A DNA stretch of 63,752 nt, counting the filler, from Reclinomonas americana ATCC 50394 (lineage: Eukaryota), in assembly GCA_048213135.1 (NCBI GenBank). It is 13 parts of 7 records of this genome, joined end to end, with 100 filler letters (N's around TTAATTAATTAA, not from the genome) between each part and the next. Parts side by side here need not be neighbours in the genome. Positions count along the whole stretch, not along the records: positions 1 to 4,187 come from PS015801.1; positions 4,288 to 9,471 come from PS015801.1; positions 9,572 to 18,753 come from PS015802.1; positions 18,854 to 26,756 come from PS015802.1; positions 26,857 to 28,972 come from PS015803.1; positions 29,073 to 32,033 come from PS015803.1; positions 32,134 to 37,977 come from PS015804.1; positions 38,078 to 42,946 come from PS015804.1; 5 more parts are not named here. The stretch is one strand, 5' to 3'. Shown in pieces: positions 1 through 63,752 of this stretch. The notes below the pieces were generated by a model. The model saw only the letters and a program-made list of their open reading frames with translations. It was not told the origin of the DNA and did not search any database. How positions within the stretch are numbered: the first letter of the stretch is position 1; each line of letters opens with the position of its first letter. The translations under genes were made by a program, and so were the position numbers.

Positions 1-38
<38 letters not shown>

Positions 39-77
39 CTGTGCTTCGTCCTGCACGCTGTCCTTTTTGCATTTGAA

Positions 78-1654
78 ATGTTCCTGCTTCTGTCGAGAGC
101 ATCGTCGCTTTCGTCGCGTTTTGGTGCGGTTTCGTCGCGTTTTGGTGCTGCTTTGGTCGCCGCCACGAGAGGCTTCGCAGTGGCGGCGACTGATGCGAAG
201 ACGAACAGCAGTGATGTTTCGTACACTGAGCGATCACTGGTCTCCCGTGTCTCTCTCTCTCATTCACTGACAACATGCACTGTCTTCTCACTCATTCTCA
301 CACTCTTTTCAAACACAGCGTTTGCTTCACTGATTGCAATCAGTCGTTCTTTAATCACTCATCGTTCTTCACCCTTCCTTCCGCACGCACTGTTTGGCAC
401 TCACCCCTGCACTGTTGCACTCATCCTATATCCCTTCCCCTCACTCCCTTCCAACTCTTTCACACAGTCTTCAATCTCAGCACTGTTTGCAATCACTCGG
501 CCTTTACTCTTTGCACTGTTGCCCTCATCCATTCCTTCCACTGTCAAACGCAGCCTTCATTCTCTGCAATCATCGTTCCGACGCTTTCAAATAGTCTTCA
601 CTCACCACATTTCTTCCATCCCCGTTCCCTTCCACTCACTGACTCACTCACTCGTTCAAACGCAGCCTTTGCTCTTTGCACTGGTGCCCTCATCCATTCC
701 TTCATTTGTTTGCCTACTCCCTTCCACTCATTCACTCTTTCAAACACAGTCTTCAGTCTCCCAATCTCCCAACTTTATGCAGTCATCCTTTCCCTTCCAC
801 TCACTCACTCCCTCGTTCAAACGCAGCCTTTGCTCTTTGCACTGGTGCCCTCATCCATTCTTCATTTGTTTGCCTACTCCCGTCCACTCATTCACTCTTT
901 CAAACACAGTCTTCAATCTCCCAATCTCCCTTCTTTATGCAGTCATCCTTTCCCTTCCGCTCACTCACCATGTCAAACACAGCCTTTACTCGTTGCACTG
1001 TTGCCCGCATCCATTCCTTCCACTGTCAAATACAGCCTTCACTCTCTCCACTGTTTCACTCACTCCCTTCCACTCACTCACTCTTTCCCTTTCCCTTCTT
1101 CCCTTTCCCTTCCCCCCTTTCCCCCTTCATCCCCCTCCCAGGCCACCCCCCGTCGCGCCATCAACATTGGCGACTACGCCGAGCTGCGCCGCACATACAC
1201 CGAGGAGGACCTCGTGCGCTTCGCCGACCTGTCGCTGGACACCAACCCGGCGCACTTCGACGACGAGTTTGCGCGACAGCTGATGCCCGCGGCGCCGTTC
1301 AAGAGTCGCCTCGTGCACGGCGTGCTCACTCTGTCGCTGGTGTCGGGCGTGCTGGGGAGGTGCTTGCCCGGCGCCGGCGCGATTCTCATGAACATGGACA
1401 TCAAGTTCTCGCGACCCGTCTACCTGAATGAGCAGGTGGTGGCGCGCGCCGAGGTCGCCAGCATTCGCGACGATAAGAAGCTGGTGACCATGGCGGTGTC
1501 GGCACGCAATCCGCAGTCGGAGGTGGTGCTGTCGGGCACCGTCCTCGTCAAGTATCTGTGGTTGCATGAGGCGGTGCCGCCAGTGGCCGCGTCGACGGAG
1601 CTCGGCAGCAGCGCGCAGCAGCGTTCTGACCCGGCCATCAAGTGGGAGAAGTAG
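78..1654 (+). CDS. MaoC-like hot-dog-fold dehydratase (HTD2 / (R)-enoyl-CoA hydratase-like) with probable mitochondrial targeting peptide; 2 exons (78-215, 1142-1654)
   Basis: Exon 2 has FADLSLDTNPAHFD and LVHGVLTLSLVSGVLG, the MaoC hydratase motifs. Exon 1 is an Arg/Ser/Ala-rich N-terminus. The intron GAT|GTTTCGT...CCCAG|GCC keeps frame. Confidence 0.85.
440..1060. repeat. Degenerate ~165-bp tandem repeat inside the MaoC intron
   Basis: The block tcgttcaaacgcagcctttgctctttgcactggtgccctcatccattc recurs at ~653 and ~814, with weaker copies at ~500-560 and ~970-1040. Confidence 0.8.
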
Positions 1655-1802
1655 CAGGCCCAGATAAGTGAGTGGGTGAATACGTAAAAAAAAAACGGCG
1701 CAGCCTCAACAAGTACAATGCGGGTGGTTGGAGGGTGGAGAATGGTAAAGAAAGGGAAAGCAGTTGCAGTGTGAAAGGAAAAGAGAGGTGGGAAAGTGGT
1801 TT

Positions 1803-3885
1803 TTAGCGGCTGCCGCTGGCGCCGGCGACCTGCACCTGGTTGCGCTCGCACAGCATCCTGAGCAGTGGGGGAAGGGGTGAGAGAATGATTGGGAACAAAG
1901 AGAGGTGTGAGGGAGAGGCGACGCAACAGTGTGGCGATGAAGCACACAATCATCTTGGTGTTGACCTGTCAGACGCAAACGAATGTAAGAAACGAGAACA
2001 GGAAAGGTGTTTGCCATTGCCGCGACTCACCTCCACCAAGTCCTCCCACCTGCAAGATGCATAGTCGGTGAGCAATTCGATCAAGAAACAGGAGGAGCAG
2101 AAAAGCTACGAGGCCAAGAACAAGCACCGGTACTGTTTCCCTCGTAAACACTCGCTGTTGCTTGCTTTCTCTCTCCGAGCACTCACTCACTCCCTCTTTC
2201 TCTCTCCCACTCACTCCCTCATTCTCTGCGCACGAATGAGTGCATGGTCAAGAACCACGACAAAGGTCTTCTCCGCCTTGACGCGGCCAATCGGTGCATC
2301 CTCACTCTTTCTCTCTGTCTCGGACTTTGTCGAGAACCTTAAAGAGCTTCTACGATCTGCTTGTAGAAGCAGTCATTCTGTGTCTCAGCTTGTTCTCCAT
2401 CTCTCTTGTGCACTCACGCGCGTCAAGTCTGGCGGAGTTCTGAGCCTCTCGATCCAAAGCGCACACTGCGAGATGGAGTGGAGGCCACACAACAGCCTTT
2501 CCATTTTTCTCTTCCCGCCCTCCCTCTCCCTCTCCCTCTCTCTCTCTTTCCTCTTCCTCTCCCTCTCCTTCGCCCTCTCCCTCTCCCTCTCCCTCTCCCT
2601 CTCCCTCTCCCTCTCCCTCTCCCTCTCCCTCTCCCTCTCCCTCTCCCTCTCCCTCTCCTTCCCTCTCCCTCTTCACTCCCAAACGCAACAGGCAGAAAAG
2701 CGTGCCACCAATGGCACGAGCCACCGACAAGGCGTACTTGGCGTTGAGCTCCTTCTCCTCGGCTGTCCCTCCAGATGAGTCACGAGAAAAAATTACAGAA
2801 ACTCCTATTCCTCCAATCACGCACCACTGACACCCGGAGTCACCATGTCGTAATTGACGACACCTGGCCGCACGGCATTACACAGATCGAGAAGGAAGGC
2901 GCCGGTGGAGATGGTCGGGTCGTTGGTGTCGCTGATCGACGACGACTTGCCGGAGGCGGCGACCTTGTTGTTGGCCCACGCCACCAGCTCCTTGTCGGTG
3001 ATGTCGCGACCGCCTTGCGACAACTTGCGAATGGTGGCCACCAAGTTGTAGCGCATCATTTGCCATATCAGAGCTGAAGCAACGATGAACGACAACCACA
3101 AGGGTAGTATCAACAGAGCAGCAGATCCAGCTTACCGAGAATGAGCTTCTTGTTCTTCTGCACAATGTCAGTGCCGTCGATGCCGACCAACGAGAACTTG
3201 TGCTGATGACCAATGGCCACAACGTAGTTGCAGTTCTCGCCTTTTTGGTACACGTTTCGCGGGTTCATCTTGGCCTTCTTCCAGTCCACACAGCCAGCGT
3301 CAATCACATCCCAGGTCTGCCGAAAAAACAAAGTGGAATGATTGAAAAAGATAAGCACAGGCAACGCGGCAAGAGAACGACGCGCACCTGCAGCAGCGCA
3401 ATGCCATCGTTGACGTCCTCGAACAGGTTGTTGACGTCGACGCCCAAACTGCGCAGCCAGAAGCGGAAGGCTACAGAGGCGGCAAGGTGAGCAACATTGT
3501 GCACGACATCGCACTCCCCTCCGCATCTGCCACTCACCGCGCTCCTCACGCGTGCCCTCCTCGTCGAACGCCATCAGCGCATTGACGCCCTGCTTCTCGG
3601 CGTCGCTCAGCTTCGCCATCGCACCGTCGGTCTTGTTGAAGAGATCGGCGATGAACGCAAGGTTGAGGCGACCGAAACCCTGTTGGTGAGGGAGCGTGAT
3701 GAGCTTTGGCCATGCACTGCCGCTGCATACTCGAACGCAACTCCCAAAATCGACTGCGGGCTGATGAACTTGGAGCAGTGGACCTTCTCGCTCTCAATGT
3801 CCACGGACTTGGCGCGCTCCTCCAACGACGGGTCGCTGAGGATGTCCAGCGATGTGCGGCCGCCGGTGGCGATGTGCAGGAGGTG
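1803..3885 (-). CDS. Fimbrin/plastin, C-terminal calponin-homology domains; 5' part not resolved (assembly gap)
   Basis: Spliced translation gives PQSILG-GFGRLNLAFIADLF, EGTREERAFRFWLRSLG, ENCNYVVAIG, LILALIWQMMRY, EEKELNAKYALSVARAIG and LWEDLVEVNTKMIVCFIATLM, matching the fimbrin actin-binding domains. Stop TAA at 1803-1805. Confidence 0.93.
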
Positions 3886-4131
3886 CTGTGGTTGGGGGAA
3901 AGGAGGGTGAGGAGGGGAAAAAGGGAAAGGGAGAGCGCGAGGGATATAAGATCGGCAAAGTCGCTTTTCACTATTTGCACAATCCGAGTGTGCGAGGAGA
4001 GGGCAGATGAAAAGAGAGGTGGAGGGAGGGAAAGATTGCATGAGGAGACAGGAGAGGATGTGAAAGACAGGGGAGGTGTGCGGCAAAGGTGCATGCTGCC
4101 AGAGAAGAGAAAGCAAAGGCGTGTGGGGCAG

Positions 4132-4168
<37 letters not shown>

Positions 4169-4289
4169 GGAGATGCTGAGAGTGTCGNNNNNNNNNNNNN
4201 NNNNNNNNNNNNNNNNNNNNNNNNNNNNNNNTTAATTAATTAANNNNNNNNNNNNNNNNNNNNNNNNNNNNNNNNNNNNNNNNNNNNAA

Positions 4290-20233
<15,944 letters not shown>

Positions 20234-20258
20234 CTGAAGAGAAGAGGGAAGAGTGAGC

Positions 20259-20329
<71 letters not shown>

Positions 20330-20955
20330 NNNNNNNNNNNNNNNNNNNNNNNNNNNNNNNNNNNNNNNNNNNNNNNNNNNNNNNNNNNNNNNNNNNNNNN
20401 NNNNNNNNNNNNNNNNNNNNNNNNNNNNNNNNNNNNNNNNNNNNNNNNNNNNNNNNNNNNNNNNNNNNNNNNNNNNNNNNNNNNNNNNNNNNNNNNNNNN
20501 NNNNNNNNNNNNNNNNNNNNNNNNNNNNNNNNNNNNNNNNNNNNNNNNNNNNNNNNNNNNNNNNNNNNNNNNNNNNNNNNNNNNNNNNNNNNNNNNNNNN
20601 NNNNNNNNNNNNNNNNNNNNNNNNNNNTGTGTGCGTCGATTGGTGATGCGCAAGAGAGTGCAGTGAGAGAGTGAGTGAGGAGAGTGAGCAGTCTGGCGCG
20701 CGCAGGCAGAGTGGGTGTGTGCGCGCGCGAGTGAGTCACTGTGACTGTGCGACTGACGTGTATCAGCACGCACGTCTCTCTTCTCTCGCTCTCTCTTTGC
20801 CTCACAACGTTTATATTGCACACAAATTGGTATCTCGAAATGGCAGTCAGGTGCATCTCTCTCAACTTTTCACTCCGTACGGTGCGCTCTGTACACCATC
20901 CAAGGAAACGAAGAGAAAAAGTGACGCACACGAGTGGGTTACTCGGCGTGGATGT

Positions 20956-23379
20956 TCACAACTTGGATTCGACCACGGTGATTTTGAAGGAGCCTGCGAG
21001 AGGAGAGTCGTGAGGCCACGCGTTTTGTGAACAAGCTGGGAATTATGCGCCCCGTGAGTGACGGAGTGTGCTTGCGTGTTTGTATGAGCTTGCACTCGGT
21101 GTTAAGCATGCTCTCCAGTGGTGTGTGTAAAGGCAGAGAAGAGTGAGAGAGTGAAGAAGATCTGGCGGGAAGAAACGGTCGTGTGTTCGGACGAGACTGC
21201 GTGAGAGATGGAGGGCGGAGAAGGAAGAGAGGGAGGGGGAGGGAGGGAGAGAGAGAGGGGGAGAGTGAAGGGGAAGAGAGAGATGGAGAAAAAATCTTGT
21301 GCGCGCAAGACACATGAGAGTGATCAAATGTGGAAAACGTGATGAGACACTGCATGTTGCGCTACGTTCACTAAGAGCAGAGAGAGGGAGAGAAGCAGTG
21401 GGGGCAACAAGGAAACAGGGGAAGGGGGGAGAAGGTGAGCAAAGGATGGGGGAAGGAAGAGAGAGAGGGGAGGGTAAGAGGGGAAGGGAGAATTTTTGGA
21501 GAGTGAGATGAGCGTTGAGGGAAGGAGGGATGAGCACTGGGGGAAAGAGAGAGGGAGCACTGGGGGCAGGAGTGGTCTGGAGCACAGGATGCGCAAGCGG
21601 GAAGAAACGCCATTCGCGAGAAGAAACGCATTTCAGAAAACGCAATTCAAAACACACTGCTGGAGTCACTCACACAAACAAAGAGGAGATAACACACTGG
21701 GTGCATTTCAACCGCTGGCCTCAATCTTGCGTGAAGAGTGCGTCTGCTTCTAACACCACTGATGCATGATTCAGCTGCCGGTTTTGAGAACTGCATCATA
21801 TTCTTTCACCACCCGCACAATTCTTCTCTCCCTCATCTCAAATACGAAGAACCCAGCTCACGCATACAAGACACAATGCCTTCTCCACAAAGGTGCCTCT
21901 GCTCACATCGAACACAGGAGGGCCATTGTCAACTCCCCGTTGTCTCATCTTCCTGGTTTCCTTTTCTCTCTTCTTCCCTCCTTCCCTCCTCCACTTTCGC
22001 GAGAGATGCACGCTCTCATCGAGAATGTCAAACGCGTCTGTTCTCAGTAATGACGACGACTCTCACAAAGCTAAACTCAGCGCCGGAATTGACAATGATC
22101 ACTCAGAACGCACGGCATCTGTCTTCTCACACGTCAAGGACCTCTCTCTCCCTTTCCCTCTCCTCGCCCCACACTCACATGATGGCAAATCGTGCACCTC
22201 CGGCTGCACCGTAGCCTTGATTCCAAGCGACGACAGAATGCCGCCAATCATGCCTGCCGGGTATTGGAGAAACTCGACCGCTCGTCGCTTGGCCGCCTCC
22301 GACGAGGCGGCGGAGAGGCGTCGCAGCCACGGGAACTTGTGGTCGGAGAGCACAAAGACATCCTTGCTGGTGTTCGTTTTCAAATTGTCGGCGTGCTTGT
22401 GGAACAGTTGCGACCAGCACTCGATGCACAGGAACTTGAACACATCCAAAATGTCGCCGGTGGCCGGCGGTGCAGCGTGCGGGTGATTCGGAGATGTCGA
22501 CGTGGCTGGAGCGTGTGGACGAGAGTAGCCGAGCCGCTGCCCTAGCCGCTCACCGGCCTCACGACCAATGGCCTCCAGGCTGCGCTCCAGCACACCTCGG
22601 TCACCACCCGCCGCCGCCGCCACCGCAACCGAGGATGCAGGTCCCGACGCGCCACCACCGGCCGCAGCCAGCGCGCGCGACGACGACCACCGTGATTTTG
22701 AGCGGCCATCGTCGCTCGGGCTGGCCGTCGCCGCCGCCGCCGCCGAGGACGATGACGGAGCCGGAGGTGCATCAGCCGCCGCCGCCGCCTTGGCACGATA
22801 GTGATTCACAATAGCAATGTGCAGCGCCTCCAGCAGCGACAGCGACACCTTTTTGGCGAGACACTCGCAGTGAGCCACACCACTGGCGGAAGCAACAATG
22901 TACGGTGGAGAACAAACCTCTCGTCGAGTCTTGAACCGCGACGCGCCACTCGCACTCATACTGCCCGCACCCACACCACCCGCCTTGCCCGACGCGCCTC
23001 CCAGCCCTCCACTGCCACCACCCAGTCCACCACCGCCAATCCCAACTCCTCCGCTCGCCGTCAGCGGCATCGAGGCCATGGAGAGCGCAGGGATGCCGGC
23101 CGCCGAGAACGCCGCATTCCCACTGGAGGCGACCACTGCGGCGGTGAGGGAGGAGAGCGGGGCGGGCACGTAGCCGACTCCGCTGACACTGCTCAGGCCG
23201 GGAGAGGCGGCGGCCGTGCCTGCGGTGGCGGAGGAGGAGGGGCCGCCAGGAGAGGAGGCAGCAGCAGCTGCAGCGGCGGCGGTGCCGGGGGCCGAGGATT
23301 CGCCGAGAAGAGCGGCGGCCGAGGCCATCATTGCCGCGGCGGAGGAGGATTGTTGGCGGTAGCCGCTGCCCGAGGCCAT
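20956..23379 (-). CDS. TRAPPC6: TRAPP complex subunit 6 (Trs33, Bet3 family) with long Ala/Gly/Ser low-complexity insertions
   Basis: LEAIGREAGERLGQRL, DILDVFKFLCIECWSQLFHKHADNLKTN and FLQYPAGMIGGILSSLGI. Last exon 20956-20993 completes LPSCSFKITVVESKL*. Confidence 0.88.
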
Positions 23380-23454
23380 TCTGAAGGGGGAGAAGGAGAG
23401 AAGGGATGAAGGGAGAAGGGAGGGAAAGGGAAAGGGAAGGGTGAGAAAGGGGAG

Positions 23455-24200
23455 AGAGGATAGATGTGAAGAAAGAGTGTGCGATAGTGCGAGAGTGTGT
23501 GAGAGTGTGCGAGAGTGTGCGAGAGTGAGTGTGTAAGTGCAAGTGTGCAAGTGCAAGAGCGTGACAGTGAGTGAGTGTGAGTGAGACTGTGTGCGAGAGA
23601 GGTAGAAAGTTTGAGAGGACAAGAAATGAAGAAAGAGTGTGTGAAAGTGTGCGAGAGTGTGCGAGAGTGAGTGTGTAAGTGCAAGTGTGCAAGTGCAAGA
23701 GCGTGACAGTGACTGAGAGTGAGCACGCGTGCGTGAGAGGAAGCAAACGGAGAAAGATATTTGTGATTCAGGCGACGCCTAATCTCTCGCTTGATCAGTC
23801 TCGGAGCCTGGTGTTCCTCCCCTACAGAAGCTCGCCTCTTCACACACATACACACACACGCACGCACTGAAGAGGAACACGACAGAGAGAACGAAAGGTG
23901 AAAGGTATTTGAGAATGTAGGTGACGCCTAATCCCTCGTGTTGTCAGCCTCTGAGCACAGGTTGCGTCTCTTATAGATGCTCACCTCGTTACACTGACAC
24001 ACACTGAAGAAGCACAACAACGAAGACAGACAGAGAGAAGGAAGACGAGGAGAGAACATGAGAAGATATTTGAGAATAGGTGAGCGCCTTCTGATGCCTA
24101 ATCCCTCTCTGAGCACAGGTTGCCTCTCTGACAGATGCTCACCTCTTTACACTGCCACGCACTGAGAAGAACAACAACGAAGACAGACAGAAAGAAAGGC
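23455..24200. repeat. Degenerate tandem duplications in the divergent intergenic region between TRAPPC6 and the SDR gene
   Basis: gagagtgagtgtgtaagtgcaagtgtgcaagtgcaagagcgtgacagtga occurs at ~23520 and ~23663. A gacgcctaatc...gagcacaggttgc...agatgctcacctc...acactg unit occurs three times (~23770, ~23922, ~24093). Confidence 0.7.
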
Positions 24201-24242
24201 GAGCTGATTTGTCTCCTTCCAGTCTCTCTCTCTCTCTCTCTC

Positions 24243-26222
24243 ATGCGCGCACTGCTTGTGGCCAGCGCGCAGCTTGCGCTCCTGCTCGCGCTCTCTCCAC
24301 TGGTGATTGCACTGGTGATTGTACCGGCGGCGGTGGTGTTTGCGCTGGGAGATGCGTGGCGTGCGGTGCGACAAGGGCGATGGAGGTGGTGGCAGCAACA
24401 GCAAAAGGAGAAGAAGAGTGGGAATGGGGGAGAGTATGATGCGGTGTTGATCACGGGAGCGACGGGAGGCATTGGTGAGGAGAATGGGAGGAGAATGCAT
24501 GGAGAATGGGGGGAAAAGGGGAGGAGAATGGTAGGAGAACAAGAGCTTGCCTGCGAGCTGGAGAATGCAACAGGAAGCAGAGAATCTGCAGAATGTAAGA
24601 GACTGAGTGGCGCAACAAGGTGGTGGCAGCATAAGGAGAAGAAGAGTGGAGGAGAGTATAATGCGGTGTTGATTACGGGAGCGACTGAGGAAAGGGGGAG
24701 GAGAATGCATGATGAATGGGAGGGAAAAGGGGATGAAAATGCATGCTAAACGCAAGGAGAACAAGAAGAGAGATGCTTGCTTGAGGTGTACAGTGGGGAA
24801 AGAGGTACAGCTGGACGTACAGTGCATACAGAAAGAGGAGAGCAAGAATCTGCAGAGTGTAAGAGCAGAACTTTTGAGAAGTGAAACAAGGGCGATGGAG
24901 GTGGTGGCAACAGCAACAAAAGGAGAAGAAGAGTGGGAATGGAGGAGAGTATGATGCGGTGTTGATTACGGGAGCGACGGGAGGCATTGGTGAGGGGAAT
25001 GGGAGGAGAATGTGGGGAAAAGGGGAGGAGAATGGTAGGAGAACAAGAAGTGAGAAGAGCTTGCTTGTGAGAGGTACGCGGGCTGGAGAATGCAACAGGA
25101 AGCAGAATCTGCAGAGTGAGAGAAGATCTTCTGAGTGTCCATGGCCAACAGAAGGACGAGAACAGCGAAGATGGCGGTGTTGATTACGGGAGCATTGAGG
25201 AAAGGGGTAGGAGAAAGCATGAAGAATGGGAGCTGAATGCTGGTGAGAAAGAGAGCCACAGCCGGAGACCACTATCATGCAAGAATGGCATGTGTAAGCA
25301 CCTGCGAAGATCAGTGGAATGTAGCAGGAACGAGAGTGCTGCGGGAGGCGCAATACTCACGCCGGAAGTTACAATTCCTTTCTGACAACTTTCTCTCCTC
25401 AAAAGGCGAGGCCCTTGCCCTGGAATACGCCGCCGCCGGCGTGTTTCTGGCGCTGACGGGGCGCGACGAGTCGCGTTTGGAGACGGTGGCGCAGGCGTGT
25501 CGCGATAAGGGAGCGACGGTGGTGACGCGCACTCTGGATGTGACGTCGCGCGCCGACATGGAGCAGTGGGTGCGTGACGTCGATGCGCAGCGCAAGCTGA
25601 AGCTGGTGATCGCCAATGCCGGAGTGTCGGCGAGTACGCTGGGAGCGGGAGTGGCGCCCGAGGAGGCCACCAACGCCATCTGGGAGACCAATGTGCTCGG
25701 CTGCGTCAACACCATCATGCCGGTGCTGCCGCGCATGGAGGCCGACGGGTGTGGTCACTTGGTGGCTGTGTCGTCGCTGGCCTCGTACTTCCCCACCGAC
25801 ATGTCGCCGGCGTATGCGGCCAGCAAGGCCGGCGTGCGCATGCTGTTCGAGTGCATGCGACTCAAGCACCGCGGCCGCGTCAACTTTTCCGTGGTGTGCC
25901 CCGGCTTCGTGCGCACGAAAATGTCCGAGTCACTGAAACTGGTGCGTGCCGCAGCATCCATCTGCTCCCATCGCCTCACTCCTCATTCGCTCCGCAGAAG
26001 TCGATGCCGTTCGAGATGACACCGGCCGACGCCGCCATCCGCATCCGTCGCGGCATCGAGGCCAACGAGGCCGTGATTGCATTCCCGTGGCTGGCGCACT
26101 TTGTGGTGTGGACGCTCAGCACGCTGCCGCCGGCCATTCAAGATGCGCTGCACGCTAGTGTGCGCACCGTGATGTCGTGCCTGAATAGATTCCGCAAGGC
26201 GCCGAAGCAGCGCGATAGTTGA
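24243..26222 (+). CDS. Classical short-chain dehydrogenase/reductase with N-terminal membrane anchor; 3 exons
   Basis: Splicing ATT G|GTGAGG (24474) to AAAAG|GC (25406) gives VLITGATGGIGEALALEYA. Also IANAGV, catalytic YAASKA, VVCPGFVRT and a hydrophobic N-terminus. Confidence 0.9.
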
Positions 26223-26435
26223 GAGGGAGAGAGTCGTGTGAACCCGAGAGTCCGACTTATTAAAAGAATGGAACGATTGATGGTGGAGCACAACTGGCCG
26301 CACAAAGCAATCGTCTGTACAATAAATAGCCGGCATCGCTAACCTGAAGCAAAAAAGGAAACACACATAGAGCTCATTATAAAATACACAATGTCCGTCA
26401 ACAAAAAACAAACAAAGAAAAACTCTGCCGACAGC

Positions 26436-28423
26436 TCAGTGCGCGGCAACGGCATCAGGTGCGGCATCGGCGGCAGCCACCTCCTGCACAGACTTCTTGG
26501 CGACAGGGCGACTGAGAATGGAGTAGCCTTGCATGACAGCCAGTGCGAGACCGCTGGCCAGGCCCAGCGGGCCGCGAGGGTCGTACATGTATATCGGCAG
26601 AAGCACCCACCACCACCAGCGGCCGACAATGGTGCGGGTGAGACCGCACCTCTTGGCCAGTGCGTCCATCGAGAGGGCGTGGTTCTGTGAGAAGCGAAGG
26701 GGAAGGGGAAAGGGTTAGAAGAGAAAGAGGGGGAGGGAAGGGGGAAGGGAAGGGAANNNNNNNNNNNNNNNNNNNNNNNNNNNNNNNNNNNNNNNNNNNN
26801 TTAATTAATTAANNNNNNNNNNNNNNNNNNNNNNNNNNNNNNNNNNNNNNNNNNNNAGAGAGGAAGAGCGACAGCAGGGGGGAGGAAGACGGAGCTATCG
26901 AACTACTCGTTACCCTTGCTCCTTGACAAACACACGCACCACCAGCAAATGCGCAAACATGCTCGTCGGATTCAGCGGGTCGCACAGAGGACCGGCACTG
27001 ATAAAGAAGATCGCCGCGAGGAACTCGAACGACAGCGTGTGCGGCTTGGAGAGCATGTTGACGATGGTGCCGATGCCAGCCGCCGCCGTGATGCCAATCA
27101 GCACAGCCTGAGCCACCAGTCGCAGCTCGGTGACGCCCAGCGGCAGCAGCAGCGTGGCGTACGCCGGCAACAGCACGTCCTCCGCGCAGAAAATGAAAAA
27201 CGTCAGGTGTGGCCGATATGCCAACTGACACACACAAACCAAACAAAGCAAATGAGTCGCGACTGAAGCAACAACACACACACTCACAAGGCGCGACGAC
27301 AATACCTTGCCAGAAGCATAAGCAGCCGGCGGCGGACCCAGTGCATCATCGAAAATACCGAAGAAATCGGCCATGCACCACACGCGGAAAGCGTACACAT
27401 TGAAGCTCTCCAATCCGACGCCGTGGAACAAAATGTACCACTGCAGCGGCTGATACAAGCAATCCCTGACACGCGCGCGCAGAATCGACAAGGGTGAGTG
27501 CGTCTGTGAGCACAGAATCCCCCAAGGCAGACTCACATGGCGTGATCCAGGTACTCGCCCAGAATGCTCGTACGCTTGGTCAGACGCGCGTGCACGCCAT
27601 CAAGCGCATCAAAGCCCCAGTAGAGCGAGCTGAGGAGGAGCAACGCAGAGTGAGGGCAAAGAGATAGAAGGGAAGAGGGGAAGAGCAGAAGAGAGATAGA
27701 ACATTTCACAAGTGATCGCCAACAAGTCTCCTTGTGCTGATCAAAGAGCACATGCACAGAAGGTGTTCGTGTACAGCTAATGCCCTTCAGGTGCACGGAT
27801 AAAGCGTCGCAAATCTATATGTAATCGACTCGCTGTGCTGTATCACTCGGACATGCGCATCTTTGTGTGCGGCTCCTCACACAAGCACCCACACAACTCG
27901 CTCACTCGCTCCTCACATGAGTGCCTTTGAGAGGGGGAGGAGGAGGAGGAGGAGGAGTGTGGAAGAGGAGGATCGCCAAGAAGGAGAGGACACAGAGTGA
28001 TCCTCTCTGAGCAAGAGAGTGTGTGAGAGAGAGAGTGTGTGTGTAAGTGTGTGAGGGAGTGCGTGTGAGTGGGTGTGAGAGAGTGTGTGAGAGAGAGGTA
28101 CCCAACAGCGCCACAAAGGTGACCCAACGAGGCGGAGTCGACCAGTCCGTTACGCTCTTGGACGCTAGCAGCTCATGCGGAGGCCACAAGTGATCATCAA
28201 GCGCAGCAGCAGAAGCAGAAGAGGAGGCTGTCACTGGCATCGCCGAGGCGGTGGACGAGAGGGAGTGGGAGGTAAAGTAGGAGAGCCACCAGAGACAGTG
28301 CACGGCCTGAATGACAATGTTGGTGAGGGTGATGTGATTCGGAGTCACCCAGTGGGGGAGTGCGGCCGAGGTGGCGCGGGTGATGGCGTCCCACAGCTCC
28401 CAGGTTGCTCGTGGGAAGCGCAT
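26436..28423 (-). CDS. CDP-alcohol phosphatidyltransferase (choline/ethanolamine phosphotransferase-like)
   Basis: LPHWVTPNHITL and the family signature FDALDGVHARLTKRTSILGEYLDH, plus several hydrophobic segments. Spans one N-gap. Confidence 0.88.
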
Positions 28424-28603
28424 GGCGAGGAAGAAGAAGCACCCTAACGATCGCGAACCCGGACGAACGGGTGTCCAAAAAGATTTGTCCAACAACAATG
28501 GGAGTTTCAAAAGAACAAAAGCACACAAACAGCTTTCCTAATCCCAGCAGCAACACGGCTGCATGATTATCACCATCATGAGTGAGCACCAGAAACTGAG
28601 ATA

Positions 28604-29860
28604 TCACGGAAACGGCGACAAAGAAAAGTCGAGATTCCAAAATGCTGGCGTATCTGCATGCGCAAGAGAAACCACGGCTCGTGACACTTGCAAAAAAGGG
28701 AATGTCGAAGCGTCTGCTGCTGGTGCGGGGTTCCACAGAGGTTCGAATTCGACTTGTGAAATATCGATCGCGATCAATATCGGTATCAGCACGATGGCCG
28801 ATCGCGATCTGCAATGGAATTTGAAATGGCTTGCTCGTGGATTTCGAGCCGACCACCCGCTAGGCCACCACCGATGTGAGCCTCACCAACAACATGACAA
28901 GCTCTCTTGTGTTTCAACCACGCCACACCGCCACTGTTTTTTGCTCTGCTTGCTTCTTGGATCCGGACCCGGNNNNNNNNNNNNNNNNNNNNNNNNNNNN
29001 NNNNNNNNNNNNNNNNTTAATTAATTAANNNNNNNNNNNNNNNNNNNNNNNNNNNNNNNNNNNNNNNNNNNNAACTGTTGCTTGTTTGTTTGTTGGTGAA
29101 TGAATTGCTGTTTGTTCTTGATCGCCCCCGAAATCGATTTCGCACGTACACCGCAGCGGCACCTCCTGTCACTGGCAGGCGTACTGTACACCCGCCACTG
29201 CTGCAACCGCCGAGCCCATCAGCCCAAAATTTAGCTTGTTTGCAGGTGTCGAAGACTGAAGAACGTTCGAAGATGTTTATGTAAACGTGAAACTCGTTGT
29301 TCGCGCTGCGTGCTATCGTTGCATGCGTGGCACTTGAGCAATGACACCTGCAATCGCCAGTCATCAGAAAACACACGAGGCGACAGACGTCGCCGACGGC
29401 GACCTCGTCAAACCTGCCAAAGAAGCCAAATGTGGCACTCGCAAACTGTCGTTTGAGTGCAAGGCGAGAGAGCGTTCAATGTGTTCGACCATGTCCTGGA
29501 TGATCTTGCTCCTCAGCAGCTCCAGTGTCGTGGTAAACCCCCGCTGAACAGACTCGTGGCTGGCACACTGTGGGATCTCGCGTTCCATTACCTGCTGGAT
29601 CGCGTGCACTCTCGCCACCCATGCAGCAAGTTGTGCCGCTGCCAGTTCAGGCGACGCCTCCACCGAGAGTGGCTCTGAGCTGTGGTGTGCAAATAGAGTG
29701 AGAGGGACGAAGTACGGCCACTCAGCGCGCGATGCTCACACAGACGCAACGTCACGCATCCCGGCCTGATGGTGCGGATATCGATGTGCTGTCTGCGAGT
29801 CTTGCGTGATCGTGCACTCACCACACGCACTCCTTCGGCAGGTGCTGCAGACGAAGACAT
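28604..29860 (-). CDS. Hypothetical spliced protein, model uncertain
   Basis: Coding-like GC-rich segments bounded by GT/AG signals, e.g. ELAAAQLAAWVARVHAIQQ and TTLELLRSKIIQDMVEHIERSLAL. No recognisable domain. Interrupted by an N-gap. Confidence 0.35.
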
Positions 29861-30017
29861 CGACGTGCAGAAGAACGACAGAATGTTCAAATCTCACACC
29901 AGCACGAGCAAAGGAAGAGCGAGGACAACTGCAAGGACATGCATAGAGTCTTGTCGCTCAGGAAACCAGTATACCAATATCCCCCCTTCCTCCCCCCTCC
30001 CCCTCCCCCCTCTGCAC

Positions 30018-31305
30018 TCATGGCTGCTTCTCCTTCGTCTCCTCCGCCTCCGGCGTCCACGGACCCACCGCAATGCCACGCTCGGGGACCGCACGAAACG
30101 GACCCGAGTAATCGCACTTGTCCTTCCAGTCGGCGCACGCCTCGAAGCCATACTTGGCCTTGGTGTCGGCCACGGCCTCCGAGTAACTCGGTCCCAGGTC
30201 CACCCACCGCATCACTCGCTCACCGCCGGCGGCGTTGATGGAGAGCGCGCGGTGCACGGCTTCGCGCATGGAACTGAACCAAATGTGTCGCTTGCACACA
30301 CTCGGCAACTCGTAGAACCACATGGCGCGCAGTGTGTCGCCCTTGATGACGGTGTGCGTCCAGGCCACCACACGCCCTGACTCCACTTCCACGTAGTCGT
30401 CCACGTGGCCGACCATCAGCTTGGCGGCCAAGAAGCGCAGAATGGACGAGAAGAAGGCGCGTGGGAAGATGTAGAGGCGCCTGCCAGTGGAGAGTGAGTG
30501 GGTGGAAAGAAGGAGAGCAAGGCAACAACCACGCACCACTCATGCATAAAGAGGATACGCCAGTGCGCAAAACCGAGTGTGTCCGCACAATCGCCACGTG
30601 CCACAATGCGCATGTCATGCTCCGCCAGCGACGCATCCACCAACCGCTGCAGCGTCTGCCTCCTCGTGCGCGACAGCGTGCACGCCCACTTATCCCACGT
30701 CTCAAACGCGTCCAAACACAACAATCCGTGCGGCATGGGTCGCCTGTTGTGAGAGAAAAAGTGAGTCACGAGCCCCCCACTCCACCCATGCATTGCCAAC
30801 AAAACGAACCGACGAGCGCGTGACTTGATGCCCATGGTCGACAGAGCGATGGACTGCGAGAGCACAGAAATAAGAGAGCGCGGGAAGTTCGGATTTCAGC
30901 TGCGCGAGGTTCATCGGAGCATGCAGCGGGCAAGTCGAGGGAGGACTGATGGGCAGTGACAGAAGGAGAGGTAACGGGGGGGGGGGGGGGGAGAACGATG
31001 AGAAGAAGAAGAAGAAACAAGGAGGAGGACGGGGCCGAGTAGGAGATCAAGAAGAAGAGAGAACGAGGAGGAGGAGGACGAGGAGGATGAGAAGACGAAC
31101 GAGAAGGAGGAGGAGGAGAGGAAGAAGAAGTAGAGGAGGAACTCGAGAACAGACAAGGAGGGGAAGGAGGATTAAGGGAACGAAAGAGGCGGAGGATGAG
31201 TAAACGAGATATCATGATCACTCATGAGGCCATGAGAGATCGTGCACGTTGTCTGACGTTGCATGCGTACGACATGCGCATGTGCGGTGCTGTGCTTGTG
31301 TGTGC

Positions 31306-31342
<37 letters not shown>

Positions 31343-31479
31343 TTTTTTTCTCTCACCTCTCTCCTCGAAGGCGACCATCGCACAAAGAGATACAAGGTGG
31401 AGATGAGAGCGATGAACGCAGCACCAATCCACAAAACAATGTGCAACAGAGTGCACACGGCATCGATCGCGGCTTCCAT
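30018..31479 (-). CDS. Membrane-anchored protein with possible GNAT/FemAB-like acyltransferase fold
   Basis: N-terminal hydrophobic helix LLHIVLWIGAAFIALISTLYLFV. C-terminal pattern GRVVAW..IKGDTLRAMWF..MREAVHRAL..RWVDLGPS..TKAKYGF resembles the FemAB-like GNAT layout. The fold call is an inference. Confidence 0.5.
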
Positions 31480-31998
31480 TCTTGAGTTAAGGAGACTACT
31501 GATATTTGTTGATTGGAGTGGACAGTCGTCGTGTGAGAGTGTGAGGGACAGGGGAACGCCAAGGTCAGCAGACAGTGTGAGAGTGAGGGAGAGAGTGAGC
31601 GAGTGAGTGAGAGAGTTGTGCAGTGATTGCAAGTGTGTTGTCTTTTTCTGTGAGTGAGTGAGTGTGTGAGTGTGTGAGTGTGAGTGTGTGAGTGTGTGTG
31701 TGTGAGCGAGTGAGTGTGTGTTTGTGCACGAAAGCTATGACGCCTGTCGGTTCTCTCTTCTCTCTTCCTCTCTCTCTCTCTCTGTGCTGTTGCAGAAGGG
31801 TTCGCGCTGTCTTCTTTCTCAATCTGTGTGGCTGTATGCGTGTGCTCTAAGCTTCTTCTCCTCTCACACACACTCAAAACACGTTCTCTTGCGTGCATGC
31901 ATGAGTGAGTGAGAGAGTGCAACAGTGTGAAGATGTGTGTGTGTGTGTGCACAGGAACGAATGCGGGTGATTGTTAGAACTCAGTCACTTGCACTCTT

Positions 31999-32033
<35 letters not shown>

Positions 32034-32133
32034 NNNNNNNNNNNNNNNNNNNNNNNNNNNNNNNNNNNNNNNNNNNNTTAATTAATTAANNNNNNNNNNN
32101 NNNNNNNNNNNNNNNNNNNNNNNNNNNNNNNNN

Positions 32134-32233
<100 letters not shown>

Positions 32234-32441
32234 TCACACACTGTCACACTTCACACAGTGCACACACACATACTCAAACTCTCACTCACACTCTTGCACA
32301 CACTCACACACTCTCACACACTCAGTGCACAATCAGAGAGCGCGCGTCTTGTGTGTGTGTGTGTGTGTGTGTGTGAGGAAGAGAGTGGAAATGGCGCGCT
32401 TTTCTCTCACCCCTCTCTTTCTCTCTCTTCTCAGTGTCAAG

Positions 32442-32761
32442 ATGAGCATTCTTGAGGACGATGTTGTGTTCTGGTCGCAACGCTCTGCGCCGACCAAGTT
32501 CAAGACGCATCGATTGGACTTGCATCCGGTCAAGCCGTGGGTGCTCTCGGCCGACATGAGCGACACGGTGCATTTGTTTGATTATAAGTTGCGGAGGCGG
32601 GCATGGGGAAAAGGGGAGGGAAAGGGGAGGAAAAGGGGAGGGAATGGGGAGGGAAAGGGGGATGGGAATGGTGATGGGAAAGGGGATGGGAATGGTGATG
32701 GGGGAAGAGAGCGAGACTGAGGGAGGATGGCCAAGCAGCGATGCATAGTGCTGCTTTCTTG

Positions 32762-32823
<62 letters not shown>

Positions 32824-33751
32824 CTCTCTCTCTCTNNNNNNNNNNNNNNNNNNNNNNNNNNNNNNNNNNNNNNNNNNNNNNNNNNNNNNNNNNNNNNNNN
32901 NNNNNNNNNNNNNNNNNNNNNNNNNNNNNNNNNNNNNNNNNNNNNNNNNNNNNNNNNNNNNNNNNNNNNNNNNNNNNNNNNNNNNNNNNNNNNNNNNNNN
33001 NNNNNNNNNNNNNNNNNNNNNNNNNNNNNNNNNNNNNNNNNNNNNNNNNNNNNNNNNNNNNNNNNNNNNNNNNNNNNNNNNNNNNNNNNNNNNNNNNNNN
33101 NNNNNNNNNNNNNNNNNNNNNNNNNNNNNNNNNNNNNNNNNNNNNNNNNNNNNNNNNNNNNNNNNNNNNNNNNNNNNNNNNNNNNNNNNNNNNNNNNNNN
33201 NNNNNNNNNNNNNNNNNNNNNNNNNNNNNNNNNNNNNNNNNNNNNNNNNNNNNNNNNNNNNNNNNNNNNNNNNNNNNNNNNNNNNNNNNNNNNNNNNNNN
33301 NNNNNNNNNNNNNNNNNNNNNNNNNNNNNNNNNNNNNNNNNNNNNNNNNNNNNNNNNNNNNNNNNNNNNNNNNNNNNNNNNNNNNNNNNNNNNNNNNNNN
33401 NNNNNNNNNNNNNNNNNNNNNNNNNNNNNNNNNNNNNNNNNNNNNNNNNNNNNNNNNNNNNNNNNNNNNNNNNNNNNNNNNNNNNNNNNNNNNNNNNNNN
33501 NNNNNNNNNNNNNNNNNNNNNNNNNNNNNNNNNNNNNNNNNNNNNNNNNNNNNNNNNNNNNNNNNNNNNNNNNNNNNNNNNNNNNNNNNNNNNNNNNNNN
33601 NNNNNNNNNNNNNNNNNNNNNNNNNNNNNNNNNNNNNNNNNNNNNNNNNNNNNNNNNNNNNNNNNNNNNNNNNNNNNNNNNNNNNNNNNNNNNNNNNNNN
33701 NNNNNNNNNNNNNNNNNNNNNNNNNNNNNNNNNNNNNNNNNNNNNNNNNNT

Positions 33752-33799
<48 letters not shown>

Positions 33800-36700
33800 C
33801 CCGTTTCATAGACACACAGATGAGATGAAGGAAAGAGGAACAGTACGAACATTGAGTGATATGAGAGAGGATGCGGATAGAACTGGTTTCTGCTTGCTCT
33901 CTCTGTCTTTCTCGCACACGCGCAGAGATGACATGAGGGATGCAGAAGCGGCGACGTGTGCAGTGCGAAGAAAAGCAAGAATGGGAGAGGTTGCCGACCC
34001 AGCAGCACACGGACGCATTTTCTCTCTTCTCCTTCTCTCCTCCCCCTTCCCCTTCCCCTCTCTCCCCTTCCCCTCACCCTTTCCCCCCTTTTCCCTGTCC
34101 AGGAGCGGCGAAAAAATCCGCCAAATGAGCTTCCAGAGCATCTTTGACCAGGCCCGCGCCGACGACGCCCTCCGTGTGGCCCTCGAGCAGCAACCCGACT
34201 ATGTGGGCCCACGGCACGCGACACTGCCGGGCAATCCGAGTGTGCCCGCTGCCGAAGTCCGCTGGGAGAACCCGGGCCACATCAAGGAGGTGCGCCTGTA
34301 CGACAAGGACGTGGTGTACTGGAAGCTGTCGGAGCAGTCGGAGGCCGGGTTGCTGCCGTCGGATATTACGCACCTCGGCCTCGCCACCGTGTTCCAGACG
34401 CTGTTGTTTATTCTCGCCGAGAATCGAGTTGCGTGTGACGCCTCCCCTTCTCCTCTCTCAATCTCTAATCTTACGCCCGCCGATGTATCGCCAGCTGCTG
34501 ATTGTCGACGTTGACACGCTGGAGCACTCGGAGGTGCGCTCAAAAGACCTGGAGAATGTCTCGTTTCAGTGCCTCGACTTTGTGTACGGCCACCCGTGGC
34601 TGGCCATTGGCGGCAGCGACGGCGTGGTGCGTCTGTACGATTTCAAGGCCAATCGGCCGATTTCGCGCCTCTCCAGCGGCCACTCGGGCGCCGTTGTGCG
34701 CGTCATTACCGTGCAGCGACCGGAGCGCTACGTTGTGTGCACTTGTTGTTTCACAGAAGCCGTGTATATTGCTTCTTCTCCTGCTTACGACGCTGCTGCA
34801 GGCTACCACCGGCGGCAGCAGCAGCAGTGGCAGCAGCAGCAACGGTGGCGGCGGTGGCAACAGCCCGTACCCGATGCTGCTGACTGCCGGTGTCGACGGC
34901 CGAATCATGTTCTGGGACATGCAGAGCAACCTGCGCTGCTTCCCGATCCACATGGCGGAGAAGACGCACGGCAGCAAGAGCATCATCGACATTGACTACA
35001 TTCCCTCCTCTGGCAAGATCATCAGCACGGGAAATGATCGGTGCGGTGTGCGGAGATGTGCTGGAGAAGGAGAATGAGAGTATCTCATATGAGTGGGTCG
35101 TGCAGCACATTGGCCGTGTACGGGTTGCACAACCTGACGCAACAGCAGCGCATCAAGCTGAAGAAGAAGTTGGAGGCCGTTTCATCGTGTACGGTGTGCC
35201 AGGGAACGCGAGATTGGGCGCTTGGTGTCGGCAAGGATACGTTGGTACGTGGTGAAGGAGCAGGGGAAAGAGACAAGGAGCAGGGGAAAGAGAAAGAAAA
35301 GAGAAGGAGAGGGAGACAGAGAACGAGAGAGACAGGTGGAAGAGAGGAAAGAAAGAGAGAGAAAGAAGGAAAGAAAAAAGACAGGGGAGACTGACAGAAG
35401 AAAGAGATAAGAAGGGGAGAGAACAGAATGTGCCACGGATCTATTTCGTCCGTGGTGCCGAACGAGTTCCACTTCGCTTCATTGAGCATGCATGTGTATG
35501 AGTTGCTGGTGGAAGTTTGAGAGACATGAAGGAGGAGAGGAGAGAAAGAAGGAGGGAAAGAAAGAAAGAAAAGGGAGGCTGACAGTGGAAAGAGAGAAGA
35601 AGGGGAGAGAACACAGTGTGCCACCAGTTGCTTGTCGATTTCTTTCTCGTCCATTGTGCTCCGTTATCCGTCCTCAGTTATCGCGGTGATGTGAGCGGCC
35701 GATATTCTCCTGAGCAGTACCTCCTCTTGGTTTCCTCGTTGCTCGCATGCATCTGTGTATAGGCGAGAGAATTGGAGATGAATCTGAAGCACAGTCTCCC
35801 AATCGCCTACCACTTGTACTGACTCTTCTTTCTTCATCTTGCAGGTCGTGAAAGCCAGTGCAGAGACCGGCGATGCACACGAAGGAGTGTGGTTCGATCT
35901 GCACAGCCTGCCTGGTGCACCAAAGAAGGTTTGTGACTCTCCTCGCACTGTCATACCCTTTGTTTCACTCAACATCGTATTCCCCGCGCAGTTCAAAATG
36001 TACTCGATCCGCCGCCACCCACTGCAGACCAACCTCATCTGCATCGGCACCAATCACGGCATTGTGGTTCTTCGATTGGACAGCGCCAGGTCAGTTTATG
36101 TTTCTCCTCTCTCTCCCTCTCTCCTTCTCCTTGTTCACCTTCTGTTGTACTTGTGTATTCACATTCTTGAAAATTCTGAGGTGAAATCCATCGCCTTCGC
36201 AAACTGGTTGCTGACTTGCGAAGAAACTCTCTCTTGTTCTCTCCCTCTCACACACTCTCTCCCTCTTTCATCCTAGTTGTTCACCTCCTCTGTTTGTGTC
36301 GTGCACATTCTTGAAATGCTGAGGTCAACCCCATCGTCTTTTTCGAGCCGCCTGCAGACTTGCGAAGAGACTCTCTCTTGTTCTCTCTCTCTCTGTCACT
36401 CACTCACTCACTCACTCTCCGTCTCCATGTCCCCTTCCCCACCGCCCTCTCCCTCTCTCTCCTCCCCATTGTTCCTTGAGCATGACACCGTTATGTGCAC
36501 TTGCAGGAATCCATCATTCCAGTCCGCGCAGTTGGCGGAGAGCACAGCCGAGGTCGGTTCATTCTCATTGCCGCCACCCACAGTCGTCTTTCTCATTTCC
36601 CCCCGTGTGCAGCAACCTCGCCGGAGGATATTTTACGTCGAGAACGAGCAGCTGGTGGCCACCGATCTGTCGCTCGACACCAGCTTTGATCCGTTGCGTG

Positions 36701-39700
36701 TTGACTTCGTTTGTCTATTGCATTGGCTTTCTTTCTCGTTCATCTCTTCATCTCTTCTTCCCCTCCGTGTCTCCGTCTCTCCCGCGCTTTCTTTTTCTCT
36801 CCTCTTTTGTTTCTCTTCTGCTTTTCTCTGTCTCATCCCGCTCCTTATTCCCTTTCTCGCTTCCCTTCACTTCCATATGCTTCTTCTGTTGCTTCCTTCT
36901 CCCTCGTTTCCTCTCTCCCTCCTCTCTCCCTCTTCTCTCCCTCTTTTCTCCATATCCCTCTCCTCCCCTCTCCTCCCCTCTCCTTTCCTCTCCTACCCTC
37001 TCTTCCCCTCCCCTCTTCTATCATCTCCCTCTCCTCCCTTCTCCTCCCTCACCTCCCGTCTCCTCCCTCACCTCCCTTCTCCCCCTCCCACTGCAGTGTG
37101 CGCGCCAATCAAAACCGCACCGTCCGCATGGAGACAGCGCCCGTTCGCTCGCTCACCAGCAAGGGCACTGTGCGCCTCACCATGAGCCCGTCATTCAAGT
37201 TGCGTGCTCGTGCCCCCGACTCTTTGAGCGATTTGTGTTTTCTGACAGCATGTGCAGGTACCTTGCCGTCGTCTACGAGGATGCCAGGAGATACCAGATT
37301 CTGTCAGTGGGCACAAAGAGCAAGGATGTTGCGCGTCCTCCTCGCTGTGTCTACAACCTCTACGTTCCTTTGTCTCTCTCTGACGTGCACTTGCAGGTGA
37401 TCCAAGATGGTCAAGCTTTCCAGGTCGAATGGTGCTCTGTGGAAGACCGCTTCGCCGTGTTTAACACTGGTGAGTCGAGGGAGAGCGCGTGCATCCCCCC
37501 ACTTCTCTTCACCAATTCCCTCCGTTTCCGCAGATTTCCGCGACCGCTCCTCCATCTCTGTGCACGTGATCGACGACGCGACGAACAAGTTGCGTCGACT
37601 GCAGAGTGCGCTCGTCTCCCCATCTGCCCACTCAATTGCGTCGCAGTGTGCGCACGGCCATTCCGCAATACGCGACACCTCTGGCGGGCGGTCGCATCTT
37701 TGGCGGTCCTTTTATTGGCATCTCCTACATTTACCACGAGGCGGCCACTCGTGCAGGCTACTTCCAGTTTTATTCGTGGAGTGCCGAGCAGACCATGGGA
37801 GGGTAAGCAGGTGTGCCGAGTCAATGTGAATTGCTGTTTTCCATTGACGCTGTGTTGTTGCTGTTGTTGCTACTGCGCAGCACACTTCCGCGGCCGATTG
37901 ATGTGTTCTGGGACAAGAGCCACGCACTCTGTGTGCTGACTTTTGTCGACGAGTTCTGCGTGTTTGCGATGAAGTTGNNNNNNNNNNNNNNNNNNNNNNN
38001 NNNNNNNNNNNNNNNNNNNNNTTAATTAATTAANNNNNNNNNNNNNNNNNNNNNNNNNNNNNNNNNNNNNNNNNNNNAGTTCGGGGTTTGCTTGTTTTGT
38101 TGTTATCGGTGTGCTTACTCACACACCGTCGTGCGCTGCAGGCCGGCCATGACGCTCATTTCGCGCGTCCCCGGCTTTGTCAAGTCCGGAATGTGGTTCA
38201 ATCGCACATTCTTCTTCGCCACCGACGAGGAGATTCGCTGCCGTTGCGTGATGTCTCAACTCGTAGTTGGCCATCTGTCCAGCCGCTAAACTCTCTGTGC
38301 GCCTTTTGTAGTCTTCCCGCACCCCTCTCACATGGAGGTCATTACGTTGGCCTCGTTGAACGTGAGTGCCTCCAATCAGTTCCGCGCCTCGCAGCAGGGC
38401 AATCTACAGGATCCGGCCACGTTGCGTCTCGTCTTTGGTCCGCCCATCCCAGATCGACGTCTCCTCTCTCACACCCGCTCCCCACAGACCTTCACAGGCC
38501 AACACGCACATTTCCTCGCGCCCGGCGGGTCTCGTCTCCATTGTGGATGTGTTTGACGGAGTTGCGTTGTGCTCCCTATCGCCCACGTGTGCATCCTGTG
38601 TTGTCTGATTGTGTGCGTGGTTGATGTCAGTTCCTGTGCATTGCCGACGCTTACCACAACATTTTCTTCATTCCACTGGATGACATGGCTCTCAAGTTCC
38701 GCATCTTGGTCAACGCCGGTCACATTGATGCGGCGCTGCACTGGTGCGTTGAGTGTGTTGCTTGTCGAGCGAGTGTCTTCTTGTGGCTCACTGACTCTGT
38801 TTGTGTTGTCTGTTCATTCTCTCCCCCTTGTGCATTCCCCCTTTTGCTTTCCCCCTTTTGCTTTCCCCCTTCTGCTTTCCCCCTTGTGCTTTCCCCCATT
38901 GCTTTCCCCCCTTGTGCTTTCCCCGGTGCTCCCCTCCCCTCTCTCCGTNNNNNNNNNNNNNNNNNNNNNNNNNNNNNNNNNNNNNNNNNNNNNNNNNNNN
39001 NNNNNNNNNNNNNNNNNNNNNNNNNNNNNNNNNNNNNNNNNNNNNNNNNNNNNNNNNNNNNNNNNNNNNNNNNNNNNNNNNNNNNNNNNNNNNNNNNNNN
39101 NNNNNNNNNNNNNNNNNNNNNNNNNNNNNNNNNNNNNNNNNNNNNNNNNNNNNNNNNNNNNNNNNNNNNNNNNNNNNNNNNNNNNNNNNNNNNNNNNNNN
39201 NNNNNNNNNNNNNNNNNNNNNNNNNNNNNNNNNNNNNNNNNNNNNNNNNNNNNNNNNNNNNNNNNNNNNNNNNNNNNNNNNNNNNNNNNNNNNNNNNNNN
39301 NNNNNNNNNNNNNNNNNNNNNNNNNNNNNNNNNNNNNNNNNNNNNNNNNNNNNNNNNNNNNNNNNNNNNNNNNNNNNNNNNNNNNNNNNNNNNNNNNNNN
39401 NNNNNNNNNNNNNNNNNNNNNNNNNNNNNNNNNNNNNNNNNNNNNNNNNNNNNNNNNNNNNNNNNNNNNNNNNNNNNNNNNNNNNNNNNNNNNNNNNNNN
39501 NNNNNNNNNNNNNNNNNNNNNNNNNNNNNNNNNNNNNNNNNNNNNNNNNNNNNNNNNNNNNNNNNNNNNNNNNNNNNNNNNNNNNNNNNNNNNNNNNNNN
39601 NNNNNNNNNNNNNNNNNNNNNNNNNNNNNNNNNNNNNNNNNNNNNNNNNNNNNNNNNNNNNNNNNNNNNNNNNNNNNNNNNNNNNNNNNNNNNNNNNNNN

Positions 39701-42409
39701 NNNNNNNNNNNNNNNNNNNNNNNNNNNNNNNNNNNNNNNNNNNNNNNNNNNNNNNNNNNNNNNNNNNNNNNNNNNNNNNNNNNNNNNNNNNNNNNNNNNN
39801 NNNNNNNNNNNNNNNNNNNNNNNNNNNNNNNNNNNNNCCCCTTTTTCCCCGTTTCGTTCCCCTTTCCCCCTTCTCCTTCCCCTTTCCCCTTGTCGTTCCC
39901 CTTACCCCTTAGTCGTTCCCCTTTTCCCCGTTGTCGTCCCGTTCCCGGTCGTCCCCTCCCCCTCCCCCCCCCCCCCCCCCTTGCTTCCCCCGTTGCTTTC
40001 TCTCTTGTGCTTCCCCTTTGCTTTCTTCCTTCTCTTCCCCCTCGCTCCTTCCCCCTTCTCTTCCCTCTTCGCTTCCCCTTTGCTCTCTCCCTGTCCGCGT
40101 TCCTCTTCTTCTTCCCTTTGCTCTCCCCTTCTCCTCCCCCTTCCTTTTTCCCCCTCCCCCCTTCTCCTTCCCCTTTCCCCTTCCCCTTTCCCCTTCCCCC
40201 TTCCCTTCTCCGCCCTACCGCAGGTTGCCCCTCATCCACCAAAAGCACTACACTCGACTGGCGGACTTTTTGCAATCTCGAGGCTTCCCGCAGCGCGCTG
40301 TGCGGTTGCGCAATGTGCCCACTGCCCGCAAGGTGAGCAGCGCAATGCTTTCTCGTTTTTCACCCACCACGGTCTCTTGTTTCTCACCCGCTGTTGCAGA
40401 TTGAGATATGCCTCAACCACAAGCTCTTCAACGAGCTATTCGATGTGCTGCTGGTGGCCGAGGATGAGCTGAATGAGTGGCAGAAGAAACCACAGATTGA
40501 GGGTGTGTGTCGCACACGTGCTCTAATTGCTTGCCCTTCTTCTTTCCGCAATTATTGATAGCATGTCCGCTACAGGTCACAAGCTGCTCTTTGGGCGCAC
40601 ATATGCTCACTGTGGTGCGCTGGCCGAGGAGGAGCAGAACCACGATGCTGTCATTCGTGCATACGAGGAGGCTGGTCGATTCATTCCGCGGTACGTCCCG
40701 ACTGTGTGTCTCCTCTCACTGCCCATGTGGCTGCCTCATTTTCTCCTTCGCCTGCTCAGCGCGTACCGCCACTTGATTGTGTACCTCGCTCGCGGTGGCT
40801 ACACGGACGAGTTGAACGAGCTGGCCACCAAGTTGGCGCAAGAGTTTCGCCGCACCGCCTTTCCTGCCTGATTCGTCGCCAATTCACCATCGTCGCTGAC
40901 TACACACATTCGTTACAGTGAGCTCTTTGAGGAGGCGGCACTGGCGTCGTCGCTGCTCGGCAACTCGGCACTCACCAAGTCGCACTCGGTCAATGCGCAC
41001 AATTACGCTCACGCTGCTCTGCTGTCGCTCTCACGGTGAGCGCCTTGCTGTCGTTTCTCGTGCACGCACGCGACCTGCGCCCTTCTCACCTCATGTCCGT
41101 GTGTTTTTTTTTCAGCAACGAGGAGACGGCAACATTGGTGAAGCAGTGGGCACAGTATCTGGGCGACAAATTCCCCGACTTTGCGCGCGTGGAAATGGAT
41201 GCCACAGTCAACGTGCCCATTCCTGCTTTCCGCGAGCGACGTGCAGCTGCGCCCGCCGCTTCGTCATCGTCCTCCACCACGACCACTGGCGATGGCGCCG
41301 CCAGTGCGTCGGGTGTCACCGATGACAGTGTGCCGGCACCGTACGCGGGCGACAAGCCGGTGGTGGTGGTGCCGACGATTGGTGTCTCCGGCCCTGATGC
41401 CTCACCACAGCGTCCCAACTCGGGATCATCGTCGCCGCGCATTCAGGGTCGCGGATCCGTGGTGTTTGACAGTTGAGTGTGTGTGTATGTCAAAGAGTTC
41501 CTCTCTGCAGTCCCTCACACCCCGCCGACGCAGTCGAGCAAGGCTCGGATATCAACGCCCCCAAAATCCCCGGCGCACTCTCTGGTGGCTCTTCGCGACG
41601 GTCGGGCTCCACTCGTGCGGCAGGCGTACGCTCTCGCAGCTCCACGCTGCTGGTGTCGAACAATGGTGGCTCACAGGCCTCGTCGACTCGTGGTACGTTC
41701 TACTCACGTGACTTCTTGGTGTGCTGGCCCTTCACGCTGACCTCGCACTTTCCCGACTCCATCAGCTGCCGGCAAGGGAACCGGTACTGGTTCCCTGGAG
41801 ACCGGCTCTCTGTCGTCCCTTAACAGCCCGCCAAACACCAACACGTCGACCGGCGCCAAGGATGGTGGATCAGGTTACGTACCAACATTTTTAATGTCGC
41901 GCCTGTCTTCCGCATATCAGCCATCTCACTCTGCCTCTCGGTCGCAGAATCCCTGGGCAGCGCCAACGCCAACCCGGCGCCCATGTCGGCGCCAACACTG
42001 ACAGTGGACGCGCTCGCCGTCAGCACCATTTCTGCGGCGACTGCACCGGCCGCCGGAGCCAGCACAATGAGCTCGTCTGCATCGACACGAAAGAGGAGCA
42101 CCAGCTTTAGTTGCGCATCACGCCAGTGCTTGTCTCACTCTCAGTCACCTCTCTCACCACACCGGTGTGATCGCAGTGGGTACACGGCGACCGGCACGAC
42201 CACGATCGACGACCATTGGCAGTGACCGAGATTTGGTGCCCGGACAAGCCGGCGGTGCGGCTCCTGCTGGCGCTGCCGACGGCGAGCCGAAGCCTGCCGA
42301 CATGCCTGAAGACTACGTTCCCCCGCCTCTGGTCGGCTCCAATCGCGCACCTTCGCCGACAGACACGGCCGACACGGTGTCGGAGCCCGAGTTTGACACG
42401 GAGTTGTGA
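32442..42409 (+). CDS. TTRAY2: Large WD40/alpha-solenoid coat protein, TSET/TPLATE complex TTRAY subunit (plant TWD40-2-like)
   Basis: LDLHPVKPWVLSADMSDTVHLFDY, GHIKEVRLYDKDVVYWK, ENRLLIVDVDTL, LAIGGSDGVVRLYD, GHSGAV, LLTAGVDGRIMFW and HYTRLADFLQSRGF follow, in order, the motifs I recall from plant TWD40-2. More than 25 exons join in frame. Crosses three N-gaps. Subunit number is from memory. Confidence 0.7.
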
Positions 42410-42476
42410 CGAGTGCCTGCGAGAGCTTGCAGTGTACATGCACATTCAGAAGACTAATATGCATACTTTGTTTTTA

Positions 42477-45400
42477 CTACAAAACCATGTCGTCGTCGAG
42501 CGCCATGTGCTCGCTCCTGGCCTCCTCCTGCGCAGACGCCTTGCTCGCATCGGCGGCCGGCGCGAGCTCCCGAGCGAACGAGATACGGCGAACGACATAG
42601 GTCAGGATGTAGGCCGGCTGTGCCAGCACCGATTCTTCGTGAACCAGTTTCACATCGGCATCGTCGCACAAGATCCACTGGCCAGCGTGCCGCACGTACG
42701 CCAAATAGTGTCCGCGCTCCATGCTGCCCTTGTGCACCACCACACCTTGCAAATCGTACAGCAGCGGGCCGGTATACACGCTGCCAGTCAGCGGCTGTGA
42801 CAGCAATGAAAACAGAACGCGATGAGAAGAGGAGAGTACAAGTAGAATCGTCGCTGCTTGTGTCCAACGCACCTTGCCATCGGCATCGTCGCGCACGAGG
42901 AACGGGCTCATGTCGAGGCCATACATCGGAAACTCAATGTGGTCGTNNNNNNNNNNNNNNNNNNNNNNNNNNNNNNNNNNNNNNNNNNNNTTAATTAATT
43001 AANNNNNNNNNNNNNNNNNNNNNNNNNNNNNNNNNNNNNNNNNNNNGGGGGGGAGGTAAACAAGCTGAGGGTGGGGGGGAAGGAGAGGCGACAAACAGTG
43101 AAGTGAATGAGTAAGAGTGCGAGAGAGTTGAAAGAAGGAATACTCCTGAACTGCGAGTGAAGGGAAGAAGAACGAAACGATGTAACTGACTGCACAGTGA
43201 GTCCGAGATGAGTGAACAGAAGTGAGAAGGGAAGGGAAAGGGAGGGGGGAAGGGAACGGTAAACAAGCCGAGGTGAGGGGAAGGAGAGGCGGAGCAATGT
43301 GACAAATAGCAAGTGAGTGAATGAAAGAAATATTCACGAACTGAGAGTGGAGAGAAGAGGAATGAAACAATGTGACTGCACAGTGAGAGCGAAGGAGAGA
43401 AAGAGGGATGAGTGAACAGTAGTGAGAAGAGAAGGGAAAGGGAGGGCGGAAGGAGAGGGTGAACAAGCTGAGGTAGGGGGAAGGAGAGGCGACAAACAGC
43501 GAAGAGAATGAGTGAGAGTTGAAAAAGAATATTCACAAACTGAGAGTGAAGAGAGAGGAACTAAACAACGTGACAGACTGCACAGTGAGAGCGAGAGAGA
43601 AAGAGGGATGAGAGAATAGCAGTGAAAATAAGCTGAGACTGACGGTGACGAGCTGCTGTTGCGGCCCGTCACTCACCTCCGAAATCAATTCATCAATGGC
43701 ACACCCGAGGCAGCCGCCATCAAAGCCCTTGCCGCGTGGACAGCGCTCTCCACGTGGGTGATGATCGCACAGGAAGAAGTTGCGCACAGGCGGGCAGTGC
43801 GCCAGCACTTGCAGGATGGAATTCATGAAGCACGTGTTGCCCATGTTGTACAAGCCGCGCAGACCCAAGTCCGGGCACCTGGACGAGGCACAAGTAGGGT
43901 GAGCGTGCGGCGAAGGTCGCTGGGCAGACATGGAAGGGTTCCCACAAGTCAAGGACGCAACAGTTCACCACCACCCGCCGTCGCGTCGCTTGGCATCGAC
44001 CTGCCCTGCAACATACTGAGCGATCCCAAATCAGTGGCATAAGCTCGTCCTCCCACGCCAATCGTCTCCAACAACCGCTCTAACGAGGCCGGCGCGCTAA
44101 TAACTTTTCTCCTCTTCCGCTCGTGCTCCTCGTCTTCCGCATGCGCACTGCTGTCGGTGTTGGCAGCTGCTGCTGCGGCTGTTGTTGTTGTCGTCGTGGT
44201 TGTGGAGGTAGAGTTGTCGCGGGGTCGCTTCACTCCCGCTTCCCGACTCGTGCGCATCGCCTCCACCGATGCGTGATACTTGTGGTCACCGCACGTGGCA
44301 CAAAAGACTTCGCGGCAAGCCAAGTCGAGAGCTAAGACGAGCACCCTAGCTGTGAGACAACTTGCACAACTGCGCAGCATGCACGTCTCCCCCCGTACAC
44401 ACCTAATGAGTGATCCTGTGCATGCGCGTGTTCGACACAGTGGGCACGGCATGCTACGAAAGCGCATGAGAGGCAAGCGAACAGACGCGGAGGGATGCTG
44501 TGGTGGTACAAGGAGTGTAAAACGGCACGATTAGACAACAAGACAATGAATGCCTTGCAAAGCTCTCTCCGAAGATGGCATGCCTCTCCCTCTCCCTCTC
44601 TCCCTCTCTCTCGCTAACACTCTGCTTTGTAACACTTCAAGTTTNNNNNNNNNNNNNNNNNNNNNNNNNNNNNNNNNNNNNNNNNNNNNNNNNNNNNNNN
44701 NNNNNNNNNNNNNNNNNNNNNNNNNNNNNNNNNNNNNNNNNNNNNNNNNNNNNNNNNNNNNNNNNNNNNNNNNNNNNNNNNNNNNNNNNNNNNNNNNNNN
44801 NNNNNNNNNNNNNNNNNNNNNNNNNNNNNNNNNNNNNNNNNNNNNNNNNNNNNNNNNNNNNNNNNNNNNNNNNNNNNNNNNNNNNNNNNNNNNNNNNNNN
44901 NNNNNNNNNNNNNNNNNNNNNNNNNNNNNNNNNNNNNNNNNNNNNNNNNNNNNNNNNNNNNNNNNNNNNNNNNNNNNNNNNNNNNNNNNNNNNNNNNNNN
45001 NNNNNNNNNNNNNNNNNNNNNNNNNNNNNNNNNNNNNNNNNNNNNNNNNNNNNNNNNNNNNNNNNNNNNNNNNNNNNNNNNNNNNNNNNNNNNNNNNNNN
45101 NNNNNNNNNNNNNNNNNNNNNNNNNNNNNNNNNNNNNNNNNNNNNNNNNNNNNNNNNNNNNNNNNNNNNNNNNNNNNNNNNNNNNNNNNNNNNNNNNNNN
45201 NNNNNNNNNNNNNNNNNNNNNNNNNNNNNNNNNNNNNNNNNNNNNNNNNNNNNNNNNNNNNNNNNNNNNNNNNNNNNNNNNNNNNNNNNNNNNNNNNNNN
45301 NNNNNNNNNNNNNNNNNNNNNNNNNNNNNNNNNNNNNNNNNNNNNNNNNNNNNNNNNNNNNNNNNNNNNNNNNNNNNNNNNNNNNNNNNNNNNNNNNNNN

Positions 45401-46193
45401 NNNNNNNNNNNNNNNNNNNNNNNNNNNNNNNNNNNNNNNNNNNNNNNNNNNNNNNNNNNNNNNNNNNNNNNNNNNNNNNNNNNNNNNNNNNNNNNNNNNN
45501 NNNNNNNNNNNNNNNNNNNNNNNNNNNNNNNNNNNNNNNNNNNNNNNNNNNNNNNNNNNNNNNNNNNNNNNNNNNNNNNNNNNNNNNNNNNNNNNNNNNN
45601 NNNNNNNGCAGTTGACACTGTAGACCGATCATCAGGGCGCCAGCCAACTCATCACGCCCAGCAGTCCCCACTCTTCTCACACACACTCCCAACAGTCAAC
45701 AACAACAATGACAACACCCCGGTCTCTCTCTCTCTCTCACTCTCTCTCCCCCCCCCCTCCTCTCTCTTTCCCACCCTCTCTATCTCCCACGCAACAATCC
45801 ACTTGCGGCCACCCCCGCACTTCCCGCCACCGCCGCCTCCGCACACGCAAAGCAATGCAACCGCCTTCCCGCGCTCGTCGCACCTCCCGCCCCACTCGCA
45901 TGCAACAGAAACCCACTCGCACTCCCTCTTCTCCCTCTGACTCCCACTGCCGCCGATCTCCCCGACAGAACCGGCGTCCACGGAGCCGAGGTCAGCGCAG
46001 AGGTGAGTGCAGAGGAGGCATCGAGTCGCGAGTCCAACAGACAGTGGAGCAAGTGCACCGTGGCGCGTTGTTGTTCTTCTCTCTCTTCCCCGTCCTCGTG
46101 CTTTTCGTGTGGTGGGGATGCTGCGTCGGCGACTCGTTCGGGTGTGGTGTCGTGGTCGGGGGAGCAGAGGGCGTCGAGGTGGGCGCACGACAT
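42477..46193 (-). CDS. USP22: Ubiquitin-specific protease of the USP22/Ubp8 type (ZnF-UBP plus USP catalytic domain)
   Basis: MSCAHL..CFAC..RLFACLSCAFVAC..H..HSLALDL..VFCATCGDHKY (ZnF-UBP). Cys box GLRGLYNMGNTCFMNSILQ. His box YDLQGVVVHKGSMERGHYLAYVR..WILCDD..AYILTY. Middle of the catalytic domain falls in an N-gap. Confidence 0.85.
43060..43640. repeat. Degenerate ~190-bp tandem repeat in a USP intron
   Basis: aacaagctgagg..ggggaaggagaggcgacaaacag and gactgcacagtgag recur three times. Confidence 0.7.
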
Positions 46194-46381
46194 GATGTGA
46201 ATGGCAAATGAAGGACAGCACAGGACGAGTGGTGGCAACTTCTCTGCGTCGACGGCTTGTTGAGACAGGGTGCTCTGGTACTGAGAAAGCACCCACAGCT
46301 CCACCCCAACGTCAACAGAGAAGAGAAAAACCAACAGCCCATTCACTTCAATCGCCATCGACCGTACCTCCTCATAATCAA

Positions 46382-47251
46382 TCACACCAAGCTCCTCAAC
46401 GCCGACACCCACGCCGCCTTATCCTTTGGTGTGTGACACTCGATCCAGTACTCTCGCCCCGTCGTCGAATCCGTAATCACCATCAGCAACGGGCGATCCT
46501 CCACCGGGTCCGGCTGCACCGCGCGCCCGCCCGCCACATTGATCACACCCTTGGGGCGGATCGCGGGCGACTCGGCCTCCTCGCGGCACTTGAAGTACGA
46601 CACACTCTTGGCGTCGCGATCGAGCACAAACCAACGTGTCTTCCAGTTGCGTACAATGTTGCCGCGCTTGGTCATTGCCGTGCTCAGGTACCGAGGCAGA
46701 GAGACAGGCTCTGCTGCTGCTGTTGCAGAGGAGCGTGGAGAGACGACAGCAGAGGCGCGAGGAGACACAGAAGCGGTCTCGATTGGTGGTTGTGGTGGAG
46801 GAGGAGGTGGCGGAGGAATGATCAGATCGGGCAGGCGTTGAAGGTGATTGATGGGTGCGAGGCCGCGTTGGCCTTGCGAGTTCTCGACGAGCCACCAGCC
46901 TGGTTTATCGGTGAGTGAGTGAGTGAGTGAGTGAGTGAGTGAGTGAGGTGTGTGTGTGTGCGCACCTGAAGCTTCATCTGCGATGGAAACGATGCGCAGT
47001 CGCTCGTTCTGCTCGAAAGCGAGTTCGCGTGTGGAGTCGGTGGTTACGGAGCGCGTGTAGAGTGCCACGGCGACGCCTGCGATCGATGCGTGTGAGAGTG
47101 AGTGAGTGAGTGAGTGGAATGGGATGTGATGAGAGGCGAGAGAGTGACTGACCGTGCGGGTCGGCTGGTGCCTGTGTGCGAGAAGTGAGTGAGCGTGTGT
47201 GATAGAGAGAGGGGGGGGGGCGATGAACGCAACTCTCTCGGCGAGTGACAT
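46382..47251 (-). CDS. SH3 + proline-rich linker + PH domain adaptor protein; 4 exons
   Basis: AVALY..RELAFEQNERLRIV..GWWLVENSQGQRGLAPINHLQ (SH3). MTKRGNIVRNWKTRWFVL..PKGVINV..REYWIECHTPKDKAAWVSAL (PH). Confidence 0.9.
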   Translation of the reverse strand: MSLAERVAFIAPPPLSITHAHSLLAHRHQPTRTVSHSLASHHIPFHSLTHSLSHASIAGVAVALYTRSVTTDSTRELAFEQNERLRIVSIADEASGAHTHTPHSLTHSLTHSLTDKPGWWLVENSQGQRGLAPINHLQRLPDLIIPPPPPPPPQPPIETASVSPRASAVVSPRSSATAAAEPVSLPRYLSTAMTKRGNIVRNWKTRWFVLDRDAKSVSYFKCREEAESPAIRPKGVINVAGGRAVQPDPVEDRPLLMVITDSTTGREYWIECHTPKDKAAWVSALRSLV

Positions 47252-47619
47252 GAATGAGTGCGAATGCAATGTCCTCTTGTTCAATATATTGTGTGGTATC
47301 GACGTTCGCACGCCACGAACGACTTTATGTGCCTGCCTCACGCAAGTAGTACTGTGGAGGTCGGGCTTCAGAAACGGCGTCTTTTTGTTGAGACTCGGAA
47401 CACTGATTCGAGTCAAAACGATCGACGTCGAAGCAGTCTCTCGCTGCGTGTGTCGTGCTGCCCCTGGCTCTCAGCAACGCACCTATCTCACGTGCCCCGC
47501 GGCACGAAGAAGTCACACACAATCCCCTCCCCACAATCATAATGGCCATCGCCTTGTACAGATAAACTCCACCTCGCCACAGCCTAGCGTCATCTTCCCA
47601 CGCTCACTGTATCGTCGCA

Positions 47620-50600
47620 TCACGACTCCTCCACGTGCGACTGCGACCGCTTGCATCCTTTGGCGTTGATGTCGGTCGAACCGCAGCACTCCCACGTAAA
47701 TGTCTGCGTGACGGTCGTGAGCAACACACCGCTCCCTCCTCCAGCTCGTATATGCGACAGACCGCCTGCACGCAGAAGTAAGTCTGGCGCGAACGACACA
47801 TGCAGTCGACAATAACACACGCAACTTTTCCGCGTGCCAACTGTCCTCAGCGGCGAAGAGTAAGCACACACGGAACAAACACCAGAAAGCATTAGGAAGC
47901 GGCGACTGACCTCTTGTTCCAACTGCACAGGGAGGGAGATAAAACGGTGAGCAATCACGAAGCACCAAGAGCGATGAACGGAACACGCGACTCACAAACT
48001 GTGCACCAGAAACCGCACCACCGCCAATGAAGAAAGCAGTGAGGAAGGAAGGCGCGCGTAGACAGTAGCACATCGCAAACTGCCAAAAACTCACCGCCTG
48101 TGAACACACTTTGTGAGTGAGAATCGAATACAGACACCAACAGCACGAGTTCCATGCAGACGAACCCGCTGTTCCATGGACAGTCGCACAAGCGATTCGA
48201 TCACAAGGTGAGCTCTGTTTGCACGGACACGGCGCATGGGGGAGATGCAGCGTACAAACCATCTGCCACACCAAATGAGTACAGATGGGTGTTGAAGGAC
48301 GAGAGGGAGTGACACGCACCACAGAAAACTGTTGTCGCCGTGCCACCAGAGGGCAAGAAAGTTAGCAATCGAGACAGAGCTACGAACGCATGTTACAAGG
48401 CCTTCGACGCACCGCCTGTACACACGATTAGAGGTGCGACGTGACGCAGCAAGAGCACACGATAATAAGAGTCACGCAACAGTCTGGAGGTAGATGGTGG
48501 GCAAGTGGAGGAATGGCACACAAAGTAAGCACCAACAGCACAAGCGTTCACAGCTACATGCACGCAACAGTCTGTGTGAACAAGCAGAAGTGAGGGTACA
48601 GTAAGAGAGGAGGAGTTCATGCGCACTTTGCACTTACCCCCTGTTCCGATTCGTCACGCGATGCACAAATAGAAAGCAATTTTGTGAGACAACGATGAGA
48701 CGCAATGAATCGTTACCAACGCACTCCCTGCGGTGAGCGCGAGAAGCACACGTCAGAGGCACATCAGCCGACATGTGCATGTACATGCAAGACGCGCCTT
48801 CTGCGTGAGGCAATAGAATCATCAGAAACACGAGCATGCAAACCATTTCACACCCACGTAAGAAACGCAACAGTATCATCCTCCGTGGACTGCCGCCGTG
48901 AGCGAAAACAACAAGACGGTCAACAATTCGTATGAGCTGTAACGCAAGCCAGCATCAACTCACCCACTGTCGTCCGCGGATTGCACACAGTCACAAAAAA
49001 ACTCGTGAGACACACAGTGCCTTTGCGGGGACACACGCCGACTCCCAAGACTCACCACCTGCACGACTCACGAGCAATGAGATCGAGCAAGCGCAAGCTG
49101 CTGGAAACAGCCAAACAAACTCACCCACTGAGTGCCGACAAGTGCAGATTGTGCATGACAAATGGAGTGAGTTGGTGAGAGAGACACAGATTGCAACCTT
49201 CATCGACAACGCACCGTCTGCGTCCGACAGAAGAAATCGATAAACAGCAGACTGTGAGTGACCAGCAAGTCAATGTATCCACGCTGGAATCACGTTACTC
49301 ACCGCCTGTCAACAAGTATATTCACACGATAAGAAACAAGAAAACTCTGAGTCACGCAAACACACGGAGGCAACGTCGACGGACTTACCGCCTGTATGCA
49401 TTCCGAGATGCGACACACACGTGGGTGAGTGAGATGAAGCAATGAATGTGACAATAAGCACTCTAACGCACCCACTACGCGGGAGTAATCAATAGCACGT
49501 GCGCAATAGAAATGAGCCATGGCATTGCATAATGAGAGAGACGACAACGCACCCCCTGCAATGCAGCGAAGGAAATAAGAGCATGTTGGCAACCCAAACA
49601 CGAACAAGAGACTCACCGCAAACGCCTACATGGGTGGCACGCGAGAGCGATGAGAAGGTGTAAGAGAGAGGACGCAAGCAGGTGCTGATGTGAAGCGGAT
49701 GAATCTCACCGACTGCGGATTCAGGAGGGGAAGAGAGAAGCAAAACATGAGGACTTTCAAGATTGACGCCACGGATACTGAACGACGCCACTTACCGTCT
49801 GCACATGATTCCACAGCGCACGCATCGCAACACATGAGTATGGACACGGTTGTGACAACAGAGCTGCTGAACAAAACTCACCAACTGCGCAACGTAATGA
49901 AACAAATGAGAGACGAATGGGAGAGACAACAGGCAAGCAACAATCAGTAAACGCACCCGCTGATACGACAAGCAGACAGGCGAGCAATAAATATGAGCAA
50001 ATGGAGAAATGCAAATCATACGCAGGTCACTCGCAACACTCACCCCCTGCAGTCGAGACGCAAGGCCAGCGCACGCAGAAGGATGAACATGTGAGTCTGT
50101 ATGCAAAGCTAATCGTACTCCGAGAAACACTCACGTCCTGCAATTCAACTGTGAGCATGATGAAGGACTGCATGTGGGTGCAAGGCATTGATTGACACTC
50201 ACCGACTGCGAGAGGTCAGACAAGCAGGCACAACAACGACAATCGAGCAAAGTGTCAGCGTCGCAAGCGGATGGAACGAACGACATGCCCACTCACCAGC
50301 TGCACGCAGCCAGGCAGTGATTGTCGCACAGTGAACAAAAGTGAGTTCCCCAAAGCAGCCCATGCATGAGAGACATTGACAGACCTCCTGCAGACATCAA
50401 AGTGTATCAGGGTGATGCACACTATAATGGCCAAACAAACAGGCACACTCACCCCGTATTCCTGTTGGTTGGCGCCACGGCAAGGAAAAGAACAATGTGA
50501 GCGTAACTACGAGACGAAAGCCAGTCAGCAAGAAATGTCGCCACACACCCACTGCACAGAGAGAGCAAGGCACCATTTCCACATGAGAAACGATGGCTCA

Positions 50601-52300
50601 AAAGCAATGACACACCCACCCCGTCTTACCTCGGTATGATGCATGCATGGTTGCTTCTCCGCGTACAACTCGCCGCATCTCGCACACGTCGGCGGCGGCG
50701 GCTACACAAATAATACTAAGCACATGATACACAACGTTGGTGTTCCCAGCGATTGATGCCGCAACTGGTGCTGCCGTTGGCGTGGCCGTCACCGGTGCCG
50801 CCGCCGCAGGTGGTACGGCGGTCACTGTGCCTGCCGAGGCCAGTCCACCGACAATGGACGCCGCCACAGCGTGTGACGCCAGCGCGCCCTGTGTGTACAT
50901 GGAGGGAGAGAGATTGACGAGAGGGTAAAGAGGGATTGTGATGGAAATCGACAAACCTCAATGGCACGCTGTCCTCGCGCTACTGGAGCACCGCTGCCGA
51001 CACTCAGAGCGGCAATCTGGGTGGAGAAGTGGTCAGGTCCAAGAGAACTGCAGAAAAGGAAGGTGCCTGACTGCAGCGTACCGCTTTCTCACGAAGTTGT
51101 CGCTCATCTTGCAGCGCCTTCTCAAACTGCGCACGGAGGTGTCAGAAGCATACACACAAGATGTGAAGCAAGACATGTCATTCACCTCGCGCCGGAAACG
51201 ATTCATGCGATCCGACAGCTCCATAAACCGCTCCTCCAGCACCCGCCGCTCGGCCTCGTTCTCGTCGGCTCGTCGCATGGCCTGGAGTGGACATCGACAA
51301 TGAATGGACGCATTACACACAAAAATCGGTGCCGACTGTCACACGCTCGCACCTGATTCAATATCTGTACCATCAACAAGAAAAGAGTCAACAGAAAAAT
51401 CAAGGACGAGGTATGTGCGCCAGCAACGCAACGTAGCGAAACGCCGGCTCCGCGTGCACCACATGGCACTCTTGTTCGTGCGCCGGCTTGTCCGCACCAA
51501 GTCCCTCCCACTCGCAGCCAATGTCCCACGCGCGGCACTTTTGCGGTAACCGCGGACACGTCACATCTGCAGCACATGATGAGCTCAACGAGAGCACACC
51601 CCTGATAAGAATGAAACATACCGACGTGCCGCTGAATCTCGCCGCGTGCAAGCAAGGCCCCACAGCCGCGAGAACAGGGGACATCACGGCATTGCGCCTC
51701 GCGGTGTGCGGTCACGAAGCGGAGGGTGCCGGTGGCGCCACAACCCTGCGGGCACACATACATGCACTCGTCCCAGGCGTGGCGATTGTGAAAGTCGCGA
51801 ATGCACTGGACACAAAGGGGCAGGATGTGAGCGATGACGACACGAGCTGCTATCCCTCAACCAAACGTACCAAGCGTTTCTTGCAGCGCCGGCATTCAAT
51901 CTGCCAAATACACAAACATCAGTCTCGTCGTGCCTCCGCGGAAGAGCACACAACCAACCTCGAGATTCTCGTAGTTGCGCGCATTGAAAGCCGCCGGCAT
52001 CTGCACCGAACTGATCGAGGTCAGACTGCCGTCGCCGCACCAGTTGCGCCCCTCCTCCGTCAAATGCGAACTGCAACGAAACACATGAGCGAGGGCCAGA
52101 AGCCAGCACCGTGAAGCCAGAAAAACGAACCGACAGAGAACGTGCTCTCCCGCGGCACAAAAGCACCACTCACGGGAGCACAAGTCCTGCGTGGTGAGGA
52201 TTAGAAACGCATATCAGACCTGCTTCTGTACGTCCGCCAGCCGCTGTCTGCAGATATCGATCTCCGTGTATCTCTTTCATTCTCTCTCTCTCTCCCTTCT

Positions 52301-52352
<52 letters not shown>

Positions 52353-52650
52353 CCACCCCCACTCACCCTGCACACGCAGCACTCATAACGACGCGCCACT
52401 GGTCGCTCCTCTGCAATCACATCGTCGATCTCCACGAGTGGCGGCTCGAGACGATCGCTCGCTGGTGGAAGTGGTGGTGGAGGTGGTGGTGCCTGCGATT
52501 GCCCCACAGCACCACCAGCAGGTGCTCCTGTGCGAGACAGAGAAGAAGGAGAGAGAGGGTGAGGAGAGAGATCGCGTTCCATCGCAAAACAGGTTGTGCT
52601 CATCACTGCTTTCACTGCTTTCTTCGTGACACTCATCACTGCTGCGCTCA

Positions 52651-52692
<42 letters not shown>

Positions 52693-52814
52693 GCCCTTCG
52701 TCACTGCCTACATCACAGCACTCGCTCTCTCCCATTGCTCTCACTCATCGATCACTCTCACACACCTGGCGTCATCATACTCATCGCCGCCGCCTCATAG
52801 TCCTCAAACCCCAT
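47620..52814 (-). CDS. TRAF-like protein (RING-like finger, TRAF-type zinc fingers, coiled coil) with a C-terminal Cys/His domain built from a micro-exon array; predicted 49 exons, 458 aa if all are included
   Basis: Conventional exons 52766-52814, 52367-52527, 52131-52186, 51959-52070, 51871-51900, 51622-51805, 51433-51566, 51353-51364, 51186-51281, 51082-51126, 50957-51016, 50766-50888 and 50630-50701, then 35 micro-exons, then 47620-47703, all join in one open frame. Motifs: YECCVCRDL..C..GEHVLCRSH, CPQGCG..H..C..VPCSRGCG..IQRHV..C..CRAWDIGCEWEG..HEQEC, and a coiled coil. Start codon is the best candidate, not proven. Confidence 0.82.
47763..50551 (-). other. Array of 35 consecutive phase-0 micro-exons (29 x 3 nt, 3 x 9 nt, 1 x 12, 1 x 15, 1 x 18 nt)
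   Basis: Minus-strand YAG|NNN|GT(G/A)(A/C)GT-type units (plus strand actcac-NNN-ctg, acgcac-NNN-ctg, acttac-NNN-ctg) recur about every 60-100 nt without a break. Confidence 0.9.
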
Positions 52815-53272
52815 GTGCCCTATCTCTGACAAAAACGCAAAGGAAACACTGTTGACAAATGCATTGTGTCCCGTCGTCCACTGATCGCATTCTCATTGTA
52901 AAGAGCCGACTCAGAGCAAATGGACTCCTCAAACCTTGTGCAAGTGCGTCAGTGAGAGAGAGAGAGACTGATAACAACACTGATATCTCATCATGCATCG
53001 CTCTTCTTCTTCCTTCTTCTTCTTCTTCTCCTTCTTCTTTCTCTCCTTCTTCTTCTTCTTCTTCTTTCTCTCCTTCTTCTTTCTCTCGTTCTCCTTCTCC
53101 TTCTTCTTCTTCTTCTTCTTCTTCTTCTTCTTCTTTCTCTCGTTCTTCTTCTTCTTCTTCTTCTTCTTCTTCNNNNNNNNNNNNNNNNNNNNNNNNNNNN
53201 NNNNNNNNNNNNNNNNTTAATTAATTAANNNNNNNNNNNNNNNNNNNNNNNNNNNNNNNNNNNNNNNNNNNN

Positions 53273-53327
<55 letters not shown>

Positions 53328-53370
53328 TCTTCTTCTTCTCCTCCTCTCTCTCTCTCTCTCTGTGTGACAG

Positions 53371-56300
53371 GTGGATGTGAGCGGGCTCTCTCGGGCAATC
53401 GACTCTGTGGCCGCTGGTCAGGCGTCGGCCGAGTCGCACTTGGCGGCGGCGGAGTCGTCGTCGGGTGCGATTCATGCGGATGAGGCCGCGCATCAGCAGC
53501 GCACGAATGCGTTGGAGCAGGGTGAGTGAGGGAGGGAGAGAAGGAGAGAAAGAGATGGGGGAGACAGACAGAGAGCGAGAGAGAGAGAGAGAGAAAGAAA
53601 GAAAGAAGGGAGGCAATGAGAAGACAGTGGAGTGAGAGAAGGGAGAAATGCAAAGAGAAGAGAAGGGAGAAAGAGCGATGAAAGATTGAGAAATACAGTG
53701 AGAAGACGACAGAGAGAAAGATTGGGGAGACAGACAGAGAGCGAGAGAACGTAATGAGCAATGGAAGACAGAGGGAGACATGCAGTCAGACAAGCAGACA
53801 GAGAGAGAAGACCTGTCGTGCATCACTCGTCTCGGAGAAATCGGAGGTCGTTTCTCACTCTGTCTCTCTTCTCTCTGTGCGTGCGTTCTGTGCCGTTCTC
53901 TCTCGCACTGTGCATGTCTTTCGTCTTCGCTGTGGGGGCGGGTGATGCAGTGCTGCTGGGCGGAGTTTAACGCGTTTCTGTTGGGTTTCCGTGCATGAGC
54001 TTTCTTCAGTCTGTCTGGTGAGATTGCTTATGGTGGTTTTGTTGCTCTTCTGTATCTGCAGGGTCGTCTGCCACTCTGTGCCTTCTTTATTACTTCTCCG
54101 TTTCTGAAATCATTCACTCGTCTGCTATGTTGTGCACTTTATTTGTGTTCCCATGCCTGTCTCGCTGGCAAGCGTTTCGTTTCCGAAAGGCATTTCAGAA
54201 GGCATCAAAACCGCTGGTCTCTCATCTCTTCCTGTATCTATATTGCTCTATTGTCTCAGAAACCGCCCTTTTCCTGCTTATCTTTCTCCTCTCTGCCGAG
54301 TACTCTGGGTCTTCATGGTTAAGAATGCGTTCCTCAAATCTTTGCTCTGCACCACTTGTCTCCACATGTGCCTTTCTGCTTTTGTCTCGTCTGTCTGTTC
54401 TCCTCCCTCTTCTCTTTATTTACCCACTCTGTCCCTTTCCCCGCTCCTCCACAGGCGTCGACTCCACTGCGCAGCACATCAGTGAGCAACTGGCGGCGGC
54501 GCTTGCCGACTGGGAGGCGCAAGTGGCGCGTGCTCGTGAAGAGGCGCTGGCCGGAGCCTCGGGCTCCCCCTCTGTTGGCGTCGGAGATGGGTCGCTGTAC
54601 TGCGTGACGGGCGCCACTGGTTTTGTGGGTGCGTGTGGCTTGTGTCTTTGCCAGTGCACGCGTGCATGTGTTCCATATGCTCACGCGAGAGCTGCACGCA
54701 GCCGGGCACGTGATCAAGCTTGTTCTGCAACGCGGTGACCGAGTGCGAGGTTTGCGTGGCGCACGACGTTTTCTTCCACTTCTTGTCCGCAAATCGATAC
54801 TCACCTCTCACTTCGGCAGGCACCGTTCGCAGCCTGGCCAACGAGGCCCGCCTCGCTCACCTGCGCGCACTGCCGGGTGCCGACGAGCGCCTCGAGTTGG
54901 TGGAGGCTGATTTGCTGGCCGACGGTTGGTCACATGCCCCGCTCGTCTCGCTGATATCGCCACATCTCTCATGTATGTGTGTTGTGCATGTGAGCAGGCA
55001 GCTTTGATGCACCTCTCGACGGCGTTGCGTTTGTTTGTTCCTGTTTCTGAAGGCGTTCGCTGCCCGCTGACAATCCTGTGTTCTGCAGTGTGTTGGCGTG
55101 TACCACGTGGCATCTCCGTTCTTCTACGGCGCCACGGACCCGCAGAAGCAGCTGATTGAGCCCGCTGTGCAGGTTTTACTTGTTGCACAGATTTACCTCT
55201 CCACTCGCCCTCAACCCATCTCTCCCACAGGGAACACTGAATGTGCTGCGCTCCGCTATCAAGTACCCGGCGATCCGACGCGTGGTTCTGACGTCGTCTA
55301 TCGCTGCCATCACGAGTGCGTTGAGCAACAGCTGTGCACCGTACTGCTCATTGGCTGTTGCTCACTCACGTGCGTGTCGCAGACATGCAACCGTATCACA
55401 CGGAGGCCGACTGGAACACCAAGTCGACACTGGAGTCCTCGCCGTTTCGTAACTTATGCCATCATTCTCGATACTCTCTATCTGCACAAATTGTACTCTT
55501 CGATGATTGTGGGCTCACGCGTTCTGTTTTTGGATTATCACCCTCTCTCTTCTTGTTTGTTTATCACGTCGCCATCGCAATATCGTGCACTCTTCCGATC
55601 TTTGTGGCCACACCTTCAGACTTCTTATTCGTCTGATTGCATGCGCATTTCATTCCTTTTGTCACGCGCTGTGTGCTGGTCGTCGCGTGATCTTCCCATC
55701 TTTGTGGCCTTCGCACATCATTCTTGCATTTTTGATTTCTAGATCTCCCCTCTTCGCCATCATTTTGTTCCATCATCCTCCCCCTTCGCCCTCCCCCCTC
55801 TCACTCCTTTCCCTTTTCCCGTCCAGCTACGCCCTGAGCAAGCGCATGGCCGAGGAAGCCGCATGGAAATTCATGGAGGAGAACAAGCCGAGTTTTGTCC
55901 TCTCCGTCAACAACCCATCGATGATTATTGGCCCCGTGATGAGGTGCGTCCTTCTTCCCTGCCCTCCTCCTCCTCCTCCTCCTCCTTCACCGCGTCGCTC
56001 ACGGCTCCATCAGCGACGACACGAGCGTCGTCAACACCTCCTCGACTATGCTGCTGGCCTACCTCAAGGGCGACCATCCGCGCATCAAGAGCGCCTACAT
56101 GTCATATGTCGACGTGCGTGACGTGGCCCTGGCACACGTGCTGGCCATGCACCACGAGCCGGCCAGTGAGATTGCCTCGCGCTTCATTTGCACCATGGGC
56201 CCGCCGCTCACCGACCAAGAGCTGGTGGCGACCGCTCATGAGAGTTTCCCGCAGTTTGCACTGCCCACCGAGGTGGTGGACCAGGTGCGTTCAAGCATGC

Positions 56301-56500
56301 ACCATCTCTCTCTCTCTCTCCTATTCATGGCACTGACCTTTTTGTCTCCTCGCCGCTAGCCTCTTCCACTCCGCGCTGTGTTTGACAACCAGCGCATTCG
56401 CGACGTGCTGAAGGTCAACTTCATCGACTTCAAGACCTCGGTGCGCGACAGCATTGCTTCGTACATTGACAAGGGCCTGGTTTCCCTGCCCCCGGCCTGA
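53371..56500 (+). CDS. NAD(P)-dependent epimerase/dehydratase family reductase (DFR/CCR/Gre2-like extended SDR) with N-terminal helical extension; start not resolved
   Basis: YCVTGATGFVAGHVIKLVLQRGDRVRGTVRS, GCVGVYHVASPF, LIEPAVQGTLNVL, RVVLTSSIAA, YALSKRMAEEAAW and YVDVRDVALAHV. Stop TGA at 56498-56500. Confidence 0.92.
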
Positions 56501-57559
56501 GCGAGTTCTACACAGCCTGTTTGTTGTTTTTGTGTTTTTTACGATTCCAACAAGAGTGGGGAAAAAAGTACACACACATATGCAGTCATCCTCTTGCAGT
56601 GCCANNNNNNNNNNNNNNNNNNNNNNNNNNNNNNNNNNNNNNNNNNNNTTAATTAATTAANNNNNNNNNNNNNNNNNNNNNNNNNNNNNNNNNNNNNNNN
56701 NNNNCTGCTCGCCGCCTCTGCCACGTTTGTATCGTGTGCCGAGAACACGTTCCTGGACCATTGTTCCGTTTTTAATCCACTCAGGGTGTCCCCTTAACAC
56801 TGTCTGTGCGCCAAGCGCCTTCTTCTCTCTCCCATTCCCCCTCCCTCCCCCTCCTTCCCTCCCTCACCCTCTCTCCCTTCCCCTCCGCCCCTCACCCTCT
56901 CTCATTCCCTCTCCCCTCTCTCNNNNNNNNNNNNNNNNNNNNNNNNNNNNNNNNNNNNNNNNNNNNNNNNNNNNNNNNNNNNNNNNNNNNNNNNNNNNNN
57001 NNNNNNNNNNNNNNNNNNNNNNNNNNNNNNNNNNNNNNNNNNNNNNNNNNNNNNNNNNNNNNNNNNNNNNNNNNNNNNNNNNNNNNNNNNNNNNNNNNNN
57101 NNNNNNNNNNNNNNNNNNNNNNNNNNNNNNNNNNNNNNNNNNNNNNNNNNNNNNNNNNNNNNNNNNNNNNNNNNNNNNNNNNNNNNNNNNNNNNNNNNNN
57201 NNNNNNNNNNNNNNNNNNNNNNNNNNNNNNNNNNNNNNNNNNNNNNNNNNNNNNNNNNNNNNNNNNNNNNNNNNNNNNNNNNNNNNNNNNNNNNNNNNNN
57301 NNNNNNNNNNNNNNNNNNNNNNNNNNNNNNNNNNNNNNNNNNNNNNNNNNNNNNNNNNNNNNNNNNNNNNNNNNNNNNNNNNNNNNNNNNNNNNNNNNNN
57401 NNNNNNNNNNNNNNNNNNNNNNNNNNNNNNNNNNNNNNNNNNNNNNNNNNNNNNNNNNNNNNNNNNNNNNNNNNNNNNNNNNNNNNNNNNNNNNNNNNNN
57501 NNNNNNNNNNNNNNNNNNNNNNNNNNNNNNNAGCGTACGAATACAGCGATAACGTGAGT

Positions 57560-57844
57560 GAAAGAGAGAGGTCTATCGTCTCAATAGTGGCGGGAGTTGA
57601 CGGGAGTGAACACGAAAGCTCTGCCGCAGAGAGACAGAGAGAGAAAGAGAGAGAGAATACAGAGACGACGTGAGAGGGAGAGGGAGGTCTCGTCAAAGAG
57701 TGCGGGACTCGGCACAGAGTGGAGAGAAGGAACACAAAAAGCTTTGCCCTGAGCGAGCGAATACAGCGACGACATGAGTGGAAGAGAGTGTCTATCGTCG
57801 CAAGAGTGGTGTGAGTTGACGGGAGTGAACACGAAAGCTCTGCC

Positions 57845-57886
<42 letters not shown>

Positions 57887-57900
57887 CGCCGACGAGAGTG
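57560..57900. repeat. Direct duplication (~240-bp spacing) in an IFT57 intron
   Basis: gagttgacgggagtgaacacgaaagctctgccgcagagaga occurs at ~57594 and ~57813. Confidence 0.7.
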
Positions 57901-58269
57901 GGAGAGGGAGCTCTCATGTCAAATTGCGGGAGGTGGCGAGAATGCACGAAAGACACCACCGCAGTCGAGGAATACGACAACGAGAGAGGAAGAGACAGGA
58001 CTCGTGCCAGAATTGCGGGAGACGGCAAGAATGAATACACGAAAGCACTGCTGCGACAGTGGCAACAACGCCGAATAGTGGTCGGTGAAAGCACATGGAA
58101 GAGTGATGAGAATGCATGTGAAACCCGTCGAGGCGCACAACAGCAAACAGACTCAGAAGACATAAGCAACTTAACAGAGTAGTGGCAGGATAACAAGAGC
58201 AAAGTTAGCAGCACGACAGAGAAGAAGGAACAGGGGTGGTTGCACAAGACTACAGTGACGCATGCCACC

Positions 58270-59368
58270 CTCCCTTCTCCTCCACGTTACCTCTCGGAAG
58301 TTCTTGATCTGATCAATGTGCGCCCGCCAGTCCTTGGGGTCGAGTGCCACACGCAGCGTCAGCTGCGGTACCGCGTGCTCCAACTCCAATTGCCAGCCCT
58401 CAGCGGTCATTCCGGCAATACCGGCGGCGCCAGCGGGTACGGACGACGCACCAGCACCGGTTCCCGACGGCCCTACGCCACTGCCGTCCCCTGCACCGCC
58501 AATGCCCATCACTTTTGCCGCGCCCGCTCCCTTTTTCTTGTTGGCTCCCACGCCCGAACTGCTGGCACCGCCACCGCTGACGCCGCCCACATAGTAACTC
58601 ATGTCCTCGCCGTCGTCGGAGCTGCTCTCCACATCGTCAGCGATCTCGTTGCCGTATTGCCCGTCGGCCGAGTCCTCCACCTCATCCTCGGGCGCCACCT
58701 CGTCCTCGGCAATCGGATCGTCCTCCGGGTGCGGGTAGATCGGGCTCTCGAACGGAATGGGGATCTTGCGGAAGATGAGGTCGCACAGGTTGTTCAGCAC
58801 GGCGCACACCTCCGGTCCGTTGCCGTTGCGCATTTTTTGGTTGGGGAAGTCGGGTGACCAGCCGATTTCGCGGAGCTCGTTGTCTGGGCAGGGGGGGAGG
58901 GTGAGAAGGGGGAATCAGGGCAAAGGAGGACAGGAGGAAAGAGTTGCGTGTGCATAAGCTATCCGAGCTTGTCGACATTCCAAGACGAAGCAACTCTGAG
59001 ATTGGCGTGATGTGGCAATCCCCATTCCTCGATCCCTCCCCTCTCCCACTTCCACGCCCATGTACGCAACAGATTCGAGCGCACACGTCGCTCGCAGTCT
59101 CCAACTGATCGGGCAAGTCATACGGTCGCTCCGCCAGCTGGAAGAGCCACGCTGTCAGCGTGGCAAAGTGTGAAAATTGCTCCTGCGGTTTGGGCGACGG
59201 CATGGCAAAGTAGGTGCGCGCAAACGCCTTGATGCCACTGTGCACAGTCGCGCGTGAGTGACAGAGAGAGAGAGAGAAGATGGAGAAGGAGAGTGTGGTA
59301 CGCAACAATCGCTTGCAGAATTCCTGCTCGTAGCCGAGGATCTTGAGCTTCTCCAGCACGAGCTCCAT
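58270..59368 (-). CDS. IFT57: Intraflagellar transport protein 57 (partial; probable first exon near 59900-59963, 3' exons lost in gaps)
   Basis: MELVLEKLKILGYEQEFC, RTYFAMPSPKPQEQFSHFATLTAWL, DFPNQKMRNGNGPEVCAVLNNLCD and WQLELEHAVPQL..DPKDWRAHIDQ. Confidence 0.92.
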
Positions 59369-59592
59369 GGTGTTGAAGGGTGTTACATCGGGCTGTGGGA
59401 AGGGAGAGAGGAAGTGAGAAAAAGGGAGAAGAGGAAGGAGAAAGAGCTGAAGAAGATGGATAGAGAGAGAGAGAGAGATAGAGTGCGTNNNNNNNNNNNN
59501 NNNNNNNNNNNNNNNNNNNNNNNNNNNNNNNNTTAATTAATTAANNNNNNNNNNNNNNNNNNNNNNNNNNNNNNNNNNNNNNNNNNNNACTA

Positions 59593-59674
<82 letters not shown>

Positions 59675-60956
59675 CTCTCTCTCTCTTCTCTCCCACTCTG
59701 TGTTCGCGTCATTCTCACCCGTGCCTCTTCCTCTCTTCCCTGTCTCTCTCTCACACACTCTCTCTCCCTCCCTCTTCCCCTCCTCACCTCTCCCTCCTCT
59801 CTCTCTCTCTCCCTCACACACACTCTCACACACACTCAACACCCAACGATCGATCACACAAACAGGCAGTTACACTCTCACTCACCTCAAACACAAACTC
59901 GCCCACCACAGCCGCCGACAACCCTCCATGCCCACCTCCACCTCCACCTCCTCGTCGACTCATATCACACACAGAGGAAAAGACGCACACACAGAGAGAT
60001 AAAGAGAAAACCGTTGAGAAAACCGTTGCTCGCAGAAAAAGCGCGCGAAAAATAAACACACGCGCAGGCGACACACACGCGCAAGCAGTCGACTCGTCCT
60101 GCGCACGCACATCTCATTCATGCAACAAGCGCAACGCAGGCGATCACTGCGCGTGTGCGGTCGACATGTGTTCGATATGTTCGATTTCTTTGTGAGAGTG
60201 TTTCTGTGAACGAGTGAGCGATGCGTGCGTCGCGTGCAGACACGTGCGTTGGTGTCGACTGCGTATATTGCATGAGAAGAACGACGACGTCGACACAGCT
60301 GCACGAGAAAACCGTTGAAAAAGCCGTTGCGCATGAAAAACGCGCGAAATATCGCACAGGAAGCGATAATCGACGCGCGTAATCGCACACATACACAGAG
60401 GCGATCTGCTCTACACACCAGCACCAAGCACAGGCGATTNNNNNNNNNNNNNNNNNNNNNNNNNNNNNNNNNNNNNNNNNNNNNNNNNNNNNNNNNNNNN
60501 NNNNNNAGAGAGGGAGAGGGAGAGAAAGAGAGAAGAGACGGCTCACATGTGTGATCGTTGACTGATGATCTCGCCTCTCTCTCTTTCACACACACACACG
60601 CGCACACTCTCACACACTCTCATTCACAGAGAGAGAGAGAATCACAGTGTGTTATCGTTGACCGAGGGTGATCTCTGACTCCCTCAGGGCGATCACTTTC
60701 TTTCACTCTTCCTCACTCACTCGCTCCCCTTCCTCCTCAGTTCTTGCTTCCCTCCCTTGCTTCTCATTCTTTCTCACACTCGTTATTCTTATTGTCTCAC
60801 TCTTCATCGCTCGCTTGCTCTTGCTGCCCTCTCCCTTCCTCACTTCTTATATCTCTCTCACGCTGTTCCCCGCTCGCTCCCGTCCTTCTTCCCTTCTCGC
60901 CCTCACCTCCTCTGCCTCCTCCCTCATCCCTCTCATCTCTGACTGCTTCTCGACAG

Positions 60957-61562
60957 GGGCGTCGGCAAGTCGTGTCTTGTGTGGCGACTGCGCGACAATA
61001 TCTTCCTGCAGAACGCGCAACCATCCACGCGCGGTGAGTTAATCACAGTCTGTGACGCTCTTCCAAAGAGGCACTCACCAGCGTGTGCGCACACAGTGAA
61101 CCTCACGTACAAGCACATCAAGGCCTCGGCCGATTTCCACGTCCACACGCAGGTTCTTTGCCATACACGCCTTCCTTCGCATCGCTCTTCTCAATCTCCC
61201 TCCCCTCTGAGCAGATCTGGGACCTGCCTGGCGAGGAGGGCGTCGACCTGACGCACCTGACCATGGCCAACGTGCACGCGGTGATTCTCATGTTTGACGT
61301 GACGGATCGCGCCTCGTTTGAGTCGCTCTTCTTGTGGCACAAGCACGTATGTCGGCATTACCCGGCCGAGGACAATCCAGCGCAGACCTCCATCCCGTTG
61401 CTGCTGCTGGGCAACAAGGTGAGATCGCTTGGGGAAAAAGTGATTGTCTCGTCTGCCAGCTGAACCACTCGCGATGATCAGTGTGAGGTTCCACAAAGCA
61501 GGTGGGCCATGACGGAGGAGGAGATCACGGGATTCGCACAACAACTCAACGTGTACGAATGG
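60957..61562 (+). CDS. Divergent Rab-like small GTPase (partial, 4 visible exons)
   Basis: GVGKSCLV (G1), QIWDLPGE (G3), AVILMFDVTDRASFESL and IPLLLLGNKCE (G4). Confidence 0.8.
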
Positions 61563-61783
61563 TGCGCACGGTGATGAGTTCCCCACCTTCTGTTTTGTGT
61601 TAGTGTCACGTTAACTATCATTGTCATCTCCACTCTCCTGTGTCCTCTTCCTTCTTTCCCTCTTCCCTCTCACCCCTTGCCTTGCCCTCATCAACTACCT
61701 TGTGCTGATCCTTTTTCTGTGCCTCTCTCCCCTCCCTTCCCCTTCCTCATTGCTCTTCTCGCTCTTCTTCATTCTATCTGCTC

Positions 61784-61819
<36 letters not shown>

Positions 61820-62098
61820 NNNNNNNNNNNNNNNNNNNNNNNNNNNNNNNNNNNNNNNNNNNNTTAATTAATTAANNNNNNNNNNNNNNNNNNNNNNNNN
61901 NNNNNNNNNNNNNNNNNNNAGAGAGAGAGAGAGACCGAGAGAAGCAGCGAATCAACTTGATGCAAGTGGGGAGATGCAGATAGGAAACATGGATGTGAGC
62001 CATGAAAGACAGCAGCCGACATAAACAAGACAGCTGCTCACTCGCAGTTGCAACAAAAGACGAGCAGCACGGTTCCAGATCGCTCGCAAAACCACATA

Positions 62099-63630
62099 CC
62101 GGCTCGCGCTCTCGGGTACGATCGACCGTGTGTGTTGTCTCCGGACCCAGCACCAGGTACTTTTCCTTGTGCTGTCGCACGTGCACATGTGTGAGCACGG
62201 AACGACATCGATCAGAGATCCTACTGCTCACACACCAGCAGAATGTGCGCTGTCAGGCGGTCAATCATGGCCACGAGATTCTTGCGCAGGCGGTGAGCCT
62301 GGCGCTCCAGCGTGCACAGCAGTGGCACCGAGTGCGGCTTGAAGCGGAATGCACTGCGCCAGATGGGCTCACGTGGACCCTCGTCCTTTTCGCGACGACC
62401 CGAGCGGCTGTGCGAAGGAGACAAAAGTGATTGAGAAGGAATAAGTGGCGAGTGACAAAGCACCGACAAAGAAAAAACGCACCGCACGCCACTCGGTCCC
62501 TCATTCGCATCGTCACCCTCACTGCGATGCGTCGGCTCGCGACTGCTGTCACCACCGGCGCCATCGGAGCGTGGCGACCGATGCTCTCCATCCTCCCCGT
62601 CGTGCTCCTCGTCATCGTCGAGGCCCGCATCGTCGTCCTCCTCGTCGTCGTCGTCCATCAGCGACTCCGGGTCGACCTGCACCAAATAGTGCTCCTCCAT
62701 GATTTCGTGCTTCTCCACCGACAGGCGCTGAATCGTGCTCTCCAGGTCGCCGACGGTCTCCACCAGCCACTCGCAGTCGTTCAGCACACTCTCCGGCTTG
62801 GTGACCTTGAGCTGCGACGACACCTCGTCCCACTTGGTGACAAAGGCGTTGACGGCGATCACGTTCTCCGAGTCGGGAACGCGGTCGCAGGTGAAGTGGC
62901 GGTCGTCCTGGGTAAAGGGAGAAGGATACGGAGGAAAGGGGAGGGGTGAGAGAGAGATGAGAGAAGACGGGCGTGTGCTGGCAGTGGAAGATAAGCGCGG
63001 ATGTATGACGAAGAGATGAACACACTACGCTTAGACGACGGGATACGGAAATCGAAAGCAGGCGACAAGGAGATCGAGGATGCGATGTGAGAAGACGAGA
63101 CATGCATGCTACAGAGTGAAAAACAAGGGTAGAAGCAGGTGAGAAGGAGATAAAGAAACGAGAATCGTGAACAAGTGACGAGGAAAAAGCAAGCGAGCGA
63201 TTCAAGAAGTGAGCAAGGAATGATGGAAGCGGTGGGATGGATGCTGCTAGCGAAAGAGAAAGCTCATCGTAACCGAGCAATCGCAGATGAGATGATGGAG
63301 AAAGGAAACACGATAGAGGTGATGCGCAGGGCAACCAGGAAACAAGCCAAGCAGAAGAGGGATGTATGCAACAGCGCAAGTGACGATGAGGCAACAACGA
63401 AGATAGCAGCGTGCAACGGGCCAGTAAACAATACAAAAGACGACGAAGGAACTGAAGGAAGGAGCCACCTGCTTGCGTGTCACACACACCTCTCGACGCA
63501 TCGCCATCTCCCGTCGCGCACGGCTGAGCCAGTACTGTCGCTCAACCAACTGCTCCTCGTAGTCAAGGCATTCCTTGTTGATGCGCTCGAGCTCTTCCGC
63601 GCGCTTCTCGGCCTCGGCGGCGAGACGGGC
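62099..63630 (-). CDS. Probable axonemal dynein intermediate chain DNAI7/CASC1 (IC97-like), N-terminal part
   Basis: Charged coiled coil ARLAAEAEKRAEELER, then HFTCDRVPDSENVIAVNAFVTKW, VLNDCEW and MIDRLTAHILL, resembling the CASC1 N-terminal domain as I recall it. Confidence 0.5.
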
Positions 63631-63666
63631 TGTGAAGTAGAGGCGAAAAGGGAAAGGGAGGAAGCA

Positions 63667-63752
<86 letters not shown>

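Follow-up and report, generated by a model that had tools for sequence, protein, structure and literature searches.

A second class of 5′ splice sites in Reclinomonas americana, shifted by one base, and a variant U1 snRNA predicted to pair with it

Results

Shifted donors in the window

The window is the whole stretch of Reclinomonas americana DNA that was analysed (63,752 nt), and positions given without a contig name count along it. An earlier note on the window had proposed a second class of 5′ splice sites, with the conserved G at +6 and, in nearly all cases, an exon ending in A, C or T. The features carrying these shifted donors are as follows.

210..222, plus strand: shifted donor GTTTCGT at 216 (gene model only)
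1802..3885, minus strand: fimbrin-like gene, 3′ portion; CH domain present
3735..3741, minus strand: fimbrin shifted donor GTTGCGT; 62-nt intron, phase 0; ungapped on both sides against the homologue P0001, with the cut at GT
2683..2689, minus strand: fimbrin shifted donor GTTGCGT; 640-nt intron, phase 2; ungapped against P0001
6226..21706, minus strand: large gene of 61 modelled exons with 14 modelled shifted donors (gene model only), at 7272, 8721, 9138, 11975, 13042, 13216, 14348, 15520, 16716, 17546, 18042, 18547, 19032 and 19472
32445..42409, plus strand: WD40-repeat gene (gene model; WD40 match weak), possibly TSET/TPLATE TWD40-like, with shifted donors at 32588, 34428, 34732, 36693, 37199, 37328, 37589, 38243, 38421, 38561, 40844, 41472, 41874 and 42110
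43879..43961, minus strand: 83-nt intron of a USP-like gene, shifted donor GTTGCGT (gene model)
47623..52000, minus strand: gene containing consecutive 3-nt micro-exons and shifted donors at 47825, 48480, 48568, 48871, 50765 and 51432
55024..55826, plus strand: DFR-like gene with two shifted introns, donors 55024 (GTTGCGT) and 55444 (GTTTCGT) (gene model only)
58884..59306, minus strand: gene called IFT57 in the earlier note, with two shifted introns, donors 59306 and 59070 (gene model only)

All 31 coordinates listed in the earlier note start with GTT-N-N-G and none is preceded by an exonic G, in agreement with both of its claims. Two of them, 32588 and 50765, read GTTGCGG and depart at +7 from its narrower pattern, GT-T-(G/T/A)(C/A)G(T/C). 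On both strands of the window GTTGCGT occurs 32 times, compared to 10.6 ± 2.9 (maximum 20) in 60 dinucleotide shuffles of the same DNA. The fimbrin-like gene mixes shifted donors (3741, 2689 and 1927) with ordinary ones (3537, 3387, 3135, 2824 and 2030). Conservation in fimbrin does fix junctions, as had been claimed: those at 3741 and 2689 are ungapped against P0001 when cut at GT. They are the only window junctions fixed by a homologue, the alignment stopping short of 1927; at 2689 the ab initio model picked a nearer acceptor than homology did. A homologue search with the WD40-repeat gene returned one unrelated-looking WD40 protein only, and no useful homologue.

Extent and consensus of the class

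A gene finder restricted to GT donors recovered 12 of the 31 listed sites. Applied to 54 genome stretches and the window, it nevertheless gave GTTGCGT as the commonest donor heptamer (68 of 662 donors), and 110 of the 662 satisfied the shifted-class rule. A model with two donor classes recovered all 31 sites and placed 251 of 1041 introns in the shifted class (45 of 178 within the window), but it was trained on shifted sites and is therefore biased towards calling them. Homology to dyneins on contigs outside the window fixed 260 junctions in all; 33 of the 221 ungapped and 22 of the 155 high-confidence junctions were shifted. The share in this intron-rich genome is thus 14–24% from dynein homology to gene model, or in round figures 15–25%, about one intron in five. 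The shifted donor class is real, and it is a major, genome-wide one; 'a quarter or more' of introns, as previously estimated by eye, marks the upper end of this range.

Among the 251 modelled shifted donors the commonest heptamer was GTTGCGT (151), so that of the three spellings originally given this one dominates, and GTTTCGT (26) and GTTGAGT (10) are minor. In this gene-model set, U occupies +2 in 100% of cases, +4 is G in 83% and A in 1%, +5 is C in 89% and A in 6%, and the last exon base is A in 45%. Positions +4 to +7 replicate the consensus of ordinary donors at +3 to +6. The avoidance of a final exonic G was borne out by the homology-fixed junctions, in which G at −1 preceded 2 of 22 shifted vs. 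123 of 133 ordinary donors. Differences between haplotypes numbered 5 in 155 sites at +3 to +7 and 77 in 1267 intron-interior sites; purifying selection on the shifted motif is weak, a point against the variant as its reader. With regard to sliding as the origin of the class, one shifted intron among 187 dynein introns shares the position of an ordinary one and three others sit 1–2 nt from an ordinary intron, in both directions, which is uninformative.

Two U1 snRNA genes

As an explanation, the earlier note had offered either shifted U1 pairing or a variant U1 or U6, and had proposed a search for the U1 and U6 genes. The genome contains two types of U1 snRNA, one canonical and one variant. 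The variant gene lies at C429:9347-9500 of genome G000 (allele C479:4310-4463), and the two alleles are identical over 201 nt. Its 5′ end, AUACGUAACUU, departs from the canonical sequence at positions 5, 8 and 11 of the 11-nt free 5′ arm and is complementary to GUUGCGU in a register displaced by one base. Shifted pairing and a variant U1 are not alternatives, because it is in this displaced register that the variant would pair.

Against the Rfam U1 model (RF00003), the variant scored 64.0 bits over its full length (E = 2.8e-14) and the canonical-tipped copy 63.7, both below the cut-off of 69.5 bits. The four-stem fold, U1-70K loop, U1A loop, Sm site and SL4 are all present; the predicted fold consists of a free 5′ arm and the U1 cloverleaf (z = −2.9), and relative to canonical U1, in a comparison of two sequences only, four of six SL1 pairs carry compensatory changes on both sides. 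A CCCACAA element stands at −66, as at the U2, U5 and U6 genes and likewise upstream of U4, U11 and U6atac, and a 3′-box-like stretch is common to the variant and other snRNA genes. The contigs of both U1 genes have window-like composition and carry both donor classes. From these features the variant U1 looks functional, and we infer, from DNA alone, that it is expressed and used. The single metagenome match to the variant tip lies inside an apparently bacterial gene without an Rfam U1 match and was discarded as chance.

Pairing of donors with the two U1 snRNAs

In nearest-neighbour energies, which give predicted binding without pseudouridine or proteins, all 22 homology-fixed shifted donors favoured the variant (−9.4 vs. 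−0.9 kcal/mol for canonical U1), and 120 of 133 homology-fixed ordinary donors favoured the canonical form. The corresponding figures in the gene-model set were 242 of 251 and 638 of 789. Ordinary G|GTGCGT donors are bound near-equally (variant −5.9, canonical −6.5 kcal/mol), so the division of labour between the two U1s may be loose.

The variant would pair in the +1 register through C9–G+1, A8–U+2, A7–U+3, a U6·G+4 wobble, G5–C+5, C4–G+6 and A3–U+7, joined by U10–A−1 where the exon ends in A. Since C9 pairs with the first G of the intron, the exon may end in a base other than G; canonical U1 would serve chiefly exons ending in G. The invariant U+2 and the predominant C+5 (89%) are both positions at which the variant repairs the shifted duplex. 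The fit is not complete, as +4 is mostly G although A would form a Watson–Crick pair, A stands at −1 in only 45%, and in the gene-model set −2, +8 and +9 display no clear complementarity to the variant. G+6 and U+7 also fit canonical U1 in the shifted register.

Shifted-register reading might be the work of canonical U1 alone, which does this at rare human sites, or U1 pairing might matter little and the choice fall to U5, U6 and proteins, with the variant gene silent or incidental. C9–G+1, A7–U+3, C4–G+6 and A3–U+7 would still form, the +4 to +7 consensus does mirror that of ordinary donors at +3 to +6, and in lineages whose donors are atypical the U1 has often stayed standard (bioRxiv 10.1101/2022.06.08.495308, in the part available). 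However, the predicted pairing amounts to about −1 kcal/mol, A would be expected at +5, where A is found in 6% and C in 89%, and there would be no explanation for the variant's conserved fold, its upstream element or the two changes that fit the shifted donors. We regard this reading as improbable. The match of the variant tip to the shifted signal suggests two parallel codes for intron starts.

Intron type and downstream factors

Shifted introns end in YAG in all 22 homology-fixed cases and in CAG or TAG in 245 of the 251 modelled ones, although both programs demand AG and the result shows merely compatibility with AG ends. Of the modelled introns, 199 of the 251 shifted and 529 of the 790 ordinary ones have a U2-type branch motif (CTVAY), and the two classes resemble each other in length, 3′ end and branch motif. 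The shifted introns thus display the GT...AG ends and loose branch motif near the 3′ end of U2-type introns. They lack the marks of U12-type introns: the donor is GTTGCG, not RTATCCTT, and the branch CCTTRAY occurs in 2 of 251. Their consensus is displaced by +1 with the cut at GU, as in the mammalian sites of the Roca and Krainer type. They are probably U2-type GT-AG introns of the usual kind, for which a second U1 snRNP selects the donor.

Searches of the genome by model, BLAST and pattern returned three identical canonical U6 copies and no variant, so that no variant U6 accounts for the catalytic register. The cut itself remains at GU; the variant U1 would share U1-70K, U1C and Luc7 with canonical U1, and the site would then pass to the single canonical U6, in the simplest case one base out of register (C42–G+6, A41–U+7).

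A shift in the active site would be avoided if the variant U1 selected the site and U6atac catalysed splicing, since its box pairs, without any change of register, with C+5 and G+6. In the U6atac gene (C392, allele C1225) these bases are faced by G15 and C14, the helix Ia segment could, by eye, pair with U2, and neither model nor pattern searches turned up U12 or U4atac genes, which does not establish their absence. On the other hand, the CC-type box is a known variant of Acanthamoeba, Physarum, oomycetes, cnidarians and moss (PMC2396436) and so requires no special cause. U6atac is accounted for by a canonical U11 gene and by genuine U12-type introns (101 pattern matches vs. 6 in the control), U12-type branches are all but missing from the shifted introns (the 2 of 251 above), and U7 would mismatch U6atac C13. 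Such a hybrid route is very unlikely, and the U6atac box was dropped as a co-evolved partner, being a widespread variant in a genome with true minor introns.

In a search for paralogues of U1-associated proteins, which took in the U1C, Luc7, Prp8 and METTL16 named in the earlier note, one type each of U1-70K, Luc7, U1C, METTL16, SNRNP27 and Prp8 was found, as lower bounds. The U1C gene itself contains a stwintron-like nested intron, the donor of the outer intron being interrupted after its first base by an inner intron of 75 nt. Splicing in one step leads to a stop, while two steps restore the frame and, for either allele, give the same His-Asp-Ser-Pro as human U1C, in line with a [D1,2] stwintron (PMC12403724, as far as its definition is given there). 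Once rebuilt, the outer donor is of the shifted type, though weak.

Position of the cut

Moving the donor by a codon, including to GC at +4, costs an indel in all 22 shifted dynein cases. Sliding both ends by +1, which gives a UU donor, was worse in 10, equal in 2 and better in 1 of 13 informative cases; the other 9 are blind to this reading because the next exon begins with G. In Prp8, two GTTGCG donors yield exactly 13 residues between human positions 1453 and 1467. The peptide resulting from the GT cut is present in 95 of 102 motif-bearing homologues (120 examined), and the slid readings matched 0 and, at that one position, 1, which fixes both Prp8 junctions as shifted class. The Prp8 matches span plants, animals, fungi and protists at 86–93%. 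In the micro-exon gene, two ACT micro-exons end at shifted donors, and a cut at GT is needed for them to have the same 3-nt unit as the micro-exons beside them. Judged from these comparisons, the cut of the shifted class is at GT.

That the donors are misplaced, i.e. that the true cut is G|UUGCGU with the variant in normal register (A8 opposite +1, where it would pair U), GC at +4, or a G supplied by a nested intron as in the single case of U1C, is hardly credible: a UU donor with the AG acceptor unchanged breaks the frame, both-end sliding, which 9 of 22 dynein cases fit equally, requires a non-AG acceptor and costs conserved residues, and the GC reading adds a residue in 22 of 22. Nested introns gained no support as a general source of the class, as a strong G|GT donor with intron-like sequence upstream was seen in only 4 of 36 candidates after YA vs. 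8 of 338 other sites.

Discussion

Mammalian sites of the Roca and Krainer type (PMC4856993, PMC9311317, PMC11162779, in the parts available) resemble the shifted donors in having the consensus one base inward, G+6, a cut at GU and a U1 duplex shifted by one position. There, however, canonical U1 does the reading, and all non-canonical U1 registers together make up about 1.5% of human sites (PMC11162779), whereas here a matching U1 gene, C+5 and 14–24% of introns are involved. Entamoeba and Mastigamoeba also have a U1 5′ end altered to fit an atypical donor, and the Mastigamoeba change, G at position 5, recurs in the variant U1; in Physarum a modified U1 is said to occur alongside the standard one (Roy and Bowser, bioRxiv 10.1101/2022.06.08.495308, in the part available). 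In that account the Entamoeba and Mastigamoeba changes are in normal register, with one U1 candidate each and the altered U1 replacing the standard one. In R. americana a canonical U1 is also present and the register is +1; two U1 types coexist, fitting two discrete donor classes in different registers that are tied to the last base of the exon.

As in the minor spliceosome, ordinary introns share their genes with a further donor class that has a separate U1-like reader, but branch, 3′ end and length are U2-type, the reader is a U1 paralogue and not U11, and a true minor system exists besides. Human variant U1s are likewise paralogous genes of altered sequence, although the available descriptions (PMC3561869, PMC10870369) give no abundant donor class fitted to one variant. 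Two 5′ splice site classes within the major spliceosome are also set by LUC7 (PMC11842720, in the part available); those arise from protein paralogues on one U1 RNA, whereas in R. americana a single Luc7 type was found and the donor classes divide according to the U1 RNA. No description of such a class or U1 was found in the open-access literature; the U1 variants of Physarum are said to have been published elsewhere.

The separation might go further. The major spliceosome could be split in two, the variant U1, possibly with a second U2 paralogue, forming an own entry route for GUUGCG introns, with U6 routinely re-registered or the site given to the CC-type U6atac in normal register, and the nested intron of U1C letting this route regulate the shared U1C. 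Two U2 types exist in the genome, with the same branch-pairing region. We consider this extended scheme unlikely.

The 5′ tip of U1 is among the most conserved RNA sequences of eukaryotes, and to our knowledge the natural changes reported so far fit donors in the normal register. The variant described here would be a natural U1 with compensating changes for a shifted register, present beside canonical U1 and fitting thousands of introns. A dedicated substrate class has long been suspected for variant U1s; if our reading is true, this U1 paralogue would have one, and it would explain how exons escape from needing a final G. Gene finders with a single donor class will misplace the junctions of the shifted class. 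The registers of U6 are thought to be much less flexible than those of U1 (PMC11162779, PMC4856993, in the parts available), and how canonical U6 and Prp8 position the cut with the conserved G at +6 is a question that can now be tested at scale.

A shifted class of 5′ splice sites

The shifted class of donors (GTT-N-N-G, mainly GTTGCGT, with the conserved G at +6 instead of +5) is real and genome-wide. Cuts were placed with no motif assumed at 10 dynein heavy-chain loci on contigs outside the window, using a 44-sequence profile and a spliced aligner constrained to a GT or GC donor plus AG and nothing more. Among the 260 junctions obtained, 221 were flanked on each side by eight codons free of gaps; 155 were kept after score and margin filters and 105 were discarded. 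The high-confidence set comprised 22 shifted donors (21 GTTGCGT and one GTTGCGC) and 133 ordinary donors, 93% of the latter with G at +5. In the looser set, 33/221 were shifted. The exon ended in G at 2/22 shifted versus 123/133 ordinary donors; the shifted class accounted for 20 of the 30 donors following a non-G exon base and for 2 of the 125 following G.

Two other cuts are very improbable. A GC donor at +4 moves the donor by the size of a codon and introduced an indel in 22/22 dynein cases, and a UU donor, with both ends slid by one base, was worse in 10, equal in two and better in one of 13 informative dynein cases. In Prp8, tiny exons are flanked by two GTTGCG donors, and the GT cut yields exactly the 13 residues that separate positions 1453 and 1467 of the human protein, the peptide being that of 95 of the 102 motif-carrying homologues (120 examined). 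Prp8 also carries an intein-like insert (L053:1-650, contig C729), which ends in His-Asn before Cys and has a weak homing-endonuclease match.

All 31 window donors assigned to this class in the earlier note start with GTT-N-N-G, and none is preceded by an exonic G. The window contains 32 copies of GTTGCGT, where 10.6 ± 2.9 are expected (60 shuffles). The fimbrin junctions at 3741 and 2689 are ungapped against a homologue (P0001), and two 3-nt micro-exons with shifted donors at their ends match their neighbours' unit length; the remaining shifted sites of the window are placed by the gene model alone. Two more features were noted:

Window 47600-50500, minus strand: about 28 micro-exons in succession, 25 of them 3 nt, with normal short introns between.
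Window 6226-21706, minus strand: a modelled gene with 61 exons, encoding about 3,100 residues in which beta-propeller-like and membrane segments recur.

Abundance of the class and genome setting

A gene finder requiring only GT at the donor, applied to 54 genome stretches and the window, returned GTTGCGT as the commonest donor (68/662); 110/662 donors followed the class rule, and 12/31 window sites were recovered. A model knowing both donor types, which is partly circular because it was trained on shifted sites, classed 251/1041 introns as shifted overall and 45/178 in the window, and recovered 31/31 sites. It also reproduced 145/155 homology-fixed junctions, themselves among its training data. 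Together with the dynein counts, these figures place the share at about 15-25%, so that the suggested "quarter or more" of introns is right as to a major class but lies at the upper end. In the gene model, shifted and ordinary introns are alike in length, 3′ end and branch motif; a U12-type branch was present in 2/251 modelled shifted introns.

The assembly (108 Mb, 16,441 contigs) contains many loci twice, as haplotypes. The organism is intron-rich (median 70 nt in the gene model), with numerous dynein heavy chains. Contigs C1 and C2 (2.3 and 2.05 Mb, 48% GC; L074 and L075) are bacterial-looking: the sampled parts are free of gaps and show no enrichment of donors.

Two types of U1 snRNA

Three U1 genes were found by model and a shared SL4 pattern, both types scoring below the Rfam cut-off. 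One, on C343, has the canonical tip; the tip AUACGUAACUU is carried by two alleles, C429 and C479, and differs from the canonical one by substitutions at 5, 8 and 11. With helix H beginning at position 12 in each type, the free arm is equally long and the difference lies in the substitutions. Against GUUGCGU the variant pairs in the +1 register (C9-G+1, A8-U+2, A7-U+3, U6·G+4, G5-C+5, C4-G+6 and A3-U+7), whereby both mismatches of canonical U1 are repaired. The 22 shifted donors had a mean duplex energy of −9.4 kcal/mol with the variant against −0.9 with canonical U1, and the ordinary donors one of −3.8 against −6.9. Gene-model donors agree with this split (242/251 shifted favour the variant, 638/789 ordinary the canonical U1).

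The variant keeps the cloverleaf fold (z −2.9), the U1-70K and U1A loops, the Sm site and SL4. In SL1, 4/6 pairs are altered on both sides, a comparison of two sequences in which 34/500 shuffles scored equally high. A CCCACAA element lies at −66 of the variant gene and likewise precedes other snRNA genes; an assembly gap lies where the upstream region of the canonical gene would be. Both U1 contigs resemble the window in composition and contain both donor classes, which makes an origin from two organisms unlikely. A metagenome match to the variant pattern (L063) lies inside a bacterial-looking gene and was attributed to chance.

On this sequence evidence, the variant U1 probably reads the shifted donors. 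Canonical U1 relies on pairing of C9 with an exonic G; in the variant, C9 would be transferred to the first intron G, so that exons with A, C or T as their last base would gain a strong donor. Counter to this reading, +4 is mostly G rather than A, clear complementarity is absent at −2, +8 and +9, and G|GTGCGT pairs with the variant almost as well as with canonical U1. The low Rfam scores of both U1 genes also count against it, as does the weak selection on the shifted motif between haplotypes (5 differences in 155 motif sites versus 77 in 1267 sites of the intron interior). GGTGCGT and GTTGCGT are one base apart, which suggests an easy route between the classes; intron positions in dynein paralogues were uninformative about class conversion.

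U6 and the minor spliceosome

Of the variant U1/U6 proposed earlier, U1 has a variant gene that fits the shifted register; of U6, a single type with a canonical ACAGAGA box was found in the genome. U1C, Luc7, Prp8 and METTL16, whose orthologues the earlier note named for checking, were each found as one type, as were U4, U5, U1-70K and SNRNP27, all as lower bounds. At least two diverged U2 types were found (L060 on C14; L061 and L062 on C409 and C371); their branch-pairing and helix I regions are the same.

In the normal register, C42 and A41 of U6 cannot pair with C+5 and G+6; a register displaced by one base lets them pair with G+6 and U+7. In the accessible parts of two papers, a U6 register of −1 is reported for human STAT3 (PMC11162779), and Tan et al. 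warn that U1 registers need not transfer to U6 (PMC4856993).

A minor spliceosome is present (L092, L096, L110-L135), with a CC-variant U6atac, a canonical U11 and about 100 U12-type matches, nearly all starting with AT. The U12-type pattern gave 101 matches versus six in the control, and four of the 100 matches listed lie on bacterial-looking contigs. Searches of the genome for U12 and U4atac genes found neither. It is highly improbable that U6atac replaces U6 at catalysis once the variant U1 has selected the donor: C14 of U6atac would face G+6 and G15 would face C+5, but its box is a known CC variant (PMC2396436, as far as accessible) and both canonical U11 and true U12-type introns occur alongside it. 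The accessible part of PMC8329584 contains nothing on hybrid spliceosomes.

A predicted nested intron in the U1C gene

One-step splicing of the U1C gene (L159:1322-1503, contig C84; allele L157, C5979) leads to a stop codon. A 75-nt inner intron interrupts the following donor behind the first base. Once this intron is removed the donor reads GTTCCGA, and splicing out a further 79-81 nt brings back the His-Asp-Ser-Pro of human U1C. The layout is that of a [D1,2] stwintron, as described in the accessible literature. The GTTCCGA donor carries G at +6 but forms weak duplexes (−3.5 kcal/mol with the variant and −1.6 with canonical U1); a feedback role is therefore only a guess.

Comparison with known systems

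Shifted-register 5′ splice sites in mammals were reportedly described by Roca and Krainer in 2009. According to the accessible parts of PMC4856993, PMC9311317 and PMC11162779, the mammalian shifted register works alike; here, however, the class is abundant and is matched by a U1 of its own. Entamoeba and Mastigamoeba have co-evolved U1s, and Physarum has mixed variants; these resemble the present case but pair in the normal register (bioRxiv 10.1101/2022.06.08.495308, accessible part). We found no account in the open-access literature of a case such as a shifted class with a matching variant U1.

Follow-up and report, generated by a model that had tools for sequence, protein, structure and literature searches.

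A predicted array of single-codon micro-exons in the 3′ part of a putative TRAF-type zinc-finger gene of Reclinomonas americana

The nank (NACHT-ANK NLR) genes of Tuber melanosporum have been described as containing "dozens of 3 bp mini-exons" (Iotti et al. 2012, Fungal Biol 116:261, as cited in PMC9815663, PMC4986451, PMC3689799 and PMC10197012). According to the same four citing papers, the C-terminal part of these NLR-type receptors contains tens of 3-bp exons that undergo alternative splicing, and diversification by alternatively spliced codon-sized exons has already been proposed for truffle NACHT-ANK (PMC9815663, PMC4986451, PMC3689799, PMC10197012). The array layout is real and rare and, as far as the citing papers tell, was known before in one family, these immune-type genes of truffles, which were the only precedent for arrays of 3-nt exons found in a literature search. 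A sequence-only reading of the locus described below had stated that no such run of one-codon exons was known; the truffle arrays precede it, and the statement is wrong.

Introners, or introner-like elements, are families of introns that multiply within a genome as dispersed single insertions (PMC9860276, PMC12130899), and the available portions of these two papers make no mention of tandem copies. Tandem introns that each carry a snoRNA are described, in the accounts available, for SNHG14 (SNORD115/116). The micro-exon genes (MEGs) of schistosomes possess runs of short symmetric exons of 6-36 nt, separated by much longer introns; skipping is in frame, splicing variation has been proposed, and they encode secreted parasite proteins. 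Recursive splicing in long animal introns makes use of zero-length or recursive exons, the intron being removed stepwise via inner sites and the donor being rebuilt at the junction.

The window, by which we mean the whole stretch of DNA analysed (63,752 nucleotides, filler included, from R. americana ATCC 50394, assembly GCA_048213135.1), was tabulated by sequence reading and by script. On its minus strand 36 intron-like units alternate with 35 stop-free phase-0 exons (Table 1), and the coordinates of all 35 exons given by the sequence-only reading were correct. The units have a median length of 79 nt; they begin with GT in 35 cases and GC in one, and end with CAG (34) or TAG (2), which bears out the earlier description of GT (once GC) donors, YAG acceptors and 36 introns of 57-96 nt. 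Thirteen donor hexamers are GTGAGT, seven GTGCGT, four GTTGCG and three GTAAGT, the other nine being of eight further kinds; G is present at -1 in 29 of 36 donors, G at +5 in 32 and T at +6 in 30. At least one branch-like [CT]TNA[CT] sequence (CTNAY-type) is found in each of the 36 units, 9-59 nt upstream of the acceptor. Judged by these signals, the units look like true spliceosomal introns.

Table 1. Positions in the window of the array, its micro-exons and the surrounding exons and intron of the host gene.
Feature	Position	Strand	Remarks
Array	47704..50629	-	36 short spliceosomal-type introns and 35 phase-0 micro-exons, 29 of 3 nt
Array micro-exons 1-9, transcript order	50549-51, 50453-61, 50385-87, 50297-99, 50203-05, 50135-37, 50044-46, 49957-59, 49882-84	-	
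Array micro-exons 10-18, transcript order	49796-98, 49710-12, 49617-25, 49553-55, 49472-74, 49389-91, 49303-05, 49215-17, 49125-27	-	
Array micro-exons 19-27, transcript order	49056-58, 48964-66, 48872-89, 48798-800, 48725-27, 48638-40, 48569-71, 48481-83, 48413-15	-	
Array micro-exons 28-35, transcript order	48320-28, 48260-62, 48166-68, 48095-97, 47996-98, 47911-22, 47826-40, 47763-65	-	
Terminal exon	47620..47703	-	27 codons and TGA; W-x-C-C ... G-C ... H motif
Exon adjoining the array upstream, 72 nt	50630..50701	-	24 residues, C-x2-C-x9-C-x-H-H cluster; in frame with upstream exons via the 64-nt intron
Modelled intron, 64 nt, phase 0	50702..50765	-	GTTGCG donor, upstream of the 72-nt exon
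Exon, 123 nt, phase 0	50766..50888	-	Ala/Pro-rich linker
Exon, 60 nt, phase 0	50957..51016	-	Flanking introns 65 and 68 nt
Exon, 45 nt, phase 0	51082..51126	-	Region resembling a coiled coil
Exon, Cys/His-rich, TRAF-type zinc-finger-like, 61 residues	51623..51805	-	Relatives by phmmer
Probable first coding exon	52376..52582	-	Begins at ATG; 3′ boundary uncertain

Twenty-nine of the micro-exons are single codons and the other six measure 9, 9, 18, 9, 12 and 15 nt; as the sequence-only reading had it, all 35 are multiples of 3, in phase 0 and stop-free. By our own arithmetic, the lengths of the six longer exons would all be divisible by 3 with a chance of approximately 0.0014; the pattern would, however, arise by construction, and not from coding constraint, if these exons are fused 3-nt exons. 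The joined reading runs without a stop from 50701 as far as the TGA at 47620-47622, the array contributing approximately 53 codons, and it contains the 53-aa product predicted earlier, W-EYG-E-L-S-D-G-R-L-T-S-AFA-G-W-A-A-T-W-V-W-STEDDT-K-G-G-T-T-A-FSV-M-R-A-F-LEQE-LARGK-A. The codons are biased to NNG because of the frequent G at donor position -1, and since NNG codons allow only TAG as a stop, stop avoidance is not demonstrable inside the window (the estimated chance of encountering no stop overall is ~0.1, which is not significant by itself). Thirty of the 36 introns, if retained, would disrupt the reading frame or introduce a stop.

No merged unit of ~150-190 nt is found among the 36, and therefore no splice site has been lost. 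All 36 signal sets are intact while the unit interiors have diverged to noise: the interiors are no more alike than shuffled ones (26 is both the best pair score and the shuffled maximum; the means are 14.1 and, for shuffled interiors, 12.9), and on this comparison the many near-identical copies typical of introners are absent among the units of the window. Intact signals at their usual spacing, combined with interiors of this kind, call for purifying selection on splicing.

On the gene model the array is internal to the coding sequence of a putative TRAF-type zinc-finger gene, 27 codons before its stop. It is entered in frame from upstream exons of 45, 60, 123 and 72 nt, which are separated by introns of 65, 68 and 64 nt; the other introns of the gene are ~58-130 nt long. 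The frame into the 72-nt exon depends on the predicted 64-nt intron with its unusual GTTGCG donor. If this intron is left out, the frame meets a TGA inside the 18-nt micro-exon; an alternative intron of 34 nt starting at 50735 also restores the frame, and is far below the length of any other intron in the gene. For the 5′ half of the gene, an open-frame path search gives four alternative models.

The assignment of the gene derives from the 61-residue Cys/His-rich exon, for which a phmmer search of 1.84 billion representatives found 15 relatives at E<=1e-3. Nine of 11 scanned relatives carry zf-TRAF (PF02176), one of the nine together with ankyrin repeats. The exon itself gave no Pfam match, PF02176 included (E<=10 in one scan, E<=0.01 in another), nor any match in a 5.8-billion protein set searched for longer proteins only, and no NACHT or ankyrin Pfam domain was found on the host-gene exons scanned. 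The terminal exon matches the Pfam BTK motif PF00779 weakly (E=2.2e-4, 21.5 bits, below the curated cut-off of 24), with residues 4-19 covering only profile positions 12-27 of 30, and the His ligand of such a motif would have to come from the exon across the array; among PDB sequences the terminal exon has no match at E<=10. By inspection of their motifs, the two Cys/His clusters flanking the array resemble a zinc module. A Pfam scan of the organism's DNA also revealed IFT57, a flagellar gene; to our knowledge, truffles have no flagellar genes.

We consider it probable (roughly 0.65) that the 36 units form a real array of short spliceosomal introns whose integrity selection has preserved, and that they divide ~53 codons towards the 3′ end of a TRAF-type zinc-finger gene among 35 phase-0 micro-exons, which are included and translated. 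From the sequence we infer that the introns are spliced in R. americana and the triplets included. In an organism in which all introns are short, the splicing machinery might recognise each array intron as a whole (intron definition) and excise it independently, so that the triplets would remain in the mRNA and be translated as a linker of ~53 residues between the two Cys/His clusters. An occasional skip would give a shorter linker, still in frame, because every exon is symmetric. A point against this is that a 3-nt exon has no room for factors on both flanking splice sites simultaneously; the orderly removal of 36 such introns is an assumption.

The same layout occurs in metagenomes, where the three-unit pattern was found at a minimum of 127 loci. 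Among the matches listed, 93 loci have runs of at least 5 units and 58 of at least 10, the longest run being 43, and the triplets are variable in 81 of the 93. A prokaryote control of 596 Gb yielded 15 loci; runs of at least 5 units are present in five of these, all with one invariant triplet, and these runs are thus plain repeats. Stops account for only 7 of 1277 metagenome-array triplets among the matches listed, where 77 were expected; all seven are TGA and at least one is a parsing artefact. Comparison of four orthologous array pairs shows 44 of 49 triplets unchanged, two with synonymous Leu changes and three with non-synonymous ones; identity between the introns is 81-96% in register and 68-78% at an offset of one unit. 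The stop avoidance and the conservation of triplets between orthologous arrays indicate that the metagenome triplets are translated.

Many metagenome arrays consist of near-identical copies of one intron. In young arrays the introns are 95-100% identical and the codons between them unrelated; among the matches listed, the spacing is exactly 3 nt in 1259 of 1283 gaps, and one intron family recurs across many contigs (a 67-nt family, for instance, on ~19 loci). Tandem duplication of an intron together with its codon was considered as the sole origin and rejected: adjacent codons of metagenome arrays are identical in 12.3% of cases versus 10.4% after shuffling, and intron pairs at 95-100% identity flank codons only ~44% identical per base. 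In these arrays, copies of one intron occupy successive codon boundaries. Some arrays adjoin the ankyrin repeats of NACHT-type genes from truffle relatives (Pezizales), and these ankyrin-linked arrays consist of one intron family. Of 18 annotated NACHT-ANK proteins from truffle relatives that were inspected, 11 end no more than 2 residues from the end of the last ankyrin exon and the remaining seven extend at most ~30 residues past it; that exon end is the point at which the arrays start in the metagenome contigs. Of 60 other ORFs beside metagenome arrays, one had a weak Pfam match.

No sequence likeness was found between the units of the window array and any metagenome family, so that a common mode of origin, which we surmise for the window array and the others, is argued only from layout. 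The window array appears to represent an old and diverged case of the codon-sized mini-exon layout seen in truffle NACHT-ANK genes and metagenome contigs, with a new gene family and a new organism as its setting, and it may have originated in the same way.

A different function for the array, a splicing-based diversifier, was the proposal of the sequence-only reading: stochastic or regulated skipping would produce a large in-frame isoform family, residue by residue, and this variation would be what the array is for. The accompanying claim that any subset of exons can be skipped without frameshift holds, all exons being symmetric and in phase 0, and each skip is accordingly in frame; the ceiling of 2^35 isoforms is arithmetic and not a finding. 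As 3-nt exons are not definable as exons, neighbouring splice sites must compete, and over 35 junctions some skipping seems likely even if it is rare at any one of them. The truffle receptors with their C-terminal 3-bp exons would be a parallel, as the citing papers present them; the host gene, with its TRAF-type zinc finger, is also of signalling or adaptor type, and the position of the array, with a separate Cys/His cluster on either side, may be one that tolerates changes in length. Against this, the orthologous metagenome arrays keep their triplets more than their introns, synonymous changes included, which points to a defined peptide. Conserved triplets amid diverging introns are no less compatible with a fixed translated peptide than with a diversifier acting at random. 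Variation as the array's function we regard as unlikely, though it is the strongest of the rival explanations.

Much less likely is the removal of the whole 2.9-kb stretch, by recursive stepping stones or as one large intron, with the two Cys/His exons joined directly. The presence or absence of the insert makes no difference to the frame. Joining 50630 directly to 47703 would give C-x2-C-x9-C-x-H-H, five residues, then W-x-CC ... GC ... H, with near BTK-type zinc-motif spacing; the weak BTK match covers the second half only of this joined motif. The two clusters would thereby be brought into a compact arrangement resembling BTK- or CHORD-like zinc modules, and the insert may for this reason be dispensable. 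Recursion, however, requires the start of each small exon to restore a donor, and among the 29 single-codon exons just one begins with GT; recursive removal is thus not possible, and the triplets stay in the mRNA if each intron is spliced. Excision in a single step would give no reason for keeping 36 inner signal sets or exons that are multiples of 3, and an intron of 2.9 kb would stand apart from the short introns in the rest of the gene.

We give equally little credence to a non-coding array, be it an intron-borne host of small RNAs, a spliced untranslated region or a decaying pseudogene. Tandem introns with snoRNAs have the SNHG14 precedent, as far as the accounts available go, and the stop avoidance within the window has, as noted, no significance of its own. 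Rfam, however, matched no family to the array at E<=1 on either strand, RNA genes are absent from the window, none of the 12 of 36 units that were folded is unusually stable (z -1.30 to +1.26), and no sequence is conserved among the units. The exons moreover preserve the frame between two coding exons, and decay is at odds with 36 intact sets of splice signals.

The array is far beyond chance. The strict motif YAG-NNN-GT[AG][ACT]G, counted over both strands of the window, has 30 minus-strand matches, 22 of them inside 47996-50549 where ~0.7 would be expected in 2.9 kb from the outside rate (own arithmetic), and 23 matches on the whole plus strand; the three-unit pattern has three matches compared to 0.00 in 100 dinucleotide-preserving shuffles. 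Tandem Repeats Finder reported nothing inside the array, and the stretch 45608-53172, which lies between two assembly joins, contains no N, so that an assembly gap does not explain the array. Chance, low complexity, an ordinary minisatellite or an assembly artefact can hence be set aside, even though the search pattern also matches bacterial tandem repeats, namely the five prokaryote loci with their invariant triplet.

Since 3-nt exons are invisible to gene finders and read aligners, such arrays are absent from annotations. The presence of the layout in a further host gene, unrelated to the first and belonging to a flagellated organism, and in at least 81 metagenome arrays with variable codons suggests that it is far wider than the single published family. 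Tentatively, and with considerably more doubt than belief, we propose that one-codon-per-exon arrays are a recurrent eukaryotic layout arising from an undescribed mode of intron gain, in which copies of a single intron enter at successive codon boundaries, with an exact 3-nt period and differing codons. Such arrays might serve or allow in-frame, residue-by-residue variation of the tails of signalling or immune-type proteins, through exon skipping or through DNA recombination between identical introns, and outside fungi the window array would then be the first example that is old and has fully diverged. The young arrays, with near-identical introns at exact spacing between unrelated codons, pose the question of intron gain sharply. 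The window array would also be a natural stress test of intron definition, with splice sites 3 nt apart 36 times running, and if skipping is frequent, peptide diversity would be made one residue at a time.

Compared with known systems, the array differs from an ordinary minisatellite, as exemplified by the bacterial control repeats, in having neither a detectable tandem repeat nor similarity between units. It resembles SNHG14 in having dozens of consecutive similar introns in one transcript; on the descriptions available, the SNHG14 host is non-coding and its exons are not codon-sized, whereas the window array has neither an RNA family nor a stable fold. Inner splice sites are shared with recursive splicing, but the AG-GT that rebuilds a donor is present at just one of 29 triplets. 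Schistosome MEGs likewise have runs of short symmetric exons; theirs are not of 3 nt, and their introns are much longer. The metagenome arrays are introner-like in holding many copies of one intron whose family recurs across contigs, yet those copies are spaced at exactly 3 nt, unlike introners as far as the two papers describe them, and the window units have no family likeness. Unlike the truffle nank genes, the host gene has neither NACHT nor ankyrin domains and belongs, by the relatives of its Cys/His exon, with TRAF-type zinc fingers; its organism has a flagellar gene, its array codons are NNG-biased, and its introns are mutually unlike, in contrast to the single intron family of the ankyrin-linked arrays. 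The truffle genes are still the closest likeness: as the citing papers describe them, they too have tens of consecutive 3-nt exons with short introns between them, located towards the C-terminus of a signalling or receptor-type protein, every skip is in frame, and the same idea of a diversifier has been put forward for them.

The array runs from 50629 to 47704 on the minus strand as a strict alternation of short intron-like units and tiny exons, and a script tabulation of that strand found all exon coordinates of the sequence-only reading to be correct. The 36 units range from 57 to 96 nt in length (median 79), 35 of these beginning with GT and one with GC. The donor hexamers are GTGAGT (13), GTGCGT (7), GTTGCG (4), GTAAGT (3) and eight further kinds (9), with G at -1 in 29/36, G at +5 in 32/36 and T at +6 in 30/36; the acceptors are CAG (34) and TAG (2), and each unit possesses a [CT]TNA[CT] motif 9-59 nt upstream of its acceptor. 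Unit interiors are rich in T (35%) and poor in A (15%). Twenty-nine of the 35 exons are 3 nt long, while sizes of 9, 9, 18, 9, 12 and 15 nt occur in the remainder. There are no 6-nt exons (0/35), the product expected from loss of one intron between two 3-nt exons, and no merged double unit of 150-190 nt is found among the 36. The six longer exons all have lengths divisible by 3, for which the chance probability is ~0.0014; this is weaker evidence if they arose from merged 3-nt exons. Inside the window, stop avoidance is not demonstrable, since the G at donor position -1 limits most triplets to NNG, leaving TAG as the sole possible stop.

Between the four exons preceding the array lie introns of 65, 68 and 64 nt; joined, these exons give a single open frame that leads into the array. 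The 64-nt intron has the GTTGCG donor, the unusual hexamer also used by four array introns and by two more modelled introns, in the host gene and the next gene.

Features of the host gene flanking the micro-exon array (window positions)
Feature	Position	Strand	Remarks
Cys/His-rich exon, further upstream	51623-51805	-	relatives found by protein search
Upstream exon	51126-51082	-	phase 0
Upstream exon	51016-50957	-	phase 0
Upstream exon	50888-50766	-	phase 0
Exon just before array	50701-50630	-	phase 0; C-x2-C-x9-C-x-H-H
Exon after array		-	27 codons then TGA; W-x-CC ... GC ... H

A search of 1.84 billion representatives gave the Cys/His-rich exon 15 relatives at E≤1e-3; Pfam zf-TRAF is present in nine of the 11 relatives scanned, and the exon itself gave no Pfam match. 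The terminal exon resembles the second half only of the Pfam BTK motif, and weakly so (E=2.2e-4, 21.5 bits, cut-off 24). Because in-frame exons with Cys/His clusters stand before and after it, the array is predicted to lie within the coding region, near the C-terminus. All 39 consecutive modelled introns from 51081 to 47704 (three upstream, 36 in the array) are phase 0; exon lengths in the 5′ half of the gene model are not multiples of 3. One of four open-frame models contains a further candidate micro-exon of the same gene, 12 nt long (51353-51364, minus strand), between a 68-nt intron with a GTTGCG donor and a 71-nt intron. The next gene downstream (46382-47470, minus strand) encodes SH3 and PH domains and starts ~150-350 nt beyond the stop codon that closes the BTK-like terminal exon. 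Tec-type kinases combine PH, BTK motif and SH3; a search for an in-frame splice joining the host gene to this neighbour found none. Neighbouring genes encode IFT57 and a CASC1-like protein, pointing to an organism with flagella.

Metagenome contigs were surveyed with the three-unit pattern GCAG-NNN-GTGAGT, gap of 50-80, CAG-NNN-GTRMGT, gap of 50-80, CAG-NNN-GTRMGT, which matched at least 127 loci. Among the matches listed, 93/127 contain runs of at least five units at exactly 3-nt separation and 58 contain at least ten, the longest listed having 43 units; overlapping loci on one contig make up a ~3.2-kb run. The commonest triplet accounts for no more than half of the units in 81 of these 93 runs, and eight of the 93 resemble plain repeats. 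When intron copies in the matches listed were placed with array-specific profiles, the gaps between introns measured exactly 3 nt in 1259 of 1283 cases and 6 nt in none. The same pattern gave 15 loci in a prokaryote control of 596 Gb. Five of these have runs of at least five units, each with one invariant triplet, and were rejected as codon arrays, being ordinary tandem repeats. They are bacterial repeats of ~45-87 nt containing CAG-NNN-GTGAGT (L133, L134 and L137, on Legionella waltersii contigs, and L140 and L141), three separate loci falling in one Legionella genome. A few single-match metagenome loci were likewise discarded as chance matches, on contigs with bacterial-type genes. The survey suggests that the single-codon exon layout is far commoner than the literature has it.

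As judged from their sequences, the metagenome triplets are evidently codons. Among the matches listed, 1277 distinct interior triplets include seven stops, where position-wise composition predicts 77; all seven are TGA, with no TAA or TAG, and at least one is a parsing artefact. Four orthologous array pairs on different contigs provide 49 aligned triplets: 44 identical, two with synonymous Leu substitutions, one of which takes two base changes, and three non-synonymous. Intron identity in these pairs is 81-96% in register versus 68-78% when shifted by one unit. The retention of triplets and the in-register likeness of introns argue for stable inheritance and purifying selection on the encoded peptide.

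The introns within one metagenome array constitute a family, and the same family occurs on many contigs. In young arrays (e.g., L055:93-1176, L082, L017, L039) near-identical introns separate differing codons, a pattern that simple tandem copying of an intron together with its codon does not yield. Among the matches listed, 666 intron pairs at 95-100% identity have flanking triplets that are ~44% identical per base, against ~30% for intron pairs at 50-70% identity, and neighbouring triplets match in 12.3% of cases versus 10.4% after shuffling within arrays. Copies of one intron may have been set between pre-existing codons, the introns may have been homogenised right up to their exact borders, or the codons may be under strong diversifying selection. 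How arrays decay can be seen at L029:1230-1360 and L027:2149-2288, where some units have merged into introns of double length, with one codon and the 3′ part of its unit gone.

The most likely reading makes the window array an old representative of this class, its intron interiors putatively diverged beyond recognition. It is not a tandem repeat: Tandem Repeats Finder reported nothing within it, and the interiors of its units resemble each other no more than shuffled sequences do; in this divergence it resembles the least homogeneous metagenome arrays (e.g., L043, L012). We infer splicing and inclusion at this locus: by intron definition each intron would be excised individually, the triplets would remain in the mRNA, and a linker of ~53 residues would be translated between the two Cys/His clusters. 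To this reading as a whole we assign a probability of about 0.65. Retention would cause a frameshift or stop in 30/36 units. Steric constraints make some in-frame skipping likely; that skipping, residue by residue, serves as a functional splicing diversifier, as the sequence-only reading proposed, we consider rather unlikely here. Removal of the whole stretch is improbable: only 1/29 single-codon exons starts with GT, so that the donor is not rebuilt after upstream splicing and recursive splicing cannot remove the triplets. Equally improbable is a non-coding or decaying region, as the splice signals of 36/36 units are intact despite interiors diverged to noise, a sign of selection on the array. 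Rfam revealed no family at E≤1 on either strand of the array, and none of 12/36 units folded was stabler than its own shuffles (z -1.30 to +1.26), making intron-borne snoRNAs or mirtron-like hairpins unlikely; the plus strand across the array contains no ORF of ≥150 residues. Chance or artefact is negligible, because 22 of the 30 strict motif matches on the minus strand of the window fall inside 2.6 kb of the array, the rate outside predicting ~0.7 for the array as a whole (the plus strand has 23 over the entire window), the three-unit pattern occurs three times versus none in 100 shuffles, and 45608-53172 is one piece without gaps; the array thus stands as first observed, in coordinates, splice signals and motif excess. 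Blocks of N44, a 12-base all-frame stop linker and N44 occupy 12 places in the window (e.g., 4188-4287, 53173-53272); these are joins, across which gene order is unreliable.

At four metagenome loci (L029, L030, L012, L040) the array begins directly behind a same-strand ankyrin-repeat ORF, and one of them, L040, further encodes a NACHT-type NTPase segment (Pfam NPHP3_N). For the remaining intron families, 2 kb of flanking sequence did not identify any host gene. The L040 protein shares 54-72% identity with its named relatives, which belong to Trichophaea hybrida, Wilcoxina mikolae and Sphaerosporella brunnea, all members of the Pezizales, the order that includes Tuber. Eleven of 18 annotated relatives inspected (from P0017-P0059) stop no more than two residues from where the last ankyrin exon ends, which is the point at which the metagenome arrays start, and the other seven extend at most ~30 residues past it; public gene models thus appear to miss the mini-exon tails.

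By its ankyrin/NACHT genes and Pezizales relatives, this family is linked to the nank (NACHT-ANK) genes of Tuber melanosporum, whose layout, with dozens of 3-bp mini-exons, is described alike in passages of PMC9815663, PMC4986451, PMC3689799 and PMC10197012 that cite Iotti et al. 2012. General phrasings for arrays of 3-nt exons retrieved nothing from the literature, the truffle genes being the precedent. As those citing passages present it, both the layout and the splicing-diversifier idea have already been published for a single family of fungal genes, so the initial claim that no such run was known was overstated, and the diversifier interpretation, which has this precedent, is plausible. 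What is new in the window is that an array of a known but obscure kind occurs in another host gene and another kind of organism, with introns that have diverged.

Follow-up and report, generated by a model that had tools for sequence, protein, structure and literature searches.

Tens of successive exons of a single codon each are known from the NACHT-ANK (nank) genes of Tuber melanosporum (Iotti et al. 2012, Fungal Biol 116:261, cited in PMC4986451, PMC3689799, PMC10197012 and PMC13449251), and in these citing accounts the arrays are proposed to diversify a sensing part of the protein. Exons of this size are also spliced singly in Coprinopsis cinerea, where 27 long-read-supported 3-nt exons are given for 26 genes (10.1101/2024.05.10.593147). 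The micro-exon genes (MEGs) of Schistosoma are summarized as encoding secreted proteins and as containing runs of symmetric micro-exons, which measure 3-81 bp and are set apart by long introns reaching 5 kb (PMC10526429). In the WD40, ANK and TPR repeats of fungal NLR proteins, according to the passages cited, the repeated unit is kept alike while few coding positions vary, in genes of non-self recognition (PMC10197012, PMC13449251).

Here we describe a minus strand gene of Reclinomonas americana ATCC 50394 (47620..52814 of the analysed window, which is the whole stretch of 63,752 nt) encoding a zinc-finger protein of TRAF type, with an array of micro-exons in its C-terminal part. Similar to the truffle genes, as the citing accounts present them, it has tens of successive one-codon exons in a gene of signalling or immune type, any subset of which keeps the frame; however, its host protein is of TRAF type and not an NLR, and the array interrupts a putative zinc-binding motif. 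The comparison covers the number, size and frame of the exons. The organism encodes IFT57 and thus builds flagella, so it is not a truffle-like fungus; such flagellar genes are not known from Dikarya. With the Schistosoma MEGs the gene shares symmetric micro-exon runs, whose variable use yields protein variants there, but its exons are mostly of 3 nt, its array introns are short (59-96 nt), and they form a single insert in a signalling protein of intracellular type. Alternative use of MEG micro-exons was reportedly described by DeMarco et al. in 2010. The C. cinerea exons agree with it in that short-intron spliceosomes are able to handle exons of 3 nt, though there the tiny exons are single and not arrayed. 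Ratchet points of recursive splicing in long introns of Drosophila and vertebrates are zero-length exons (AG/GT) which leave nothing in the mRNA; they resemble the present sites in having an acceptor directly before a donor in a long noncoding stretch, removed stepwise, whereas the 3-18 nt between the sites here would stay in the mRNA.

The gene model comprises 49 exons with an open frame from the ATG (52814-52812) to the TGA (47622-47620), on the strand and at the positions given in the first-pass annotation, whose total of 458 residues was reproduced with micro-exon 28 taken as 9 nt and exon 12 cut by 30 nt at a GTTGCG donor. Thirteen ordinary exons precede the 2.9-kb array, which is followed by one last exon; the ordinary short introns of the gene have 55-71 nt. 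Exon 1 (52766..52814, 49 nt) carries the start codon. A Pro-rich stretch and the beginning of a RING-like Cys cluster lie in exon 2 (52367..52527, 161 nt); the Cys/His cluster runs on through exon 3 (52131..52186, 56 nt, donor GTTCGT) and ends in exon 4 (51959..52070, 112 nt) without its last Cys pair. Exons 2 and 4, each scanned as a single piece, gave no Pfam match, the spacing of the ligands is odd and none of the RING families in Pfam matched. The RING-like region is degenerate, and the ubiquitin-ligase activity which had been attributed to the protein is doubtful. After exon 5 (51871..51900, 30 nt), the TRAF-type zinc finger is encoded by exon 6 (51622..51805, 184 nt) and its second part by exon 7 (51433..51566, 134 nt, donor GTTGCG). 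In a search of 1.84 billion proteins, exon 6 retrieved 15 at E<=0.001, the best being P0001 (E 8.1e-17), and PF02176 scored above its cut-off in seven of the eight relatives scanned, in keeping with the TRAF-type zinc fingers noted earlier, which lie in the middle of the protein; in local phmmer, zf-TRAF proteins among the 15 retrieved aligned to the spliced model across exon junctions. Exon 8 (51353..51364) is a 12-nt micro-exon which does not belong to the array. Exon 9 (51186..51281, 96 nt) is charged and heptad-like and aligned in local phmmer with the C-terminal part of the relative P0008; a coiled coil is predicted here, continuing in exon 10 (51082..51126, 45 nt). Exon 11 (50957..51016, 60 nt) is followed by an Ala/Val/Pro-rich linker in exon 12 (50736..50888, 153 nt), which may alternatively end at 50766 with the GTTGCG donor, making the next intron 64 nt instead of 34 nt. 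As had been noted, a MATH domain was absent from all exon pieces in the Pfam scan.

The array is set between two Cys/His half-motifs, exactly as the first-pass annotation had it: CARC-x9-CMHH in exon 13 (50630..50701, 72 nt), which by itself gave no Pfam match, and WECC-x8-GC-x5-H in the last exon (47620..47703, 27 codons and stop). The BTK likeness of the latter was borne out by a match to PF00779 (E 2.2e-4) over profile positions 12-27 of 30, which at 21.5 bits lies below the Pfam cut-off of 24 and covers half the profile, and by an Atlas lead of 0.85 to a cluster with BTK in 13% of its members. A CHORD likeness of the half-motif is at most suggested by its spacing. The last exon had no match among solved structures, and none of the 8 candidate homologues of the C-terminal part scored. 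In the full-length model no His stands within BTK-profile distance upstream of the Trp, so that a very long loop would have to be accommodated in the zinc module.

The array itself (47704..50629, 2926 nt) consists of 36 introns of 59-96 nt (mean 77) and 35 micro-exons, of which 29 have 3 nt, two have 9 nt and one each 6 (or 9), 12, 15 and 18 nt; all are multiples of three, in phase 0 and free of stop codons. Each intron has its own donor, a pyrimidine-rich 3′ part and a YAG acceptor (CAG in 34, TAG in 2). The consensus donor GTGAGT, used by 13 of the 36 array introns as against 1 of 12 ordinary ones, follows micro-exons 2 (50453..50461, 9 nt, without internal GT), 4 (50297..50299), 5 (50203..50205), 6 (50135..50137), 7 (50044..50046), 9 (49882..49884), 12 (49617..49625, 9 nt, acceptor TAG), 16 (49303..49305), 18 (49125..49127, Trp), 19 (49056..49058), 20 (48964..48966, Trp), 31 (48095..48097) and 32 (47996..47998, Phe), all on the minus strand and, as below, of 3 nt unless stated. 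GTGCGT follows the six micro-exons 8 (49957..49959), 13 (49553..49555), 14 (49472..49474, Trp, acceptor TAG), 17 (49215..49217), 23 (48725..48727) and 27 (48413..48415). GTTGCG is found four times, behind micro-exons 21 (48872..48889, 18 nt, where this weak donor is the first GT past the acceptor, at +18), 25 (48569..48571), 26 (48481..48483) and 34 (47826..47840, 15 nt), and GTAAGT three times, behind 10 (49796..49798), 15 (49389..49391) and 24 (48638..48640). The remaining 10 introns use nine donor types, including GTGTGT after micro-exon 1 (50549..50551, Trp), GTCTGT after 3 (50385..50387) and after 35 (47763..47765, followed by the 59-nt last intron), GTGAGA after 11 (49710..49712), GTTTGT after 29 (48260..48262), GTTCGT after 30 (48166..48168), GTCAGT after 33 (47911..47922, 12 nt) and one GC donor, GCGCGT, after micro-exon 22 (48798..48800), the least certain unit. 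Micro-exon 28 (48323..48328, 6 nt, donor GTGGTG) may instead end at a GTGCGT donor (48320-48328, 9 nt), both variants keeping the frame. Since 11 of the 36 donors are nonconsensus (GTTGCG, GTTTGT, GTTCGT, GTGGTG, GTCTGT, GTCAGT and GCGCGT), confidence is lower for units 21-35 than for units 1-20. The insert amounts to 52 residues (53 with the longer micro-exon 28) and contains 4 Trp, 3 Phe and 1 Tyr with no Cys or His, the content previously reported. The 3-nt exons end in G in 24 of 29 cases, which indicates that the choice of codons is influenced by what the splice sites require; some of the excess of Trp (TGG) can be explained in this way.

The array is real and chance is excluded. The window contains 47 instances of the pattern YAG-NNN-GTRMG where 15.15 would be expected, a count reached in none of 100 shuffles, and 21 of its 27 minus strand matches in 63.7 kb fall within the 2.3 kb of 47996-50297. 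A three-unit pattern matched three times, always inside the array, and never in 100 shuffles, while such site pairs outside the array are scattered in the window without preference for multiples of three. Adjacent array introns are 0.52 identical as against 0.50 when shuffled, their local score of likeness is 13.97 against 12.76, and TRF found no repeat of about 80-nt period. This dissimilarity implies that the array is evolutionarily old, and as all 36 splice-site pairs were retained although the intron sequence is at shuffle level, it suggests that each intron is spliced. The intron comparison gave no sign of ongoing diversification at DNA level.

Codon-sized exon arrays were also found in metagenome contigs, chains of at least 8 such units being present in 48 of 120 loci fetched by pattern (among others L004, L007, L041, L054, L056, L059, L061, L065 and L079) and reaching 68-78 units. 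Similar to the present array, they are built of units (YAG, 3 nt, GTRNG) that recur every 60-100 nt within genes, and their codons avoid stops, are rich in Trp and Phe and poor in Cys: in 37 nonredundant heterogeneous arrays we counted 3 stops among 821 triplets (68 expected), 50 Trp (21.8 expected), 46 Phe (20.5 expected) and 4 Cys (19.1 expected). Conserved coding exons flank the array in L054 and L059. The host domains are NACHT/NPHP3_N, which precedes the arrays in L017, L061, L065 and L079, P-loop GTPase and ULD_2, unlike the TRAF-type host found here. The metagenomic introns carry a fungal-type CTRAC branch motif and are tandem repeats with adjacent identity of 0.57-0.98, and they fall into families which are shared by several loci and have been conserved more closely than the coding exons on either side. 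As in the fungal NLR repeats, a repeated DNA unit is kept alike while few coding positions vary; there the conserved unit is coding DNA, whereas in codon-sized arrays it is the intron, the variable codon being the only coding part. The array in the window, in contrast, has lost all unit similarity, its introns being unrelated, and recombination-based diversification is therefore no longer to be expected. When four related NACHT loci were compared, 10 of 39 micro-exon columns and 166 of 831 intron columns were variable, a difference without significance (p 0.41); this comparison gives no sign of either purifying or diversifying selection acting on the codons.

If the whole 2.9 kb were removed from the main mRNA as one all-or-none intron, exon 13 would be spliced to the last exon, either in one step or following a stepwise shortening, giving a compact BTK-like zinc knuckle with micro-exon inclusion as rare noise. 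The end of exon 13 and the start of the last exon are both in phase 0, which makes direct joining in frame, the distance from the His pair to the Trp would then be 5-6 residues, which is nearer to that in the BTK profile (matched from position 12), and the micro-exons provide no metal ligands. But splicing does not recreate a donor where the exons meet, so stepwise removal would leave 3-nt exons in the product; unused internal sites should have decayed like the shuffle-level sequence around them; the exons of 6-18 nt are all stop-free multiples of three; and the metagenomic counterparts strongly avoid stops. We regard such an intron as unlikely. Chance, assembly artefact or a dead gene is very improbable: the draft assembly is gapped, with 4797 N in the window, and the searched collections held no protein from this genome, yet the array has neither N nor a repeat that could mislead an assembler, shuffles lack the pattern and 49 exons stand in open frame.

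It is possible, though we consider it doubtful, that the units are spliced and translated as a neutral passenger, a surface loop having been enlarged, and the enlargement tolerated, by selfish or slippage-driven amplification of intron plus codon, now frozen and without any function in recognition or diversity. The full divergence of the introns, by which the array is no longer dynamic, and the constraint of splicing on the codons would agree with this, as would the cross-locus, well-kept metagenomic intron families, expected of a spreading element, and those metagenomic arrays which encode nothing but a run of one residue, Ala, Met, Val or Arg. Against it, 72 splice sites have been retained over a long time, from which it follows that selection acts against losing the frame, though this alone is no proof of a loop function, and the association with NACHT, GTPase and ubiquitin-like domains, together with the truffle case as the cited accounts have it, points to a use in fast-evolving recognition proteins.

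Thus we favor, with a probability of about 60%, a genuine array of codon-sized micro-exons of the same kind as in the nank genes, in another host gene and lineage, and the array is probably coding. The introns would be removed singly by intron definition, and because an acceptor and a donor only 3 nt downstream of it cannot both be occupied at once, removal is probably sequential. The micro-exons would be kept in the mRNA and add a Trp/Phe-rich stretch of about 52 residues, without Cys or His, between the CARC-x9-CMHH and BTK-like WECC-x8-GC-x5-H halves of a putative C-terminal zinc module, the rest of the protein comprising the degenerate RING-like cluster, the TRAF-type zinc fingers and a predicted coiled coil. 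More speculatively, skipping of any subset of micro-exons would keep the frame and create introns of about 150-250 nt, lengths which the gene already has, and since the frame is kept whichever subset is skipped, the array could yield many loop variants; a recognition or adaptor role would fit, as proposed for the truffle NLR arrays. By analogy with the truffle precedent and with the metagenomic arrays behind NACHT and GTPase domains, a variable recognition loop is plausible. The finding extends to a new gene family and lineage a rare gene structure which, as far as the sources cited here go, was reported once before, in immune-type genes of the truffle.

The interval 52814-47620 on the minus strand was read as a single gene, whose 13 ordinary exons, set by reading frame and splice signals, encode 388 residues. 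A Pro-rich N-terminal start is followed in exons 2-4 by a RING-like Cys/His cluster of odd spacing which lacks the final Cys pair, and then by zinc-finger exons rich in Cys and His, a 12-nt exon, a charged heptad-like stretch, an Ala/Val/Pro-rich linker and, as the last of the 13, an exon (exon 13, 50630-50701, minus strand) ending with CARC-x9-CMHH. The last exon of the gene (47703-47623 for the codons before the stop, minus strand) carries WECC-x8-GC-x5-H and the stop codon. Both flanking exons were found where the first-pass annotation had put them, with the micro-exon array lying between the two half-motifs, and a regular-expression search of the whole window and the 120 fetched metagenome loci showed both half-motifs to be unique to this gene. 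The total of 458 residues predicted earlier was reproduced when a GTTGCG donor in exon 12 (50736-50888, minus strand), which gives a 64-nt intron in place of an implausible 34-nt one, was combined with a 9-nt form of micro-exon 28.

The 2926 nt between exon 13 and the last exon (47704-50629, minus strand) resolved into 35 micro-exons and 36 introns. Twenty-nine of the 35 micro-exons are 3 nt long and the others measure 6 (or 9), 9, 9, 12, 15 and 18 nt; all six longer ones are multiples of three and the array has no stop in frame, so that it codes for 52 codons, or 53 with the 9-nt variant of micro-exon 28. The insert contains four Trp, three Phe, one Tyr and neither Cys nor His, exactly the composition previously noted. 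Since 24 of the 29 three-nt micro-exons end in G, its Trp richness may come partly from splice constraints. The array introns are 59-96 nt long (mean 77), like the gene's other, ordinary short ones (55-71 nt). Their acceptors are CAG in 34 of 36 cases and TAG in two, and their donors are GTGAGT (13), GTGCGT (6), GTTGCG (4), GTAAGT (3) and nine other types in the remaining 10 introns, with one GC donor among the 36. GTGAGT thus serves 13/36 donors in the array vs 1/12 at ordinary exons. Six in-frame GTTGCG donors occur in the gene, all on the minus strand (51427-51432, 50760-50765, 48866-48871, 48563-48568, 48475-48480 and 47820-47825), and another, judged by eye, lies near 47230, where the downstream gene has its first exon. 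As GTTGCG fits in frame at two ordinary exons and at this exon of the neighbour, it was accepted as a real minor donor type. It pairs poorly with the standard U1 5' end and may be a lineage-specific donor class.

The pattern YAG-NNN-GTRMG matched 47 times in the window vs 15.15 expected, a number reached in none of 100 shuffles, and 21 of its 27 minus-strand matches fell inside 47996-50297. The three-unit form of the pattern gave three matches, all in the array, and none in 100 shuffles, while the site pairs outside the array were scattered, with spacers in every residue class. No sign of an origin by tandem duplication was seen in the array: TRF detected no period near 80 nt in it and intron pairs scored at the level of shuffled sequence (local scores 13.97 vs 12.76; identity of adjacent introns 0.52 vs 0.50). 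If the units had a common origin, its trace is no longer visible in the sequence. The idea that array introns host small RNAs (snoRNA or mirtron) found no support in Rfam, which returned no known RNA family within the array. All eight sub-threshold matches lay in intron 1 (52528-52765), which holds a GA/CT microsatellite pair; they were to microRNA precursors, reached at best 30.5 bits (gathering score 80) and are most likely artefacts of the low complexity there.

All 72 array splice sites are intact despite unrelated intron bodies, and intact sites together with the enrichment of GTGAGT form the pattern that selection for splicing each unit would give. Two main rivals can be named, a frozen expansion without function and an all-or-none intron whose excision would produce a compact zinc knuckle. 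Stepwise removal through the array sites would keep the spacers, because the junctions re-form no donor, and if the array sites are used the codons therefore remain in the mRNA; judged from the sequence, the array is likely to be spliced and translated. A repertoire made by exon skipping would be mechanistically easy, as every choice of units preserves the frame, and introns made by skipping would span about 150-250 nt in a gene that already has introns of 180 and 238 nt. The best reading of the array, over both rivals, is that of an old, diverged member of a class of codon-sized exon arrays, sited in a TRAF-type adaptor.

When single exons were searched against Pfam only the last exon gave a match, and exon 6 (51622-51805, minus strand) had no direct match of its own. 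A comparison of exon 6 with 1.84 billion representative sequences retrieved 15 proteins with an E-value of 0.001 or less; the best of them (P0001) had E 8.1e-17 and 33% identity, and zf-TRAF (PF02176) scored above cut-off in seven of the eight relatives scanned out of these 15. One relative, P0011, has RING, TRAF fingers and a coiled coil, with MATH absent. The spliced model aligned over exon junctions to the retrieved relatives, in a local set of 15 proteins for which E-values are uninformative. A word-index search for longer proteins that match exon 6 gave none. Neither MATH (TRAF-C), at E<=10, nor NACHT or ANK matched any exon piece of the window gene, and the coiled coil is followed by a low-complexity linker and then by the Cys/His module. 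The gene can therefore keep its earlier designation as a TRAF-type zinc-finger protein without MATH, given the zf-TRAF relatives of exon 6 and the lack of a MATH match in the exon pieces. Its designation as a RING ligase is doubtful, as the Cys/His spacing is atypical, the final Cys pair is missing and no RING family matched the region, which is split across three exons and was scanned in pieces.

The match of the last exon was to the BTK motif (PF00779); it covered positions 12-27 of the 30 in the profile and scored 21.5 bits (E 2.2e-4), short of the family cut-off of 24. Positions 1-11, which include the zinc-binding His shortly upstream of the Trp, were unmatched in this exon; no His is encoded by the micro-exons, and the His pair nearest to the Trp is that of exon 13. 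An Atlas look-alike of the last exon at 0.85 belongs to a cluster with BTK in 13% of its members, which is only a lead towards a BTK identity. PDB sequences gave no match to the last exon. The CHORD domain has six Cys and two His in a characteristic spacing; exon 13 and the last exon together have the same count of eight ligands, and CHORD (PF04968) matched neither of them at E<=10 when the halves were scanned separately. The BTK-like tail was absent from all nine retrieved relative sequences examined, and a 41-residue C-terminal query, which included 14 residues read from intron, found no relative, none of its eight candidates being scored. The BTK/CHORD-like zinc module proposed earlier is thus supported by half.

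Downstream of the gene, at 46385-47470 on the minus strand, lies an SH3-PH gene. An intron interrupts its SH3 domain, and its PH domain (PF00169, 51.2 bits) is C-terminal. A gene with a BTK-like motif beside an SH3-PH gene resembles the parts of a Tec kinase, but these are distinct genes, set apart by a stop and about 370 nt. The window also encodes a MaoC dehydratase and IFT57, the latter in two exon pieces that pass the Pfam cut-off of 40 (81 and 54.7 bits; 58174-59488, minus strand), and a Casc1_N-like piece below cut-off at 62224-63024 on the same strand. Dikarya are not known to have IFT genes, and the presence of IFT57 therefore indicates an organism other than a truffle-like fungus, one which builds cilia or flagella. 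A short-chain dehydrogenase (SDR) exon at 25402-25965 on the plus strand had its best relative, 66% identical, on a 1.7-kb assembled contig; its other relatives were about 50% identical, the named ones being alphaproteobacterial, and it may belong to a gene of bacterial origin. Since nothing exceeded 66% identity to it, the proteins of this genome are absent from the collections searched. Several N runs, among them 53171-53273, are gaps bordered by CT, GA and TCT microsatellites, and in one gap a TTAATTAATTAA linker between two N runs is a sign of artificially joined contigs. Such gaps make the order of the genes on either side unreliable.

Metagenome contigs scanned with the three-unit pattern yielded at least 120 loci (L001-L120), some of which overlap on one contig (e.g., L054/L055 and L061/L062). 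Among the matches listed, 48 of the 120 loci had chains of at least eight YAG-NNN-GTNNG units, amounting to 49-56 arrays under different ways of dividing the chains, and the remaining 72 had fewer units, many of L081-L120 coming with short flanks only. The longest chains among these matches were in L004 (68-78 units; 46-4966, plus strand), L054 (53; 1982-5695, plus strand), L041 (47; minus strand) and L079 (40; 3026-6389, plus strand), and the median introns of the longest chains were near 65 nt. The metagenomic array introns carry GTGAGT, a CTRAC-type branch motif and YAG, and, unlike the unrelated introns of the window array, adjacent ones are 0.57-0.98 identical and form tandem repeats. The single codon was the most variable part of the unit, with 1.3-1.7 bits per column vs 0.25-0.74 for intron columns in five arrays. 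Codons were then counted in non-redundant arrays that have five or more distinct triplets; nine arrays with fewer, some of them uniform, were excluded and 37 remained. Among the matches listed these 37 held three stops in 821 triplets vs 68 expected from position-wise composition, or three in 383 vs 31.8 when distinct triplets per array were counted; Trp (50 vs 21.8 expected) and Phe (46 vs 20.5) were enriched and Cys (4 vs 19.1) was depleted. A Trp/Phe-rich and Cys-poor bias is thus common to the metagenomic arrays and the window insert. Uniform arrays of one triplet (Ala, Met, Val or Arg) were seen at L051, L092, L099 and L013, and may be plain satellites with splice-like motifs or very young arrays.

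The open frames flanking metagenomic arrays were scanned in sets of 12 and then 39. NPHP3_N and NACHT scored above cut-off directly upstream of the array at L017 (1537-3024), L065 (60-1643) and L079 (1298-2896), and NPHP3_N alone at L061 (1650-2729), all on the plus strand. The start of a P-loop GTPase was seen, with weak and sub-threshold matches, at L054, L007, L059 and L056, a ubiquitin-like domain (ULD_2) at L080, and no domain matched in any other flanking frame scanned. L054 and L059 share coding exons on both sides of the array (56% identity over 72 residues upstream and 46% over 80 downstream) and differ in their triplet strings, which indicates that the arrays lie inside genes as hypervariable parts of them. 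The intron consensus of L054 and that of L059 agree at about 80% by count, and are thus better kept than the coding flanks. Families of introns common to different loci appeared when L054, L046, L095 and L105 were compared with L056, L059, L033, L070, L077 and L109, and further ones were shared within L079/L065/L061/L029, L007/L016/L038/L118, L035/L050, L037/L106 and L081/L027. Such well-kept introns could reflect a mobile introner-like unit, concerted evolution from which the codon is exempt, or a role for the intron RNA. The first 13 single-codon exons keep their positions across four related NACHT loci, and after about these 13 the arrays continue with a repeated part which differs between loci. 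Variable columns in these four loci numbered 10/39 in micro-exons vs 166/831 in introns (p 0.41), a comparison that shows neither purifying nor diversifying selection.

Arrays of codon-sized exons are a known but obscure kind of structure, described for the NACHT-ANK (nank) genes of the truffle Tuber melanosporum (Iotti et al. 2012, Fungal Biol 116:261, as cited in PMC4986451, PMC3689799, PMC10197012 and PMC13449251). As far as these citing articles convey it, the purpose proposed for the truffle arrays is the one guessed for the window array in the first-pass annotation, and in the portions of the literature consulted the 2012 truffle NLR genes are the only description we traced. Like the nank arrays, the window gene has tens of consecutive one-codon exons (35 micro-exons, 29 of 3 nt); unlike them, its host is a relative of zf-TRAF proteins and not an NLR with NACHT and ankyrin repeats. 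It also differs from micro-exon genes of the Schistosoma type, which have long introns and secreted products, in its introns of 59-96 nt and in encoding RING-like and TRAF-type fingers. Recursive splice sites leave an exon of zero length, whereas 3-18 nt separate acceptor and donor in all 35 window units.

A TRAF-type gene in a flagellated organism that is no truffle and 48 of the 120 loci among the metagenome matches listed suggest that this structure is much commoner than the literature implies. They further suggest that it goes with fast-evolving recognition genes, several arrays standing behind NACHT or GTPase domains; for the window array itself a defence or recognition role would follow by analogy only. 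A further-reaching reading, given about one chance in four, is that codon-sized arrays are no peculiarity of truffles but a widespread and old eukaryotic module which builds and varies recognition loops residue by residue, the short intron acting as a repeated, recombining and separately spliced spacer and the single codons being the sole variable part that is translated. Such a module would have been attached independently to scaffolds of the innate-immunity type, which in fungi are NACHT NTPases, GTPases and proteins with a ubiquitin-like domain and in a flagellated protist a TRAF-type adaptor, where the zinc knuckle would clamp the ends of the loop and the choice of splicing would give a repertoire of Trp-rich loops. 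Ordinary gene finders are blind to arrays of this kind. Thirty-five exons in a row, mostly single codons, stand at the limit of what the spliceosome is presumed capable of, and they raise the question of how a 3-nt exon is defined 35 times consecutively, as the repeated arrays raise that of why the intron is conserved yet the codon varied. Were the micro-exons used combinatorially, a single gene could encode a very large repertoire of loops, which would then be a somatic-free counterpart to the diversification of receptors.
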